Source: Gemmatimonadota bacterium
GTDB taxonomy: Bacteria > Gemmatimonadota > Gemmatimonadetes > Gemmatimonadales > GWC2-71-9
Assembly: GCA_039588295.1 (NCBI GenBank)
Contig: JBDHAB010000004.1
Span: 143,006-207,005 of the forward strand
DNA: 64,000 bases
Reading direction: 5' to 3'
The translations under genes and the position numbers were made by a program. The notes under the pieces are model-generated. The model ran no database searches. It was not told where the DNA came from and worked only from the letters and a program-made list of their open reading frames with translations. Below are positions 1-64,000 of the stretch, piece after piece (positions within the stretch are counted from its first letter, which is position 1; every line of letters starts with the position of its first letter).

Positions 1-441
1 GTTGAAGACGATGGCTGGCGCTGGGCGGTTGGGGCCGTCGTGACGCGGGTGCCGCAGTGGGTGTTCAACGCCACGTATCACGTGGAGCCCGCGCCCGGTG
101 CGTCGTCGCTGGGGTTTGACGCGAGCGCGATGTTCATGGCGCTGGACAACGTCACGATTCGAGCACGTGGCGGGTACCTCAAGCGACCCCTCGAGTATCG
201 GATCAACGATGCGAAGGTGTGGACCTACGGCTTGCGTGCCGACGTCCGGCCGGTCCCCGGCATTTCGCTCAACGCCGAGGTGCTGCGCTACGATGAAACC
301 CGGCAGGGTCTGAGCGCAACCGAAGTGGCGTTTGATCAGTTCCGGATTCACCTTAGTGCAACGCTCACGTTCGGGTCGGGAGCGGACAGGCCTGGTCTCC
401 ACCCCTCGATTCTCCGCATGCCGGAACGGAGGCCGCAATGA
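1..441 (+). CDS. C-terminal part of a probable outer-membrane beta-barrel protein associated with multiheme cytochromes (5' end outside the window)
   Basis: Frame is open from base 1 (VEDDGWRWAVGAVVTR...). Alternating amphipathic beta-strand pattern (WTYGLRADVR, FRIHLSATLTF). Stop overlaps the next ATG (ATGA). Confidence 0.55.
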   Translation, partial: VEDDGWRWAVGAVVTRVPQWVFNATYHVEPAPGASSLGFDASAMFMALDNVTIRARGGYLKRPLEYRINDAKVWTYGLRADVRPVPGISLNAEVLRYDETRQGLSATEVAFDQFRIHLSATLTFGSGADRPGLHPSILRMPERRPQ

Positions 442-1349
442 AGACGACGATGACGGTCGCCGCCGCCACCGTGATGGTGACCGTTCTGGGAGCTGGCGCG
501 GCCACGAACGCCTCCCGACTGGAGACGAACCGACAGTTCGATCATACGAAGCACTCGGGCTTCGACTGCACCGCGTGCCATACCGATGTTGCGCGAGGGC
601 AGTTCTATCCGGAGCCGTCGTTCTGCGCGGCGTGCCACGACGGGCGTGTACAGCCAGAGATCGACTGGGCGCCTCCGACTCCAGGGTCGAGGGCCAACCT
701 ACGCTTCCAACATGCGCCGCATGTTAGGGCAGTCGAGTGCGGGACGTGCCACGCGCAAGGGGGCCAGCGCACCGCAGCGGAGGTGTGCCTGGGCTGTCAC
801 GGCATCGCGGAACACCAGGCGGCCGATTCGCCGTGCACGCTCTGCCACGTGCAGCCACCAGCGCCGGCGTCGCACGAGGGCGGCTTCCGCGAGCGACACC
901 GTGTGCAAGCGGCGGCCACACCGGAAACCTGCGCCACCTGCCACGTGCGGTCCGACTGTCTCGACTGCCACCGGCCCGGCGCGGCCTCGCCCACGGGCGG
1001 GTATCATCCGGCGGATTACCTCGCGAGTCATCCCGTCGCGGCGTACTCGCAAGAGACCACGTGCGCCGACTGTCACAACGTCGGAGCGTTCTGCGCGACC
1101 TGTCACCAGCGAGCGGGGCTCACGATCACGGGCGTGACGGGTTCGGGCTATCACGACGGTACGGGATTCTTCGTTGGGGGCCACGGACAGGCGGCACGAC
1201 AAAGCCTGGAAAGCTGCGTGGCGTGTCACACCGAACAGGATTGCCTGAAGTGTCATGTCAATCTGAATCCACACGGACCCGACTTCGACGCACAAGCGCA
1301 ACGGGAGGCAGCGGCGGCCGTGTGCGCGGTATGTCACGGTGGCTTGTGA
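438..1349 (+). CDS. Secreted multiheme cytochrome c, 12 CxxCH motifs (cytochrome c3-like N-terminus)
   Basis: Signal peptide; CTACH, CAACH, CGTCH, CLGCH, CTLCH, CATCH, CLDCH, CADCH, CATCH, CVACH, CLKCH, CAVCH; FDHxxH and FQHxxH distal-His motifs. Confidence 0.92.
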   Translation: MKTTMTVAAATVMVTVLGAGAATNASRLETNRQFDHTKHSGFDCTACHTDVARGQFYPEPSFCAACHDGRVQPEIDWAPPTPGSRANLRFQHAPHVRAVECGTCHAQGGQRTAAEVCLGCHGIAEHQAADSPCTLCHVQPPAPASHEGGFRERHRVQAAATPETCATCHVRSDCLDCHRPGAASPTGGYHPADYLASHPVAAYSQETTCADCHNVGAFCATCHQRAGLTITGVTGSGYHDGTGFFVGGHGQAARQSLESCVACHTEQDCLKCHVNLNPHGPDFDAQAQREAAAAVCAVCHGGL

Positions 1350-1473
1350 CGTACGTCACGTGCCGCGGCAAAGACGGAACGATTGCAGTACACTTCGGGT
1401 AAGACAAACGGGCACAGGTGTGGCTAATGCATCGGTGCCCGCGGTTCGTCCATACGAGAGGGAGGGAAAACGA

Positions 1474-1872
1474 ATGCGCTTCGTGAGATTCGTATCGGCT
1501 GCAGCTGTTGGCGGTCTGGGGCTCGTCCTCGCCACCGCGGCACACGCGCAGGCAGCCAAGCCCCCGGCGGTCAGTCATACGGTCGAGGGCCGCGCCCAGT
1601 GCTTGATGTGTCACAAGACAGGCGTCATGGAGGCGGTTCCCGACGCGCCGGCCAGTCACGTGGATCGTCCGAACGAAGCGTGCCTGTGGTGTCACGCGGC
1701 TGATGCGGCAATCCAGACCAAGGAAGCCAAGGCCATTACACATTCCTTGGAAGGCAAAGCCCAGTGCATGATGTGCCACAGTGGGAAGCTGGAGGGGATG
1801 CCGGCAGCGCCGGAGGACCACTCAGACAGAGACGTCAAGTACTGCACCCTCTGCCACACACCTCCAGCGTAA
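1474..1872 (+). CDS. Small periplasmic tetraheme cytochrome c made of two tandem NapB-like diheme repeats
   Basis: GGAGGG RBS before ATG 1474; signal ending AHA; CLMCH/CLWCH and CMMCH/CTLCH in two similar ~40-aa repeats. Confidence 0.88.
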   Translation: MRFVRFVSAAAVGGLGLVLATAAHAQAAKPPAVSHTVEGRAQCLMCHKTGVMEAVPDAPASHVDRPNEACLWCHAADAAIQTKEAKAITHSLEGKAQCMMCHSGKLEGMPAAPEDHSDRDVKYCTLCHTPPA

Positions 1873-1894
1873 GCGCGCTCCACGCAACGGTTGG

Positions 1895-1935
1895 CGGCCC
1901 CCGAGGTGGTTCAGAGCCTCGGGGGCCGTATTGTG
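1895..1935 (+). terminator. Probable intrinsic terminator
   Basis: 12-bp stem CGGCCCCCGAGG / CCTCGGGGGCCG followed by TATTGTG. Confidence 0.65.
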
Positions 1936-2010
1936 TGGGGCACCCTCGAGGCGTTGCATCAATGGTGCGATAGCACCATCATCTTCCATGTCGTTTGCGA
2001 GGGAGAAGCG

Positions 2011-2484
2011 ATGCCTAGGCTCAAGGAGGGTGTCGAGGAATTCCTGGCGCAGCGGAGGATCGCGGTGGCAGGCGTTCGACGCGCAAAGAGCGATGCGGCG
2101 AACTTGGTCTATCGCAAGCTCAAGAGCGCCGGGTACGAGGTATATCCGGTCAACCCCAATGCGACGGAAGTGGAGGCCGATCGCTGCTACCCGGATCTCG
2201 CCTCGATTCCCGAAGGGGTGGATGCCGTGGTGATCGCCACACGCCCGGAGGCGACTGAGCGCATCGTTCGTGAGTGCGCCGCCGTCGGCGTGCACCGGGC
2301 GTGGATACACCGATCGTTCGGAAAGGGTAGTGTGTCACCGGTGGCGGTGGAGTTCTGCCGACAGAACGGCATCCAGGTCATCGCCGGCGGCTGCCCCATG
2401 ATGTTCTGTGAACCGGTCGACGTCGCGCACAAATGCATGCGCTGGGTCCTCAACTTCACCGGCGGTCTGCCGAAGGAGACCTGA
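2011..2484 (+). CDS. CoA-binding protein (YccU-like)
   Basis: [36 protein letters not shown] motifs; ATG 2011 after GGAG. Confidence 0.88.
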
Positions 2485-2966
2485 TGGTCGTACTCGAAAC
2501 CACATCCGGCGAAATCACCGTCGAGCTGTACCCGGAGCAGGCACCCGCCACGGTCGAGAACTTCCTCCAGTATGTCGACGACGGGTTCTTCGATGGGACG
2601 GTCTTCCACCGTGTGATCCCGGGGTTCATGGTCCAAGGCGGCGGCTTCAGCGAGACCATGTCGCAGAAACCGACGAGGCCGTCGGTCAAGAACGAAGCCG
2701 ACAACGGCCTCAAGAACGAGCGGGGCACCCTGGCGATGGCGCGCACTTCGGATATCAACAGTGCCACCTCGCAGTTCTTCATCAACCTCGTCCACAACAC
2801 GTTTCTGGATCACGGGGCGCGGGACTTCGGGTACGCCGTGTTCGGCAAGGTCGTTGACGGCATGGAGGCGGTCGATGCCATCGCCAAGGTCCGGACAGGA
2901 AACAAGGGCGGTCATCAGGACGTGCCCGTGGAGCCGGTGACCCTCAGGACCGCCCGGCGGAAATGA
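2484..2966 (+). CDS. ppiB: Cyclophilin-type peptidyl-prolyl cis-trans isomerase (PpiA/PpiB family)
   Basis: [40 protein letters not shown]; no signal peptide. Confidence 0.93.
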
Positions 2967-3640
2967 CGAAGGCCAAGCTCACGCCGCTCACCGGATACGA
3001 AACGCTGTCGCAAGAGGAGATGCTGCGGCGGGCCAAAGCGTTCTATGAGGTTGCGCGGCGCCGTCGGACGGTCAGGCAGTTCTCTCCGCGTCCGGTGCCC
3101 CGCGACGTGATCGAGTACTGCCTTCGCGCCGCCGGCACGGCGCCCAGCGGCGCGAACCGCCAGCCCTGGCACTTCGTGGTGGTTGCCGACCCCACGGTGA
3201 AACGTCAGATCCGGGAGGCGGCGGAACGCGAGGAGCGGGAGTTCTACACCCATCGTGCTCCCCCCGATTGGCTGGAGGCGCTAGCGCCCCTCGGCACTGA
3301 TGAGCACAAGCCGTTCCTCGAGACGGCGCCCTACCTGATCGCGGTGTTCGGCGAGCGTTACCAGGTGGGGGCTGACGGCCGGAAGCTGACCAACTACTAC
3401 GTAACCGAGTCAGTCGGGCTGGCGGCCGGCGTACTCATCACCGCGCTCCATCAGGCGGGCCTTGCGTCTCTCACGCATACTCCCAGCCCGATGGGGTTCC
3501 TCAACCAGATCCTGGGGCGGCCGGAGCGCGAGCGGCCGTTCCTGCTGCTCGTGGTGGGGTCTCCGGCTGAGGATGCGACGGTACCGGCCATCACCAGGAA
3601 GCCGCTCAATGCCATCACAACGTTCGTAGGGGAGACGTAG
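2963..3640 (+). CDS. Nitroreductase-family flavoprotein, iodotyrosine deiodinase-like
   Basis: [57 protein letters not shown]. Confidence 0.88.
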
Positions 3641-3739
3641 ACACCCCGAGAGCGTACGCGGCGAGGCGGGCGAGCGCCGTGGCGGTGCCGCGAGCAGGAG
3701 TGCGACGAGGGGACGCCGTCGGGGAGCAGCGACTGGTGC

Positions 3740-6109
3740 TCAGTGAGCCACGGGGTCTCTACGCCAGACTCGCGACCTGCGATCGGACTTGGGTGGACCG
3801 CCGTCCTGATCGGAACGGCTGCGGACCGCGTCCAGCGTCTCGCGGACTTGTCTGGCGAGTGCCTCCGGGGTGAACGGCTTATGCAACAAGGTGTAGCCGG
3901 ACTCGACTATCCTGTGACCGAGGAGGGCGTCGTCGGAATAGCCAGACATGTACAACACTTCCGTTTCGCATCGGAGTGCTTTGACCTTTTCGGCTAGCTC
4001 CGGCCCGGACATCACCGGCATGACCACGTCAGTGAGCAGCAGGTCGATCTTCCCCTCATATCCGGCGACGAGCGATAGGGCGATGCCCGGGTCAGAGGCC
4101 GCGAGGACTTTGTAGCCGAAGCGCTCCAGGACCCTCTGGACGAGCTCCCGCAAGCAGTTTTCGTCTTCCGCGACGAGGATCGTTTCGGTGCCGCCGATGC
4201 AGACAGGCTCCGTGCAATCCGCGTCAGCGGCCTCCGTCCCCTCCTGCGCCAAGGGTAGGTAGACCGTGAAGGTCGTGCCCGCTCCAGGTTTGCTGCGGAC
4301 CGTGATGTTCCCCTGACTCTGGGAAACGATGCCGTACACCGTCGACAGGCCCAAGCCGGTTCCTTTGGCGGGCCCTTTCGTGGTGAAGAAGGGATCAAAG
4401 ATGCGTGCCTGGGTGGCTTCGTCCATGCCGACCCCGGTGTCGCTGACGGTGAGCATCACGTAACCGTCCGCTGTGGGTTCGAGACGTTCGCGCTTCGCGG
4501 ACGTCGCGTCCACGTTTGCAGTTCTGAGGGTCAGCGAGCCGCCTTGGGGCATGGCGTCGCGGGCGTTGACGACGAGGTTGACAAGTACCTGCTCGATTTG
4601 CCCAGGGTCGGCAACGATGCACTCGGGTGCCGCGTCGAGCTGGGTCGTGAATCCGATGTCTTCGCCGATCAGACGTCGCAGCATCTTGTCGATCCCGGTA
4701 ACGACCGCATTCAGATCGAGGACCTTGGGCTGAATCACCTGCTTGCGGCTGAATGTCAGGAGCTGACGGGTAAGCCCGGCGCCTCGCTGGACGCTCTGTT
4801 GGATCTGCTCGATGTCTTCGTGCGCTGGGTCGTTGCCATCGAGGTTCAACGAGAGAAGCTCGGAGTAGCCGCTGATCGCCGTCAGCAGGTTGTTGAAGTC
4901 GTGGGCCACACCGCCAGCCAGTCGCCCGATCGCTTCCATCTTCTGGGCTTGGCGCAGCTGATCCTCGCTCTCACGGAGCGCCTGTTCTGCTCGGTGCCGG
5001 TCGCTGATGTCGACGTAGTAGTGGATCAGCCGGGTCACCGTGCCATCCTCGCCGAACATCGGACTGAAATAACAGATCAGGCGTCTCTCGGTTCCCTCTG
5101 CCCCAGGAACCGTTTCTTGGACGCTGACAAGCCCGCGCCGTTCTAGGCATTGCCGCATTGCTCCTCTCGTGCGGCCGCCGATACCTGAGTCGACACCCTT
5201 CTTCGACCAATAGTCCTCTGGACTCTTGCCGATGAGCCACTCGCGTTCACGTCGATCGGATATCGCTGCGGGATTGACGTAGAGGTAGCGGTAGTCGAGG
5301 TCGAGCACTCCCACCTCGGCTGGTATGCTGTCCAGTATTTGCTGCTGCTGGATGTTGACAAGCTTCATCTTTTGCTGAGCGGCCTGCACCCGCTCGACCA
5401 TTCGGTTGAACGACTTGGCCAACACACCGACCTCGTCCGTCGAGGAGATCGGTGCTCGTACCGAGAGATCACCCTCGGCGAGCCGCTCGGTCGCTCCCAC
5501 CATGGTCCTCAGCGGGCCTGTGACCAACCTGCTGACGATTAGGACCGCGAGCAATCCGCAGCAGAATACGAGCGCGCTCACGATCTGGACGGTCTGTTGC
5601 AGTCCCTGCGCCTTCGTCAATACCGCCTCCGTCGACATGGCAAGATAGATCGTGCCGATCTCGCGGCCGTCGAATCGGATGGCTCTCATGACTTGGTAGG
5701 CCTTGCGGTCGGGGGAAAGGCCCGACGCGGCCATGGCTCGAGTGGGGATGGTCAGCGCGACCACGTCGGAGCGTAGTGAGACGAGGATGCTGCCGGCGTT
5801 GTCGAACACCTCGATGTACATAACGTCTTCGTCCGCCAGAACGCCCTGTAGTGCCGCCTCAATGCTTCGCTGGTCCTCGAAGAGCACAGCCGACCGCACG
5901 TTGAACGCCGCCATCGTGCCAATGCCCTCAGCGCTGTGTGCGAGGGCCTGAATCGCCTCCCGCTCGAATGACGCCGGGAAGTAGAGATAGATGAACCCGG
6001 AGATGGCGCCGATGACCAACGTGAAGAGCCCGACGAGCTTGCCTTGAACCGTGACGAGCCTACGTCGGCGCGGAGCCGATGTGGGAGGCTGGGTCATCGT
6101 CGCCGGCAT
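3740..6109 (-). CDS. Hybrid sensor histidine kinase (2 TM, periplasmic sensor, HAMP, PAS, HisKA, HATPase, REC)
   Basis: [22 protein letters not shown]-box, [20 protein letters not shown], receiver LLLTDVVMP. Confidence 0.95.
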
Positions 6110-6112
6110 GAC

Positions 6113-6808
6113 CTACGAGTCCCCGGCAACGATCTGAGACAGCTTCAACAATTCGGAGCTGAAGTCCGCGCCTTCGGCGTTGGCGCCGTCCAGATTGATC
6201 AGGATCTTGGGTCGACCGGCCTCGGAGCCGATCCCGACGGCAATACCGTTCGCGACGTACTCCGGAACGCCAGTGATCGTGAGGATGTGTCGCCGCCGGC
6301 TGAGGTTCGCGAGGGCACCAATGCTCACGGCGCGGAGTGGTGCGATGTAGAGCACGTCCAGGTCGTGCTCCACCGCTGCCTCCGCCAGGCGTGCTGTGTC
6401 GCGGAACGCGAGCGGTACGCAACGGACGGGAAGTCCGGTGATCTCCGTTCCGATACCGCTGCGATGCGCCTCGAGGAAGGCATCCCGCGCGTTGAGCGAC
6501 GATCGGAACTGGTCCTGATAGACGATGCCGATGACGATCTCGTCGCCCACCCGGCTCTTGAGCTCATGATCGAAGCTCAGGATTCTGGAGGCCAAGGAGA
6601 TCTGGAGGTCGACTGGGACGGGCATGTCCTGAGCCCATGCCAGCGTTGGGGCGACTACTAGAGCACAAAGCGCAAGCCACCGTCCCCTGCATCCGATGGC
6701 CCCCCCGAGTGCGGACGGTGGCTTGGATGGCCGAGGTCTCCTCGTGTCGCTAACCTTCGGGACGCAACCGCCCGATGTGCTGCGCATGAACCGTTCGTCG
6801 GAACGCAT
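6113..6808 (-). CDS. YfiR/HmsC (DUF4154)-family periplasmic regulator
   Basis: Hydrophobic signal; ILSFD, ILTIT...GIAVGI...KILINLDGANAEGADFSSELLKLS; lies between a TonB receptor and a kinase. Start is uncertain (6808 or 6787). Confidence 0.8.
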   Translation of the reverse strand: MRSDERFMRSTSGGCVPKVSDTRRPRPSKPPSALGGAIGCRGRWLALCALVVAPTLAWAQDMPVPVDLQISLASRILSFDHELKSRVGDEIVIGIVYQDQFRSSLNARDAFLEAHRSGIGTEITGLPVRCVPLAFRDTARLAEAAVEHDLDVLYIAPLRAVSIGALANLSRRRHILTITGVPEYVANGIAVGIGSEAGRPKILINLDGANAEGADFSSELLKLSQIVAGDS

Positions 6809-6819
6809 TGGCGGCCGAC

Positions 6820-8805
6820 TTACATCTTGGCGGTCAGAGACAGTCGGTACGTGCGCCCGTTCTGGGGTATCCCGTTCTGGATGTGTTCCCACCCTCCCGG
6901 TGTTTCGTAATAGGCGTCGAAGACGTTACGGACAGAGAACGACGCCTTGAAATGCCTCAGCAGTTCTCTCGTCGAGATCGTGATGTTGGCGAGCCAAAAC
7001 GAGTCGGTCGTGGTTCCCCAAACGGTTCCGCGCTGATGGTCGTAGCTGATCTGGGCCGCGGCGGTGACCTTGTCGAAGAATTCGTACGTTGCGCCGACGC
7101 GGAGGAGATGTTTGGGGCAGTTGCTCAGAAGCTCGTCTGTGTCGGGGACTTTCGCATGCTGGAACGCGTAGCTCGCATACGCACTGACCCCGAATGGGAA
7201 ACGGGCGGTGAGCGCCGCTTCTGCCCCCAACGCGTTAACCTGCTCCACGTTCTCGAACGTTCCCAAATCGTCCGCCGGATCGACCGTTTCATCGATCAGA
7301 TCCTTGATGCGGTAGCTGTACAAGGAGACGCTCCCTGCCACCGCTCTGCTCACCCGCTGCTGCCAGAGCAGCTCCAGTGTGCGTATTCTCTCGGGCCTCA
7401 GATTGGGGTTGACCTTGAACCAATCCTCCTCCTCGTAGTGCGACTCGTAGCGGTGCGGGGCGCGGAACGCCTGACCGTACAGAAGTTTGATCGTGCTCGA
7501 CGGTGTCACGTGGTAGACTACGGCGCCGCGCGGCGAGACTGGTGTGCCTTGGTCTGAATACCGGTCGACTCGGATGCCGAGTGTGAGCGCGAGGGTCGAG
7601 GTGATCTGAGATTCGTTTTGCGCGAAGGCAGAGTAGGTGGTGAATGGCCAGTCGCCGGTAAACGCATCGCCTTCCTCGTTCCGCCACCGGTAGTCGGCCC
7701 GATGGTCGCGCCTGAGCTCCCCGCCGAAGATGATTCGGTGCGCTGGGCTCACGTCCCAGCGAAGCTGGGCCTCGCCTCCCGACCACCGACCGTCTGAGGC
7801 ATCGGCCCACATCCCTCCATCGGACGGCTCGTAGGGATAGAATCCGTCGTAGCTGTAGCGGTCGTGGTAGGCCCGGATTCGGACGTGTTTGTCGACGCCC
7901 AGATCGCGCTCGAATTTGAGCTCGGCATACGAGCGCTCGTCGATGGTCTCCGCAGCGTCGTCGTTGAAGTTCACCTCCCAAGGTGCGGTGGGGATGCCTT
8001 TCTTGCGCGATGTGCCGAGCAGTGCCAGCGTGAAACCCCGGTAGCCCACCTTCGCATGCACCCCGTAGTCCTGATCCCAGTCGAGGCCCTCGGAGACGCC
8101 GTTGTTCGTCACCGGATCGTCGAACTCCGCGAAGTAGAGATCCTGGCCGTTGGCGTCCCGCCAGGTCGCCATCACGGAGACGTCGACCCCGCCCGCGAAT
8201 TCACGGCCCATCAGCGCCGTGCCCTGGCGGTGGGTGAAGCTCCCGTACTCCGCCCTCGTGCTCACACCGTCAATGGACCCACCGCGTTTGGTGACCACGT
8301 TGATCACGGCGAGCATCGCGTTGCTGCCGTATAGTGCCGAACCTGGACCGCGGACGATCTCAACCCGTTCGAACATGTCCGTGCTGAGTCCGAGCGTGGT
8401 TTCCAGGAACGCGGACTCGTAGATGTTCTCGTTCATCGGGTGCCCATCGAGCAGCAGGAGAACACGGTTGTTGTAGTCCGTGGGCCGGCTGAAACCTCGT
8501 ACGCCGAGGTAGAAGTAGTTGCGGTCGTAGCTGGCGTAGAAACCGGGCTGATTCGCCAACGCCTCTCCCAAAGTGCCATAGCCGAAATGCTCGATCTCTT
8601 CGGCCGTGAGGACCGTGACGGCCGCGGGGGCCTCGCGCGTCGTTTGGTTGTACTTTGCCGCCGCGCTCACCCGAATGTTCAACAGCGAGTCGAGAGCCGA
8701 CAGGTCGGCCAGCGCCTCGGGTTCCTGTGCGCGTGCCGGCTCGGCAGGAATGGAGCCCCAGAAGATCATTGCTCCGAGAAGGGCGAGCAGGATTCTGTGG
8801 CGCAT
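6820..8805 (-). CDS. TonB-dependent outer-membrane receptor
   Basis: Signal peptide; plug motifs APAAVTVLTAEEI and ERVEIVRGPGSALYGSNA; C-terminal NVFD...GRTYRLSLTAKM. Confidence 0.93.
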   Translation of the reverse strand: MRHRILLALLGAMIFWGSIPAEPARAQEPEALADLSALDSLLNIRVSAAAKYNQTTREAPAAVTVLTAEEIEHFGYGTLGEALANQPGFYASYDRNYFYLGVRGFSRPTDYNNRVLLLLDGHPMNENIYESAFLETTLGLSTDMFERVEIVRGPGSALYGSNAMLAVINVVTKRGGSIDGVSTRAEYGSFTHRQGTALMGREFAGGVDVSVMATWRDANGQDLYFAEFDDPVTNNGVSEGLDWDQDYGVHAKVGYRGFTLALLGTSRKKGIPTAPWEVNFNDDAAETIDERSYAELKFERDLGVDKHVRIRAYHDRYSYDGFYPYEPSDGGMWADASDGRWSGGEAQLRWDVSPAHRIIFGGELRRDHRADYRWRNEEGDAFTGDWPFTTYSAFAQNESQITSTLALTLGIRVDRYSDQGTPVSPRGAVVYHVTPSSTIKLLYGQAFRAPHRYESHYEEEDWFKVNPNLRPERIRTLELLWQQRVSRAVAGSVSLYSYRIKDLIDETVDPADDLGTFENVEQVNALGAEAALTARFPFGVSAYASYAFQHAKVPDTDELLSNCPKHLLRVGATYEFFDKVTAAAQISYDHQRGTVWGTTTDSFWLANITISTRELLRHFKASFSVRNVFDAYYETPGGWEHIQNGIPQNGRTYRLSLTAKM

Positions 8806-9310
8806 GGGTGCCTCGGCGAAAAAGGGAGGTCGTTGTGGGTTAATCGCTGGAGGGGCAAATCATGGTGGCGTTCTTGAGATCAGCGATCCGACTCATCGGA
8901 CGCACCATGTTCGGTTGCCCCCAATCCGGATTCCTCTAAGAGGCAAACTGTGTGCGAGGTTCGCGGGCTTTGGTGACGCACCGCACACCCACACGCACGA
9001 CCGCTTCGGCGGGCGCGTGGCGGCGGTCGCATCGAGGCCTGCAACCCGGTGTCACCCTTAGGGTTGGAATGGTGGATCGGCGCCTGCGGCGTGACGCAAT
9101 GGCGCAGATCTTCACGCGTGTTTTCCCGTCATGGGCGTCGTGGTCTTGCGGCCACTCATGGAGGGCTGGGGAAAGCCGCCGGATTCTGCCACTCTGGGTT
9201 GCATGCTTCAACCCGCCGCGGCCACCGTCCCGGCCATCCCGCGGAAGCTGCTGGACGCCATTGCCGGTTTCTTGGACGTCGGCAGGGCTCCCGGCGAGCC
9301 CCAACATTCC

Positions 9311-9363
9311 TAAAGGATCCTTAATATAATAAACTAAATATTACAATAATACTATGCTACATT
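9311..9363 (+). promoter_or_regulatory. AT-rich promoter/operator tract upstream of the sqr operon
   Basis: TTAATATAATAAACTAAATATTACAATAATACTATGCT in a GC-rich background; contains TATAAT, TACAAT and TATGCT hexamers. Confidence 0.55.
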
Positions 9364-9433
9364 GCTCGTCGGTTGCCAGCCGGCAGCGCCGCTGTCGCCA
9401 GGCAGGAGACAATATGGAAAGGGGGGCAGCGCT

Positions 9434-10765
9434 GTGAAGCGCATGGTAATTCTCGGTGCGGGCACCGCAGGCACGATCATGGCGAACCGCCTGCGGAAAC
9501 TCTACAAGCGACAGATCCGCGCCGGAGAGATGAGCATCTCGATTGTCGATCAAGACAATCAGCACGTCTATCAGCCGGGTCTGCTGTTCGTTCCCTTCCA
9601 GACCTACACGCCCGAGGATACGGTCGAGCCGCGGAGACACCACATCCACGAGGAGGTGGACTATGTCACGGGCGAGATCGATCGGGTAGCGCCCGATGAG
9701 GATCGTGTCTACCTGAGCGACGGTCGCACGCTCGACTACGACATTCTGATCCTAGCGACGGGCACGCGGGTCGTTCCCGAAGAGACCGAGGGGCTCACGG
9801 GCGAGGGCTGGCACGAGAAGATGTTCGAGTTCTACACACTCGAGGGCGCGACGGCGCTCGCCGACGCGCTCGACACGTGGGAAGGTGGACGCCTGGTTCT
9901 CAATATTGTTGACCTCCCCATCAAATGCCCGATTGCGCCGCTCGAGTTCGTGTTCCTCGCGGACGACTACTTCACCAAGAGGGGCATGCGCGACCGTGTG
10001 CAGATCACGCTCGTGACGCCGATGGACGGTGCCTTCACCCGTCCGCTGGCCGCAAAGGCGTTCGGTGACCTCTTGGGGGAGAAACGCATCGAGTTGGTCA
10101 CCGAATTCAACACCGGTGAGGTCGACGGCCCCAATGGCAAGCTGATGTCGTGGGACGAGCGCACGGTCGACTTCGACCTGCTGGTGAGCGTTCCGTTGCA
10201 CCTGGGTGCCGCCTACATCGGTCGCTCGCCCGGATTGGGTGACGACATGGACTTCGTGCGCACCGATCCGAACGCCCTGCAGGCGAATCGCAAGGACAAC
10301 ATCTTCGCGCTCGGGGATGCGACCAACGTCCCGACCTCGAAGGCCGGCTCGGTCGCGCACTTCCAGGCGGAGGTCCTCGAGGAGAACATCCGGCGGTTCG
10401 TGGCCGGTGAGGAGCTCGAGCCCGCATTCGACGGTCACGCCAACTGCTTCATCGAAACCGGGCACGACAAGGCCGTGCTCATCGATTTCAACTACGACGT
10501 CGAGCCGCTGCCAGGGAAGTTCCCGTTTGGGGGGGTCGGACCGCTGTCGTTGCTGAAAGAGACGCGGCGCAACCACTGGGGCAAGCTGGCGTTCAAATGG
10601 GTGTACTGGCACATGCTGATGCCGGGACGCGACCTCCCGGGGGTGACCACACGTCTCAGCATGCGTGGCAAGCGGCGCGGAGACCTGCCGAAACTGGAGC
10701 GGCACCCCGTGCAGGGTGGGGCGCCGGACACGGGAGCATCCAAAGAAGAGGCGCACGTCGCCTGA
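9434..10765 (+). CDS. sqr: Sulfide:quinone oxidoreductase (type III-like)
   Basis: GAGTAG FAD motif, HVYQPGLLF, IKCPIAPLEF, FALGDAT, HANCFIETG; GTG start inferred. Confidence 0.85.
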   Translation: MKRMVILGAGTAGTIMANRLRKLYKRQIRAGEMSISIVDQDNQHVYQPGLLFVPFQTYTPEDTVEPRRHHIHEEVDYVTGEIDRVAPDEDRVYLSDGRTLDYDILILATGTRVVPEETEGLTGEGWHEKMFEFYTLEGATALADALDTWEGGRLVLNIVDLPIKCPIAPLEFVFLADDYFTKRGMRDRVQITLVTPMDGAFTRPLAAKAFGDLLGEKRIELVTEFNTGEVDGPNGKLMSWDERTVDFDLLVSVPLHLGAAYIGRSPGLGDDMDFVRTDPNALQANRKDNIFALGDATNVPTSKAGSVAHFQAEVLEENIRRFVAGEELEPAFDGHANCFIETGHDKAVLIDFNYDVEPLPGKFPFGGVGPLSLLKETRRNHWGKLAFKWVYWHMLMPGRDLPGVTTRLSMRGKRRGDLPKLERHPVQGGAPDTGASKEEAHVA

Positions 10766-10789
10766 CACAGGCATGGAGGAGAAGAGGAG

Positions 10790-11104
10790 ATGACAGCGAC
10801 ATTTGCAGGCCATCAGGTCGACGTCGACCACGAAGGCTACATGCAGAAACCAGCACAATGGAACAAGGAAATCGCCGCCGAAATGGCGCGCGAGGTCGGG
10901 ATCGAGACGCTCACCGAGCGGCATTGGCAGGTCGTTGAGTTCGTGCGGTCCCGCTACCTCGAGACGGGCTCGGCGCCGTCAATCCGCTCGCTCGGGAAGG
11001 AGTCCGGTGTTCCGGTGAAGGAGCTCTACAAACTCTTCCCCAAAGGACCCGCCAAGCTCGCCGCCCGCATCGGCGGCATCCCCAAGCCGCGCGGCTGCAT
11101 CTGA
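10790..11104 (+). CDS. TusE/DsrC/DsvC-family sulfur relay protein
   Basis: LTERHWQVV, LYKLFPKGPAK, C-terminal GIPKPRGCI with a single Cys. Confidence 0.92.
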   Translation: MTATFAGHQVDVDHEGYMQKPAQWNKEIAAEMAREVGIETLTERHWQVVEFVRSRYLETGSAPSIRSLGKESGVPVKELYKLFPKGPAKLAARIGGIPKPRGCI

Positions 11105-11126
11105 TTTGGAGGCAAGGAGTCACACC

Positions 11127-11639
11127 ATGACCAGCACCGTCATGCCCGAGCCGACCACCGCGGTCGAGGGCCGGGCCGATTCAATCCAAAAGGTCTCGAT
11201 CATCATCTCCAAGGGGTCGCTCGAGGGAATCTACCCCGGCCTCATCATGGCCAACGGCGCCCGCATGGAGGGCATCGAGGCGAACGTGTTCTTCACGTTC
11301 TTCGGCATGGATGCCATCACGAAGAAACGACACAACGCCATCAAGGTTGCGACGGTCGGGAATCCGGGATTACACATCCCGACGCTGCTCGGAGCGATCC
11401 CCGGGATGTCGGCCTTCGTCACTAGTCAGATGAAGAAGGAAATGGAGAAGCTGGACATCCCGCCGATTCCCGAGTTCATCGAGATGATTGCGGACACCGG
11501 CGCCGGAATCTACGCGTGCCTGGCGACGGTGGACATGTTCAAGCTCAAGAAGGAGGACTTCGTCGATCACGTGACGGATATCATCACTGTCGGCGAGTTC
11601 TACGAGATGGCCGCCGGGGGCGAGATCGTCTTCACCTGA
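11127..11639 (+). CDS. DsrE/DsrF/DrsH-like (DsrE2-type) sulfurtransferase
   Basis: IIISKGSL, VFFTFFGM, IYACLATVDMF; AGGAG RBS. Confidence 0.88.
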   Translation: MTSTVMPEPTTAVEGRADSIQKVSIIISKGSLEGIYPGLIMANGARMEGIEANVFFTFFGMDAITKKRHNAIKVATVGNPGLHIPTLLGAIPGMSAFVTSQMKKEMEKLDIPPIPEFIEMIADTGAGIYACLATVDMFKLKKEDFVDHVTDIITVGEFYEMAAGGEIVFT

Positions 11640-11811
11640 GCCCCCGGCAGAGCAGTTGAGAGACGGCCCGGTTGGCCTCCTCCACCCGACCCATGCCCCC
11701 CGGGAAGGTACGAGAGGAACGCCTTCCGGGCCGTCTGTACACTCCCTGGCGGCCTCGCCCGCCGCGCTCAGCCCACTACCTTATCGGGATCGCCAGAGAG
11801 GAGTCTTCGGT

Positions 11812-12342
11812 ATGCCAGTGCCCCACATTGCTCGGCCCGACCCGTCCGAATACGTCCCCTACTTCGGCAGGTACGTGGAGTTGGTGCCGGACGGTGACAT
11901 CCTCGCACTCCTCGAACGGCAGATCGGTGAGACCGCGGCCCTCCTCGCCGGTCTCACCGAGGAGCAGGCCAACGCGCGGTATGCAGTGGGCAAGTGGAGC
12001 ATCAAGGAGGTGATCGGGCACGTGGCCGATACCGAGCGGATCTTCGTCTACCGCGCACTGCGATTCAGCCGTGACGACCACACACCGCTTCCCGGGTTCG
12101 AGCAGGACGACTTCGTGGCCGGTGGCAACGCGCACCGCCAACCCCTCACCGCTCTCCTCACGGAGCTCGAGAGCGTGCGGGCGGCCACCCTCACGTTCTT
12201 CCGATCGCTGGATGCAGACATGCTGCTGCGCCGGGGAACGGCAGAGAACAACGCGATCAGCGTGCGGGCCATCCCGTTTATCCTGGCCGGTCACGAACGC
12301 CACCACGTGACGGTCATCGAGGACCGCTACCTGCAGGGTTGA
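11812..12342 (+). CDS. DinB-family protein
   Basis: KWSIKEVIGHVADTERIF, LPGFEQD, AGHERHH. Confidence 0.9.
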   Translation: MPVPHIARPDPSEYVPYFGRYVELVPDGDILALLERQIGETAALLAGLTEEQANARYAVGKWSIKEVIGHVADTERIFVYRALRFSRDDHTPLPGFEQDDFVAGGNAHRQPLTALLTELESVRAATLTFFRSLDADMLLRRGTAENNAISVRAIPFILAGHERHHVTVIEDRYLQG

Positions 12343-12353
12343 ACCGTCCAACG

Positions 12354-12530
12354 ATGCAACGAGCCCTTTTGGCGATCTTTGTGCTGGTCCTGCTGGCGGC
12401 GGACTGGGTCGCGGTGCACGATATTCTCAAAGGAGAGCCCGACACCACGGGTGAGTATCTGGTAGTGGGGTTCAGCGGTGTGGTGTTTGGCGTATTGCTG
12501 GGTCTGTGGAGACGATCGCGGCGTGGGTAA
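12354..12530 (+). CDS. Small two-TM hypothetical membrane protein
   Basis: Two hydrophobic segments around VHDILKGEPD; follows dinB directly. Confidence 0.55.
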   Translation: MQRALLAIFVLVLLAADWVAVHDILKGEPDTTGEYLVVGFSGVVFGVLLGLWRRSRRG

Positions 12531-12542
12531 GGGGGAACCGGT

Positions 12543-12592
12543 CCCTGGTCCCTGCTCCCTGCTCCCTGCTCCCTTCTCCCTTCTCCCTTTCC
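12543..12592. repeat. Degenerate heptamer tandem repeat, about 7 copies (CCCTGCT / CCCTTCT)
   Basis: ccctggt ccctgct ccctgct ccctgct cccttct cccttct ccctttc. Confidence 0.8.
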
Positions 12593-12606
12593 ACTATCTT
12601 CTACCT

Positions 12607-13626
12607 GTGCCAATCGCTCCCATTGCCTGGATCGCGGATGGTGTGCGCATCCTCGATCAGACTCGGTTGCCTACGGAGGAGCACTATCTCGACCTCCGCT
12701 CCATCGACGAGGTGGCAGAGTCGATTTGCATGCTCCGAGTGCGCGGCGCGCCCTTGATCGGTATCGCGGCGGCAATGGGGCTGGCTGCGGCGGCGGGAAC
12801 GGCGGCGCGCCGCGGCATCTTGTCATCGGGCTGGCTGGACGACGGCGCACGTCAACTTGAGGAAACGCGGCCGACCGCCGTCAACCTCCGCTGGGCTCTC
12901 GATCGGATGCGGCTGACGGCGCGGTCGGCGTTTCAGGGGAACCGTGAGCAGCAGCACATCGCCGATCTGTTGCACGACGAGGCGCAGCGGATCTGGGACA
13001 TCGAAAGCGGTATGTGCGTCGCCATCGGCGAAGCCGGTGCGGAGCTCCTCGCCTCGGGGTTCACGGTGCTCACCCACTGTAATGCTGGCGCGCTCGCCAC
13101 GGGCGGCCTGGGGACCGCGCTCGCCGTCATCTATGTCGCGTCGGAGCAAGGCAAAGGAATCGATGTGGTTGCGACCGAGACGCGGCCGCTTCGCCAAGGC
13201 GCGCGTCTGACGGCGTGGGAGCTGGCGAAGGCGGGGATCCCGGCACGGGTGATCGTCGACAGTGCCGCGGCGTCGCTCATGGCTCGAGGTGAGATCGACG
13301 TGGTGCTCACGGGGGCGGACCGTATCGCCGCGAATGGTGACGTCGCCAACAAGATCGGCACCTACGCCCTCGCGGTTCTGGCCAATGCGCACGGGATTCC
13401 GTTCTATGTTGCCGCTCCCCGCAGCACGTTCGATCTCACGCTCGCGTCGGGGGATCAGATTCCCATCGAGGAACGATCGGCCGAGGAGCTGCCCGCGGCC
13501 TCGGGCGTCGCGGTGTACAACCCCGCGTTCGACGTCACGCCCGCACAGCTGGTGCAGGCAATCGTCACCGACAAGGGCGTGGTGCGGCACCCCCTGCTTG
13601 ACGGGATCAACGAGATGTTCGGCTAG
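12607..13626 (+). CDS. mtnA: S-methyl-5-thioribose-1-phosphate isomerase
   Basis: LDQTRLP, VRGAPLIG, TRPTAVNL, THCNAGALAT, ETRPLRQGARLTAWEL, GADRIAANGDVANKIGTY. Confidence 0.95.
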   Translation: MPIAPIAWIADGVRILDQTRLPTEEHYLDLRSIDEVAESICMLRVRGAPLIGIAAAMGLAAAAGTAARRGILSSGWLDDGARQLEETRPTAVNLRWALDRMRLTARSAFQGNREQQHIADLLHDEAQRIWDIESGMCVAIGEAGAELLASGFTVLTHCNAGALATGGLGTALAVIYVASEQGKGIDVVATETRPLRQGARLTAWELAKAGIPARVIVDSAAASLMARGEIDVVLTGADRIAANGDVANKIGTYALAVLANAHGIPFYVAAPRSTFDLTLASGDQIPIEERSAEELPAASGVAVYNPAFDVTPAQLVQAIVTDKGVVRHPLLDGINEMFG

Positions 13627-13635
13627 GGGACTCGC

Positions 13636-14307
13636 TCAGGCTACCAGCGCGTCTCTCACATGTGCCTCGATGAACGTGCACCACCCGTCGAGCCCTTCGC
13701 CGGTCAAGGCCGACGTCAGGAAGAACCTCAGGTTCGGGTTCACCTCGTGCCCATAGGCGATCGCGCGATCGACGTCGAATTGGAGGTGGGGCAGCAGGTC
13801 GATCTTGGTGAGAATCGCGTATTCCGCCTCACGAAACACCTTGGGGTATTTGACCGGCTTGTCCTCCCCTTCGGGGATGGAGAACACGACGATCTTGGAT
13901 TCCTCGCCCAGGTCCCAGCTTGCCGGGCAGACGAGATTGCCCACGTTCTCGATGAACACGAGATCGGTGCGATTGAGATCGATGGCCTCGAGCGCGGTGA
14001 GGATCTGTCGGGCATCCAAGTGACATGCGCCGCCCGTCACCACCGCCTGCACGAGCCTATTCGTGCAACGCGCGAGGCGCTCGGCGTCGTTCTCGGTCTG
14101 CACGTCACCCGTGATCACCGCGATCTCGACATGGTCGCCCAGGCACTCCAGCGTACGCTCCAGCAGGAGCGTCTTGCCAGCACCCGGTGATGAAACGAGG
14201 TTGAACGCCGTGACACGGTGCTCCTCGAGCCGCCGCCGTACCTCGGCGGCGATCTCGTCGTTTCGCTCCATCACCTTCTCGCGAACCTCGATCTTCCGGA
14301 TGGCCAT
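13636..14307 (-). CDS. hypB: Hydrogenase nickel-incorporation GTPase
   Basis: NLVSSPGAGKT, GGACHLDA, FIENVGNLVCPA, EGEDKPVKYP. Confidence 0.93.
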   Translation of the reverse strand: MAIRKIEVREKVMERNDEIAAEVRRRLEEHRVTAFNLVSSPGAGKTLLLERTLECLGDHVEIAVITGDVQTENDAERLARCTNRLVQAVVTGGACHLDARQILTALEAIDLNRTDLVFIENVGNLVCPASWDLGEESKIVVFSIPEGEDKPVKYPKVFREAEYAILTKIDLLPHLQFDVDRAIAYGHEVNPNLRFFLTSALTGEGLDGWCTFIEAHVRDALVA

Positions 14308-14489
14308 CGGACCCCCATGCGCTACGCCGTTTCCAGAGCCTACCGCGGCGAGCATGAAGAAACGGTTAATCGGCGGTGATGGTTGACGTTAGGCTCCGCA
14401 GGTGTAAGAACATCAGATGAGACACGCCCGCGCAGCACGCGCACCCATCACCTGACCCCGGTCACCTAACGGCCACCACCGTATCCTCT

Positions 14490-15975
14490 ATGACCCATAT
14501 CACCCACCGACGACCAAGGCACCACCGGCTCTACCGCCCTCGTCATCGATGGCGATGGCCGGGTACGCGCCCGCGCCTATCGGGAGTTCACGCAGTACTT
14601 CCCGGAACCCGGGATGGTCGAGCACGATCCCGAGGAGATCTGGCGTGTCACTCTGACCGTGGCGCGCGAGGCCACCGCCCAGTCGAACGAACCGCCGGTG
14701 GCCATCGGGATCACGAATCAGCGGGAGACCGTCGTCTGCTGGGACCGCGAGACCGGCGAGCCGCTGCACCGCGCGCTCGTGTGGCAGGATCGGCGGACGG
14801 CCCCACGTTGCCGACAGCTCCAAGCCGAGCTGGGAGACACCTACGTGGCGGAGCGAACGGGCCTCGTATGGGATCCGTACTTCTCCGCGACGAAGATCGA
14901 GTGGATGGCGCGAGAGATCCCCGAAGTCAGGCGGCGGATGGCGCAAGGGAGGGCCGTGTTCGGCACGATCGACAGTTGGCTGGTCTACAAGCTCACCGCG
15001 GGTCGGGCGTTCGTGACGGACCACACCAATGCCTCGCGCACGCTGCTGTACAATATCGAAACGTTGGACTGGGATGGTGAGTTATTGGAGCTGTTCCAGG
15101 TCTCCCGGGAGGCGCTGCCGGCGATCACGCGGTCCAGTGAAGTCGTCGGTGTCGCGGATCCGGCTCATCTGGGCAGCGAGATCCCGATTGCGGGGATTGC
15201 GGGCGACCAGCAGGCGGCGCTGTACGGTCAGGGCTGCTGGAGTCCGGGCCAGGCGAAATGCACGTATGGCACAGGGGCGTTTCTCCTCATGGCCGTGGGA
15301 CAGACGCTGCCGCCCGTCCGTGAGGGTCGGGGTGTGCTCACTACGGTCTCCTGCGCGGCGGAGGGGAGCCCGAGCTACGCACTGGAGGGTTCGATCTTCA
15401 TCGCCGGGGCGGCGATCCAGTGGCTTCGCGACGGACTCGGGATCCTGGAGCGCGCGGCCGAGACGGAGACCCTTGCCAGGGGACTCACCGACACGGACGG
15501 GGTGTTCTTCGTTCCCGCGCTCGTGGGGCTGGGCGCGCCCCACTGGGAGGCGGAGGCGCGCGGGACGATCGTGGGACTCACCCGCGGCTCGACCCGCGCA
15601 CACCTCGCCCGTGCGGCGTTGGAGGCCATGGCCTACAGCACCAGAGATGTGGTCGACGCGATGTCGACCGTCAGTGGCGTTGACCTCGCGGAGCTCAAGG
15701 CGGACGGGGGTGCCGCGGCCAATGACTGGCTGATGCAGTTTCAAGCGGACACCCTTGGGGTTCGGGTCGCTCGCCCGGACGTCGTGGAGACCACCGCGAT
15801 GGGAGCAGCCGCGCTGGCAGGGCTCGCGACGGGCGTGTGGCCGAGCCCGGAGCTGTTCTCGGAGCGCCGCTCGTATCGTTGGTTCGAGCCGGAGGGGTCG
15901 GCCGAAGACGCGTACGCCGGATGGCGTCGCGCGGTGGATACGGCACTCCACTGGGCTCGGAGCCCCAGGACATGA
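14490..15975 (+). CDS. glpK: Glycerol kinase with an apparent frameshift in the first codons (pseudogene or sequence error)
   Basis: DQGTTGS (14512 onward), GITNQRET, WQDRRT, TDHTNASRT, AGDQQAALYG. The main frame has TGA at 14491, and ATG 14490 (MTHI) is out of frame by one base. Confidence 0.88.
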
Positions 15976-16084
15976 CGGTTTCTTTAGGATGGGCTCACGA
16001 ACTTTTTGGCTGCTCGGGGATACATTCCCTGTAGCCAAATGCGAGAGTGTTTCCCGTCTTTCGGGCGGAGGGTATATTTCCAAC

Positions 16085-16489
16085 ATGCAAGCCAAGTACA
16101 AGTTCCTTTTCGGAGCCGTCCTGGTCGGTGGGACCGTCGGGTTCCTGATGACCTCGGGCATCAAGGATACGGGGGTGTATTTCCTTACCCCGTCCGAGCT
16201 GGCGTCCAAGGTGAGCGCCGACCCCTCGTTCCACGACGTCGGCGTCAAGATGGGCGCTCGGGTGGTCCACGGGTCGATCGAACGGGATGTTGCGTCGCAG
16301 ACGATTACCTTCGAGGTAACGGACGGATCGCAGGCATACCCGGTGGTGTACCGCGGCCTCGCGCCCGACACGTTCACGGACGACGTGGACGTTGTGGTGG
16401 AAGGACGCCTGGATCCGGACGGCACGTTCCGCGCGACCAGCCTGCTCGCCAAGTGCGGCTCGCGCTACGAGACCGTCCCCTCGGCGTGA
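16085..16489 (+). CDS. ccmE: Cytochrome c maturation heme chaperone, CxxxY variant
   Basis: N-terminal TM, PDTF, VVVEG, LLAKCGSRY. Confidence 0.92.
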   Translation: MQAKYKFLFGAVLVGGTVGFLMTSGIKDTGVYFLTPSELASKVSADPSFHDVGVKMGARVVHGSIERDVASQTITFEVTDGSQAYPVVYRGLAPDTFTDDVDVVVEGRLDPDGTFRATSLLAKCGSRYETVPSA

Positions 16490-16493
16490 CGGC

Positions 16494-18560
16494 ATGACAA
16501 CCCTCGGACAACTTGCGCTGTGGCTCGCGCTGCTTCTCGGCGCCTGGGGCACGATTGTCGGCTTCTATGGCGGGCTGAAGCAGCGTCCCGAGCTCATCCA
16601 GAGCGCCCGTCGCGCCACCTACGCCCTGTGTGGCGTTCTCGTGGTTGCATCGATCGGCCTCCTGACCGCCCTGCTCAAGCACGATTTCAACGTCACCTAC
16701 GTCGCGAGCTACACCAGCCGCAATCTCCCGACGGTCTACATCCTGTCGGCCTTCTACGGGGGGCAGGCGGGCAGCTTGCTGTTCTGGGCGGTGGTGCTGT
16801 CGGTCTTCGGCGCGCTGGCCCAGCTGCTGACCTCGCGCAAGTACGACTATCTCCTGCCCTATGTGGCAGCGGTGACCTCGGCGGTGACGCTGTTCTTCGT
16901 GATCGTCACGCTGTTCGCGGCCAACCCGTTCGAGCGCCTGCCGTTCACGCCGGCTGATGGAAGCGGGCTCAATCCGCAGCTCCAGAATCCCGGCATGGTG
17001 GTCCATCCGCCGATGCTGTACTTGGGGTACATCAGCATCGCCGTGCCGTTTGCGTTTGCGATGGCGGCGCTCATCTCGAAGCGGCTGGACACCGGGTGGC
17101 TTCATGCGCTGCGTAAGTGGACCATTGTGTCGTGGTTGTTCCTCTCGATCGGCATCACGCTCGGCATGTGGTGGGCATACGTCGAGTTGGGCTGGGGTGG
17201 CTATTGGGCGTGGGATCCGGTAGAGAACGCGAGCTTCCTGCCGTGGCTCACGATGACGGCGTTCTTGCATTCCGTGATGATTCAGGAAAAGCGCGGCATG
17301 CTGAAGAAGTGGAACATGGTGCTCATCTCGCTGAGTTTCCTGCTTTCGATCTTCGGCACGTTCATCACGCGCAGCGGCATTATCTCGAGCGTTCACTCGT
17401 TCACGCAGTCGTCGATCGGGTATTATTTCCTGGCCTTCCTGATCCTCATCATTCTTGTCGTTGCCTGGCTCCTGTGGTCACGGCTCCCGGTGTTGGAGTC
17501 CGAAGCACACCTCGAGAGCATGGCGTCGCGCGAGGCGAGCTTCCTGTTCAACAACCTGCTGCTGGTTGGCATCGCCTTCTCGGTCTTCTGGGGAACGATG
17601 TTCCCCATCCTGTCGGAGCTGGTGCGCGGAACGCAGGTGACGGTCGGCCCACCATTCTTCAACCAGGTGAACGTCCCGATTGGCTTGGCGCTCTTGGCGC
17701 TCACCGGCATCGGGCCGCTCATCGCGTGGCGCAAGGCCAGCCTCGCCAACCTGCGGAGGCACTTCGCGGCCCCCGTGGCTGCGGGGGTGATCACGGGCGT
17801 GATCCTGGTGGCGCTCGGAGTCACGCATTTCTATGCGGCCATGGCGTTCACACTCGCCATGTTTGTCGTCGCAACCGTCACGCAGGAATTCGTCCGGGGG
17901 GTCGGCGCGCGACACCGGCTGCACGGTGAGGGCTACGCCCAGGCGTTCGCTCGGCTCGTTGGTCGCAATCGTCGCCGCTACGGCGGGTACGTCGTGCACC
18001 TGGGAATCGTGACCTACTTCGTGGCGTTCGCCGGCATGGCGTTCAAGAACGAGACGCAGGCGTCGCTCAAGCCGGGTGAATCGGTCGACCTCAGATCACC
18101 GTTTGGCTACACCTACACGTTCACGCACATCGGCGTTTCGCAGTACGACGAGCTGAACCGTCTCGTGAGCGCCGCCAGCGTGGATGTTGCACGCGATGGT
18201 GAACGTGTGGGCATCATGAAGAGTGAGAAGCGGCAGCACTTCACGTGTGCCCAGCCGATCGATCCGTGTCCGCGCGGCTTGCGTGAGGCCTCGTTCGAGC
18301 CTTCCACCGAGGCGGGTATCCGGAGCGACGTGCGGGAGGATCTCTACATCGTCTACGCCGGATCGGTCGAGGGGACGGAAGAAGCCGTCTACCGGTTCAC
18401 GATCAATCCTCTGGTGTGGTGGATCTGGTTCGGCGGGTTCGTGCTGGTGGTCGGTGGTGTCGTAACCCTGTGGCCCGGAACGACGGTACGGGCGCAACGC
18501 CGCGAGGAGACGGTTGGCGGGTATCAGGTCCAGCTCGTCGGACAGGGTGCCGATGCCTAG
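16494..18560 (+). CDS. ccmF: Cytochrome c heme lyase
   Basis: GLNPQLQ, HPPMLYLGY, WGGYWAWDPVENAS, SVHSF. Confidence 0.96.
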   Translation: MTTLGQLALWLALLLGAWGTIVGFYGGLKQRPELIQSARRATYALCGVLVVASIGLLTALLKHDFNVTYVASYTSRNLPTVYILSAFYGGQAGSLLFWAVVLSVFGALAQLLTSRKYDYLLPYVAAVTSAVTLFFVIVTLFAANPFERLPFTPADGSGLNPQLQNPGMVVHPPMLYLGYISIAVPFAFAMAALISKRLDTGWLHALRKWTIVSWLFLSIGITLGMWWAYVELGWGGYWAWDPVENASFLPWLTMTAFLHSVMIQEKRGMLKKWNMVLISLSFLLSIFGTFITRSGIISSVHSFTQSSIGYYFLAFLILIILVVAWLLWSRLPVLESEAHLESMASREASFLFNNLLLVGIAFSVFWGTMFPILSELVRGTQVTVGPPFFNQVNVPIGLALLALTGIGPLIAWRKASLANLRRHFAAPVAAGVITGVILVALGVTHFYAAMAFTLAMFVVATVTQEFVRGVGARHRLHGEGYAQAFARLVGRNRRRYGGYVVHLGIVTYFVAFAGMAFKNETQASLKPGESVDLRSPFGYTYTFTHIGVSQYDELNRLVSAASVDVARDGERVGIMKSEKRQHFTCAQPIDPCPRGLREASFEPSTEAGIRSDVREDLYIVYAGSVEGTEEAVYRFTINPLVWWIWFGGFVLVVGGVVTLWPGTTVRAQRREETVGGYQVQLVGQGADA

Positions 18561-19140
18561 GAGTCCGCGCGTCGCTCGGCGCGAAGCCCTCAAGCTCGGG
18601 TTGGCTGGGTTGTTGCCGCTCGGGCTCCCTCAGGAGCCGGAGGCCCAAGACCGGGGTGAGGCGGCTCCCAGGCTGTACGATCCGTTTCGGGCGGGACGGG
18701 CGCAGGATCGCATCACGGATTATGAGAACGATCCGTTCATCATCGAGGTGGAGAGCCGGCTCCGCTGCACCTGCGGCTGCAACCTCGACGTGTATACCTG
18801 TCGCACGACGGACTTCACCTGCGGTACCTCGCCGGCGATGCACCGCGAGGTCGTGGCCCTGGTTGAGGCGGGCAAGACGGGTGAGGAAATTCTCGAGGCG
18901 TTCGTCGCGCAGCATGGCGAGCTGGTGCTGATGGCGCCCAAGAAGGAAGGGTTCAACCTGGCTGCGTATTTCGTCCCCGGCGCCGCGATCCTGACGGCGG
19001 GTGGGCTGCTCGTGTGGGCGCTTGCGCGCCGCGGGGGGCGGATGCAGGCGGTCCAGTCCGCGGAGGGAATGGATCTCTCGGGGCTGGGGGACGAAGACCG
19101 TGAAAAGCTCGAGGCGGAGCTGCAGAATCTGGAGCTCTAG
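18553..19140 (+). CDS. ccmH: CcmH-like cytochrome c biogenesis protein with an extra-Cys motif
   Basis: LRCTCGC...C...C, GKTGEEILEAFVAQHGELVLMAP, C-terminal TM; overlaps ccmF. Confidence 0.8.
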   Translation: MPRSPRVARREALKLGLAGLLPLGLPQEPEAQDRGEAAPRLYDPFRAGRAQDRITDYENDPFIIEVESRLRCTCGCNLDVYTCRTTDFTCGTSPAMHREVVALVEAGKTGEEILEAFVAQHGELVLMAPKKEGFNLAAYFVPGAAILTAGGLLVWALARRGGRMQAVQSAEGMDLSGLGDEDREKLEAELQNLEL

Positions 19141-19142
19141 AC

Positions 19143-19703
19143 ATGTTGGAGTTGATAGCGGGGATCGTGGTGGCGTTCGTGGCGGTGGCGGCAGTCCTCC
19201 AGCCGTTGCTGGTGCAGTCGACGGGTCGACAGGCCGGCGGATCGGCGGATCCAAGCGTCGAGTTCGAGGTCTTGGAGGAATCCGAGTCCCCTAAGGTGCA
19301 GGCGTTGCTGGCCCTCAAGGAGATCGAGTTCGATCGGGCCACAGGCAAGCTCTCTGATACCGACTACCAGCAACTCAAGGCCAAGTACTCGGCACTGGCA
19401 CTCGAGGCGATCAAGGCGGAGGAAGCGGGCGAGGCTGCACAGGCCGAGGGTGACGCCGCGGAGGAGCTCGTGCGTCAGGCGGCGGCCGGGAAGATGGCGG
19501 TGTGCCCGGACTGCGGTCCACGCCCCGAGGCGGACGCGGCCTTCTGCGCCGACTGTGGGCAGCCGCTCACCAGATCCGAATCGACTCCTGAGGGCAAAGG
19601 GCGGTTCTGCGAGGCATGCGGGAACGCGCTCACGACCACCGCTAAGTTTTGCGATGCCTGTGGGGTGAAGGTTGGGGCGCAGCCGGCGGGGTCGGTCAGC
19701 TGA
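19143..19703 (+). CDS. CcmI-like membrane-anchored protein with C-terminal double zinc ribbons
   Basis: N-terminal TM; LKEIEFDRATGKLSDTDY; CPDCG, CADCG, CEACG, CDACG (no heme His). Confidence 0.75.
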   Translation: MLELIAGIVVAFVAVAAVLQPLLVQSTGRQAGGSADPSVEFEVLEESESPKVQALLALKEIEFDRATGKLSDTDYQQLKAKYSALALEAIKAEEAGEAAQAEGDAAEELVRQAAAGKMAVCPDCGPRPEADAAFCADCGQPLTRSESTPEGKGRFCEACGNALTTTAKFCDACGVKVGAQPAGSVS

Positions 19704-19901
19704 GGCTCAGGTTTTCGCTTGTGGTCAGCTTCATAGCCTAACCCCGTGCGGCGGTGTGAGCTAGATCACGCCGCCGCGTTGCGTTTTCATGGCGGATTCA
19801 CCCGATCTTCACTGTTTTGGCGATAGGTTTATTCGGATTAGTGTCTCGAGCATGAAACTTGAGGGGTTTCTGGACGCCTCCACCCCGGAGTCCGGAGAGA
19901 G

Positions 19902-20858
19902 ATGATGAGTAGAGCAACGAGCTTGATCCTCGCGTTGGCAGTGCTGGGTGCCTGTGCTGACGATGGGCAGCGAGGTGAGTTGGTGGGACTGGACGCCAAA
20001 GTTGCGCCCAGTGACGAGGAGAACTGGCTCCACCGCCAATCCGTCGCACGCGCCAGGATGGTCCGTCCGGGACATCTGACCTGGGCTGGTCCCAACCGCA
20101 GATTCCTATTGGTGACGGACCACTACCGGGGGGTTGTGTTTAAGTACCGGGTCAACCAGGGCGAACTGCTCCTGAAGCGGGAGTTCCAGTTCAACGCAGG
20201 CATCAGCGGCGTGGCCTGGGGTGCAAACCGCCTATTTGTCGCCAACACCACCACGGCATCGGTCGGAGTCTATCGGTCGTCCGGTACCTGGATGTACGAC
20301 CTCGGCGGTCCGGGCGCATTTGCGTATCCGACCGACATCGAGGTGGACGACGAGCGGGATCTGGTGTTCGTCTTGGACAACCGCAGACAGTCGATCTCGG
20401 TGTTCACCATCGACGGGGACCACAGGAATACGTGGGCTGCCTCGGCCCTGGGGATGGAGAACCCGGTTGCGATGGGTCTTGACCCCGTCCGAGGGGAACT
20501 CCTCGTCAGTGACTATGGCAACCTGGTGGGGTTCGGAGGCGGGGGAGCGGCCATCCATGTGTTTGACTACGACGGTAACCGGCGCAAGACGATCTCGGAC
20601 GAGTCGCTGTTCCCGCGGCCGCAGGGGATAGCGGTGGACGGCCAAGGGCGGATCCTGATGGTTGACGCGCTAGCCTGCCAGTTGATGGTGATTGACCGAG
20701 AATCGGGCGCCGTTCTCGCCACACACGGTGAGCCGGGCACGGAACCCGGCCAGATGCTGCTTCCTCTCGACGTCGCGGTTGACGCGAACGGCCGAGCCTT
20801 CGTCACCAACAATCGCCTGGGGCGGATCGAGCTGTTTGAGGTAGGAGGTGGATCGTGA
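19902..20858 (+). CDS. NHL-repeat beta-propeller lipoprotein
   Basis: Lipobox LGAC; repeats YPTDIEVD, NPVAMGLD, RPQGIAVD, LPLDVAVD. Confidence 0.85.
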   Translation: MMSRATSLILALAVLGACADDGQRGELVGLDAKVAPSDEENWLHRQSVARARMVRPGHLTWAGPNRRFLLVTDHYRGVVFKYRVNQGELLLKREFQFNAGISGVAWGANRLFVANTTTASVGVYRSSGTWMYDLGGPGAFAYPTDIEVDDERDLVFVLDNRRQSISVFTIDGDHRNTWAASALGMENPVAMGLDPVRGELLVSDYGNLVGFGGGGAAIHVFDYDGNRRKTISDESLFPRPQGIAVDGQGRILMVDALACQLMVIDRESGAVLATHGEPGTEPGQMLLPLDVAVDANGRAFVTNNRLGRIELFEVGGGS

Positions 20859-21502
20859 GGAAACGTCGATACGCACTGGTGTTCCTCGCTCTAGCGCTTG
20901 CGCCAGTGGTTGCGGTGGCCTTGCTCGAGGCCCGATCTACCACGGCCTTGCTCACGGGACACCTTGGATGCACCGGATATTGCCACCTTGCGCACGGTGG
21001 AGGTGGCCCCACGCTCACGCGCGAGGCTGCCTATGACCTGTTGTGTATGAGCTGCCACAACCCGGCGGCTCCGGTCGGCAACGCCCCACCCGCCGATTAC
21101 CACACCGAGGATCCCAACGACTCAAACGACGGGACGACGTACTCCTTCCAGGTGCAGTGCGTGGAGTGTCACCTAGACTCGCCGCACAGCAACGTGGTGA
21201 ATGCGTGGGGCGGAACGAACCTCAAGCTTGTCCGTGCATCGGTGACGAATCCGTCCAACAGCGTCTCCTACGATGTCCGCTTCGAGGCGCTCTCGGGGGA
21301 CTACTCATTCTGCGATGAGGAGGGCCCTGATACCGAGTGGGACAATCTCTGCGACATGTGCCACAGTGACATCTACGCGGGCCGACACCACAACGATCCG
21401 GTGGCGGGAGGGAATTGGGGCGACAGCAACCACCACCGGAGCGGATCAACCTGCACAGGGGGCAACTGCCACAATCACGACCGAGGCTTCCAACTCAGAT
21501 AG
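20855..21502 (+). CDS. Multiheme cytochrome c with about 5 hemes, including non-canonical CX3CH and CX4CH motifs
   Basis: Signal or anchor; CTGYCH, CMSCH, CVECH, CDMCH, CTGGNCH. Confidence 0.82.
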   Translation: MRKRRYALVFLALALAPVVAVALLEARSTTALLTGHLGCTGYCHLAHGGGGPTLTREAAYDLLCMSCHNPAAPVGNAPPADYHTEDPNDSNDGTTYSFQVQCVECHLDSPHSNVVNAWGGTNLKLVRASVTNPSNSVSYDVRFEALSGDYSFCDEEGPDTEWDNLCDMCHSDIYAGRHHNDPVAGGNWGDSNHHRSGSTCTGGNCHNHDRGFQLR

Positions 21503-21765
21503 CCTGTATGGGTTGGGGAGTACCCCCGGAGAGGTACCTTGCCGTGGGGACCAGCAGAGCGGCTCGGCTTCGGTCGGGCCGCTGTGGTTTGCGGGAGGAG
21601 GGAGACCGTCACGGCGTGGCTAGACATTGGATCGGCGCACCAATTGCGTAACCGCTTGACAGGCAATAGGCTAGAAGAGGCTCAGTGCCCATTCATGGCG
21701 CGTTGTTGTCGCCCCGCGGCCTTTGGGAAACGCCAGTCGCTTCATCGGAAAGAGGCAGCCTTGAG

Positions 21766-22752
21766 TTGAAGGTCCTCATTGCCATCCCGGCGTTCGACGA
21801 GGAGGCCACGCTCGGTCATGTCATCGGGTGCCTCCCGCGGGAGCTGCCCGGTGTCTCGTCAGTTGGTGTGCTCGTCGTGGACGACGGCTCGACCGACGGC
21901 ACCGCCGAGGATGCTCGGAAAGCCGGAGCCCGAGTCGTACGGCATCGTCGCCACCTCGGTCTCGGCGCTGCGTTCAACACAGCAGTCGCGGAGGGTTTGC
22001 GCCTCGGGGCCGACGTGCTGGTCACCATCGATGCCGACGGCCAGTTCGACCCCGCGCAGATCCCGGATCTGATCATGCCGATCGTGGACGGCGCCGCCGA
22101 CCTGGTGACCGGCAGTCGGTTCGTCGGTGGCCGGCGGCCATCCAGCATGCCCGCCGCTCGCTACTGGGGAAACCGGTTCTTTTCAGGGCTGCTCAGCCGA
22201 CTCCTGCAGGAGAAGCTGCAGGACGTGTCCTGCGGCTTCCGGGCGTACTCGCGGGAGGCGCTTTTCAACCTGAACCTGCTCGGCAAGCACACCTACACGC
22301 AGGAAGCGATCTTCGATCTGGTCTTCAAGGGGCTCAGGGTGGTGGAGGTACCGATTACGGTGCGCTACTTTGAGGCCCGTCAGTCGCGTGTGGCGGGGAG
22401 CCTGGTGAACTACGGGATCAAGGCTCTCAAGATCATCGCCCGCACTGCCCGGGACTTCAAACCGCTCAGGTTCTTCGGGGTGTTTGCGCTCGTTGTGCTC
22501 GCGGTTGGTGTGGGGCTCGACCTCTGGCTCCTGGCTTTCTTTCTTCGCACAGGGAACTTCTCACCGTACAAGTTCGTGGGCTTTGTGGGGACCGCCCTCA
22601 TCGTGGTCGCCATCCTAATCCTGGGCTTTGCGCTGCTCGCGGACATGCTAGATCGGCTCAGGGTCAATCAGGAGCGGGTGCTGTATCAGCAGCGCAAGAT
22701 GCTGTTCGGGGGCAAGCGCCACGATGATGGGGGAGGCGACGGGACGTCGTGA
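21766..22752 (+). CDS. GT2 glycosyltransferase, polyprenol-phosphate sugar synthase (DPM1/GtrB)-like, with C-terminal TMs
   Basis: IPAFDEE, VVDDGSTDGT, IDADGQFD, GSRF, DVSCGFRAY; TTG start inferred. Confidence 0.9.
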   Translation: MKVLIAIPAFDEEATLGHVIGCLPRELPGVSSVGVLVVDDGSTDGTAEDARKAGARVVRHRRHLGLGAAFNTAVAEGLRLGADVLVTIDADGQFDPAQIPDLIMPIVDGAADLVTGSRFVGGRRPSSMPAARYWGNRFFSGLLSRLLQEKLQDVSCGFRAYSREALFNLNLLGKHTYTQEAIFDLVFKGLRVVEVPITVRYFEARQSRVAGSLVNYGIKALKIIARTARDFKPLRFFGVFALVVLAVGVGLDLWLLAFFLRTGNFSPYKFVGFVGTALIVVAILILGFALLADMLDRLRVNQERVLYQQRKMLFGGKRHDDGGGDGTS

Positions 22753-23993
22753 CCTCCCGCCGCCGACTTCGGGTACTGATCTCCACGAGCACGTTCCCGA
22801 TCCATACCGACGACGGTGTGCCGCGTTTCATCTTCGATCTTGCGCGGTATCTCCAGGCTCACGCTGACGTGACGGTATTGGCTCCGGACGGTCCGGGAGC
22901 AAGACGATCAGAGGACATGGAAGGCGTCGATGTTCGCCGTTTCACCTATGCCGTCCCCCGCTCGAGCCAGCGCCTGGCGCTCGGACAGGGTATGTGGGAC
23001 AATCTCCGGGAATCCTGGCTCGCCAAAGCGCAGATTCCCTCGTTCATGGTGGCCCAGCTCCGGGCAACGAAGCGACTGATCCGCGAGAATCGGATCGATG
23101 TGGTAAATGCCCATTGGCTCGTGCCGTGCGGGCTCACAGCGGCCTATGCCGTTGGGCGGCATCCGAGCACGCGGTTGGTGCTGCACGTTCACGCGGGCGA
23201 CGTGTACTTTCTCAACCGCCTGCCCGGTGGTACTGCGATCGCTCGCTACGTCGCGCGCCGCTGCGCCGGAGTCCTTGCCGACGGCAGCCACGTGCGCGAT
23301 TCGCTGGACGCGCTGATCGGGTGGCCGAGCGATGCAACGCTTCGGCCGATGGGTGTCGACCTCGGCGTGTTCGGGCGCGATTCGGCAGACCAGGCAGGTG
23401 GGTTGGAGCGTAGCGAATTCGACGATGGGTTCCTGCTCTTCTTTGGCCGCTTCTCGGAAAAGAAGGGTGCGGTCTACCTGGTACGTGCACTCCCACGGAT
23501 TCTCGAGGTGCAGCCGGGACTGGGACTGGTCATGATCGGTGACGGTCCCGAGCGCCACCGCGTCGAGGAGGAGGTCGCCAGACTCGATGTCGCCAGCGCA
23601 GTGCGGTTTCTGGGCCGGAGGTCACATGCAGAGATTGCGTGGTATCTCCACCACTGCCGGGTTGCGGTCGTGCCGTCGATAATCGATCGGTACGGAGAAA
23701 CCGAAGGCATGCCGACAGTCGTGGTGGAAGCACTAGCCGCAGGCGCGTTGGTGGTGGGAACCGCCGTCGACGGTATACCGGACGTACTGCGGCACGCCGA
23801 GAACGGCTGGCTGTGTCGGGAGAAGGACCCGCAGGATCTCGCCGCAAAGATCCTCCAGGCGCTGCGCAGTCGCCCCGATTCGCCGGTAGGTCGCGGAGCG
23901 GCGGCGACGGCGGAGCGTTTTGGATGGGGGTCTGTCGCGGAGGATTACGTTGCACATCTCGAGCGGGCCGTCACTGGAGCAAAGGGGGAGTGA
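22749..23993 (+). CDS. GT4 (GT-B) glycosyltransferase
   Basis: NAHW, GRFSEKKG, ETEGMPTVVVEALAAG. Confidence 0.92.
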   Translation: MTSRRRLRVLISTSTFPIHTDDGVPRFIFDLARYLQAHADVTVLAPDGPGARRSEDMEGVDVRRFTYAVPRSSQRLALGQGMWDNLRESWLAKAQIPSFMVAQLRATKRLIRENRIDVVNAHWLVPCGLTAAYAVGRHPSTRLVLHVHAGDVYFLNRLPGGTAIARYVARRCAGVLADGSHVRDSLDALIGWPSDATLRPMGVDLGVFGRDSADQAGGLERSEFDDGFLLFFGRFSEKKGAVYLVRALPRILEVQPGLGLVMIGDGPERHRVEEEVARLDVASAVRFLGRRSHAEIAWYLHHCRVAVVPSIIDRYGETEGMPTVVVEALAAGALVVGTAVDGIPDVLRHAENGWLCREKDPQDLAAKILQALRSRPDSPVGRGAAATAERFGWGSVAEDYVAHLERAVTGAKGE

Positions 23994-25906
23994 TGGGCCG
24001 TAGACTCCACTGGATGGTACTGGGTGGCGGGGTCGTGCTCACTATGCTCGCCTATCGCCCTGCGCTCGACGTTGGGTTCGTCTTCGATGACCGGATCAAC
24101 ATCGAGCAAGCCTCGGGTGTGCACTGGACCGAGGTATCCCGGGCAGCGGTTCGGGCGCTCAGGGACTCCACACTGATTCCGCGTCGGGCCGTTGCGAACG
24201 CGTCCTTCGCGCTCAACCACCTCGCCGGCGGCCTCGAGCCGCGGGGTTATCATCTCGTCAACATCCTGACTCATCTCGCCGTGGGCCTTGCGCTTGTGTG
24301 GGTCGCGCTCCTCTACCTGCGGGCGGTGTTCCCCGATCGGGAGCGGGAGCGGCTACTCCTTGCGGCCGTTCTGTCGGCCGTGCTGTTCCTGGTCCATCCG
24401 CTCAATTCGCAGGCGGTGACGTACGTCGTCCAGCGGATGGCGTCGCTGGCGGCGCTGTTTTCGCTGCTCGCGCTCGGTGCCTACTGGGTCGGGCGCACCC
24501 GTCCGGGCGGCCGCGGGATCCCGTGGTTCGGCGCGGCCGCGGTTGCCTGGCTGCTCGCACTTGGCAGCAAGGAGAACGCGATCCTGCTGCCGCTCGTCGT
24601 GCTCACCTACGAGTGGTGCTTCAAGCGTGCCGAGTGGCGTGACCGGTGGCGCGGGATGGCGCCCGGTCATCGCTGGGGCGCCGGCATCGCCGGACTCGTG
24701 CTGCTGGCGGTCGCCGCAGTCGCGATCCTCGGGTATGCCGGCGGGAATCCGGTCCAGTGGGCGGGCACGTTCCAGTATCGCGACTACACGCCTGTGGAGC
24801 GGGTGTTGACCCAGGCCAGGGTGCAGGTGTTCTACCTGACGCTCCTCGTGTGGCCGGCACCGGGACGCCTGAGCCTGGATCACGACTTCGCGGTGTCCCG
24901 CGGTCTCCTCGCGCCTCCGACGACGGTGCTGGCATGCCTGTTCTGGCTCGTGGTGCTTGCTGCAGGACTGGTTCTGGCCGTGCGACGGCCGCGCTACGGT
25001 TTTCCCCTGCTGGCGTACCTGGAGTGGCATCTCGTCGAAGCGGGGCCGGTGAACCTTGAGCTGGTGTTCGAGCACCGCATGTACTTGCCGATGACGATGC
25101 TGGCACTCGCGGCCGCGGTGGGTCTCGCCGAAGTGTCGAACCGCTACCGACGTGTGAGCGTGGTTGCCGCGCTGCTGCTCGCACTGCCGCTCGCGTGGGG
25201 CACGTGGCAGCGGAATCTCGTCTGGGCCGATCCGGAGGTGTTCATCTGGGACACCGCGCGCAAGGCGCCGAGCAAGGTCAGGCCATGGTACAACCTCGGC
25301 ACACTACTGCTCAAGTGGGATCGGCCCGAGGAGGCGGTCGAGCCACTGGAGCGTGCGGTGCAGGCTGATTCGACCGACTGGCGGGCGACCGATCAGCTGG
25401 GGCTCGCGTATCTGGGGGTGGGGCGCACGGACGATGCGCTGGCCACGTTCCGACGTGCTGCGGCGCTCGAGCCGGACGAGGTCGAGCCGGAGCTGCACAT
25501 CGGGCGGGCACTCGAGCTGCGGGGATCGACGCTAGAGGCGTCGCGGCACTTGCTGGATGTCGGCACGCGTCGCGGCTTGGCGGGGGACGTCATGATGGCT
25601 ATGCTGGCGCTGCAGCGGGCCGTCGAGCTCGACTCGACGAGCTCTGCGGCGCATAACGCGCTGGGGAACGCGTATCTGCTCGCGGGCCGACCGCTCGACG
25701 CACTCCCCCAGTACCGCCAGGCGGTATCCCTGGACTCCACCAATGTCGAAGCGGTGTACAACGCTGGCATGACGATGGCGGATCACGGTGATCCCGTGGA
25801 GGCGCTGGTGCTGCTCGAGCGGTTCGTCGAGTTGGCACCGGCGCGGTTCGCCTCGCAGGTCGCGGCCGTGCGTAACAGAGTCCGGGATCTGAGGGGTGAG
25901 TTGTGA
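23993..25906 (+). CDS. TMTC-like GT-C glycosyltransferase with C-terminal TPRs (paralog 1)
   Basis: GFVFDD, YHLVNILTH, VHPLNSQAVTYVVQR, SKENA, EHRMYLP, RNLVW, then several TPRs. Confidence 0.85.
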   Translation: MGRRLHWMVLGGGVVLTMLAYRPALDVGFVFDDRINIEQASGVHWTEVSRAAVRALRDSTLIPRRAVANASFALNHLAGGLEPRGYHLVNILTHLAVGLALVWVALLYLRAVFPDRERERLLLAAVLSAVLFLVHPLNSQAVTYVVQRMASLAALFSLLALGAYWVGRTRPGGRGIPWFGAAAVAWLLALGSKENAILLPLVVLTYEWCFKRAEWRDRWRGMAPGHRWGAGIAGLVLLAVAAVAILGYAGGNPVQWAGTFQYRDYTPVERVLTQARVQVFYLTLLVWPAPGRLSLDHDFAVSRGLLAPPTTVLACLFWLVVLAAGLVLAVRRPRYGFPLLAYLEWHLVEAGPVNLELVFEHRMYLPMTMLALAAAVGLAEVSNRYRRVSVVAALLLALPLAWGTWQRNLVWADPEVFIWDTARKAPSKVRPWYNLGTLLLKWDRPEEAVEPLERAVQADSTDWRATDQLGLAYLGVGRTDDALATFRRAAALEPDEVEPELHIGRALELRGSTLEASRHLLDVGTRRGLAGDVMMAMLALQRAVELDSTSSAAHNALGNAYLLAGRPLDALPQYRQAVSLDSTNVEAVYNAGMTMADHGDPVEALVLLERFVELAPARFASQVAAVRNRVRDLRGEL

Positions 25907-27564
25907 CCGGCAAGAGGATGCTGCCGATCGCGGTGCTTGCGGCCGGTGTGCTTCTCGCGGGGCTCGCCTACCTGCCGGCGTTGGACGCGGATTTCGTTTT
26001 CGACGACCCGCCCAACATCGTGGCGCAGTCCGGGATTCACTGGACCGAGTTTTCGGTAGAGGCGGTGCGGGGGCTCAGGGACTCGACGTTGATCCCGCGG
26101 CGGGTGGTGGCGAACACGACGTTCGCGTTGAACCACCTCGTGGGTGGGCTGGACCCCTGGGGGTATCACCTCGTCAACATCCTCGTCCATCTCGCGGTCG
26201 GGCTGGCCTTGGCCTGGGTGGCATTTCTGTATCTGCGGGCGGTGCTGCCGGGGAAGGACCGGGATGCCCTGGCGCTGGCGGTGGTGGTGCCGGTGGTGGT
26301 GTTCCTGGTGCATCCGCTCAACACGCAGGCGGTGAGCTACGTGGTACAGCGGATGGCGTCGTTGGTGGCGCTGTTCTGCCTGCTGGCATTTGGGGCGTAT
26401 CTGGTGGGGCGGAACAAGCCGATACAGCGCGGTAGATGGCCGTGGTATGTCGCAGCGGTGGTGCTGTGGGGTCTGGCGTTGGGGAGCAAGGAGAATGCGG
26501 TGCTCCTGCCGCTGGTGGTGGTGATCTATGAGGTGTGTTTCCACCGTCAGACGTGGCGCGAGTGGTGGGCAGCTCAGAGCCCTGCCGCCCGCGGACGGCT
26601 GGTGGGTGTGATCGGTGTCGTGCTACTGGCCGCAGTGGGTTTCATTGCGGTGTACGCCGGGACGAGGCCGATTGCGTTCACCCGGGAGTGGGCGCAGCGG
26701 GACTTCAACGGGTGGGAGAGGATCCTGACACAGTTGCGGGTGCAGGTGTTTTACCTGGGGCTACTGCTGTGGCCGGCGCCGGGTCGGTTGAACCTGGACC
26801 ATGACTTCAGCGTGTCGCGGGGATTGGCCGAGCCGGCATCGACACTCCTGGCGGGGCTCTTCTGGGTGGCGGCTGTTGTAGGAGCGCTGGCGCTGGCACG
26901 GCGGCGCCCGCGGTATGGTTTCCCCGTGCTGGCCTACCTGACATGGCATCTCGTGGAGGCGGGCCCACTGAACCTGGAGCTGGTGTTCGAGCACCGGATG
27001 TACCTGCCGCTCACCATGCTGGTCTTGCTGCTAGCGGTGGCCTTTGCTGATCTGGGCGACCGCAGGCGCTGGCCGGCTGTCATTGCGGCCTTGGTGGTCG
27101 TCCTCCCGCTGAGCTGGGCCACATCGACGCGCAATCAGGTGTGGGCGGATCCGGTCGCGCTCCATTGGGACACGGCCCACAAGTCCCCCAACAAGTTCCG
27201 GCCGTGGTACAACTTGGGCACGCTGCTCGGTGCCAACGGGCAAGTGCAGGAGGCGCTCGAGCCACTCGAGCGAGCCGTGTCGCTCCGCCCTGATTATTCG
27301 CCTGCGCACAACCAGCTCGGCAACGTCTATTACTTCCTGGATCGTAAGGGGGAGGCGCTCACAGAGTATCGAGCGGCGGTGCGCCTGAACGCACAGAACG
27401 CCGAGGCGGTGTACAACGTTGGTATGCTGCTGGATGAACAGGGGAGGTTTGTTGAGGCGGTCCCCTACTACCGGCGGTTCGTAGAGATCGCCCCGGCGGA
27501 ACTGGCCCCACGCGCTAATGAAGTGCGGCGGCGGCTAGGCGCGTCAGGTGACGTCCGCAGGTAG
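25903..27564 (+). CDS. TMTC-like GT-C glycosyltransferase with C-terminal TPRs (paralog 2)
   Basis: FVFDD, YHLVNILVH, VHPLNTQAV, SKENA, EHRMYLP; closely similar to the preceding gene but with fewer TPRs. Confidence 0.85.
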   Translation: MTGKRMLPIAVLAAGVLLAGLAYLPALDADFVFDDPPNIVAQSGIHWTEFSVEAVRGLRDSTLIPRRVVANTTFALNHLVGGLDPWGYHLVNILVHLAVGLALAWVAFLYLRAVLPGKDRDALALAVVVPVVVFLVHPLNTQAVSYVVQRMASLVALFCLLAFGAYLVGRNKPIQRGRWPWYVAAVVLWGLALGSKENAVLLPLVVVIYEVCFHRQTWREWWAAQSPAARGRLVGVIGVVLLAAVGFIAVYAGTRPIAFTREWAQRDFNGWERILTQLRVQVFYLGLLLWPAPGRLNLDHDFSVSRGLAEPASTLLAGLFWVAAVVGALALARRRPRYGFPVLAYLTWHLVEAGPLNLELVFEHRMYLPLTMLVLLLAVAFADLGDRRRWPAVIAALVVVLPLSWATSTRNQVWADPVALHWDTAHKSPNKFRPWYNLGTLLGANGQVQEALEPLERAVSLRPDYSPAHNQLGNVYYFLDRKGEALTEYRAAVRLNAQNAEAVYNVGMLLDEQGRFVEAVPYYRRFVEIAPAELAPRANEVRRRLGASGDVRR

Positions 27565-27738
27565 GGATTGCAGGCAAGTGCGTCCTGCCAGAGCCAGCCA
27601 CAGTCCTGGATGTCCCCGGTCTCGTTATCCAGATCTCCTCACGTGCCCGGACGGGAGTCAACTGGGAGATCTATGCGGGTTGTTGCAGTGAGTGCGCTGT
27701 TCACGGCCAGATCCGTGTTACACGTTCCTTCAGTCACT

Positions 27739-28656
27739 ATGCGCTATTGGCGTCTCATCGTCGCCGTAGCTGCCCTCACGATTCTGGTGATGTATGTGGG
27801 ACACGGAGAATTCGTTCGTGTGCTGTTGCGGACCCGGCCGACGTGGCTGCTGCTGTACCTGGTCGGCCTTGGAGCACTACCGCTCCTGTATGGCTGCCAG
27901 ATCTGGGTCTCCCTCCGTCTCCTCGGTCACGATTTGCCCGTTTCCAGCGCCCTGTCCGGCAGTGTCAACGCATGGGCCGTAGGACAGATCACACCCGCGC
28001 GTGCGGGTGATCTGAGTCTCGCGCACTTCCTTGGTGCGAAGGCACCAGCGCCTGTCGTCGTCAGCTTGGTCGTGGTGGATAAGGCCCTCAGCTTGGCGTT
28101 GCTGGCCTTCATCGCCGCTGTTGCCGGTGTCACACTTGAGTTCAGCCTGGCAACATCCGTGATAATCGCTTCAGCGATTCTGCTCGGAGTGCTGGGTATT
28201 GGGAGCGTGCTCTTCCTGGCGATCCTGAGGATACCACGCGCTTGGCGATTATTGCCCCAGTTCGCCCGTCGCTTCTCCGAGCAGGCGCGACAAGCGCTCC
28301 TGGCCGTCACTGCGAGGTGGTCGCTGATCGCGTGGAACCTCGTGGCCATCCTGCTCAAGTGGACTGTTGTGTTCACGTTGATTTGGGTACTGTTCCGATC
28401 TCTCGACTACTATCCTCACGTTAGGTTTGTCACAGCTGCCTCAGCGATTGGGCGGTTACTTGCCCTAGTCCCTGTCACCGTTGGCGGTATCGGGCTCAAG
28501 GAGCCGATTCAAATCGTGATCTATCAGCTTGATGGCATTCCCGACGAAGCGGTTGTGGCCGTAAGCACACTCGGTGCGTCCCTTGGTTTCTTGATGACAG
28601 CCTTTCTGCCGCTGCTCATAGCGAGAGGGTTCGGTTGGCGATCGGAGGTGTCGTGA
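27739..28656 (+). CDS. Lysylphosphatidylglycerol-synthase TM domain / flippase-like membrane protein
   Basis: Polytopic; TPARAGD, VVDK, PVTVGGIGLKE. Confidence 0.8.
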   Translation: MRYWRLIVAVAALTILVMYVGHGEFVRVLLRTRPTWLLLYLVGLGALPLLYGCQIWVSLRLLGHDLPVSSALSGSVNAWAVGQITPARAGDLSLAHFLGAKAPAPVVVSLVVVDKALSLALLAFIAAVAGVTLEFSLATSVIIASAILLGVLGIGSVLFLAILRIPRAWRLLPQFARRFSEQARQALLAVTARWSLIAWNLVAILLKWTVVFTLIWVLFRSLDYYPHVRFVTAASAIGRLLALVPVTVGGIGLKEPIQIVIYQLDGIPDEAVVAVSTLGASLGFLMTAFLPLLIARGFGWRSEVS

Positions 28657-29708
28657 AGCGCCTACTTGCGACGGCGTGGCGGTACTGGCGAGCACGCTAC
28701 CGACTGTCGTACCCACTCCAAGTTGGGTTTGCGGTGAACAACACGTGCAATACGTTCTGCCAAATGTGCAACGTTTGGCAGATGCGACCCAAGGAAGAGT
28801 TGGGTCTCGATCAGATCCGGGCGATCTTCTCCCGGCGTCTCTTTCAAAACTGCGTCACGGTCAGCTTGACGGGTGGTGAGCCAACAATGCGGCGTGATCT
28901 CGGTGAAATCCCCAAGATCCTCGCCGAGACGCTGCCGACTTTGAGGCAGGTTAATCTCACGAGCAACGGGTACACGCCGTCGGCGCTCAGCGCGCACCTT
29001 GAGTCTTGTCTCCCGGTACTTCAATCTCATCGTGTCGGAATGTCGGTGAATATCTCCATCGATGGTGTCGGCGAAGTGCATGACAGGGTACGTGGACGAG
29101 AGGGTGCCTTCGAGAATTTGAGTACCTCAGTGTCCGTCGTGCTAGGCTTGCAGCAGCGATATCGAGTCAACCTTGCTCTTGCGTGTACGATCACGCGGGG
29201 CAACCTGGCTGGGGTGAGGGACGTTCTTGAGTATGCGAAGCGACTCGGCGTGTACGTCATCTTCCGAAACGGCTTCACCATCCGCCGCATCGGGAGCGAA
29301 TCAACGTTCGGTGAGTTTGGCGTTACGCCGGCTCAGATACCGGACGTCATAGACTTCTATGCCAATGCGGCGCTTCGGTATGATCCGACCTACCAGCGTC
29401 GCGAGTACTATCGCATGTTGCTTAGGATGCTCAAGGGGGGGGAACGAGACGTCCCGTGTCTGTATCGCAAGGCTGGGCTGTTCATCGATCATCGAGGAGA
29501 GATGTTCGTCTGTACCGTATTCAGCGATCGAATTGGGTCGGCGATCGGTGAACACGCGGAGAGCCAATTCCTGGATTCGGCCGAACATCGCAGCGAGTTG
29601 GCGTGCAGGGACTGCCGCAAGTGCTCGCATGATGTCACTCTCTATACCTCACTCGTCCAGCAAGGTATGGAGAAGCTTAGAGCGCACGTGACGGGTGTGA
29701 AGCGGTGA
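28653..29708 (+). CDS. Radical SAM protein with SPASM/twitch-type C-terminal cysteines
   Basis: CNTFCQMC, LTGGEP, ISIDG...HDRVRG, C-terminal PC...VC...CRKC. Confidence 0.9.
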   Translation: MKRLLATAWRYWRARYRLSYPLQVGFAVNNTCNTFCQMCNVWQMRPKEELGLDQIRAIFSRRLFQNCVTVSLTGGEPTMRRDLGEIPKILAETLPTLRQVNLTSNGYTPSALSAHLESCLPVLQSHRVGMSVNISIDGVGEVHDRVRGREGAFENLSTSVSVVLGLQQRYRVNLALACTITRGNLAGVRDVLEYAKRLGVYVIFRNGFTIRRIGSESTFGEFGVTPAQIPDVIDFYANAALRYDPTYQRREYYRMLLRMLKGGERDVPCLYRKAGLFIDHRGEMFVCTVFSDRIGSAIGEHAESQFLDSAEHRSELACRDCRKCSHDVTLYTSLVQQGMEKLRAHVTGVKR

Positions 29709-30952
29709 GGTTACTGAGGCTGCTTGTGGAGATACTAGGATGTGTTGTACTGCTTCCAGCGGCATGGATAAGGCGCGCGATGGGCCGCAAGTCGGGTCAG
29801 CGAATTGCCATCGTTGGCTGGTATGGATCTGAAACGGTCGGGGACGTCGCGATACTTGGGCAGGTGTTGAGCGAGTGGCGGCACGTCCTGCCACGGGTCA
29901 CCATCACGATCGTCAGTTTCGCACCGAAGATCACGCAGCGCTCGCTCGATGATATCGATGAGCGGAAGGCACTTATTGCTGGAGAGGGTCTTGCCAGTTG
30001 CTGGGCTCTGGTCATGGCGGATTGGCTGGTATTCGGTGGCGGGCCTCTCATGCAGAGCCCAACGACGTTCCTGTGGCTGGCTCGGGTAATCGCGGTGAAG
30101 GTGGCGGGCGGTCAAGTTGTCGTGCACGGCTGTGGAGTAGGACCGATCCGGACTGCTGCAATGTGTCTGGCGGCATCAATGATCCTGCACCGGGCGGATC
30201 TGATAATGCTGCGTGACCGCACGATTGAGCAGTGGCTCCCGAGGTTTGCAGGTTCGTACCACGTCGTGTTTGACCCGGCATTCGACTATGTCAGAAGCAT
30301 GTGTGAGTCGGAGCCCCGCGCGGATTCGGGACAACGATCACAGCGGGTGCTCGCCTTGTTTCTGCGATGGCCGTCAAAGCAGTACTTGGAGAGGGGAACC
30401 CTGCCTGAGGATCTCGTCGACACGATCGTTCAGGCCCTCATTTCGCTTACAGACCAGATGAATCTTCTCCTGCGCGCGTGCGTGATGCACGCGGACTACC
30501 CGGAAAGCGATGACCGCCGCATTTATCAGCATCTTCGGCGCTCTCTACGTCGTGGTGTCACACTCGACCTGTCGTCGGAGCGACAAGCGCTGCGAGACAT
30601 CGTGCATGCCGCCCGAAGTAGTGATGCCGTACTTGCAATTCGGTATCATGGATTGGTGATCGCGCTCGCCACGGGCACGCCGTTTCTGGCGGTTGATTAT
30701 ACAGAACCGTGGGGCAAAACGAGGTCGACCGCCGAGCGCGTGGGCATGAGCGACCATGTCTTGTCGTGGACGCAGTCGACTGCCGCAACGATTGCGGATG
30801 AGTTGGCGAGCGTTTTGGCTCACGAGGCTCACCGGGAACAAGCGCGAGTGTTGGATGAGGATTTTGTGGGTCAACGCGTGGAGCTGCTGCAGATGCTTGT
30901 TGAGCGACGGAGAGACGGAGGTTACGAGGCGCGTGCCATGAGGTCTTCGTAG
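29705..30952 (+). CDS. Polysaccharide pyruvyl transferase family protein (CsaB-like)
   Basis: GWYGSETVGDVAIL, FGGG, GCGVGP, LRD, DPAF, RYHGLVIA. Confidence 0.82.
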   Translation: MRLLRLLVEILGCVVLLPAAWIRRAMGRKSGQRIAIVGWYGSETVGDVAILGQVLSEWRHVLPRVTITIVSFAPKITQRSLDDIDERKALIAGEGLASCWALVMADWLVFGGGPLMQSPTTFLWLARVIAVKVAGGQVVVHGCGVGPIRTAAMCLAASMILHRADLIMLRDRTIEQWLPRFAGSYHVVFDPAFDYVRSMCESEPRADSGQRSQRVLALFLRWPSKQYLERGTLPEDLVDTIVQALISLTDQMNLLLRACVMHADYPESDDRRIYQHLRRSLRRGVTLDLSSERQALRDIVHAARSSDAVLAIRYHGLVIALATGTPFLAVDYTEPWGKTRSTAERVGMSDHVLSWTQSTAATIADELASVLAHEAHREQARVLDEDFVGQRVELLQMLVERRRDGGYEARAMRSS

Positions 30953-32073
30953 AGTCGCTCGTACTCAGTAATCTGGCGCTCTAGCGTGAATTGCCGTGCC
31001 ACCGTGAGCCGTCCCTGTTCTCCCATGGCGTGTGCCAAGGCCGGCTCCCGCAGGATTGCGAGACATCGCCCGGCCATACCCGCAGGATCATCCAATTCGG
31101 TGAGATACCCATTCACCCCATCTCTGATCACCTCAGGGTGACCGCTGACTCTGGTGGCCACGCACGGAAGACCGTTGGCGAAGGCCTCGAGTATCACCAT
31201 CGGAAGACCCTCACATGCAGACGGTATCAGCAGAACAGACGAAGACCTGTACAGGGGTGTTATGTTGCGGGACCGCAGCTTGCCCACCCAATGCACAGCT
31301 CCCGCTTGCCCCAGCTCCTCGAAGAGTGCCACTACGTGCGGCACCTCGGACGGCTCCACTCCGACGATGTTGAGCGTAACGTCAGCGCGCTTCTGTCGGA
31401 TACGTTGGAGCACAGAGGGCAAAACAGTGATGCGTTTTCGGTGAGTCGAGTTTCCTACATAGAGGATGGCCGTGGTGCTGCGCAGGGGGGAGGGTTCCAG
31501 AGGCGCGGTGTCGGTGATCGATGGTACTGCGTTGTAAATTATGGTCGCGCTACGGCCCTTCGTCTCACCAAGCACATCGCAAGCCGAACTGCGGGAGATG
31601 AATGACTCTGCGTCAGCCATCTTCAGCATGGCCCAATCCGACACCCGATGTAGCGTTGTGGTTAAGAACCGGTATCGAAGGTTCGCTAGGCTACGCCCAT
31701 AGAGGCGTCCATCGATCCGGTAGGGCCGATGCGCCTCCGCAAAGGCACGAAAGCTCACGTGAAACGTCGCGAGAATCGGAGTTCTGATTCCCATACTCCA
31801 CATCCCGAGTGTAAACAGCAGCGCCTCACCATTGTGGCAGTGTACAACGTCAAATGCCCGCGCGCGTGATGCCAGCAGGGCAGTGCGGATGATCCATCCA
31901 GCCGCCGTCTTCGAGACGCGCTCAACCGTCGGATCATCTACGCTGGTCCCTGCCGCTATTACGCATGACTCATGTCCTCGCTCTAGTAGTCCACTGTGTA
32001 GATGCGCGACCACCTCGCCTACGCCGCCTATCCGATCTGGAGGTAGGTAGGGCACAACATGGAGGATTCGCAT
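30922..32073 (-). CDS. GT4 glycosyltransferase
   Basis: MRILHV, IGGVG, EGLPMVILEAFANGLPCVAT. Confidence 0.9.
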   Translation of the reverse strand: MRILHVVPYLPPDRIGGVGEVVAHLHSGLLERGHESCVIAAGTSVDDPTVERVSKTAAGWIIRTALLASRARAFDVVHCHNGEALLFTLGMWSMGIRTPILATFHVSFRAFAEAHRPYRIDGRLYGRSLANLRYRFLTTTLHRVSDWAMLKMADAESFISRSSACDVLGETKGRSATIIYNAVPSITDTAPLEPSPLRSTTAILYVGNSTHRKRITVLPSVLQRIRQKRADVTLNIVGVEPSEVPHVVALFEELGQAGAVHWVGKLRSRNITPLYRSSSVLLIPSACEGLPMVILEAFANGLPCVATRVSGHPEVIRDGVNGYLTELDDPAGMAGRCLAILREPALAHAMGEQGRLTVARQFTLERQITEYERLYEDLMARAS

Positions 32074-32082
32074 TGCCCGAAC

Positions 32083-32811
32083 CTAACTCGGCATTATTGA
32101 GGGCTTGCTGGCCACCAGCACGTGGTCGCATGGGTAAAGCGTCGCCATGCCGACCAACCGATCCAGGAGGCCGAGGAGACGCACGAGAATCAGATAGTTA
32201 GCCAGCCACACCGGCCAGCGCAGCAGCGGCAGGCTCCCGAGCGTGCTCATGATGAGCGCACTCGCGCCATGGCCGAGGAAGCACAAGAGCCCGCCCGTCG
32301 GCGTGATCTCAAGCACCTCCAGGTCGGCCCGCCGGCACAGCGCTTCAAGCCCGTAGCGGGTGTACCGGTAGTAGTCATGCGGTGCCTCGTGGACCACCGA
32401 GAGGTGCGGCACACTCAGGATGGTGACGCCGCCCGGTTTCAACACCCGCGCAATTTCGCCCATCGCGTCCCACGGCCTCGGCACGTGCTCGACTACCTGG
32501 CTGCACAGGACGGTGTCGATCGACTCGTCGCCGATCTCCGACATGCGCTGAAGGTCCGCGATGACGTCGACGTCGCCCGAGCGATTCTCCACGTCGACCG
32601 AGAGGACTTCCAACCCCACGGTGGTCAGGAGTCGCTTGTACGGGGATCGGCCAGAGCCCGCATCCAGGCAGCGACCGTGCGCGTGTGCCGAAATCTGCCG
32701 GCGCACCGCGGCGTTAAGCCGCGCGCGGGCGAGGGAGAGGGTGTGCAGGAGCCCCCGAGAGGCGAGGGCCTCCTCGATGCGCTGCCTGCCGCGCTGCAGG
32801 AAGCGGGTCAC
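32083..32811 (-). CDS. Class I SAM-dependent methyltransferase
   Basis: CLDAGSGRSPY, DTVLCSQVVEHV, RVLKPGG, HEAPHDYYRYT; GTG start inferred. Confidence 0.85.
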   Translation of the reverse strand: MTRFLQRGRQRIEEALASRGLLHTLSLARARLNAAVRRQISAHAHGRCLDAGSGRSPYKRLLTTVGLEVLSVDVENRSGDVDVIADLQRMSEIGDESIDTVLCSQVVEHVPRPWDAMGEIARVLKPGGVTILSVPHLSVVHEAPHDYYRYTRYGLEALCRRADLEVLEITPTGGLLCFLGHGASALIMSTLGSLPLLRWPVWLANYLILVRLLGLLDRLVGMATLYPCDHVLVASKPSIMPS

Positions 32812-32857
32812 GGTGGACGGAGACTGCTGCGCAGGGGTGCGTGCGGATGCCGGGTCC

Positions 32858-33633
32858 TCATCTCGCCGCGGGCTGCAGCGAGCCACCGCCGTGCGATGCA
32901 TGACACTCCGTGCACTTCCCCCCAGGGCCATGTGCCGGGGCCGCTGCCGCCGCGGCAGCCCGTGACAGACGGCGGCGACCTGCGCTCGCGCCGACCGTCG
33001 ACAGCCCGCTGGCCGAGTGGCACGACTGGCACTGCAGGTCGGGCGTGCTCTCGCGCAAGAGCCGCGTGCCCGGCTGACCGTGGTGCAGGTCGTGACAGTC
33101 CGAGCACGCGAGGGAAACGTGCTCGTGGGTCGCATACTCCGACGAGCTGTGGCACCCGGCGCAGATCATGCGCTGTTCGCTCGCGTCGGGGATCGGCGAC
33201 AGCCGGTCGTGCGGGTCGTGACAGTCGGTACACTCGATCACCGCGGACTGCGACGCCAGTTGCAGCGGCGAGCGCAGGTACCGGCGCGACGCCCGCCGCC
33301 GCCCGGTGGGCTGCGGTATGCTCACCTCCACATCGCCGAGCGGGTGAACCCCTACGCCGGTCGGCCCGAGGTACCGCGCGCCGTCGGATTGGCGGACGGC
33401 CGTGAGTGCGGGGAGGCCGGGTTGCTGCTGACGGAGGCTCTCGTTGAGGTGAGGGAGCCTTCGCCGAGTCGCAGCGTCGCCCTGGTCGGCCGTCCCACGT
33501 GGGCGGCGTGGCAGTAGTCGCACGAACTGAGTTCTCCCACACCCTCGGTCTCCGCCACCTGAGGATGCTGACCCTGGGCGGAGGTGGGAACGAGGGCCAC
33601 CACCGGCAGCCACGCGAGCCTGGCTATCCGCAA
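32858..33633 (-). pseudogene. Multiheme cytochrome c split across two frames (at least 6 CxxCH)
   Basis: Signal plus CDYCH in ORF 33352-33633; CTDCH, CAGCH, CSDCH, CQSCH, CTECH in ORF 32858-33613. Frame switch near 33430. Confidence 0.75.
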
Positions 33634-33634
33634 G

Positions 33635-35539
33635 CTAGAACCGCCTCCGGACCCAGATTGTGACCCGGTTATCCGCCCGGCCGACTACGTCGTTCCAGGT
33701 ACGCGCCTGGAAATCCGCGGCGACGGTGACGAGTGCCACGGTCAGCGTGGCACCGATGCCGCCACCGATGTTCCGGCGGGTGTCGTCGGTAGCCAGCCGG
33801 GTGACGCTCCACGCCCCGAGGTGGGCGCGTGTGCGGAGCCAGCGCAGCCCCTCCCAGTTGGCACCACCCGAAATGTTGAGGGTGCGGGCCAGATTGCCGG
33901 GATCGCCCGACCAGCTCATGCCCCCACCCAGCCCGACCCGGACCTGCTGAGGCAGGCGGACGTTGATGCCACCGCTCACCGACGTGGCGCTGAAGGCGTA
34001 GTCGCCACTGGTTCTGCGGATCCGCGTCACGGCCACTCTCCCGGACCCCAGCGGAACGGAACCCGCGATGCGCAACCCGAACTCCAGCTCGCTGAGGTCC
34101 CGGAGGAAGAGGCCGCCCGTGCTGCCGGATGGGAGTTCCGACAGCGGCTCCGCCCGGCGCAGCCGCACGAACGTTTCCGCGGGGCCAACCGACGCCCGGG
34201 CGTTGGCCGAGAGGGTGAGATGATCGAGTGGCCCACTCGCAGGTGAGGCGTACGCGTAGTCGACCTGGACGGTATCGCCGGGGGCGATCCGGCTCGCCGG
34301 AGCGAGGGTCACCAGCGTAAACGCACCGCTTGGAAGCAACTCGTAATCCAGTCCCGCTTCGTAGAGGATGGCCCGGTCCCCGCTGAAGATGCGAACCGAG
34401 GCAGCCTCCACCCTGGGATTCTCGAGCAGGAAGCTCCCGTCCGCGCCGACGACGCGCTCTTCCCCCACCACGTCGGCCAGCCCCTCGTCCGTGGCCTCCG
34501 CCTGTCCGCGGAGGTATTGGACCGATCCGCCGCCGCCCAGTCGGACGGAGCCGAACAGACGGTAGCCGAAGCCCACCGACTGCCCAACCGACAGCTCCCG
34601 TTGCCGCTCGATCCGGCCCCGCACCCACCGCGAGGAGACGTTGCTGCGACCCACGAGCCCGGGACCGACAGGGTACGACATGCCGTATCCCGCACTCCAA
34701 ACCGATCGCCCTGCTGCGTCGGATCGGGTGTTGCGATATTGGAACGAAAGGCTCGACTGCACTCTTTGGGCATGCCGGATGCGGCCGATCTCGGACCACT
34801 GCAGGCTCCGCCGACCTAGGCCGTCCACGAAGCTCAACCTGGAGCTCCAGGAGCTGCCCCGGCCCCAGCCGTGTCGATGTCCCAGGCTGGCCACCCACTG
34901 CGCGTCCTTGCGGTTGCTCGCCTGTGTCCACCAGAAGCGCTGCACGAGCAATTGCGTCTTGCGATTGCGCGCCTCCAGCGCGAGTGAGCGGTTCGTGAAG
35001 GTCAGGGGCGAACCGGTGGTAAACCCCTCCGTCTCCGCCTTGTGGCGGTACAACAGCTTCGTCGGCAGACCGGGCAACTGCGCGTCGAAACGGGCTCCAT
35101 AGTATGAAACCCATCGCTCCGTTTCAAAGCCGGTCCGATCCTGCCGGACGGTGGTGCTCCGACCGCCATTCAGCGTCAGCCAGTATGGCCGGCTGTTCTG
35201 GAGAACGTTCGCATGCGCCGACCATCCGAAGTCGCGCAGGGAGGAGGACTCGGTGCTCGTGCCCCCGATCTGCGTCCACTGCGGTTGCAGGGTGACGCCG
35301 AACCGGAACGCGCCGGGATGGAGGATGACGCCGTCCACTTCGAGCGACGCGAACTCCGTCGTCTGGAGGTTGTAGGCTCCGGCGGGGAAGGTCTGGTCGC
35401 TTTTCCAGTTTCGGAGCAGTCGTGCACCGATGCTCCCCCTCACGTCCGTGAGGGAGAACCACGTCTGAGCGGAAACGGGTTCCGCCGTGCTCCCCAGAGT
35501 TCCCAGGAGGAAGAACCATGCGAGCAGGCCGTGTCTCAT
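33635..35539 (-). CDS. Large outer-membrane beta-barrel protein of a multiheme cytochrome cluster
   Basis: Signal peptide, many amphipathic beta-strands, internal beta-rich insertion (YEAGLDY...VQVDY), C-terminal VRRRF; overlaps the upstream cytochrome stop. Confidence 0.7.
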   Translation of the reverse strand: MRHGLLAWFFLLGTLGSTAEPVSAQTWFSLTDVRGSIGARLLRNWKSDQTFPAGAYNLQTTEFASLEVDGVILHPGAFRFGVTLQPQWTQIGGTSTESSSLRDFGWSAHANVLQNSRPYWLTLNGGRSTTVRQDRTGFETERWVSYYGARFDAQLPGLPTKLLYRHKAETEGFTTGSPLTFTNRSLALEARNRKTQLLVQRFWWTQASNRKDAQWVASLGHRHGWGRGSSWSSRLSFVDGLGRRSLQWSEIGRIRHAQRVQSSLSFQYRNTRSDAAGRSVWSAGYGMSYPVGPGLVGRSNVSSRWVRGRIERQRELSVGQSVGFGYRLFGSVRLGGGGSVQYLRGQAEATDEGLADVVGEERVVGADGSFLLENPRVEAASVRIFSGDRAILYEAGLDYELLPSGAFTLVTLAPASRIAPGDTVQVDYAYASPASGPLDHLTLSANARASVGPAETFVRLRRAEPLSELPSGSTGGLFLRDLSELEFGLRIAGSVPLGSGRVAVTRIRRTSGDYAFSATSVSGGINVRLPQQVRVGLGGGMSWSGDPGNLARTLNISGGANWEGLRWLRTRAHLGAWSVTRLATDDTRRNIGGGIGATLTVALVTVAADFQARTWNDVVGRADNRVTIWVRRRF

Positions 35540-36426
35540 TGAGCGTTCGCCGGTGCCTCGGTGGGGGCGGTGTGGCACCTGGTGCAATCCACGAGGTCGA
35601 AGGCGACCTCGCCATCATGACAGGCACCGCAGGCGGCGCCGTCTCGCATGGCCGCCATGGTGAGCGTGTCCGAGCCGGCGCGCATGGCAAAGAGGGATGG
35701 GTGACATGCGGTACACCGGTACCGGATGCGGTGGCGCCAATGGGGGAAGCGGGCATGGGGGAACGCCGCCTCCACGTTCTCGTCGACGCCGTGGCGCGCA
35801 AGCACGACGTCTTTGCCCAGCGGGTTGGTGATGGGCTCGAACGCAGGCATGCCCTCGTGGCACCGCACGCAGGTCGACGTTGCGAATGACACCGGGCCGT
35901 GGCACTGCCCGCACGCCTCCCCGTTGTTGATCAACGCCATGGTGACGGGCTCACCCCGGTAGCGCACGATGGCCGGATGGCAGCCATCGCACCCAACCCA
36001 CTGGACGTGGGAGGAATGGGGGAACCGTGCATCGAACATCGGATCCGGGCCTTTGTAGAGGAAATCGAATCCGAACGCGTGCTGATCGGCGCCATCCGGC
36101 TCACCGGCGACCGACCAGCGCGGGTCGATCACGCCGCGACGGAGGGCCTCCATCCAATCAACCCCGTCCGCCACGTCGCGCGGCAGCAGGGCGAGAACGC
36201 TGTCCCGCGCCGTCACCCGTTCGATGGCGGGCCGGTCGGCAACCGTGTCACTTGGGATGCTGCGGGAGACAATGCCCGGCGCTGTCTGGGAGGTCTCGGG
36301 CTCCTGGGGCAGGTCGAGCAGAACGGCCGCCGCCGTCGAGCAGCCCGCCAGGAGTGCTGCCGCCACCACGGTGCATGCAGCCCGTCCTCCAAATCGAGAC
36401 CCGGATGTGGATGCAACTCGTGTCAT
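35536..36426 (-). CDS. Hexaheme lipoprotein cytochrome c with two c7-type triheme domains
   Basis: Lipobox LAGC; FPHxxH motifs; CDGCH, CGQCH, CVRCH, CTACH, CGACH, CTRCH. Confidence 0.9.
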   Translation of the reverse strand: MTRVASTSGSRFGGRAACTVVAAALLAGCSTAAAVLLDLPQEPETSQTAPGIVSRSIPSDTVADRPAIERVTARDSVLALLPRDVADGVDWMEALRRGVIDPRWSVAGEPDGADQHAFGFDFLYKGPDPMFDARFPHSSHVQWVGCDGCHPAIVRYRGEPVTMALINNGEACGQCHGPVSFATSTCVRCHEGMPAFEPITNPLGKDVVLARHGVDENVEAAFPHARFPHWRHRIRYRCTACHPSLFAMRAGSDTLTMAAMRDGAACGACHDGEVAFDLVDCTRCHTAPTEAPANAQ

Positions 36427-36517
36427 CGCTCATCCCGCTTCGATCGGACAGCCCCGTGTGGTCCACCCGTCCCACCCGCTCGCCCCCAGCTGGATCCTGT
36501 CTCTTACCCCGATTTCA

Positions 36518-36534
36518 TGGCAAGATCATTGCCT
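36518..36534. promoter_or_regulatory. Candidate sigma-54 (-24/-12) promoter readable on both strands
   Basis: TGGCAAGATCATTGCCT on + and AGGCAATGATCTTGCCA on -, both GG-N10-GC, between divergent cytochrome operons. Confidence 0.5.
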
Positions 36535-36804
36535 CTTCCGTATAAAGCAATCGTGAACAGCGACTTAAGGCCCGGCGGAGGCCCCGATGAATGTGTTCTG
36601 GCACCGTGGCGTAGGTGCCACGGACGTTGCAGAATTGGGACGGAACCTATGTTAATACAGGCTTCATTAAATCTTTACGGCTGAGGGCGTACAGTCCCAC
36701 AGCCTCTAGGCAGAAAGAGTACGTAGGCGTTGGCAAAGGCCCGTATTGGGGCCCCAAGAGCGGCCTTTGCGAAGTGGTTAGGTCCATGGACTGGAGGAGG
36801 AGGT

Positions 36805-37458
36805 ATGAAGAGAACGCTTGTTTCAACGATGGTGGCGCTCGCAATGCCTGTTTTCGCGGCGTCGGCTTCGCCCCTGTGGAATGCGACCCTGTCGACGACG
36901 CCGTGGACGAGCTTGGCGGCCAGCCCGCACGACTTCACGGCGTCCAATCCGGATCCGACCTACGCCGCGATTGCCGCGACGAACAAGTGTGAGTCGTGTC
37001 ACCACCCTCACGAAGCGATTGGCGCCGCCTACGGTCCGCTGTGGAACCACAGCCTCAATTCAGGCGCCAACGCGTATACGATGTACGGTACCACCATCGC
37101 TGGCAACGACCCCACCAACAATGCGGTCGGCAACGCATCGCTCCGGTGCTTGGGCTGCCATGACGGCACGCTTCCGATCGATGCCTACGGCGGCAGCGCG
37201 GGCACCCCGACGCTCACGGTCGGCCTGGAGAAGTTCAGCAACCTGGCCGACGTGACAACCGATCTGACGGACGATCACCCGGTGGGGTACAACATTCCTC
37301 TTGGTACGGCGGGCTGGCAGGCCAATCTCACCGGTGCTTCTGCCACGGCCTACAGCGGCGACGTGGAGTGTGCCAGCTGCCACGATCCGCACGGCACGAC
37401 GTACGGCGTGAAGTTTCTGCGGGCTGCGGACTTCTGCACGGACTGCCACGACAAGTAG
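36805..37458 (+). CDS. Secreted tetraheme cytochrome c, OmcE-like (nanowire-forming family)
   Basis: Strong RBS GGAGGAGGAGG; SPHDF, CESCHHPH, PLWNH, YTMY, SLRCLGCHDG, DLTDDHPVG, VECASCHDPH, FLR, CTDCHDK. This motif order matches what I recall for Geobacter OmcE. Confidence 0.8.
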   Translation: MKRTLVSTMVALAMPVFAASASPLWNATLSTTPWTSLAASPHDFTASNPDPTYAAIAATNKCESCHHPHEAIGAAYGPLWNHSLNSGANAYTMYGTTIAGNDPTNNAVGNASLRCLGCHDGTLPIDAYGGSAGTPTLTVGLEKFSNLADVTTDLTDDHPVGYNIPLGTAGWQANLTGASATAYSGDVECASCHDPHGTTYGVKFLRAADFCTDCHDK

Positions 37459-37513
37459 GCAGGTCTGCCCTGGCACCGAAGCCGGGGAATGAGTACAATC
37501 GAGATGCGACGAT

Positions 37514-37542
37514 GGGGGTGGCCGAGGTTGGCCACCTTCTTC
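37514..37542 (+). terminator. Hairpin/terminator after the OmcE-like gene
   Basis: GGTGGCC / GGCCACC stem followed by TTCTTC. Confidence 0.5.
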
Positions 37543-37597
37543 GTATGGAGAATTGGCGAAGGCAGGGGATCGTCAGATGCTCGGGAGAAGCTATAGC

Positions 37598-38656
37598 ATG
37601 ATTCGGTTCGGTGGTCCGGTTCTGGCGATGGTGGTGGCTACGGCGTGTGCCAGCGGCGGCACCATGGAATACATCTTCTATCCGCCCCCGCCAGACACGG
37701 CCCGCTTCCAATTCCTCAGGGGCATCTCCTCGCTCGATGACGTCAAAGGCTCCGGGCGGTCCTTATTCGCGGCCATTGTGGGTGAAGAGAGGAAGGCGAG
37801 CCCGATCCGCATCATCCGGCCGTACGGGGTCTCTGTCGACAGTGGCCTGATTTACGTCTGCGACGTCAATCTGCCCGGCGTCTCGATCATCGATCTGGCC
37901 GAGAAGTCGATGCGGCAGGTCATGAGCCCGACCCTGCCGCGACCCAGTGCCTGTGTGGTGGATCGGGCGACCGGTCAGCTCTACATCGCCGATTCCGAGC
38001 GACAGGAGATAGTGATCATAGGGACGGACGGCATCTACGCCGGCGTCGTGGGAGACAGCCTGCGCGGGCCCGGCGGTGTCTACGTGACCGATGACCGGGT
38101 GTGGGTTACCGATATCGGAACGAAGCAGGTTCGCGTGTACGACAAGGCAACGCGCCAGCATCTGCGCGCATTCCCGGATCGGGGCCTCGAAAGAGACGAT
38201 CCGGCTCGGCTCCAGTGGCCCATGAGCCTGTCTGTGCATGGAGACCGCGTGTACGTCACCGACCAGTTCGCTGCGCACGTGAACGTCTATTCGACGGACG
38301 GGGCGTACGTCAGAACGATCGGGCGACGCGGGGTGAGTTTCGGGGCCTTCGACCTGCCCAAGGGTGTCGTCGTGGATCCCGCAGGCCGGGTCTATGTGGC
38401 GGACTTTCAGTTTCACCACGTCCAGGTGTTCGACGAGGAAGGGAGCGTGCTCACCTACTTCGGGGGTGGGGGTCGGGGGCGACCCGGATACCTGGGCGGG
38501 CCCATCGGCCTTGCCATCGACGACGTCAACCTTGAGTACTTTCGGGAGTACGTGCACCCGGACTTCGACCTGAAGTTTCTTATTTACGTGACGAATCAGG
38601 TCGGTGCCCAGAAGCTCTCGGTCTACGGGTTCGTCGAGCCGAAAGCGGGACGCTAG
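37598..38656 (+). CDS. NHL-repeat beta-propeller lipoprotein
   Basis: Lipobox TAC; FYPPPPDTARFQFL; repeats RPYGVSVD, WPMSL, LPKGVVVD, GPIGLAID. Confidence 0.88.
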   Translation: MIRFGGPVLAMVVATACASGGTMEYIFYPPPPDTARFQFLRGISSLDDVKGSGRSLFAAIVGEERKASPIRIIRPYGVSVDSGLIYVCDVNLPGVSIIDLAEKSMRQVMSPTLPRPSACVVDRATGQLYIADSERQEIVIIGTDGIYAGVVGDSLRGPGGVYVTDDRVWVTDIGTKQVRVYDKATRQHLRAFPDRGLERDDPARLQWPMSLSVHGDRVYVTDQFAAHVNVYSTDGAYVRTIGRRGVSFGAFDLPKGVVVDPAGRVYVADFQFHHVQVFDEEGSVLTYFGGGGRGRPGYLGGPIGLAIDDVNLEYFREYVHPDFDLKFLIYVTNQVGAQKLSVYGFVEPKAGR

Positions 38657-38899
38657 ACCCTAGCGCCGACCTGCGGCGGATGTTGCACGTCGGCACTCGG
38701 GCCATCGATCCGAAGCACGTTCGGCTGCGGGCCCGAATGGCGCCGGTAAAGGTCACCCCAGCCACGTGGCGTGGATCGACCCAGGTGCCATCCTCGAACT
38801 CCCAGCCGTTGGCTCCAGCAGTCTCCACCGCATTGACGACTCATAACTGACCGTCTCGCGCAAGCAGCGGAAACACGGCCTGGCCAGGAGGGCCGGACG

Positions 38900-40432
38900 T
38901 CATTGATTCGGCCGGTTCGCACTCATGGCTTCGAGGGCTGCCGCGGCCGTTCTATTCTGCCGATCGAGGCGGAGGACACGACGGTACCATCCTTCGGCCT
39001 CCCCCGTGTTCCCGCGGCCGGCAGCGCGACTTGCGAGCCGCAGGTACTGCATCACGTACACCTGGGTGTTCAGCACGCCCGCGCGTCTGTGCTCGTCGGC
39101 CTTTGCGGGTTGTCCGAGGCGCTCGTACTCCCGAATCAGCGCCACGCGCAGGGCGTTGGACCGTGGGCTCACCCGCACGGCCGTCTCGAATACCGTGACG
39201 TTATCGCGCCACACCGCGTTCCGGCGCGCCGTGAGCACCGACAAGGTGGTGAGCAGGACGACCGTCACGACCAGCGAGATGGGGACGCTTCGGAGTGCGC
39301 GACCGTGGACGCCTGCGGAGGCAACTGCCCGGACTGCCGCATACGCAAGGCCCAGCATCGGGACGTAGAGAAACCGTTCGCCGATCATTGCTCCCCTGAG
39401 TGGAACGATGTTCATGACGGGGAGGAGGGTAATAAAGAACCAGGCAATTCCAAATGCCACATGCGTGTTCCGGCGCATGTTGTATGCGGCGATGAACACC
39501 ACAATCGCGATGACGCCAAGCGCACCGAGAGCGCCGGGGTCGAGATAGGATTCCGGAATGCCGACCTCATGGCGAACGGATTGGCGCACGGGAATCAGGA
39601 GAAGTCGGAGGTACTTTGCCACGACTGCCGCCTGCATCAGCATCGTTCTCGTGAAGGTGACACCCATCCACTCACCGCTCGCCAGCCCGCCGAGGAGGTG
39701 ACTGCGCCACCAGACGAACGCCGCCGCAATGGCGACGAACCCGAGGAGATACGCAGAGTATCCTCGGTGCAGTGTGAATCCGTTCCTTCGGCGCCGGAGC
39801 AGCAAGTCGGACAGCACCACGAGCAGTGGCAGCGTGATGGCCATCTCCTTGGCCAGCAGTGCGAGGCCGAAGCACACATACACGGCCGCCACGGCACCTG
39901 GGTGCCATGAGCCGCGCCTTCGTAGCCCTAAGTGCAGGTAGAGGGACAGCAAGACCAGGGACGCGGAGAGAAGGTCTGCGAATCCGGTCACATTGGCTAC
40001 TGCCTCTGTCATGATCGGATGGGACGCAAAGACCGCTGCCACGATCATCCCCGCCCCGCGCGTGCCGGACAACAGGGTGAACACGGCGTAGGTCAGGAGG
40101 ACGTTCACCACATGCACGAGACCATTGAGCGCGTGATACGCCAAAGGACTCAGTCCGAAGGCGTGATGTACGATCGCAAACACCAGCGTCCGGAGCGGCC
40201 GATAGTATGCCATGCCCTCGGCAGCCACACCCGTGCGGTAGTCGGTGAAGAACTGCGGCAGGTTCCCGAGATCGCGGACGGCAGGATTGTCGACGAGAAC
40301 GGGAAAGTCGTCCCAGACGAAGCCGTTCAGCAGCGTATTCGCGTAGATCAGGACGGTTCCGAGCACGAGCGCGACGGGGACTACCGGAGGGTCCTTCCGC
40401 GTCGCCGGGCCGCTGTTACCTGCCATCGTCAT
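38900..40432 (-). CDS. TMTC-like GT-C glycosyltransferase with short TPR tail (paralog 3)
   Basis: NGFVWDD, YYRPL, HPIMTEAV, AKEMA, ERFLYVP, RNAVW. Confidence 0.85.
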   Translation of the reverse strand: MTMAGNSGPATRKDPPVVPVALVLGTVLIYANTLLNGFVWDDFPVLVDNPAVRDLGNLPQFFTDYRTGVAAEGMAYYRPLRTLVFAIVHHAFGLSPLAYHALNGLVHVVNVLLTYAVFTLLSGTRGAGMIVAAVFASHPIMTEAVANVTGFADLLSASLVLLSLYLHLGLRRRGSWHPGAVAAVYVCFGLALLAKEMAITLPLLVVLSDLLLRRRRNGFTLHRGYSAYLLGFVAIAAAFVWWRSHLLGGLASGEWMGVTFTRTMLMQAAVVAKYLRLLLIPVRQSVRHEVGIPESYLDPGALGALGVIAIVVFIAAYNMRRNTHVAFGIAWFFITLLPVMNIVPLRGAMIGERFLYVPMLGLAYAAVRAVASAGVHGRALRSVPISLVVTVVLLTTLSVLTARRNAVWRDNVTVFETAVRVSPRSNALRVALIREYERLGQPAKADEHRRAGVLNTQVYVMQYLRLASRAAGRGNTGEAEGWYRRVLRLDRQNRTAAAALEAMSANRPNQ

Positions 40433-40519
40433 CGGTGTTCACTGCCCACGGCTGGTCCGTGCCTGTGTGCTCCGTGAACGACCGGTGTTGTCACTTGCAG
40501 CGCCTCGAGAACCGGCATA

Positions 40520-42340
40520 CTACTGCGAGAGCTTGGCGCGGAGGAGCGCGATCTGCGCAGCGAACCGCTGCGGAGCAGTCTCCATGAACCGGCGGTAGAG
40601 AACCCGAGCCTCCTCTTCACGTCCCGCCTGTTCGTACGCTCTGCCGAGATTGTAGAGCGCCTCCGGAAACAGCGGGTCGATCTCGAGCGCCCGCTGCCAC
40701 AAGACAGTCGCCTCAGTGCGGTTCCCTCGTCGGTCTAGAAGATTGGCCAGGTTATTGAGGGCGGTCGGGTGGCGCGGACTCAATTCCACGGCACGTCGAT
40801 AATGGTATTCCGCTCGATCGAAGTCCCCCAGGCGTGCGTACGCGACGCCGAGGCTCAGGTGCGCCCCCTGGGACGATGGGGCCAACTCCACCGCCCGGGA
40901 CAGATGACGCCGGGCCTCTTTGGGGGCGCCGAGTGCGAGAGCGACGTCGCCCAGGTTCAGCCACGCGCGACTGTATTCCGGGAAGACCGTGGCGGCATAC
41001 CGAGCATGTCGGCGGGCTCCCTCATAATCCCCGACATCGAAGTACGCCGTGGAGAGCGAGGCTTGCACGAACGCGCTCCCCGGCTGCACGGTCGCAGCGC
41101 TGGTGAACAAGGCCATCGCATCGTGCCAGTCGCTCGTTCGCAACCAGGTTCGCCCCGCATAGAGAACGATGACAGCCGCGACTGCCACACGTCCCAACGC
41201 CCTTCCGCGCGCTCCGGACAGCCGGACCAGGGCATCCAATCCCACGATTGCCGCGATCGCGAGGCCCGCCGTAGGGAAGTACAGGAACCGCTCGGCAAAC
41301 AATGATGCGACCGGCCGCACCGCGTTCACACCAAGGAGCGCGACGTGTGACAGCACCATACTCAATCCAACGAACGCCACGCGCGAGCGCCGGGCCAGCC
41401 ACGAGAGCGTCCACAAGGAGACGAGCAGGACGGCGCTCCCGAGAATGACGCGCGCGTCAAGGAAACTCCGAGCGATTGGGATGGCCTCGTAGGAGTAGTC
41501 TGCCGAGAGCGGTACCGGGTAGATCCACAGCTGGGCAGCCTGCGCCAGAAGCGCCATTGCAGTGATGAACCGAGGACCGAGGGGCTCCGCAATCAGGGGG
41601 TTGAACACGTACTCGATGGGTGACTGGCGCAGCCCCCCGAATCCGGCCGCAAGCCCGGCCACATAGACAACAGCAGTCAGCAGATACACACCGAATCGGC
41701 CCCACTGCGGCTTCGGCTTCCTGGTGGCCTCGAACAGCAGCAGCACACCAAGCAGCGCAACGGCGCCTTCCTTACAGAGCAATGCGAGCCCGAACAGGAT
41801 GACACCGGTCACGTGTGCCCATGATGCTCGAATCGCCCCGCTGCCGGGCGAGCGGACGTAGAGCACGAGAGCGGCAAGAGAAAACAGCGCTGCCAGGAGC
41901 TCGCTTCGCGCCGCGCCCCAGGCCACGGCTTCGCTGGTCACCGGATGGACTGCGAAGACGGCGGCACCACAGGCGGCAAGTGTCGCCCGGCCTGTGAGTG
42001 CGGTGACGAGCAGCATTACCAGGACGGCGTTTGCCCAATGGAGCAGGATGTTGCCTAGGTGATACCCGAACGGGCTGAGGCCGCCCAGCGCGTAGTTGAC
42101 GGCGTAGGACAGCGTAATGAGCGGTCGATAGTGCGTTCGGGAGGATGCCGACGTGGACTCCCAGAACCCGGATGTGAACATCTCAGGGAGGTTGGCCAGG
42201 TTCCGGATGACCGGGTTCTGCTGGATAAACGGGATGTCGTCGACCACAAAGCCGTTGGAGAGTGCGTTCACGTATGCGACGAAGATCAAGGCCCCCAGCA
42301 GGAGCGCGAATGCTGCAAGCCGTCTTGTCTCCCCCGACAT
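40520..42340 (-). CDS. TMTC-like GT-C glycosyltransferase with C-terminal TPRs (paralog 4)
   Basis: NGFVVDD, HYRPL, VHPVTSEAV, CKEGA, LSADYS, AERFLYFP, multiple TPRs; start uncertain. Confidence 0.87.
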   Translation of the reverse strand: MSGETRRLAAFALLLGALIFVAYVNALSNGFVVDDIPFIQQNPVIRNLANLPEMFTSGFWESTSASSRTHYRPLITLSYAVNYALGGLSPFGYHLGNILLHWANAVLVMLLVTALTGRATLAACGAAVFAVHPVTSEAVAWGAARSELLAALFSLAALVLYVRSPGSGAIRASWAHVTGVILFGLALLCKEGAVALLGVLLLFEATRKPKPQWGRFGVYLLTAVVYVAGLAAGFGGLRQSPIEYVFNPLIAEPLGPRFITAMALLAQAAQLWIYPVPLSADYSYEAIPIARSFLDARVILGSAVLLVSLWTLSWLARRSRVAFVGLSMVLSHVALLGVNAVRPVASLFAERFLYFPTAGLAIAAIVGLDALVRLSGARGRALGRVAVAAVIVLYAGRTWLRTSDWHDAMALFTSAATVQPGSAFVQASLSTAYFDVGDYEGARRHARYAATVFPEYSRAWLNLGDVALALGAPKEARRHLSRAVELAPSSQGAHLSLGVAYARLGDFDRAEYHYRRAVELSPRHPTALNNLANLLDRRGNRTEATVLWQRALEIDPLFPEALYNLGRAYEQAGREEEARVLYRRFMETAPQRFAAQIALLRAKLSQ

Positions 42341-42519
42341 CGGGCCCGAAGGGATCTTCGTAGGACATTCCTTGAGTCTTTCCATGCTCCGGACTCCCGT
42401 CAGATCACCCGAGCGGCTTGTCGACAAAGAACGTCTCGGTCACACCGATCCCGCCAACCACCGCGGCGCGCGCGAGAAGATACGACAGGTAGAGGTATCC
42501 GAGTCGCCGGTTTCCGAGC

Positions 42520-42794
42520 AGGGGATCTTCACAATCCTCACGAAGTTCAACACCAATTCCTGGGTCACCACGGGCCTTACGGACGATCACCCGGTCGGGT
42601 ACGATCTGCCGAACGACGTTAATGAGTACAGCCAAACGCCCTCGACGGCTAAGTTGTACGGTGGCGCCATAGAGTGCGCAAGCTGTCACGACCCACACGG
42701 CACTACCTACGGCGTGAAGTTCCTGCGGGCTCAGGATTTCTGCTCGGACTGCCACAACAAGCAGGTCAAGTTGTGCGCCCGCGCGGCGGGTTGA
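42520..42794 (+). pseudogene. 5'-truncated copy of the OmcE-like cytochrome (last two hemes)
   Basis: KF...VTTGLTDDHPVGY...IECASCHDPHGTTYGVKFLRAQDFCSDCHNK matches the 36805-37458 C-terminus; no signal peptide or first two hemes; stop codon lost. Confidence 0.8.
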
Positions 42795-42804
42795 GATCGC
42801 GGAG

Positions 42805-42841
42805 CCGGGGGTGGCCAAAGATTGCCACCCCCGGTTTTATT
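42805..42841 (+). terminator. Intrinsic terminator
   Basis: 11-bp stem CCGGGGGTGGC / GCCACCCCCGG followed by TTTTATT. Confidence 0.75.
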
Positions 42842-42870
42842 GTGGTCGAGACCTCGTACGGAGTTGTGGA

Positions 42871-43494
42871 GTGTCGATTCGAATTCGCCTTCACTTGTTG
42901 GCTCTGACCTGCTCGGTGTGTGCTCTTGGAGCGTGTGCGAGCAGTGGTTCGATTGAGTATGTCTTCTTCCCGCCTCCGCCGGACACGGTGCGGCTTCAGT
43001 ATTTGGGTAAGATCAGTCCACTTGACGATCGCAAGGAGGTGGGGCGTTCCGTATTTGCCATGCTTGGGGGTGGGGAGGAGGAACAGAGCCCAATCCGCCT
43101 CCTTCGCCAGTACGGCGTGACGACCGATACCGGAACCATCCACGCCTGCGACGTGAACCTGCCTGGCGTCCAGGCGATCGATCTGGGGGAGCGAGATATC
43201 CGCCAGATCAAGAGCCCCACCATGATGCAGCCGAGCATTCGCACCGTGGATCCCGTCACCGACGAGCTCTACGTGGTAGAGGACAATCGGGACGAGATCG
43301 TCGTGCTTGGGGTGGATGGTATGTTCAAGAGTGTCGTGCCGATGGACGTGTGGATCGACTACGCCAATCTGGATCTTTATCGGGATTGGGTGCACCCGGA
43401 TTTCACGCTGAAGCACCCAGTGCTGGTTGCGAACCAACTCAGCCCTGATAAGTTGGCCATTTGCGGGTTCGTGGAACCAAGACAGGGCCGGTAA
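42871..43494 (+). pseudogene. Internally deleted paralog of the NHL lipoprotein at 37598
   Basis: ACASSGSIEYVFFPPPPDT, CDVNLPGV and VHPDFTLK...GFVEP match; about 150 central residues are missing in frame. Confidence 0.75.
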
Positions 43495-45195
43495 TTGGCG
43501 TTACAGGCGCTACGGAAGTCGCTCCTGACATCGGAGCTAGGGCCACTCGCTCTTCTCATTGCGGTCAACCCGGTGGTCTACTCGATCAACCGGAGCGCGG
43601 CGTACTTTCCGCCGGATTCCATCCTCTACGCCGTTATGGCCAGGGACTTCCTAGACGGTCTCCCGCTGCATGTATCGGGTTGGGGTGGGGCCGGCGGTGG
43701 AGTCATCTTGCCACCACTCTACCCAGCCGTGGTCGCACTAATGTCGATCGCGAGCCCGAATCGGTTGGCAGTGGCGGAGTATGTGAGCGCCATCAGCATC
43801 ATCCTGGCTGCCATTCCCCTGTATCTCACGGCTCGCTCATACGCCGGGAGAATTCCCAGCCTCATCGGAGTCGGTGCCCTCCAGTGCATGGGGTTCTACT
43901 TCCACACGGCTCTTCAACCGCTCACAGAGGGCCTGTTCATACTGGTCTCAGCGATTGCTGCCTACGTGTTGGTCAGGACGGCGAGGAGAGGGACGAAGTT
44001 GAGGTGGGTCCTGATATCCGGTGTCTGCGCCGCGCTCGTCTACTTCACCCGCCAGATAGGCCTGCTGTTTCTCCCATGCGCGGTTCTGTTCTTCCTCCTT
44101 CCGGGAACAGAGTCCTTTCGAAGTCGAGTGAAGCGACGAGTCACAGCGGCAGTGGTGGTGGTGGGTGGTTTTCTGGTTCTTGCTGGACCGTATGCGCTGA
44201 CGCTTTACTTGCAGACTGGTCAACTCCCCCTCAAGCAGCGTTTCAGTACTCGATCGCAGGCGGTGCAACCGAGCGCTGAAGACCTCCGCACAATTGAGCG
44301 TATCCGCGCGGAGACAAGCGCCGGCTACGAAGGCACGTACGGTGAGCGCCGAAGGCTCCGAAAGCTGAACGAGGCCCGATCGGCTATGCTCTCTTCGGTT
44401 GTTGCAGGTGACGGCAACCAAAGGAGCCTCGTTTCGTCGGTTTTCAAGACGCTCATGTCCCCGCGAAGTGTGATTCAACGGATCGGCTCCAACCTGCGGC
44501 ATGTGGTGACCGCCGCCGGTCCGGGGCTTTCCCTCCTGTTTTGCATGGCCATGCTCTTTCCACTCACGCGTACGACGGATGAGCGCCGACGGTGGGTCTG
44601 GAGTGTGCCGTGGTTGTGGGTGGTTGGATATGTCTTTGGGCTTTCTCTGGTATCGACCACAGTTGACCGCTACGTCCTTGTAATCATCCCATTCCTGTTC
44701 CTGCAGTCGGTGCTTTTCCTCACAACTGTCGGGGGTTGGCTGCCTGCGGTGCGTACCCGTCATGGGCGGCTGCCCATTGACGGAGGGCTCGCCACGATCG
44801 TGTTCGTGATCGGGTTAGCGTCGGCGCCGTCTTTGTTTGCAGACGTTTCCCGCTATCCGAAGCTGTTGGAGTCGGAGTTGCCAATGGGTGCGCTGCGTAA
44901 CGTTGTTGGCAGGGGTGACCCCATGTTCACCCTCTACCCGGCAGATGCCTACTTCTTGGGTGGAATCTTCCGCGTCCAGCCGGACGCACGCACGGGAGAC
45001 TTGGCTGCGTTTGCTCGTCGCACGGGTGTCAAGTGGCTGGTCGTTCGCCGCACCCCGCAGATCATGCAGGAGTTGCAGTACTACTCCGAATCCTCGTGGT
45101 ACCTCGATCCAGGCGTGGTCAGTGACACCAACTTGGTCTTCATGGGCTCGAGCGAGGATGACGTGTTACACCTTTATCGCGTTCGCGATCAGTAG
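43495..45195 (+). CDS. GT-C fold (ArnT/PMT-like) membrane glycosyltransferase
   Basis: PDSILY, PPLYP, LTEGLF, TRQIG, RYVLVIIP; polytopic membrane protein. Confidence 0.7.
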   Translation: MALQALRKSLLTSELGPLALLIAVNPVVYSINRSAAYFPPDSILYAVMARDFLDGLPLHVSGWGGAGGGVILPPLYPAVVALMSIASPNRLAVAEYVSAISIILAAIPLYLTARSYAGRIPSLIGVGALQCMGFYFHTALQPLTEGLFILVSAIAAYVLVRTARRGTKLRWVLISGVCAALVYFTRQIGLLFLPCAVLFFLLPGTESFRSRVKRRVTAAVVVVGGFLVLAGPYALTLYLQTGQLPLKQRFSTRSQAVQPSAEDLRTIERIRAETSAGYEGTYGERRRLRKLNEARSAMLSSVVAGDGNQRSLVSSVFKTLMSPRSVIQRIGSNLRHVVTAAGPGLSLLFCMAMLFPLTRTTDERRRWVWSVPWLWVVGYVFGLSLVSTTVDRYVLVIIPFLFLQSVLFLTTVGGWLPAVRTRHGRLPIDGGLATIVFVIGLASAPSLFADVSRYPKLLESELPMGALRNVVGRGDPMFTLYPADAYFLGGIFRVQPDARTGDLAAFARRTGVKWLVVRRTPQIMQELQYYSESSWYLDPGVVSDTNLVFMGSSEDDVLHLYRVRDQ

Positions 45196-45421
45196 ATCGG
45201 CGGCCCACCTTGAGCGTCACCACCGCGAGCACGGTGCAGATCACGCCCACCGCCATGCACCCTCAGACGGCCGCGAGGAGAACGACAATCTCCCAGAATT
45301 CCCACGTCTTGCGCCACGGGCGAACGCGAGCCCTCAAACGTGCGGAGAGGGCTGACGGTTTGCGGTTGGGCGTTCCTCGAACCCGTGGGCTACGGGAACT
45401 GAAAACAGAGAACCAAGAAAC

Positions 45422-47098
45422 CTAGAACTCGAACCCCTCCATCTTCCTCAAGCTCATCTTGAGCGACACCACTGTCGCGGCCGCACAAATCAGGACGACG
45501 ATGACAAACGCACCGATCATCATCGCGTTTACCGGGACAGGCTGCCCGCGGAAGCTTGCCTGGAGGTAGGTGTAGACGGGCACCGCCTCAACGACGATGA
45601 CGAGCGTGAGCAGGGCAATCGTCGTCATCATGAATACGAGGCCGCCGAACGAAGTCGGAATCTGGGCGGCGTTTTCCGTCTCAAACTGCGGATAGAGCGC
45701 TCCGAACCCCAACGCCATCGCGCTGATCGCGAGCGTGAGCAGGATGATGGTACCGATCCCAACGGCCATCATGAACGGGGCCGCCTGCAGCAAGACGTTC
45801 GTCAAGACCGTGATCACCAGCGCAAGCACGAGCAGCGGGACGGTGCCCACCCAGTACTTCGACCAGAGGAGCGCCCGAAGGTCTAGTGGACTCGATCGCA
45901 AGAGCCACATCTGACGGCCTTCGAGCGAGATCGCCGGGAAGACGAATCGTGCGGCTATCGCAGCCAACACGAATCCCGCCAGCCCGAGGTTGAGGAACGA
46001 GATGACCGTGACCAGGACGAACGGGACTTGTTCGCCCCTGAACAGGGGCAACGCCCGGATATTGAAGAGGTAGATCACCACGAGGACGCCGAGCAGAATG
46101 AGCTGGCTCCACTGGGTGGTGTCGCGGAAGAAGAGCTTGAGGTCCTTGATCACGAACTCACGCTTCGCGACCGACAGCGGCTTGAACAGCGGATTCAATG
46201 CCACCTGCCAGATCCATCCTTTGACGAACCGCTCCGCGCCTTCCTGCGCCTTCGTGAATCCGGGCAGGTAGAGCTTGGCATGCAGCAAAGCACCCAGCAC
46301 GACGGTTGCCGCAGCCGAGCTCCAAAGAATGATCACGGGGAACGGGTCGAACGGCCCCACGAGATAGCCGATCACGGCTTCGGTCGCCCACTCACTCGGG
46401 AGCAACGGCGACGTCGGCGTCCGCAACACCGTGATGAAGTCGAGCAGGCTCTGGAACCCCTCGGGGCGTGCCAACTGCTCGGGGCGGATGATCCGGAACA
46501 GCAGCACCACGCCGCCGGCCGCCGCAAGGGCCATGACAGACAGCAGGTCGCGGGTGCGGCGTGCCGGGAACACGTTGACCAAGATGAGCGTGAACGCGCT
46601 GCCGACGACGGCCGGCATGATGATGAGCGGCAGAAACACCCCAATGGCAAACAAGCCGAACCACCACCCGCCGTTGTAGATCACGCCGTACGCGGCGAAA
46701 ATCGGCACTGCCATCAGGCACACCATCCAACTGCTGTGCACTATGGTTTCCCCGAGTTTCGCCAAATAGATGTGTAGCCAGTCCACCGGCGAAGAGACCA
46801 GAAGATCCAGATCTCTGGCCAGGAAGAACGACGACAGTGCCGTGATGACGTTGGAGAGTAGCAGAATCGACAGGAACGACAGCAGCACCAGACTCAGGAG
46901 CTTACCTGCGAGCAACGGCCCGATCTCCTCGACGCCGCGAAAGTAGACCAGCACCCGATACAACACGCCGAAGACCGCAAGCCAAAACACCAGCCCGACG
47001 GTTCCAATGATGGCGGCCTTTCCGCCGCTCTGGCCTTGTCGGAACCGAGTGCGGGCCGTGCGCCACTTCGGGGTCAGGACGAGCGCGAGCGATTCCAT
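45422..47098 (-). CDS. Putative ABC-2 type exporter permease
   Basis: Polytopic; KDLKLFFRD, SLEGRQMWLLRSSP; coupled to an ABC ATPase. Confidence 0.82.
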   Translation of the reverse strand: MESLALVLTPKWRTARTRFRQGQSGGKAAIIGTVGLVFWLAVFGVLYRVLVYFRGVEEIGPLLAGKLLSLVLLSFLSILLLSNVITALSSFFLARDLDLLVSSPVDWLHIYLAKLGETIVHSSWMVCLMAVPIFAAYGVIYNGGWWFGLFAIGVFLPLIIMPAVVGSAFTLILVNVFPARRTRDLLSVMALAAAGGVVLLFRIIRPEQLARPEGFQSLLDFITVLRTPTSPLLPSEWATEAVIGYLVGPFDPFPVIILWSSAAATVVLGALLHAKLYLPGFTKAQEGAERFVKGWIWQVALNPLFKPLSVAKREFVIKDLKLFFRDTTQWSQLILLGVLVVIYLFNIRALPLFRGEQVPFVLVTVISFLNLGLAGFVLAAIAARFVFPAISLEGRQMWLLRSSPLDLRALLWSKYWVGTVPLLVLALVITVLTNVLLQAAPFMMAVGIGTIILLTLAISAMALGFGALYPQFETENAAQIPTSFGGLVFMMTTIALLTLVIVVEAVPVYTYLQASFRGQPVPVNAMMIGAFVIVVLICAAATVVSLKMSLRKMEGFEF

Positions 47099-47856
47099 CA
47101 GTCTTGCAGAATCGCCGCCAGCTCTTTCACTGCCTCACCACCCGTCAGCTTCAGGAAGAGGTCCTCGAGGGAGACATCACCCGCCGCGGTCTGCTCTCGA
47201 AGCTCTTCGATCGTGCCAGAGGCGACGATGTTGCCTTCCTGGATGATCGCGATTCGATCGCACATCGCTTGGGCGACTTCGAGCGTATGCGTGCTCATGA
47301 GTATCGTTCCGCCGCGGCCGACGAATGTCCGAAAGATGTCCTTGAGCAACCTGGCGCCCTTGGGATCGAGCCCGACCATGGGCTCGTCGACCACGATGCA
47401 TTCGGGGCGATGGATCAGTGCGCTCGAGATGATGAGCTTTTGCCGCATCCCGTGGCTGTACGACTCGACGAGTTCGTTCTTCCACACCGACAGCTCGAAC
47501 AGCTCGAACAGCTCGTCGATGCGTCGTTCCACGGCGTTCCCGTCTTGCCCGAACAACCCCGCCACGAACCGCAGGAACTCCACGCCCGTCAACTTCTCGT
47601 ACACGAACGGGCGGTCGGGAATGAACCCCAGTCGTTGCTTGGCGGCCATGGGGTGTTCGAGGAGATCGTCGCCGCCGAGCCAGATGCGCCCTTCGGTCGG
47701 ACGCATGATGCCCGCGATCATCCGGAGGGTAGTGGTCTTTCCGGCGCCGTTGGGACCGAGGAACCCGAACAGTGCACCGCGCGGCACGTGGAGGTCGATG
47801 GCATTGACCGCGACGAACTTGCCGTACGTCTTGGTGAGCTTCTCGAGCCGGATCAT
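47098..47856 (-). CDS. ABC transporter ATP-binding protein
   Basis: GPNGAGKTT, YSHGMRQK, VVDEPMVGLDP, STH. Confidence 0.95.
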   Translation of the reverse strand: MIRLEKLTKTYGKFVAVNAIDLHVPRGALFGFLGPNGAGKTTTLRMIAGIMRPTEGRIWLGGDDLLEHPMAAKQRLGFIPDRPFVYEKLTGVEFLRFVAGLFGQDGNAVERRIDELFELFELSVWKNELVESYSHGMRQKLIISSALIHRPECIVVDEPMVGLDPKGARLLKDIFRTFVGRGGTILMSTHTLEVAQAMCDRIAIIQEGNIVASGTIEELREQTAAGDVSLEDLFLKLTGGEAVKELAAILQD

Positions 47857-49394
47857 TCGCTGTCCCCGTCGCGCACGACGTCGAGGGTAAGACGGCCAAT
47901 CAACTGGATCAACTCGACCTGACGGGCGAGACCGCCGACGGTGAATCGGAGGTGGGCGGCGTCGGCTGGGAATTGGCCAAACGTCGGGTCCACCGCCACC
48001 CACTCGTCGAGGTAGACCTCCGGCCACGCGTGATAGTAAAACTTTCCGTCGACATAGACGAGCCCGGCCGCCGTCCGAGCGGGGAGCCCGGCCGCGCGGG
48101 CCAGCGCCACGTACAAGACGGTGTGTTCGTTGCAGTCGCCTCGACGGCTTTCGAGGACCTCCAGCGCGCTCGGGATGCTCACGGTTACCCGTTTGTCGAC
48201 CTCATCGTACACCCACTGGTTGATCAGCTGTGCGGCGCGTGCCGGGTTCCGCGTCCGACCGAGAATTTGCCGAGCCTGGGCTTGGATGCGTGGGTCGTGG
48301 CTCTGCACCAACGGCTCGGGTTGGAGGTAGCGGGCGAACCGCTCGCCAACTGCCGGAACGAACCACCGAGTCCGAAGCTGCTCGCGACGTTCGCGGCGGA
48401 TAACGAGCGTGTCACCGCGCAGTTCCTGCCGACCGCCGCTCAAGTCGTACGCACTCAAGTCGATCCCGCCTACCCGCACCGTGAGCTGCGACAGCGACGC
48501 CGTCGTCAATTCGACGTTGGAGGCGATGGCGGTTTGGCGGATCAGGTCGGTGCTCACGTCCAGGGCAACCCGAGTTGCCTCTCGGCGAACGAAGTTCTCG
48601 AACGCGATCTCGTATGCGGTGCGCTCCATAGTGAAGCCGACGGGCGTCGTCGCGTGGACAATCTGTCCGAGATCGTCGATCCAGGCTTGGACGGTGAAGC
48701 CACCCATCTCCTGACGCACCTGCCACGCGTGCACCGTGTCCCATCGCGCGGCGACCCAGATGGGTTCGTCGCCGATCAACTCGGCGGAGTCCGGTACGAC
48801 AAAGGTGGATTCGGCCGTTACGGTAATCTTCACGTCCCGCTCGGCCAGTTGGAGCGGATCGAATAGCCGCACTGCGTAGGTCTTGCCGACCGCGAGGTTA
48901 CCGCCGAACGCAATGTTGAGCGGTAACAACGCTGGCAACACGACGGGCTGGTCGAGCGGGACTCGCAGATCCTGCGTGTTATCCGCGCTCTCGATTTCTA
49001 TCTCGAGCAGCGTATCGCCCGATACGCGTCCCCGGACTCCGAAGCGGACGTCCTCGCCGCGCAGCGTGGCGTCGAACGTCCTGAGCCGCAGCGACCGGGT
49101 CAGGTTGGCGTTGGTCCGGGCCTCCACCCGCTGCACCGTTCCCAACGCCGGAATGCGCAGGAGCATCTGATCGTGCAGACGGATGGTGTCCTGCAGGGTA
49201 TCGACCAGGCTGGATGCGTACCCGATCTGCTGATCGCCCAGCGTGAGGCGGTAGAACGTGGCACCAGGCGTCACGCTCAGCGCGGCTTCGGCGAGCAGCT
49301 CGGCACGCGGGCGGAAGTACTCCCGGCGGACGAGCCAACCCACGATACCGAGCCAGACGAGAAGGATCGCGGCGGCAAGATGCCGTCGCGTCAT
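47853..49394 (-). CDS. Membrane-anchored transglutaminase-like domain protein
   Basis: GDCNEH, YHAWPEV, WVAVDPT catalytic C-H-D pattern. Confidence 0.88.
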   Translation of the reverse strand: MTRRHLAAAILLVWLGIVGWLVRREYFRPRAELLAEAALSVTPGATFYRLTLGDQQIGYASSLVDTLQDTIRLHDQMLLRIPALGTVQRVEARTNANLTRSLRLRTFDATLRGEDVRFGVRGRVSGDTLLEIEIESADNTQDLRVPLDQPVVLPALLPLNIAFGGNLAVGKTYAVRLFDPLQLAERDVKITVTAESTFVVPDSAELIGDEPIWVAARWDTVHAWQVRQEMGGFTVQAWIDDLGQIVHATTPVGFTMERTAYEIAFENFVRREATRVALDVSTDLIRQTAIASNVELTTASLSQLTVRVGGIDLSAYDLSGGRQELRGDTLVIRRERREQLRTRWFVPAVGERFARYLQPEPLVQSHDPRIQAQARQILGRTRNPARAAQLINQWVYDEVDKRVTVSIPSALEVLESRRGDCNEHTVLYVALARAAGLPARTAAGLVYVDGKFYYHAWPEVYLDEWVAVDPTFGQFPADAAHLRFTVGGLARQVELIQLIGRLTLDVVRDGDSE

Positions 49395-49897
49395 AGCAGG
49401 CTGCGACCCCGAAGGAAGGCTTCCACGATGTCCCGATCCTCTTCCGTTTCCACCACTATACACACTTCCTTGGGGTAAGTGGCGGTCGAGAGGTCGATGG
49501 ACAGCGTATCCACCAGGATTCGGGCAGCGTCCTCGAGTGACAGGTTGCCGGGACCGGTCCCCAGCAGGGGGGTGGTGATGCGCGCGAGCTCCCAGTCCGC
49601 CGCCCGCTGCAACACGCTCGTGATGGCACGACGCACCCCGCTGGGGGTCACGGGTTCCTCGTCGCTCTGGACCACGGCGTGAATGACGAACTCGGCCGAC
49701 AGATCACCGGCGGCCGTGACCACGGCAGCGCCGACGGACAGTCGAACGGGGACGTTGAGCTGTCGCTGGAAGGCCTCGCCTCCCACCTGCTCAAGGTGGC
49801 GGAGGCTGGGTGACACGGGCTCGAGCGTTGCGGATGTGGGGCGAACCACCGCGTCCGCTGCCCGGAACGCGAGGTCGTCCACGACCACGGTGATCAC
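49391..49897 (-). CDS. Macro domain protein (divergent)
   Basis: ADAVV, GAAVVTAAGDLSAEFVIHAV, PLLGTG; lacks the canonical NAAN / GGGV motifs. Confidence 0.8.
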   Translation of the reverse strand: MITVVVDDLAFRAADAVVRPTSATLEPVSPSLRHLEQVGGEAFQRQLNVPVRLSVGAAVVTAAGDLSAEFVIHAVVQSDEEPVTPSGVRRAITSVLQRAADWELARITTPLLGTGPGNLSLEDAARILVDTLSIDLSTATYPKEVCIVVETEEDRDIVEAFLRGRSLL

Positions 49898-50799
49898 CGC
49901 CCGGTGAGCTCTCGTGATCTGCGGTACAGCTGGGCGGCTTCGTCCGGCCGATTCATGCGGTCGAAAACGATGCCCAGGCCGTAGAGCGCCCGATGGTCGT
50001 TGGGGCGAAGCTCGACTGCACGCTGGTAGCAGCGCAGAGCTCCCTCGAGGTCGTCCACGTGGTTCAGCGCCTCGCCAAGGTAGAAGTACGCCGACGGCCG
50101 ACTGGTGTCGAGCTCGATGGCTCGACGTAGGAACGGCACAGCGTCACGCCAGCGCCCCTTGCGCGAAAACACGAGCCCGAGATTGTAGTGGGCCTCGGCG
50201 CTCGCGGGCTCGATGCGCAGGGCGGCGCGGAGATCATCTTCGGCTTCCGGGTAGCGCCCGACCGTTCCGAGTAGTGCACCCCGGTTCACCAACACCTGGG
50301 CGTTTTCGGGCTCCCGCTGGAGACATTGGCCGAATTCGTGGATTGCCTCTTCGCCGTCGCCAGATCGGTCGAGGAGCAAGGCGAGATTGTTGCGCGCCCG
50401 GACATTGCCGGGGTACCGCTCGAGGAGTTCTCGGTAGATCCCCAGTGCTCGAGATGCTTCGCCGTGTGCGGTGGCCTGCCGCGCGGCCCGGTACAGGAGG
50501 TCTTCAGAAGACGGGAGCGCAGGGTCGGCAACGTCCTGTGAGACATCGGGAGAGACGGGGCGGGCTGCCTCCGCGGGATCCTTGGGGGCGGCGACGGGAA
50601 CTGCGACCTCTACGGGAACTGCGACCTCTGGGGGACTCTCTTCGGCGAGCTGGAACGGCACGGACCGGGACGGGGCCGGGGCGTGTTCAGGCTCGATGGG
50701 GCGGTCTGCTAGGTCCCGGCTCGGCACCGTTTCGGCAACGTACGCGGTCTCTCGGGTCTTGTCGCGACGCGCTCGCCGCCGACGCCTCGATCGACTCAT
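49894..50799 (-). CDS. Tetratricopeptide repeat protein
   Basis: About 5-6 TPRs after a Pro-rich N-terminus. Confidence 0.85.
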   Translation of the reverse strand: MSRSRRRRRARRDKTRETAYVAETVPSRDLADRPIEPEHAPAPSRSVPFQLAEESPPEVAVPVEVAVPVAAPKDPAEAARPVSPDVSQDVADPALPSSEDLLYRAARQATAHGEASRALGIYRELLERYPGNVRARNNLALLLDRSGDGEEAIHEFGQCLQREPENAQVLVNRGALLGTVGRYPEAEDDLRAALRIEPASAEAHYNLGLVFSRKGRWRDAVPFLRRAIELDTSRPSAYFYLGEALNHVDDLEGALRCYQRAVELRPNDHRALYGLGIVFDRMNRPDEAAQLYRRSRELTGR

Positions 50800-50813
50800 A
50801 CCCCTCCGCCCTC

Positions 50814-51143
50814 CTAGCTTCCGGTTTCGGATCCGATCCAGTCAAGATACGCCGGCAATCCGCTTGCGATAGGGACGGCCAGGAGCTCGGGAACGTCGTA
50901 CGGATGTGCGGCCGCGACGACGGATCGGAGCTCCTCCCAGCGGTCCCCCCGAGTCTTGAGGATCACCTGGGCCTCCAGTGCTTCTTCAATCTTCCCCTCC
51001 CAGCGATACACCGACGTGACCTGGTTCACTATGGTTCCGCAGGCGACGAGCCGTTGCTCCACGAGATCTCGGATCAAGGTTCGTGCCTGCTCGGCGTCCG
51101 GTAGCGTGGTCAGCACCAGGATCGTGGTCACTGTCTCCGGCAT
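50814..51143 (-). CDS. cutA: Divalent-cation tolerance protein
   Basis: LVAC, SVYRWEGKIE, HPYDVPE, YLDWI. Confidence 0.93.
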   Translation of the reverse strand: MPETVTTILVLTTLPDAEQARTLIRDLVEQRLVACGTIVNQVTSVYRWEGKIEEALEAQVILKTRGDRWEELRSVVAAAHPYDVPELLAVPIASGLPAYLDWIGSETGS

Positions 51144-51271
51144 GGGTTCTCGGCAAAATGCTGGTCAATGGGGAGGGTCAAACTATCCGCCGCTGCGGGG
51201 GCCCGCAAGGCGGCTCCGGCCGACGCCGGGCAATTGACCTGAGGCCCGGGCGCGGCCTAGCTTGGAAGGCT

Positions 51272-54112
51272 ATGCCGAACGAGAACCTCATCGTCCGCGG
51301 CGCTCGTGTCCACAACCTTCAAAACGTGGACGTCGAGATCCCCAGAAACCGTCTGACGGTGATCACCGGGCTGTCCGGCTCCGGGAAATCGTCGCTGGCG
51401 TTCGACACGATTTACGCGGAAGGGCAGCGGCGGTATGTGGAATCGCTCTCCGCCTACGCCCGACAGTTTCTGGGTCTCATGGAAAAGCCCGACGTCGACT
51501 CCATCGAGGGCTTGTCGCCGGCCATCTCGATTGAACAGAAGGCGCCGGGCCACAATCCTCGTTCGACCGTCGGGACCGTGACCGAGATTTACGACTACCT
51601 GCGGCTCCTGTGGGCGCGAGTGGGCGTGCCGCACTGCCCGAACGACGGGTCGCCGATTGCACGCCAGAGCGCCTCGCAGATCACGGACATCGTGCAGGGA
51701 TGGTCGGATGGCACGAAGGTCGAGGTCGTCGCGCCACTGGTGCGTGGCCGCAAAGGCGAATTCAAGGATCTGTTCGAGAGTGCTCGGCGGCAGGGATTCG
51801 TCCGTGTTCGCGTGGACGGAGAGGTGTACGACCTCGCCAGTCCCCCCAAACTCAACCGACGGATCAACCACGATATCGGTCTCGTGGTGGACCGGCTCGT
51901 GGTGCGCGAGGCGGACCGTCGGCGGCTGCATGACTCGATTGAGACGGCGCTCCGCGCTGCCGACGGAATCGTGGAGGTCACCCGGCCTGGGTCGAAGGCC
52001 AAGGCGGTCGTGTTCTCGGAGCGATTCGCGTGCGCCACGTGTGGCTACTCGCTCGCAGAGCTCGAGCCGCGGCAGTTCTCCTTCAACTCCCCATACGGGG
52101 CATGCATCGCATGTGGCGGGTTGGGTGAGCGGCGTGTGGTCAGCCCCGAGCTGGTTCTGGGCGATCATCAGCTCTCACTGCTCGAGGGGGTGATTCTGCC
52201 GTGGGGGGAGCCAAAGGGGTACATCAAGAATGTCGTGCTGCCCACGCTGGCGAAGGAGCTGCGCTTCAAGCTGGCAGCGCCGTGGGCTTCCCTCGGCGAG
52301 GACGTGCAGCAGGCGCTGCTCTACGGCGTTCCCGGCCGAACCTTCCGATTCGGGATGGTGCGGAGCGCCTCGAAACCCTACGAGGCAGAGTGGGAAGGCA
52401 TTCTCCTCAACGTGACGCGGCGCTATCACGACACGAGTTCCGACGCCGTGCGGATGCAGCTCGCCGAGTACATGACCGACGTCCCATGCGAGGTTTGCGG
52501 CGGTCAGCGGCTCAAGGCCGAGAGCCTGAGCGTCCTGGTGCATGGCAGGAGCATCGGTGAGGTCGTGGGCATCCCGGTGGAGCGGGCGCTCGAGTTCTTT
52601 CGGGACGTTCCCCTCCGGGGGAAGGGGAGAAAGGGCATTGATCCGGAGGTCGCCGGACCGATTCTCAAGGAGGTTGTCGATCGGCTCCGGTTCCTGACCG
52701 ATGTCGGGCTCGAGTACCTGACGCTGGGCCGGGCCGCGTCTTCGCTCTCCGGTGGGGAGGCGCAGCGCATTCGGCTCGCGACGCAAATTGGCAGCCGCCT
52801 CGTGGGGGTCCTCTACGTCCTGGACGAACCTTCGGTCGGTCTCCACCCTCGAGACAACGCGCGTCTGCTCGGCACGCTGTTTGGGCTGCGGGACTTGGGC
52901 AACACCGTCGTGGTCGTGGAGCACGATGCCGACACGATTCGGGCGGCGGATCACGTTATTGACCTCGGGCCGCGGGCCGGGCGGGACGGGGGTCAGGTCA
53001 TCGTTGAGGGATCGGTCGGGTCCGTCGAGCAGCACGAAACTTCGCTCACCGGACGATATCTTCGCGGTGAGCTGCGGATCCCCATCCCGTCCTCGCGGCG
53101 CCCGGTTGACCGATCCCGCCTTCTGCAGGTGGTGGGCGCGCGGCAGCACAACCTCGGAGACCTGAGCGTGGAGTTTCCGCTGGGACTGTTCATTACGGTC
53201 ACGGGGGTCTCCGGCTCGGGGAAGTCGACGCTGGTGACCGACATCCTGTATCGAGCCTTGGCGCGCCGGTTCTACCGGGCCAAGCTGGTGCCGGGCGATC
53301 ACGATACGCTCGAAGGGGTCGAGCACATCGACAAGGTGCTCGACATCGATCAGAGCCCCATCGGGAGGACTCCCCGGTCCAATCCGGCGACCTACACCGG
53401 GCTGTTCACTCCGATTCGAGAACTGTACGCGCAGCTCCCGGAGTCCAAGCTTCGGGGCTATGGTCCGGGCCGCTTTTCGTTCAACGTCAAGGGGGGCCGG
53501 TGCGAGTCCTGCCAAGGGGACGGGCTGGTCAAGATCGAGATGCACTTTCTGCCGGACGTCTATGTTCCGTGCGATGTGTGCAAGGGGCGCCGGTACAATC
53601 GGGAGACGCTCGATATCCGGTATCGCGGCAAGTCGATTGCCGACGTGCTGGACATGACGGTCGCGGAGGCCCTCGAGTTTTTCGACCAGCAACCACGGAT
53701 CCGAAACCGCCTCGATCTTCTGAACGATGTCGGGCTCGGATACATCCACCTCGGGCAGAGCGCGACCACACTGTCCGGGGGGGAGGCGCAGCGGGTGAAG
53801 CTCTCGACCGAGCTGAGCAAGCGCGATACGGGACGGACACTCTACATGCTCGACGAGCCGACCACGGGTCTCCACTTCGAGGATGTCCGGCTGCTTCTCG
53901 ATGTACTCCACCGTCTCGTGGACAAGGGCAACACGGTGATAGTGATTGAACACAATCTTGAGGTGGTGAAGACCGCCGATTGGGTGATCGACCTGGGTCC
54001 GGAAGGGGGAGATCGGGGTGGAACCGTCGTCGCGGCGGGCTCGCCGGAGACCGTCGCCCGCAAGGCTCGCTCGTACACCGGCGGCTTCCTCAAGTCGGCG
54101 TTGGGGGCGTAA
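51272..54112 (+). CDS. uvrA: Excinuclease ABC subunit A
   Basis: [30 protein letters not shown], two LSGGEAQR signatures, Zn fingers. Confidence 0.98.
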
Positions 54113-54185
54113 CGCTTTACAATTGCTGCCGAGATGACACTTTTTGAAACGGCGTCCCGTACTGGGGAGCGGAGAAGCGAGGCTC

Positions 54186-54452
54186 GTGAACGATCCTATT
54201 GAAATAGCAGCCGCGATATCGATCATCGCCCTGTCGATTGGTGGCGTGACGGTGCTGGGCATATTCGCCCGCGCCTTGCTGAAGAAGTGGACGCAGCCGA
54301 AGCACTCGTTGGGCCAGGCTGAGGCGCAGGAGCTGCGACACGCGATCGAGCATCTCTCAGCAGAGGTGGGGGATCTCCACGAGCGACTGGATTTTGCCGA
54401 GCGGGTCCTCGCAAACCAGCGGGAGGCACCGCACCTTGGGGAGGGTGGCTAG
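54186..54452 (+). CDS. Small TM + coiled-coil protein, PspB-like, copy 1
   Basis: N-terminal TM; LHERLDFAERVL. Confidence 0.75.
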   Translation: MNDPIEIAAAISIIALSIGGVTVLGIFARALLKKWTQPKHSLGQAEAQELRHAIEHLSAEVGDLHERLDFAERVLANQREAPHLGEGG

Positions 54453-54500
54453 GCGGTGAGCGGTGCTTCCGCGCCGTCGAGCAGTTAGGGAGAGTGTAGG

Positions 54501-54767
54501 ATGGGAGAAATAGCGCCGTTTCTCGTGCCGATCAGCCTGTTCGTGACGGCGGGCGCGGTATTGATCTTTCGGGGACCGTTTGGGAAGGCGCTCGCCGAGC
54601 GGATCAGCGGGCGGGTTCCTCACAGCGATGGGCACGGGACCGAATCGCTGCGAGCCGAAGTGGAGGAGATGCGATACCGCATCACCGAGATGGAAGAGCG
54701 CCTCGACTTCGCGGAGCGAATGCTGGCGCAGCACCGCGACTCGGACCAGCTACCCCCACCGAGGTAG
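54501..54767 (+). CDS. Small TM + coiled-coil protein, PspB-like, copy 2
   Basis: TM; GPFGKALAERI; MEERLDFAERML. Confidence 0.8.
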   Translation: MGEIAPFLVPISLFVTAGAVLIFRGPFGKALAERISGRVPHSDGHGTESLRAEVEEMRYRITEMEERLDFAERMLAQHRDSDQLPPPR

Positions 54768-54770
54768 GGC

Positions 54771-55064
54771 ATGCCAACCTGGCTGTGGATTCAGCAGGTG
54801 GTCTTCCCCATTATGGGGATGGGCATCGGGGTGTTCGTGCTGTACAACGTATTCCGGATCGGGAAATATGCGATCGATCGGAAGCACGAGCTCGAACTGG
54901 CGAAGTCGCAGGGGAACCCGGAAGGGTTCGTGCGGCTCCAGGAGCGGGTCGAGCGGCTCGAGGAGCTGGGCTACCGCCTCCAGGAACTCGAGGAGCGACT
55001 CGACTTCACCGAGCGGGTGCTGGCCCAGGGGCGTGACCGGGGCCGGCTTCCTCCGAAGGACTAG
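54771..55064 (+). CDS. Small TM + coiled-coil protein, PspB-like, copy 3
   Basis: TM; LEERLDFTERVL. Confidence 0.8.
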   Translation: MPTWLWIQQVVFPIMGMGIGVFVLYNVFRIGKYAIDRKHELELAKSQGNPEGFVRLQERVERLEELGYRLQELEERLDFTERVLAQGRDRGRLPPKD

Positions 55065-55067
55065 CCC

Positions 55068-55433
55068 ATGACGACGGCGCAGGTCGAAGTCTTCCCGGTA
55101 CCGCCCCTCCCACCTCAGGTCGGCGCGGTCATGATCTTCAACGAGATCATCCTACCTCTCATCGGGGTCGCATTCGGCGGCCTAGTGCTGTGGGGGCTGT
55201 ACCGTACCGTCAACCGGTATCTCGAGCGTCGTCACGGCGCCGCTCACGGTGGTGAGCTCGAGGCAATGCAGAGTGAAGTCGAGCAGCTCCGCTCCCAAAC
55301 TGCCGGTGTGGAGCACTTGGCGCTGCGGGTTGGCGAGCTGGAGGAACGTCTCGATTTTGCGGAGCGGCTCCTCACCCATGAACGGGAGCGCAGAGCGCGA
55401 CTGGGAGCCGGCGATGCCGGTGCGTCGGAGTGA
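55068..55433 (+). CDS. Small TM + coiled-coil protein, PspB-like, copy 4
   Basis: TM; LEERLDFAERLL. Confidence 0.8.
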   Translation: MTTAQVEVFPVPPLPPQVGAVMIFNEIILPLIGVAFGGLVLWGLYRTVNRYLERRHGAAHGGELEAMQSEVEQLRSQTAGVEHLALRVGELEERLDFAERLLTHERERRARLGAGDAGASE

Positions 55434-55488
55434 AGAGTGAATTGGGTGGGTGGCCGGGTCCGGTAGGTGGAGGGGCGGAGTCTGCGGC

Positions 55489-55779
55489 ATGGTGGATCTA
55501 CTAGCGGTGATCTTCCTGTTTGGCGGCGGGACGGCGTTCTTGCTCGCTATCTCGCCGGTCGGCCGCGCGATTGCAGACCGGATTCGATCTGGTGGTGATG
55601 TGGCCGCGGGGCTGGAGTCCGAACAGCTCCGGGAGGCACAGCTCCAGCTGTTGGACGAGATGGAGGTCCTGCGCCGAGACGTGGCCGACATGCAGGAGCG
55701 CCTCGACTTTGCCGAGCGCCTCCTGGCGCAGAATCAGGACCCCGGGGAGCTACCGCCGGGTCCGGACATGTTGCACTGA
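55489..55779 (+). CDS. Small TM + coiled-coil protein, PspB-like, copy 5
   Basis: TM; SPVGRAIADRI; MQERLDFAERLL. Confidence 0.8.
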   Translation: MVDLLAVIFLFGGGTAFLLAISPVGRAIADRIRSGGDVAAGLESEQLREAQLQLLDEMEVLRRDVADMQERLDFAERLLAQNQDPGELPPGPDMLH

Positions 55780-55892
55780 GGCAAGTGGGAAGGCGGGACA
55801 GGTTGGGGTTGTGGTGGTAGATTTCCCTTCGGGGTTGGACGCGCGCGGGCGGGGCATTGTCGGCGTGCCTTATCGACGGGGGTAACAGGCAC

Positions 55893-56669
55893 ATGGGCAT
55901 CTTTCAGCGTCTGGCGACGGTCATAAAGGCCAACATCAACGCACTCATCGGGCGGGCGGAGAACCCCGAGAAGGTGCTCGATCAGCTGCTGCTCGACATG
56001 CGCGGCAACCTGGCCAAGACGAAGCAGGAGGTCGCTACCGCGATCGCGGACGAGAAGAAGCTGCAGGCTCAGGTCGAGAAGGAGAAGAAGGCATCGGAGG
56101 ACTGGGAGCGCCGGGCGATGCTCGCGGTCCAGGAGGGGCGGGACGACCTGGCTAAGCAAGCCTTGATCCGTCACAACGAGCACCTGCAGCATGCGCAGGC
56201 TCTTCACGAGACCTGGGTGCGGCACAAGGGCGATGTGGAGTCGCTCAAGGGATCACTGCGCGAGCTGAACGACAAGATCGAAGATGCGAAGCGCAAGAAG
56301 AACCTCCTCGTGGCGCGGCAGCGTCGGGCAGAAGCGCAGGGGCGCATTCAGGAGACCATGTCCACGATGTCCGACCAGAGCGCCTTCGAGAGTTTCCGGC
56401 GCATGGAGGAGCGCATCGATGACATGGAGCGCCAAGCGCTGGCCGCGTCGGAGCTGGCCGGTGAACTCGAGGGCGATACGCTGAAACAGCAGTTTCAGGC
56501 GCTCGAGTACAACGGGAACGCCGATAATCAGCTCCTTGAGCTGAAGCGCAAGATGGGCTTGCTGACGGCAGGTGAGGGAGAGGAGCGCCGCCAGCTCTCG
56601 GGTGGTGGCGACGAAGACATCGCGGAGGCGGAAGTCGTCGAGGACGATGATGTAGATCACGGCAACTGA
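55893..56669 (+). CDS. pspA: PspA/IM30 (Vipp1, bacterial ESCRT-III) family protein
   Basis: MGIFQRLATVIKANINALIGRAENPEKVLDQ, GRDDLAKQAL, FRRMEERI; acidic C-terminal extension. Confidence 0.93.
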   Translation: MGIFQRLATVIKANINALIGRAENPEKVLDQLLLDMRGNLAKTKQEVATAIADEKKLQAQVEKEKKASEDWERRAMLAVQEGRDDLAKQALIRHNEHLQHAQALHETWVRHKGDVESLKGSLRELNDKIEDAKRKKNLLVARQRRAEAQGRIQETMSTMSDQSAFESFRRMEERIDDMERQALAASELAGELEGDTLKQQFQALEYNGNADNQLLELKRKMGLLTAGEGEERRQLSGGGDEDIAEAEVVEDDDVDHGN

Positions 56670-57793
56670 TGCCATCCCTGGGCGGTCGCAGTCTCGCGGC
56701 GACGTTGGTGCTGCTCTTCGTCGCCGCGCTCCTACTTCTGTTCCTGAGCCGCGTCTCCGAAGTCGCATTCCTGCTCTTCATCGCGGCACTCCTCAGCGTC
56801 TATCTCACGGCACTCACCGACATTCTCGTTCGCCGGACAGGGCTCCCGCGGGCCCTGGCCCTGACCCTGGCCATTCTGCTGACCGTCGCCGGCATCGTCG
56901 GAACCGCCGCGCTCATCGTCCCCCCGGTGGTCGGGCAGGCACAGGAGCTGTTTGCGGCGCTGCCCAACTACGCGCAGGATCTGGAGGGACTGCTCGGCCG
57001 TCTCACCGAGCGGTATCCCGTGCTCCAGGGAACCAGGCTGGGAGCGGAAGGTAGCGGGGTCGTCGAGACGATGATCGACGACGCCACGGATTTCCTGCGT
57101 GGCTCACTGTTCCCGTATCTCACCACGGGCGGCAAGGTGGCCGTCGAGCTCGTCGCTGTCCTCGCGATGGCGATCTATCTGGCCCGCAACCCGGCCGAAT
57201 ACCGCGAAGGGGTGCTCTCACTCGTCCCTCCGAAGTATCGGCAGCTCTCGCGCACGATCCTCACGGATTTGCGGGATACCATGCGGACGTGGATCTGGGC
57301 GCAGCTCCTCGCCATGCTCGTCCTCGGCGCGCTCACGGGAATCGGTCTGTGGATCCTTCGGGTCCCGTACGCGTTGGCGTTTGGCGTGTTTACCGGTGTC
57401 GTGGCCATCGTGCCGTTCTTCGGGACCATTGTCTCCACGTTGCTCCCGGCCCTGCTCATCCTCACGATCGGTGGGTGGGTTCATGCACTGGCGGTGTTGG
57501 GGCTGGGGGTGGGGGTCCATCTGGTCGAGGCGAACATCGTGGCCCCGCTCATCTTCGAGGAGCGGGTGAGTTTGCCCCCGGTGCTCACCATCCTCAGTGT
57601 GTTGGTGATGGCCTCGCTGCTGGGCGTGCTGGGACTCATTGTCGCGGTCCCGTCCCTCGCGGCGGTGATCGTGCTACTGCGACACATCCTGTTCGGTCAG
57701 GTCTACGCGGAGCATGACCTGAGCAGTGTCCCGAAGGCCGTGCTCGTCGAGACGATCACCGGTGAGCGGAAGGTCGTCACCGTCCCCAAGTAA
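56669..57793 (+). CDS. AI-2E (PerM/UPF0118) family transporter
   Basis: Polytopic; IVPFFG, EANIVAP, LGVLGLIVAVP. Confidence 0.88.
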   Translation: MPSLGGRSLAATLVLLFVAALLLLFLSRVSEVAFLLFIAALLSVYLTALTDILVRRTGLPRALALTLAILLTVAGIVGTAALIVPPVVGQAQELFAALPNYAQDLEGLLGRLTERYPVLQGTRLGAEGSGVVETMIDDATDFLRGSLFPYLTTGGKVAVELVAVLAMAIYLARNPAEYREGVLSLVPPKYRQLSRTILTDLRDTMRTWIWAQLLAMLVLGALTGIGLWILRVPYALAFGVFTGVVAIVPFFGTIVSTLLPALLILTIGGWVHALAVLGLGVGVHLVEANIVAPLIFEERVSLPPVLTILSVLVMASLLGVLGLIVAVPSLAAVIVLLRHILFGQVYAEHDLSSVPKAVLVETITGERKVVTVPK

Positions 57794-57954
57794 GCCGCCC
57801 TCGGCCGCGTGGCCGCCACCCACGCGCCACAGCCAACTCGCAAAGAACCGCCCCTCAGCGCGATCCATCGGTGCAACGTCCGGATCAGCCGACCCCTATT
57901 GTGCCGCTGCCTGGTCGGCCACCAGCCACACGCCAAGCGTGGAGGAGGTGCCGC

Positions 57955-58179
57955 ATGAAGCATCTCATCGCGAGCGCGCTGCTCGCGGGAGTGGTGGCGA
58001 TGCTACCGCATCCCGTCCCGGCGGACGCAAGAGAGAAGGACAAACTGGACAAGTGCCTGTTCGAGGCTGTGCAATCATGCGATCGCGATTTTCAGGGGAA
58101 CGACATCTATACGGTCGCCGCACGCGGTTACTGCTACATGATTCGAACCGCAATGTGCCACGTGCTCGATCGCGAATAG
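57955..58179 (+). CDS. Small secreted protein (74 aa) with a twin CX7C motif
   Basis: GGAGGAGG RBS; Sec-like signal ending ADA; CLFEAVQSC and CYMIRTAMC. Confidence 0.7.
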   Translation: MKHLIASALLAGVVAMLPHPVPADAREKDKLDKCLFEAVQSCDRDFQGNDIYTVAARGYCYMIRTAMCHVLDRE

Positions 58180-58255
58180 GGCAGGTGAACACACGACAGC
58201 AACCGGCCAGCCAGGCCTGGGTGGGGAGCCGTGGGCTCCCCACCCCACACAGCCC

Positions 58256-58981
58256 GTGGCTTCCATAGCGCTCGCCGTAAAGGCGGAAGTGATCTTTGGG
58301 GCGTTCGCCGTCGCTCGGCACCGCACCGTGCGTGTCGCCGGGATCCTGGCGTTCGCGGCGATTGCCGCCTGGATGCTGAGTGGGGTCGCCCACGAGCCCC
58401 GCGTGACGGCGAGCACGCTGCTGGTGGCGGGTGGTTCGCTCGCCGCAGTTGCCGGTTCGAGACTCCTGGCCCCGGGAGCGGCGCTCGCCGCCGCTCGCCG
58501 AACCGGCGCACGATGGTGGCTTGTTCCAGTCGGCCGCCTGACGGGCGCGGTGCTCGTTGTCTCGCCCGCGGTATGGATTGGCGCCATCGCACTTGGAGGC
58601 ACCGACGATTGGCTGGCTGTCCTCAGGCTGGCGCTCGTCGGTTGGCTGTACGCCGCCGCCGTCGCGGCAGTCTCGCTGGCACTCGCTCCAGGCATCGGCG
58701 CGAGCCCTGCCGGTGCCTTGGGATTGCTCGGCGTGTGGTTCGGGGGACTCGCGCCATCCGCCATGGCCGAGCTCCTGGCACCGGTGCCCTATCTGCAACG
58801 ACCGGTCGTGCTGCTCTGGAACGCGTTACCGCTTGGCTGGCGTGCCGAGCGTTGGTGGGAGGAATCGGGCTGGCTGGACCCCACGGTGCTCGCCGTGTGG
58901 GTGGTGGTCGGCGTCCTCCTCGCTGCGCTTGGGGCCGAGCGGCCGCTCTCCGGTGAGCGAACCACGGGGCAACCGGGGTGA
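58256..58981 (+). CDS. Hydrophobic membrane protein, probable ABC-2 permease
   Basis: About 6 TM segments; overlaps the ABC ATPase start (GTGA). Confidence 0.65.
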   Translation: MASIALAVKAEVIFGAFAVARHRTVRVAGILAFAAIAAWMLSGVAHEPRVTASTLLVAGGSLAAVAGSRLLAPGAALAAARRTGARWWLVPVGRLTGAVLVVSPAVWIGAIALGGTDDWLAVLRLALVGWLYAAAVAAVSLALAPGIGASPAGALGLLGVWFGGLAPSAMAELLAPVPYLQRPVVLLWNALPLGWRAERWWEESGWLDPTVLAVWVVVGVLLAALGAERPLSGERTTGQPG

Positions 58982-59898
58982 CGTTGCTCGATTGCCGAGA
59001 AGTCGTCCGCGTGTATGGCGGTGGGCGGCGGCGGCACACGGCGCTCACCGGGGTCACGGTTCAGGCGGAGGCGGGCGAGATCATCGGCGTTGTCGGTCCC
59101 AACGGAGCGGGCAAGACGACCCTGTTGCGACTCATCGCTGGGGAGATCTCGCTCACGTCGGGCGAGCTGCTGGTCGCCGACCACCGCGCCGGGACGCGAG
59201 CCGGCCGCCGGGCAGTCGGGTTCGCGTCCGATCCTCCACTGGCCCCGGCAGAGCTCAGCGGGAGCGAATGGCTGTCGTATCTGGCGAGTCATCGCGCGGG
59301 GTCTCCGCAGGAGCGCGCACGCCTGGCGACGTCCGCGGTGGAGTTCGCTGAGCTCGGTTCGTTCGTCGGCCGTCGGATCGGCAGCTATTCACGTGGCATG
59401 ATGCAGCGGCTCGCGCTCGCTGCCGCGGCGGTGAACCGTGGACCGATCGTGGTTCTGGACGAGACGCTGAGCGGGGTCGACCCGCTGGTTCACCGCCGTC
59501 TGCGGCACCAGATTGCCCGACTGGCGTCCACGGGGAAGCTGGTCGTCATCGCGTCCCACGACCTTGTGACCGTTGAGCGGCTGGCTACCCGCGCTCTCGT
59601 CCTCTGGGCCGGCCGGATCCGGGCCGACGTCGCGGCCGCTACGCTCATCGCCGAGCGCGTAGCGGAACTCACACTGACGGGTTCGGCCCTGGCCACGGCT
59701 GATCGCGCGATCCTGCGCTATCCTGGTGCGGTGCGGACCGGGCACGGCCTCGCGATACCGCTGCGTCGTGGACTCACCATCGAGCAGGTCTTGGCGGATC
59801 TCCGTGACGACCGAATTCCAGTCGCGGCGTCGCGTGTGCGGTACAGGGCCTTGGAGGACATTCTCGTTCAGGCGGCGGCCGAGGAGCGAGTGGCATGA
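58978..59898 (+). CDS. ABC transporter ATP-binding protein
   Basis: GPNGAGKTT, YSRGMMQR, VLDETLSGVDP, ASH. Confidence 0.92.
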   Translation: MTLLDCREVVRVYGGGRRRHTALTGVTVQAEAGEIIGVVGPNGAGKTTLLRLIAGEISLTSGELLVADHRAGTRAGRRAVGFASDPPLAPAELSGSEWLSYLASHRAGSPQERARLATSAVEFAELGSFVGRRIGSYSRGMMQRLALAAAAVNRGPIVVLDETLSGVDPLVHRRLRHQIARLASTGKLVVIASHDLVTVERLATRALVLWAGRIRADVAAATLIAERVAELTLTGSALATADRAILRYPGAVRTGHGLAIPLRRGLTIEQVLADLRDDRIPVAASRVRYRALEDILVQAAAEERVA

Positions 59899-60629
59899 TC
59901 GGCCGTCGCTCCGGTCAGAGAGCAGTCCTGCTCGCGGTGCTGGTTGACCCGCTGGGTGCCATGCGGGCCACCGTCTCCCGGCCGCGACCCGCTCGGCTCC
60001 TGGCTGGGCTCGGTGTGAGCCTCCTGGCGCTGGGCGTCTGCACCTTGCCGAGACAGCTGGCACTCTTGAGCCGCGCGTTGCCGGCGGCCGGCGACGGAGT
60101 GCTGGATGCCCAACGCAACGCGTTGAGTGCCGGACTCGTACGCCTCATGTTCGTCGACCGCCTCGTGCCCTCCCCAACCCTCGTGCTCGCGGCCGCATTC
60201 CTCGTGGTGGTGGCGGAGCCGGTATTGATGCTTGCGCGGGATCGGCGCCGCGCGATTCTGGCCGTCGCGCTGCTTGGTCTGGCTCCGCTGCTGGTGGAGC
60301 GTCTCGGCGAACTTGCCATCACGTATCTGCTGCCGCTCGCTGCGTCGGTGACGCCCGGAGATGCTCTTCGTGTTCCCCACCGCTTCGTGACCGGCCCGCT
60401 CATGGCGTGGACGCACGATGCACCGGCTCCTACCTGGTTGGAAGTGGTGGACGCCCGCGTCAACGCCATCACACTCTGGTCGGTCGGGCTCTGGTCGGTG
60501 GGTCTCCGCACGCTGGACGGTGGACGCTGGGAGTTATGGCATGCAGCGTTGCCGGTTTGGTGTCTGCTCGGTGCCGGGCTGCTGACATGGGTGACAGCTC
60601 CGTTGGCGGTCGCCATCATACTCCGCTGA
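59895..60629 (+). CDS. Yip1-like polytopic membrane protein
   Basis: N-terminal VLVDP...RP, about 5 TMs, late 'N..TLW....W..GL' pattern typical of bacterial YIP1 proteins. Confidence 0.55.
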   Translation: MIGRRSGQRAVLLAVLVDPLGAMRATVSRPRPARLLAGLGVSLLALGVCTLPRQLALLSRALPAAGDGVLDAQRNALSAGLVRLMFVDRLVPSPTLVLAAAFLVVVAEPVLMLARDRRRAILAVALLGLAPLLVERLGELAITYLLPLAASVTPGDALRVPHRFVTGPLMAWTHDAPAPTWLEVVDARVNAITLWSVGLWSVGLRTLDGGRWELWHAALPVWCLLGAGLLTWVTAPLAVAIILR

Positions 60630-60848
60630 CGCTGCTCTGCTCTGCGTGTAGTCCGCCGCCGCTGCTCCCGGACACCTGCGTGCCGGTCACGTGTACCAAG
60701 ACATGATTTCTCACGGATGCCGCGCCGTGGCGGTCGCTCCACGCGGATGCGGTCTCGGCTTGCGGGAGGTGGCGTGATCGGAGGGCACGACAACTTGCGT
60801 CCCGTATCGACGGATGACGGGTGGGGTCCTCAGTGGTTCCCAACTGCA

Positions 60849-61673
60849 ATGGTCCCCTTTCTCGTGGCCGGCGCCCTGGCGGCGAATCCCGTCAACGCCC
60901 ATCCGGAACGGGCCGTCGCGATCATGGGCGCGGTTGTGTCGGCCGAGTCGGCGGAGCCACTCGAGGGGGTAACGGTCGAGTTGCTCCCACCGGGGTTGGT
61001 GCAGCAGACAGACGCCCAGGGCCGGTTCCGCTTCGCCGAATTGGAGCCAGGCCGCTACGAGGTACGGATTCGCCGGGTCGGCTTCAGGCCTCTCGGATTC
61101 GCGATCGAGGTCTCGGACCCCGACGATGACGTCGACATTGGTCGGATTCCGCTGGAGGCGTCGACTCCCATGCTGGAGGGTGTGGTCGTGGAGGCTGGCG
61201 CTGTCTCTGCACGGCTGGCCTCGGCGGGCTTCTACGCGCGGCGAGATGTGGGTGCCGGGGCGTTCATCGAGCGGGCCGAAATCGAGGAGTGGACGCCGCG
61301 CGTGGTGAGCGACGCGCTGCGGCACGTCCCCGGGGTTCGCGTGCAGCCCAACCCCAACTACGGAAGATCCCTGCAGCCCCGCCGCTCCGCGCTTGGCTAC
61401 GCCGTGGCGCCGGGCCAGGGGCGGGATCTGCGAAGGCTGCTCATTTTCTCTCCCCGGGCACCGGGAGGTCAGCAGTGCCCGCCGTTGTTCTACGTGGACG
61501 GGGTGTTCCTCGGTGACGGGATCGCGGTGGACATCGACCAACAACTTGACGTTGCCGCCGTCGAAGCGGTCGAGTTCTACGCTGGCACCGCCCGCATCCC
61601 GCCGCGGTACAATCGCCCGGGAGCCGTGTGCGGCGTGTTCCTGTTCTGGACCCGCGTCGGAGGAGACCAGTAG
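60849..61673 (+). CDS. Carboxypeptidase-regulatory-like domain plus TonB plug-like domain protein (no barrel)
   Basis: TDAQGRFRF, GRYEVRIRRVGF, GFYARR, CPPLFYVDG, VEAVEFY, CGVFLFWTR. Confidence 0.8.
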   Translation: MVPFLVAGALAANPVNAHPERAVAIMGAVVSAESAEPLEGVTVELLPPGLVQQTDAQGRFRFAELEPGRYEVRIRRVGFRPLGFAIEVSDPDDDVDIGRIPLEASTPMLEGVVVEAGAVSARLASAGFYARRDVGAGAFIERAEIEEWTPRVVSDALRHVPGVRVQPNPNYGRSLQPRRSALGYAVAPGQGRDLRRLLIFSPRAPGGQQCPPLFYVDGVFLGDGIAVDIDQQLDVAAVEAVEFYAGTARIPPRYNRPGAVCGVFLFWTRVGGDQ

Positions 61674-61835
61674 CCGAGGGCGGCTGACGCTAACGGCCCC
61701 GACCCCGTCCGTCGCCAGTGGTGTCTCCGGGTAGGGCACGTGACCGGACGCGGGCATCCAGTCCGTTGCGGGCGCCTCCGGCCCGGCCTAGCTTTCACGC
61801 CATTCATCGGACAGTTGCCGGCCCGCGCCCCACCC

Positions 61836-63287
61836 ATGAGCCTCAGACTCTTCAACACGCTCACTCGAAGCATCGAGCCGTTCCAGCCCCTCGAGCCGCC
61901 ACGGGTCACGATGTACATGTGCGGTCCCACGGTGTGGAACTACGCCCACATCGGGAATTTCCGGACCTTCGTCTTCGGCGACTTGCTGCGCCGCTATCTG
62001 GAGTATTCCGGCTACGAAGTCTTTCACATCATGAACGTGACTGATGTGGATGATCGGACCATCAAGGCGGCGGCGGAAGCCGGAGTGCAGTTGGCCGACC
62101 ACACTGCACCCTACACACAGGCGTTCTTCGACGACCGGGACTACTTGCGGATCAAGCCGGCGCATCTCTACCCAACGGCCACCGGCTACGTGGAACCGAT
62201 GGTGACGCTCGTCCAGCGATTGATTGAGCAGGGGCTTGCCTACGTCGGCGACGATCAGTCGGTGTACTTCGCAGTGGATCGGTTTGCGCCATACGGTCGG
62301 TTGTCGCGTTTGGACAAGCGGGAGCTTCGGGCGGGCGCTCGGGTCGCGAGCGATGAATACGGGAAAGACGATGTCCGCGACTTCGCGCTCTGGAAGGCGG
62401 CCAGCGAGGTGGATGAGCGGGTCGGGGCTGCCTGGGATGCGCCGTTTGGACGGGGCCGACCCGGATGGCATCTTGAGTGCTCGGCGATGGCGCTCACCGA
62501 GGTGCGCGAGCGGTTCGGGGTCGAGACGTTGGACATTCACGCCGGGGGAGTCGACCTGATCTTCCCTCACCACGAGAACGAGATCGCGCAATCGGAGGGT
62601 GCAACAGGGCAGCCGTTCGCACGGTACTGGTTGCACGGCGAATTCCTGTTCATCCGCGGAACGAAGATGTCGAAGCGGTTCGGGAACTTCCTGACCGTGC
62701 GTGACCTGCAAGCGGAGGGTCTCGATGCAGCGGCGGTGCGGATGCTGCTCTTCTCGACCCACTACCGCCAGCAGCTCAACTTCACCGACGACGCCCTCCA
62801 GGGCGCGCGTGAGGCGGTTCGCCGCCTGGCCGAATTTCGCGAGCGGCTCGTCGAATTCGCTGGGGCAGAGGACCCGTCCTCGGCCGAGCCGAGCGAGTTC
62901 CAGGGCTTCGAAGCTGAATTTCGGGAGGCCTTAGACGACGATCTGAATGCCCCCAAAGCGCTGGGTGCGCTCTTCTCCGTGCTGCGGGCCGCGAATCGAG
63001 CGTTGGACGAGGGGGCTTGGGGTCCGGACCAGGCCGGAGCGGTGCTGCGTGGGTTCGATCGGATCATGGCCGTGCTTGAGGTGGTGCCGGCCGGGCCCCC
63101 GGTTGCTGAGGACCTTCGGATGTGGGTAGAAGGGAAGATTGCCGAACGGGCTGCGGCCCGGCAGGCGCGGGATTTCGCGACGGCCGACGCCATCCGGGAG
63201 GAGGTCGCCGGCCGTGGGATCGAGCTCGAGGACACCCCGCAGGGGACCCGCTGGCGCCCCCGCGCCGCCGAGGGTCCCACCCCGTAG
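61836..63287 (+). CDS. cysS: Cysteine--tRNA ligase
   Basis: CGPTV, HIGN, DFALWK, GRPGWHLECSAM, FPHHENE, KMSKR. Confidence 0.97.
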   Translation: MSLRLFNTLTRSIEPFQPLEPPRVTMYMCGPTVWNYAHIGNFRTFVFGDLLRRYLEYSGYEVFHIMNVTDVDDRTIKAAAEAGVQLADHTAPYTQAFFDDRDYLRIKPAHLYPTATGYVEPMVTLVQRLIEQGLAYVGDDQSVYFAVDRFAPYGRLSRLDKRELRAGARVASDEYGKDDVRDFALWKAASEVDERVGAAWDAPFGRGRPGWHLECSAMALTEVRERFGVETLDIHAGGVDLIFPHHENEIAQSEGATGQPFARYWLHGEFLFIRGTKMSKRFGNFLTVRDLQAEGLDAAAVRMLLFSTHYRQQLNFTDDALQGAREAVRRLAEFRERLVEFAGAEDPSSAEPSEFQGFEAEFREALDDDLNAPKALGALFSVLRAANRALDEGAWGPDQAGAVLRGFDRIMAVLEVVPAGPPVAEDLRMWVEGKIAERAAARQARDFATADAIREEVAGRGIELEDTPQGTRWRPRAAEGPTP

Positions 63288-63306
63288 TGGCCGGTATCTC
63301 TAGGCG

Positions 63307-63335
63307 TTGACGCAATCTGGAGCGCTGGTTATCCT
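63307..63335 (+). promoter_or_regulatory. Sigma-70 promoter of the tRNA-tuf operon
   Basis: TTGACG-N17-TATCCT, about 25 nt before the first tRNA. Confidence 0.75.
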
Positions 63336-63359
63336 ACGTGTCTCACGAAAATCGGGTCG

Positions 63360-63435
63360 GCTGACGTAGCTCAATTGGCAGAGCAGCTGATTTGTAATCA
63401 GCAGGTTAAGGGTTCGAGTCCCTTCGTCAGCTCCA
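63360..63435 (+). tRNA. tRNA-Thr(TGT)
   Basis: GCTGACG/CGTCAGC acceptor stem, anticodon loop TTTGTAA, TTCGAG, encoded CCA. Confidence 0.95.
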
Positions 63436-63524
63436 GTTGCGTCGCAGGGGCGCCTTGGCGTCCCTGTGCTTATGAGCGGACTGCCGGGGCGCGGTCCGGT
63501 GTGCGGATGCGAGATACGGGCAAA

Positions 63525-63607
63525 GGTGGGGTGCCCGAGCGGTCAAAGGGAGCAGACTGTAAATCTGCCGGCGAACGCCTACGAAGGTTCGAATCCTTCC
63601 CCCACCA
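63525..63607 (+). tRNA. tRNA-Tyr(GTA)
   Basis: GGTGGGG/CCCCACC stem, CTGTAAA loop, long variable arm, TTCGAAT. Confidence 0.95.
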
Positions 63608-63655
63608 TGCAGCGAGGAGTCGGGTCGAGCCGGTGTCGCGAGGGGTGGTCGCTCT

Positions 63656-63728
63656 GCGGGTGTAGCTCAGTTGGTAGAGCATCAGCCTTCCAAGCTGAGG
63701 GTCGCGGGTTCGAGTCCCGTCGCCCGCT
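63656..63728 (+). tRNA. tRNA-Gly(TCC)
   Basis: GCGGGTG/CGCCCGC stem, CTTCCAA loop, TTCGAGT. Confidence 0.95.
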
Positions 63729-63732
63729 TGTC

Positions 63733-63804
<72 letters not shown>

Positions 63805-63889
63805 CTGGGTACGGACGCAGGACTTCGGCACGGTTTGGGGTGTCGGACATCCGGGTCTGGCACGGTCACCGGACAACTATACCACTTAG

Positions 63890-64000
<111 letters not shown>

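Follow-up and report, generated by a model that had tools for sequence, protein, structure and literature searches.

A conserved chromosomal site in a Gemmatimonadota bacterium (positions 19902–45195 of the 64,000-nucleotide stretch that was analysed, hereafter the window) carries an OmcE-type heme cluster whose core is interrupted by two optional glycosylation blocks, A and B (Table 1). The locus extends to another phylum the omcE-plus-glycosylation system known from Geobacter and Geomonas, and on balance the two inserted blocks probably put a lipid-carried sugar on the exported cytochrome machinery, with the OmcE subunit as the most likely predicted acceptor. Every gene named in the initial annotation was found within this interval, several of the descriptions being corrected below; the Rfam families detected in the window were four tRNAs and none besides.

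Table 1. Features of the locus and of its left flank, in coordinates of the window
Feature	Position	Strand	Evidence
ccmE-like, ccmF, ccmH, double zinc-ribbon membrane protein	16085–19703	+	Pfam CcmF_C/Cytochrom_C_asm, CcmH, DZR
NHL beta-propeller lipoprotein 1, core	19902–20858	+	Pfam NHL 42 bits; lipobox LGAC
Small multiheme cytochrome, core	20855–21502	+	3 CxxCH + CX3CH + CX4CH
GT2, AglJ/PpgS-like polyprenyl-phosphate sugar synthase, block A	21685–22752	+	Pfam Glycos_transf_2; start possibly 21766
GT4 glycosyltransferase, block A	22749–23993	+	Pfam Glycos_transf_1
GT-C+TPR protein 1, TMTC/TfpW-like, block A	23993–25906	+	TPR Pfams; DD, SKE, EHRMY motifs
GT-C+TPR protein 2, TMTC/TfpW-like, block A	25903–27564	+	AF2 model, structural alignment
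LPG_synthase_TM (UPF0104) flippase-like membrane protein, block A, low GC	27673–28656	+	Pfam PF03706 70.8 bits; TIGR00374 above cut-off; GC 0.59
Radical SAM protein, block A, low GC	28653–29708	+	Pfam Radical_SAM; GC 0.57
Polysaccharide pyruvyl transferase-like protein, block A, low GC	29705–30952	+	Pfam PS_pyruv_trans; CsaB model below cut-off
GT4 glycosyltransferase, downstream of cytochrome operon	30922–32073	-	Pfam; 45% to GT4 near omcE in G112
SAM methyltransferase, same strand as barrel and cytochromes	32083–32811	-	Pfam Methyltransf_11
7-heme cytochrome gene, frameshifted, core	32858–33633	-	76-bp gap at 33453/33452
Probable outer-membrane beta-barrel, 634 aa, core	33635–35539	-	Signal peptide, beta-alternation, C-terminal Phe
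Hexaheme c7-type lipoprotein cytochrome, core	35536–36426	-	Pfam Cytochrome_C7; TIGR04257 above cut-off; lipobox LAGC
OmcE-family tetraheme cytochrome, predicted filament subunit, core	36805–37458	+	4 CxxCH; PDB 7TFS match
NHL beta-propeller lipoprotein 2, core	37577–38656	+	Pfam NHL 68 bits; lipobox ATAC
GT-C protein 3, short TPR-like tail, TMTC-like, block B	38900–40432	-	DD, YRP, AKE, ERFLY motifs
GT-C+TPR protein 4, TMTC-like, block B	40520–42340	-	Pfam TMTC_DUF1736, TPRs; start possibly 42385
Decayed second copy of omcE and NHL gene, block B	42549–43494	+	Sequence comparison
PMT_2/ArnT-type GT-C without TPR, block B, low GC	43495–45195	+	Pfam PMT_2 45 bits

The OmcE core and its heme maturation flank

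The tetraheme protein belongs to the OmcE family, as the initial annotation had claimed. Its sole significant sequence match in the PDB is 7TFS (E=1.4e-11), which is also the sole Foldseek match of its heme-free model of pLDDT 70 (E=4.1e-3, prob 1.00, TM 0.43/0.45), and all eight heme-ligand histidines are conserved (H66/119/193/215 and H69/158/196 in 80/80 alignment rows, H42 in 75/80). Ser/Thr enrichment was not found in this OmcE (19.4% compared to 20.1±3.3% in the family). The genes for omcE, the hexaheme, the barrel and both NHL lipoproteins are intact, the latter two as previously described, and homologues near omcE were found in 20/22 relatives for NHL 1, 22/22 for NHL 2, 21/22 for the hexaheme, 20/22 for the barrel and 14/22 for the 7-heme gene. 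The small multiheme cytochrome is a short form of a 14-heme protein located at the same place in other relatives; G323 and G369 likewise have a short form. The proposed outer-membrane beta-barrel shows a signal peptide, a C-terminal Phe, no TM helix and a beta-alternation of 0.155 (0.073±0.021 in shuffled sequences, 0/300 reaching it), but it matches no Pfam family and its best named Atlas lead (Porin_4 at 0.90) rests on 33% of that cluster, so that it is kept here as a probable barrel. With this barrel as a predicted member, the locus holds the gene set by which nanowire-capable clusters were recognised (PMC13712944).

All three other multiheme cytochromes listed beside omcE are present, but the 7-heme gene is broken: 76 bases of its same-genus orthologue are absent, whereby heme 2 is lost and the frame is shifted. 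Since the public contigs end at 33443 and 33459 and none spans the junction, the frameshift may be either a real pseudogene or an assembly error. The co-directional run of a cytochrome gene into methyltransferase–GT4 stands as a gene order, although not with an intact cytochrome. In the decayed second copy, the omcE part retains just the two hemes of the C-terminal half (64% identity across 67 aa) and the NHL part has its internal portion deleted (about 50% identical).

The ccm set is a conserved left flank outside the variable island, its ccmE being labelled by sequence inspection instead of a profile scan. The genome has one copy each of ccmF and ccmH but 25 ORFs that contain at least three heme motifs. 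Heme maturation dedicated to the locus was rejected on this ground, and with it the idea that one locus also matures its filament: the flank holds the only heme-lyase set of the genome.

Glycosylation enzymes and known counterparts

The four genes described as TMTC-like GT-C/TPR encode mutually alignable proteins that all carry the motifs DD, KE and E(H)RxY, proteins 1 and 2 being 64% identical, but the TMTC_DUF1736 cut-off is reached by protein 4 alone (31 bits, cut-off 27), and protein 3 has no Pfam hit whatever, TPR included. Elsewhere in the same genome a paralogue on contig C37 is also above this cut-off, and another on contig C42 is a pilus-cluster copy. With respect to the motifs M1–M7 of TMTC proteins (PMC7801869), M1 (DD, the acidic motif of the first outer loop in GT-Cs), M4 (KE) and M7 (ERxxY) are present in 4/4, M2 (YRP) in 2/4, M3 and M5 are clear in 1/4 and M6 is not evident; protein 4 carries DD, YRP, RSE, CKE, DY and ERFLY. 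Protein 2, the one of five GT-Cs for which a structure was predicted, has a GT-C fold according to its AF2 model (pLDDT 96.4), residues 1–426 of which align with STT3 at Z 20.8 (319 aligned, rmsd 4.2), with ArnT at Z 19.2 and with Pmt4 at Z 19.0, for an overall Z of 17–21 when Pmt1/2 and AglB are included. This GT-C match came from re-alignment, all the matches listed by Foldseek for the full model being TPR, and the GT-C profile found no match among PDB sequences. The fifth GT-C was confirmed as PMT_2 by Pfam and by Atlas PMT_2/ArnT clusters at 0.99, and it could not be aligned with the TMTC profile (probability 12%). Pfam likewise confirmed the flippase-like gene, the two GT4s, the radical SAM and PS_pyruv_trans proteins and the methyltransferase.

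For the gene called DPM1-like, the GT2 assignment stands and polyprenyl-phosphate sugar synthase models rank first among NCBIfam models (AglJ at 135 bits with a cut-off of 325, PpgS at 97 bits, and Dol-P-hexose models), but all of them score below cut-off. In the haloarchaeal Agl pathway of S-layer glycosylation, AglJ puts the first sugar on Dol-P. The locus resembles this pathway in that ranking and in its GT, methyltransferase and flippase-like genes, which hint at a tailored donor carried on a lipid monophosphate, whereas no gene of the AglB/STT3 family is present.

A close architectural counterpart of the GT-C+TPR proteins is TfpW, the pilin arabinosyltransferase of Pseudomonas aeruginosa Pa5196/PA7, a GT-C+TPR protein of 646 aa with 11 TM, a DDX motif and periplasmic TPR that is required for pilin glycosylation (bioRxiv 10.1101/2020.04.19.049825). 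The similar size, the GT-C part with its many TM segments and DD(X), and the C-terminal TPR (undetected by Pfam in protein 3) suggest homology by architecture, a Y-X6-P element is found in three of the four GT-C+TPR proteins of the window, and their relatives in the phylum occur in pilus clusters. Unlike TfpW-type genes, which lie directly downstream of the major pilin, those described here neighbour cytochromes; the ORFs of the island include no pilin gene, and no arabinose pathway genes were seen. The animal TMTC1–4 (GT105) are O-mannosyltransferases with DUF1736 and TPR, whose prokaryotic homologues are mentioned but uncharacterised in the same account (PMC7801869); they share the layout and the motifs above, whereas the bacterial proteins diverge in M3 and M5 in 3/4 and do not imply a mannose donor.

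The pairing of omcE with glycosylation genes had already been described: in Geobacter and Geomonas, omcE clusters are followed by 15–70 glycosylation genes, TPR proteins included (PMC13712944, section 8). Gemmatimonadota is absent from the five phyla listed there with OmcE clusters, in agreement with the earlier statement that the phylum was not known for nanowires (PMC13712944). Both systems comprise OmcE (7TFS in G. sulfurreducens), beta-propeller lipoproteins, multihemes, a large barrel (a probable one here) and heme-maturation neighbours, in addition to GT2, GT4, GT39-like, methyltransferase, exporter and TPR genes. They differ in the flank (Ccm here, resB/ccsB in Geobacter/Geomonas), in the position of the sugar genes (two blocks within the core as opposed to one downstream block), in the c7 hexaheme partner of the Gemmatimonadota locus, and in the barrel, of 634 aa here, for which no clear homology with the Desulfuromonadia barrels could be shown (phmmer E 0.08–0.6).

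Distribution of the blocks and linkage to omcE

OmcE-like genes were found in 23/401 sampled genomes of the phylum, in six families. The sugar blocks are optional at the omcE site: sugar genes are absent near omcE in 10/13 well-assembled relatives, and two genomes of the same genus (G109 and G176) have the bare core. In another member of the genus (G112), NHL–cytochrome–GT2(75%)–GT4(54%)–TMTC(54%) follows ccmFH, and barrel–TMTC–GT4 lies on its omcE contig. A TMTC-like and an omcE-like gene are no more than 25 kb apart in at least 24/63 Desulfuromonadia (6.55 expected), 3/22 Gemmatimonadota (0.47 expected) and 4/44 genomes of mixed phyla (1.67 expected, three of these four links having been used in building the profile); the expectation is that of random placement, and the genomes are related, so that the excess is no statistic of independent events. 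The order omcE–barrel–GT2–TMTC recurs in 6/11 inspected Desulfuromonadia loci, which were chosen because linked. Co-occurrence, proposed at the outset as the check, thus exceeds random placement in three samples, although within the phylum TMTC-like genes are mostly elsewhere: they occur in 215/401 genomes, mostly without omcE, and in 197/378 omcE-less genomes, and 12/20 sampled top-scoring loci are pilus clusters, the pili being of type IV. An obligate link was rejected (3/78 cross-phylum loci within 10 kb, besides the low count in the phylum), and a quick tree of 36 rows showed no single omcE-specific clade. The block A TMTC-pair subfamily is rare (3/401 genomes), and one of the two other carriers lacks omcE. 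Given the many TMTC-like genes in genomes without omcE, the lack of a single clade and the relatives with no sugar genes nearby, the description of the glycosylation genes as dedicated is not supported.

Function of the sugar blocks

By analogy with Geobacter, hemes would be attached by the housekeeping Ccm lyase, and electrons would be fed in by three cytochromes, the c7 hexaheme, the 7-heme protein and the small multiheme; OmcE, exported and anchored by the NHL lipoproteins and the barrel, would polymerise. From the functions of their families, the AglJ-like GT2 may load the first sugar onto polyprenyl monophosphate, the two GT4s may lengthen the lipid-carried glycan, the methyltransferase, pyruvyl transferase and radical SAM enzyme may decorate it, and the UPF0104 protein may flip it; the GT-C+TPR enzymes would then move the glycan to Ser/Thr in the periplasm, as TfpW of the same architecture does for Pseudomonas pilin. 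This reading is favoured by the OmcE match with its eight histidines, the recurrence of core genes near omcE, the GT-C fold and motifs, the linkage excess with its recurring order, the repeat in G112 and the TfpW precedent. It draws further on the extra density reported on OmcE of one species with the glycosylation cluster and not on that of a species lacking it (PMC13712944), and on the tailoring genes, which vary between relatives (Wzx and AsnB in G149, Wzx in G112, UPF0104, radical SAM and pyruvyl transferase here). It is weakened by the bare cores, the mostly pilus-linked TMTC genes and their lack of a single clade, the absence of Ser/Thr enrichment in OmcE and the frameshifted core cytochrome.

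A less probable alternative is that the omcE-adjacent site is an insertion hot spot, whose passenger sugar genes modify lipopolysaccharide, surface polysaccharide or unrelated exported proteins and not the cytochromes. The absence of the blocks from most relatives would fit, as would the low-GC sub-blocks (GC 0.57–0.60 compared to 0.64 in the genome) and the modelled GT-C, which is as near to the lipid A enzyme ArnT (Z 19.2) as to protein transferases (Z 19.0–20.8). Additionally, G279 has an orthologue of the block A TMTC pair with no multiheme gene nearby, and G149 carries a methyltransferase–GT4 block with a Wzx flippase, AsnB and no TMTC, which resembles ordinary polysaccharide genes and also counts against the glycosylation of OmcE. 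On the other hand, the methyltransferase of G149 is 85.8% identical to the copy described here and sits in the same place, and in both genomes methyltransferase–GT4 trail the cytochrome operon on the same strand; this arrangement, the Desulfuromonadia order, the linkage in three samples and the published agreement of cluster presence with OmcE density (PMC13712944) all argue against mere passengers. It is improbable that a long filament is not made at all and that the sugar genes serve a short cell-anchored porin-cytochrome conduit or the remains of a decaying cluster, as the broken 7-heme gene, the decayed omcE/NHL copy, the modest fit to 7TFS and the barrel's doubtful homology might suggest, since the principal core genes and all heme ligands are retained, the nanowire-capable gene set is present and the frameshift is possibly an assembly error.

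If glycosylation of the exported cytochrome machinery is accepted, the coat would be species-specific, because the sugar set varies among species of one genus, and it might plausibly hide a surface target from phage. A broader and more tentative proposal is that bacterial TMTC/TfpW-like GT-C+TPR proteins are the glycosyltransferases of OmcE nanowires, a module repeatedly recruited to type IV pilus and nanowire loci, with swappable cassettes that would give species-specific glycan "serotypes" in Gemmatimonadota. No name for the enzyme that modifies Geobacter OmcE filaments was found in the accessible literature, and the GT-C+TPR gene two genes past the barrel in Desulfuromonadia omcE clusters offers a single candidate. 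Its identification bears on nanowire conduction and packing, because glycans have been proposed as wire insulation (PMC9473688) and their absence accompanies bundling OmcE (PMC13712944). The locus adds Gemmatimonadota to the phyla in which the omcE gene set is complete, and same-genus genomes with and without the sugar blocks provide a natural comparison.

The omcE core and the optional sugar blocks in Gemmatimonadota

The Gemmatimonadota genome that carries the window (G000; 4.5 Mb, 96% complete) encodes 25 ORFs with at least three CxxCH motifs, 13 of them on the window's contig (C4), and one copy each of ccmF and ccmH. Two marine sediment runs, both from a single study, contain fragments near-identical to the window. 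Every gene class named in the initial annotation is present in the window. The closest named omcE locus (L001) is 69% identical and shares with the window a flank of ABC permease and transglutaminase genes.

The omcE core is conserved and the sugar blocks are optional. Of the 401 genomes of the phylum, 27 were matched by an OmcE profile (80 of 120 listed homologues; four hemes, 165–270 aa) at E ≤ 1e-8, and 23 of these matches, G000 included, were full length at E < 1e-40. Near omcE in the 22 relatives were found the NHL homologues (20–22), the hexaheme (21), the barrel (20), the 7-heme (14) and the small/14-heme cytochrome (7), and ccmF/ccmH in 7, whereas TMTC-like genes were found in 3, GT4 in 2, a methyltransferase in 1, and homologues of the window's GT2, flippase-like, radical SAM, pyruvyl transferase-like and PMT_2 genes in none of the 22. 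None of these sugar families lies near omcE in 10 of the 13 relatives with at least 14 kb of sequence on both sides.

Two genomes of the same genus (G109 and G176) hold the entire core in about 10 kb that separate the zinc-ribbon gene from the ABC permease, and this stretch is free of sugar genes. Their OmcE is only 36–38% identical to that of the window, compared to 83–85% for ccmF and the permease, indicating that the cassette itself turns over fast, which fits the available text of PMC12977616. Another relative (G149) carries the methyltransferase (85.8%) and a GT4 followed by a Wzx flippase, an asparagine synthase-like gene and further GT4 genes, without TMTC. G112, which is of the same genus, shows ccmFH-NHL-cytochrome on one contig followed by GT2 (75%), GT4 (54%), TMTC (54%) and a 12-TM gene that appears Wzx-like by inspection. 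Its omcE contig is short and reads barrel-TMTC-GT4. Together with the window, this gives 2 of the 23 omcE genomes with the full arrangement, and the two share a genus.

Features of the window and related loci of the same genome (window positions unless a contig is named)
Feature	Position	Remark
OmcE-like tetraheme	36805-37458	
Frameshifted 7-heme cytochrome	32858-33633 (-)	methyltransferase-GT4 downstream, same strand
Decayed second omcE/NHL pair	42549-43494	omcE C-half; NHL gene with internal deletion
Short cytochrome	20855-21502	CX3CH and CX4CH; N-terminal third of other relatives' 14-heme protein; short forms also in G323, G369
ABC permease, ATPase, transglutaminase-like gene	45422-49463	right flank of omcE site, kept in 9/22 relatives
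tRNA-Thr, Tyr, Gly, Thr cluster	63360-63805	contig end
Second large cytochrome region	G000:C4:115400-144900	lies upstream and takes in window 438-1872; by inspection, roughly nine multiheme ORFs (8-21 CxxCH), cytochrome b/Rieske-like and NrfD-like membrane genes, two-component pair
L079, TMTC-like locus	G000:C37:22000-27642	DUF1736-positive gene adjoining DUF1207 gene and 5-heme lipoprotein cytochrome with collagen-like repeats; neighbours repeated in G109, G149, G259, G279; orthologue adjoins omcE in G063, G232
L080, TMTC-like locus	G000:C42:24000-38000	with two Pfam-less membrane proteins and GT2 within type IV pilus cluster

GT-C+TPR proteins and their linkage to omcE

DD, KE and E(H)RxY occur in all four GT-C+TPR proteins of the window and correspond to TMTC motifs M1, M4 and M7 (PMC7801869, available text); only one of the four proteins reaches Pfam DUF1736. 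Protein 2 has the GT-C fold: residues 1–426 of its model (pLDDT 96.4) match STT3 (Z 20.8, rmsd 4.2, 319 aligned), ArnT (Z 19.2) and Pmt4 (Z 19.0). The available text on TfpW, a 646-aa GT-C with DDX and a periplasmic TPR that is required for pilin O-glycosylation, offers a bacterial precedent for this architecture (bioRxiv 10.1101/2020.04.19.049825). The top matches of the window's GT2 are AglJ/PpgS, both under cut-off, and no Wzy, WaaL or STT3-family genes were seen among the island ORFs. Parts of block A (GT2, GT4, proteins 1–2, flippase-like, radical SAM and pyruvyl transferase-like genes) and block B (proteins 3–4, the decayed pair and PMT_2) have a low GC of 0.57–0.60 and a GC3 of 0.64–0.71. 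The decayed pair suggests that block B brought along a portion of a related omcE cluster.

Linkage of TMTC-like genes to omcE exceeds what uniform placement predicts. Under uniform placement and a 25 kb cut-off, linkage was found in 3/22 Gemmatimonadota (0.47 expected), in 4/44 mixed-phylum genomes (1.67 expected; 45 of 78 cross-phylum loci were taken to genome level, and 3 of the 4 helped build the profile) and in at least 24/63 Desulfuromonadia (6.55 expected; from 150 of 315 TMTC and 150 of 155 omcE matches), counts that are enrichments and not P values since the OmcE profile also matches larger partners and the sample consists of related genomes, many of them in fragments. These partners are 550–970-residue frames with an OmcE-like domain in many omcE clusters of genomes G401–G445 and G447–G545. 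A TMTC-like gene is present in 50/63 omcE-positive and 14/38 omcE-negative Desulfuromonadia. The TMTC profile, built from 13 GT-C domains with the TPRs left off and limited to four scored candidates in each genome, matches 215/401 phylum genomes, 17/22 omcE relatives and 197/378 others. Within 10 kb of omcE, a TMTC-like gene was found at 3/78 cross-phylum loci. The order omcE-barrel-GT2-TMTC was seen in 6 of 11 inspected Desulfuromonadia loci (chosen as linked), often with another GT2, GT4s, Wzx and YfhO genes next; a quick tree of 36 domains places the window's four GT-C+TPR proteins in three lineages, apart from the clade of those Desulfuromonadia loci.

The 20 top-scoring TMTC loci of the phylum do not form a random sample. 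Of these, 12 belong to type IV pilus clusters of the L080 layout (pil labels by inspection), 4 adjoin the gene of a 5-heme lipoprotein cytochrome, 1 is the G112 island, and the other 3 fit none of these settings. It is possible, if rather doubtful, that the sugar genes are passengers acting on other envelope acceptors. The Ser/Thr content of the window's OmcE is no higher than its family's, and so gives no support for OmcE as acceptor; the linkage to omcE exceeds uniform placement in all three samples.

A candidate glycosylation of the cluster's exported proteins

OmcE (7TFS) is the one solved structure that the tetraheme matches, both in sequence (E = 1.4e-11) and in the fold of its heme-free model (pLDDT 70; E = 4.1e-3, TM 0.43), and its four CxxCH and four distal histidines are kept in 75–80 of 80 family rows. 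Lipoboxes are present in the two NHL proteins and in the c7 hexaheme, and the 634-aa protein has no family match and a beta-barrel-like appearance. The cytochrome described as running into methyltransferase-GT4 is indeed upstream and co-directional, but it lacks 76 bases of its same-genus orthologue, with loss of a heme motif and a shifted frame, either as a true pseudogene or through an assembly error; public contigs stop either side of the gap and none spans the junction. That there is no filament, or that the system is in decay, appears improbable beside the intact OmcE-like tetraheme.

We lean slightly toward a mechanism in which the sugar blocks serve the omcE cluster. Ccm would mature the cytochromes, the lipoproteins and the barrel would export and anchor OmcE, and the sugar blocks would build a tailored sugar on a polyprenyl monophosphate and, once it is flipped, attach it in the periplasm to the cluster's exported proteins.

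The pairing of omcE with glycosylation is genuine and was rightly recognised, but it belongs to a known kind of locus. The available text of PMC13712944 describes a minimal cluster made up of two multihemes, a pair of beta-propeller lipoproteins, OmcE and a large barrel. It also reports a more frequent form that continues into 15–70 genes (GT2, GT4, GT39, sugar modification, methyltransferases, exporters and TPR proteins), and extra density on OmcE of G. sulfurreducens but none on that of D. soudanensis, which lacks those genes. Five phyla are named there, and 'Gemmatimonad' is absent from the main text, although the supplements might list such genomes. Extensive glycosylation of OmcE has been viewed as insulation (PMC9473688, available text), and prokaryotic TMTC homologues were noted as uncharacterised in that of PMC7801869. 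In the literature searched, which covered few subscription journals, no paper was found that names TMTC-like enzymes as OmcE transferases or reports OmcE clusters in Gemmatimonadota; PMC13264449, the one paper found that carries both terms, places nanowires outside its investigation in its available text. What is added here is the phylum, sugar blocks that are optional and vary between species within one genus, and a candidate transferase family that is concrete and testable in Geobacter.

Follow-up and report, generated by a model that had tools for sequence, protein, structure and literature searches.

OmcE of Geobacter sulfurreducens forms filaments in which one haem of each subunit is ligated by a His residue of the neighbouring subunit (PMC9473688, PMC12954529), and inter-subunit His ligation is common to OmcS and OmcE (PMC9473688). 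Filament structures have been solved for two members of the OmcE family (PMC13712944). As described by Petersen et al. 2026 (PMC13712944), the minimal omcE cluster encodes two multihaem cytochromes, two beta-propeller lipoproteins, OmcE and a large barrel, and genes for GT2/4/39 glycosyltransferases, methyltransferases and TPR proteins often follow. Surface glycosylation is present in Geobacter-type OmcE and absent in D. soudanensis. According to that paper, the start, capping and secretion of OmcE wires are an open question; an anchor would need one His beyond those of OmcE, and no anchor or tip candidate was found within the operons. Its main text names five phyla for omcE clusters and never mentions Gemmatimonadota. 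One study disputes the role of cytochrome filaments as physiological conduits even in Geobacter (PMC11077965). In addition, the uet cluster, which comprises a tetrahaem cytochrome, a 28-strand barrel, c7 cytochromes and two NHL proteins, has been proposed to serve electron uptake (bioRxiv 10.1101/2022.05.06.490989).

The window analyzed here is a stretch of 64,000 nucleotides from a Gemmatimonadota bacterium whose genome assembly (4.5 Mb, 64% GC) is 96% complete. The genome contains 25 ORFs with at least three CxxCH motifs, 13 of them on the contig bearing the cluster. Near-identical pieces were found in a marine-sediment run, with 16 of 23 contigs at a level of at least 99%, so that this run may represent the source sample; for a second run (X2) the share was small (0.10), and no habitat is deduced from it. 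The features of the cluster are listed in Table 1.

Table 1. Features of the omcE-like cluster (window coordinates).
Feature	Position	Strand	Details
Cytochrome c maturation genes ccmE, ccmF, ccmH	15755..19140	+	
Second NHL beta-propeller lipoprotein (NHL-B)	19902..20858	+	orthologs flank the module in relatives
Short multihaem protein	20855..21502	+	three CxxCH, one CX3CH and one CX4CH
Glycosylation block	21685..32830		GT2, two GT4, two TMTC-like/TPR, flippase-like, radical SAM, pyruvyl-transferase, methyltransferase
Heptahaem-type gene (OmcE-like core plus three haems; candidate cap or anchor)	32858..33633	-	broken
Outer-membrane beta-barrel, about 28 long strands and an inserted small beta domain	33635..35539	-	model pLDDT 87.9
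Hexahaem lipoprotein with two c7-type domains	35536..36426	-	TIGR04257, 118 bits (cut-off 40)
Sigma-54-like -24/-12 match	36518..36533	+	10/12, 287 nt upstream, within an inverted repeat; weak
Shine-Dalgarno tract GGAGGAGGAGG	36793..36803	+	
omcE-like gene	36805..37458	+	217 aa; predicted Sec signal peptide 1-21; four CxxCH; four distal His
N-terminal arm, residues 22-38 (about 17)	36868..36918	+	second PLWN, conserved Trp and Leu; outside the part aligned with 7TFS
Small first hairpin past the omcE stop	37468..37487	+	
G-rich/C-rich stem-loop between omcE and the NHL gene	37509..37544 (core 37514-37539)	+	conserved, with compensatory changes
NHL beta-propeller, predicted lipoprotein (NHL-A)	37598..38656	+	Pfam NHL, E 3.3e-19
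Two TMTC-like (protein O-mannosyltransferase-type) TPR genes	38900..42427	-	
Decayed second omcE-NHL copy	42405..43494	+	omcE C-terminal half, hairpin 42806-42835, truncated NHL
PMT_2 (GT39-like) glycosyltransferase	43495..45195	+	Pfam

The protein encoded by the omcE-like gene, whose signal peptide was predicted by eye from the sequence, contains the motifs SPHD (with H42), CESCHHPH, PLWN, CLGCHDG, DDHP (with H158), VECASCHDPH, FLR and CTDCHDK, that is, the full order from SPHD to the last CxxCHxK given by the original prediction. Its four CxxCH motifs and four distal His residues supply eight His for four haems. The only significant sequence match in the PDB was OmcE of G. sulfurreducens (7TFS, E 1.4e-11), the runner-up having an E value of 0.82. 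All four CxxCH motifs align with those of 7TFS, and the distal residues H42, H69, H158 and H196 each stand opposite a His of 7TFS in the sequence alignment; in the alignment of homologs these four positions are invariant or at least 90% conserved. An AlphaFold2 model of the monomer without haems (pLDDT 67) was built from a 100-row alignment, taking those 100 of 119 homologs that have four haems and a length of up to 300 aa. Foldseek analysis of this model found 7TFS as the lone match below 1e-3 (E 4.9e-5, probability 1.0, TM 0.48). In a comparison with 48,161 chains using VIA-align, 7TFS was the sole chain above Z 5 (Z 9.0, rmsd 3.7 Å, 166 aligned residues, model residues 20-195), and the second, OmcS, reached only Z 2.5. 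The structural match to OmcE required by the original prediction is thus present for the monomer model, with about 24-28% identity in the structural alignments. The predicted fold appears to be that of OmcE, although the model is of middling quality and the TM value is low. The data do not point to the OmcS/OmcZ type, since the protein has four haems instead of six or eight, no PDB sequence match of that kind and the above low Z value for OmcS. No Pfam or NCBIfam model naming OmcE itself was found in the profile searches. Sequence, predicted fold and gene cluster together support well the assignment of the gene product to the OmcE family of tetrahaem c-type cytochromes.

Every gene of the published omcE set has a counterpart in the window. 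The c7, barrel and heptahaem-type genes diverge from omcE, whereas NHL-B and the short multihaem gene follow ccmEFH and are set apart by the glycosylation block. Each of the genes omcE, NHL-A, NHL-B, c7, barrel and ccm has an uninterrupted frame of full length; among the multihaem partners, the c7 hexahaem and the short multihaem protein are intact and the heptahaem is broken. For NHL-A, the likely start is at 37598 and a lipobox-type Cys17 can be read from the sequence; a lipobox Cys was likewise read from that of NHL-B. The barrel has no Pfam family, and its best structural matches are LptD, TonB-dependent receptors and MtrB. In most relatives, the slot of the short multihaem protein is filled by a protein with 13-14 haems; the protein found here matches a 199-aa protein in the relative locus L128 and the N-terminal part of the 13-haem protein in L116. 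The original prediction is thus upheld in part: its OmcE-like tetrahaem cytochrome agrees with the 7TFS match, the predicted fold and the omcE-type gene set around it, and its NHL partner with the Pfam match of NHL-A, but four features had escaped it, namely, the barrel/cytochrome operon running divergently from omcE, the PLWN arm specific to the clade, the break in the heptahaem gene and the decayed second copy.

Several other redox genes were noted in the same contig. A 30-kb multihaem island (G000:C4:115400-144900) lies upstream of the cluster, its end corresponding to window positions 438-1872. Its ORFs encode 8-, 9-, 9-, 9-, 21-, 11-, 19-, 12- and 4-haem proteins, accompanied by NrfC/D-like, Rieske, two cytochrome b, HmcB/C-like and two GcvH-like genes and a sigma-54 two-component pair. 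A 474-aa gene without an assigned family, located just before the 12-haem gene of the island, may encode a second porin. Positions 9362-12342 of the window contain a gene for a pyridine nucleotide-disulphide oxidoreductase and then small genes, which we take to resemble those of sulfur-relay (DsrC/TusE- and DsrE-like) proteins. No match to NiFe hydrogenase was found in the genome, which is 96% complete.

The heptahaem-type gene deserves separate consideration. Compared with L001, about 28 codons are gone, including those of the haem-2 cysteines, and there is a frameshift near 33455. An intact heptahaem gene with seven CxxCH motifs occurs in 13 of 20 relative stretches, and the other seven contain no such gene. 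In 12 relatives, the encoded protein aligns with the four-haem OmcE core and adds three haems and four more conserved His. The core distal His following haem 1 and those on either side of haem 3 are conserved at 90-100% and the N-terminal His in 10 of 12 sequences, which gives eight distal His for seven haems. From these sequence features, the heptahaem protein is likely a cap or anchor subunit. Contigs of a public run (X1) stop at 33443 and resume at 33459; since none of them spans the break, it may be an assembly error. The break present in the assembly implies that the wire may be uncapped or that the system is decaying here. In the decayed second omcE-NHL copy, the NHL gene has lost about 150 internal residues (159-308), and the hairpin at 42806-42835 has a T-tail.

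An unusual part of the omcE-like protein is its N-terminal arm. A PLWN motif is located one or two residues past the predicted cleavage site and is followed by Trp, Leu and SPHD, the usual PLWN after haem 1 also being kept. Such an arm is present in 8 of 241 homologs, those nearest to the omcE-like protein; two further rows of the homolog set have a PWN of another kind, which comes after their first His. Seven PLWN-arm rows formed a single branch (SH-aLRT 99) adjoining other Gemmatimonadota sequences in a quick tree of 104 rows, which was built without bootstrap and with 7TFS left out, and from which no donor or transfer is deduced. The PLWN, W and L of the arm are invariant in six sequences with 48-77% identity, and in the AlphaFold2 model its first nine residues have pLDDT below 50. 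In the literature covered, no description of an N-terminal extension on OmcE was found, and one paper on archaeal cannulae surfaced. As a guess, the arm may serve for docking, either to the propeller or to an adjacent subunit.

The original prediction had also pointed to a Ser/Thr-rich mature N-terminus, and the enrichment is real: these residues make up 30% of the 40 positions preceding haem 1, whereas the median of 100 tetrahaem homologs is 20% and only 6 of them are equally rich, and the segment is a conserved extension. Residues T31, S40, T45, S47, T52 and T59 are kept in all six clade sequences and would be the best O-glycosylation candidates, whereas none of the four N-x-S/T sequons of the omcE-like protein is kept across the six. 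Four of the six TMTC-like genes of the genome are located in the cluster; these four and the PMT_2 gene span positions 23639-45195. A TMTC-like gene was found in just 3 of 20 relative stretches. Glycosylation of the omcE-like protein is plausible, mainly in view of this gene neighbourhood. The GC content of the blocks 27568-32073 and 42405-45195 is 59-60%, compared with 63-69% elsewhere in the cluster, which suggests their later insertion.

The expression signals around the gene were compared with those of the genome as a whole. The anti-SD pairing energy of the omcE ribosome-binding site is reached by 181 of 3523 genes (approximately the top 5%), whereas that of the two possible NHL starts is reached by 1267 and 1450 genes, in agreement with the strong site proposed originally. 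This ranking relies on crude gene calls and on the standard anti-SD sequence, which was used because no 16S gene was found in the assembly. A long inverted repeat (36599-36623) lies between c7 and omcE, in the divergent promoter region, and may be a regulator site or a hairpin. Control by sigma-54 was considered for the match listed in Table 1 and left as weak, since only 4 of the 16 relatives have a same-strand match scoring at least 9, and 92 of 1000 random windows have one too.

A predicted hairpin downstream of omcE occupies 37514-37539 and can be lengthened to 37509-37544. The best 40-nt window gives z -4.0, a value that none of 30 shuffles reached, and the full 146-nt region only z -1.67; an equally stable downstream hairpin occurs in 39 of 400 random genes of the genome. 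In a survey of 120 nt past the stop codon at 24 loci, 15 had NHL-A after a spacer (the window, the decayed copy and 13 relatives), and 14 of these 15 spacers contain a G-rich/C-rich stem with z -2.9 or lower. Among the other nine loci, two from the same genus (L110 and L113) have no spacer between omcE and the NHL gene, six gave z values from -1.1 to 0, and one has a strong hairpin before a c7 gene. In the spacer-hairpin alignment, the pieces of which had been cut around the stems, 7 of 11 pairs show double-sided change. The two loci without a spacer indicate that a hairpin between omcE and the NHL gene is not required. A classical intrinsic terminator was rejected for 37514-37539, the hairpin having no U-run and being absent from the terminator-scan listing. 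Judging from its sequence, the stem-loop at 37509-37544 is likely a stabiliser of the transcript 3' end or a partial terminator. From the top-5% ribosome-binding site and the conserved covarying hairpin we may fairly infer that OmcE would be made in excess over the NHL protein.

With E values of up to 1e-3 and clustering at 50% identity, the OmcE-like family comprises 2879 clusters, and all four distal His are present in 232 of 236 tetrahaem homologs checked. Within the phylum, a homolog was found in 24 of 401 genomes searched (about 6%), including all four of the same genus. The nearest five named loci belong to Gemmatimonadota MAGs, with 38-69% identity to the omcE-like protein, and flanking ABC, transglutaminase and TPR genes are common to four of them, which agrees with the placement of the genome in this phylum. 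The region was compared in 20 of the 23 other homolog-bearing genomes, which are kin and not independent samples; omcE, NHL, c7 and barrel genes occur together in 19 of these 20 stretches, the twentieth stopping at a contig end. A second Gemmatimonadota layout was observed at L115, L118, L122 and L123, where NHL, a pentahaem OmcE paralog, OmcE, c7 and barrel form one operon; no hairpin follows omcE in the three of these loci that were scored. Two complete divergent omcE modules adjoin in one genome at L125:172-15391. OmcE-like tetrahaem proteins of Bacteroidota were found at L010, L014, L017 and L046; two are from named isolates (Lutimonas vermicola and Gaetbulibacter aquiaggeris), which are possible cultured test strains.

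We consider it probable that the omcE-like protein is secreted, loaded with haem and polymerised in the manner of OmcE, and that the resulting surface filament, with its core of haems, moves respiratory electrons between the cell and solids or other cells. According to this scheme, the signal peptide (residues 1-21) would be cut after Sec export, and the Ccm system would attach the four haems. Polymerisation is proposed by analogy with OmcE: one haem per subunit would be ligated by a His of the next subunit, in keeping with eight His for four haems, and the chain would grow head to tail through or on the barrel. Secretion and anchoring likely fall to the two NHL lipoproteins and the large barrel, and the c7 hexahaem together with the upstream quinol-linked multihaem complexes likely feeds electrons in. 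The strong ribosome-binding site and the hairpin likely raise the output of the subunit above that of the NHL gene, TMTC/GT39-like enzymes likely O-glycosylate surface Ser/Thr residues, and the heptahaem protein would cap or anchor the chain.

Other explanations were weighed against this scheme. The tetrahaem protein might be a short, non-filament part of a Uet-type porin-cytochrome conduit, with one or few copies in or on the barrel and electrons possibly passing inward from reduced minerals to oxidases. The likeness to the uet gene list, a barrel of about 28 strands and two genes for haem-copper oxidase subunit I in the genome are compatible with such a conduit, but the direct match is to a filament subunit, and the ribosome-binding site and hairpin point to uneven stoichiometry. 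Moreover, PPIase, cupredoxin and undecahaem proteins are absent among the 36 window ORFs scanned, and the only RuBisCO signal in the genome is a weak family match (E 1e-22) in a 391-aa frame, so that autotrophy is not clearly indicated; polymerisation of the cytochromes is allowed for in the Uet paper, too (bioRxiv 10.1101/2022.05.06.490989). A conduit of this type is therefore regarded as unlikely. That the filament is mainly a glycosylated adhesin or biofilm scaffold and electron store, long-range conduction being secondary, is highly improbable: the heavy load of glycosylation genes, the proposal that OmcE bundles link cells (PMC13712944) and one Geobacter study in which Fe(III) oxides were still reduced after deletion of the filaments (PMC11077965) would fit it, but the haem ligands are all conserved, the c7 and barrel genes are co-conserved, and OmcE bundles conduct (PMC13712944).

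The cluster could also be decaying in this genome, so that an intact omcE sequence yields no working wire because its heptahaem partner is broken. The shortened and frameshifted heptahaem gene, whole in most relative stretches, the NHL-B neighbour, short where most relatives have 13-14 haems, and the ruined second omcE-NHL copy all speak for decay. Set against them are the open, full-length frames of the remaining core genes, a similarly short NHL-B neighbour in L128, the seven relative stretches that have no such heptahaem gene, and the chance that the unspanned break was introduced by assembly; we judge decay decidedly unlikely. More far-reaching is the proposal of a distinct OmcE subfamily, in which the duplicated PLWN arm at the mature N-terminus would extend into an adjoining subunit or filament, and wires would polymerise or bundle by a new, arm-swapped mode in a phylum without a described nanowire, with the heptahaem as an in-operon cap and the present strain as a natural cap-less mutant. 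We treat it as unlikely and retain the OmcE-like filament with its partner genes as the preferred explanation.

The OmcE nanowire gene set is thereby likely extended to Gemmatimonadota, an abundant phylum of soil and sediment. No cytochrome nanowire was found for Gemmatimonadota in the literature covered, which is thin in subscription papers, and the supplementary homolog lists of PMC13712944 may include the phylum; a paper that turned up for OmcE together with Gemmatimonadota is not a study of nanowires. The compact module offers testable parts, namely, the arm that marks the clade at the N-terminus and a heptahaem protein that has a single His to spare.

Among the known systems, the OmcS nanowire (6EF8) is only a weak structural echo: OmcS is a hexahaem protein with 407 residues in the solved chain and shows no sequence match. 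The uet cluster (Ca. Tenderia electrophaga / Tenderiales, bioRxiv 10.1101/2022.05.06.490989), compared by its gene list, shares the tetrahaem protein, the 28-strand barrel, the c7-type cytochromes and the two NHL proteins, whereas here the c7 domains are fused in one lipoprotein. No UetB PPIase or UetF cupredoxin was detected among the 36 window ORFs scanned with Pfam, and no 11-haem ORF corresponding to UetJ lies between 15755 and 45195. The closest similarity is with OmcE of Geobacter sulfurreducens (7TFS) and Desulfuromonas soudanensis (DSOUD_2954), in having four CxxCH motifs, four distal His at matching places and the same predicted fold, with the N-terminal PLWN arm as an addition. Like the omcE cluster of Petersen et al. 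2026 (PMC13712944), the locus encodes two propeller lipoproteins, a large barrel and multihaem partners, with GT2/GT4/GT39-like, methyltransferase and TPR genes alongside. It differs from that cluster in a divergent two-operon layout, in ccmEFH alongside in place of the purHDE/resB/ccsB-ffh synteny, in encoding an OmcE-core heptahaem where the paper reports no in-operon anchor or tip candidate, and in a Gemmatimonadota host outside the five phyla of the paper. The protein family and the cluster are already described, and the locus adds a further member to this known system, in which the N-terminal arm is unusual and one of the partner genes is broken.
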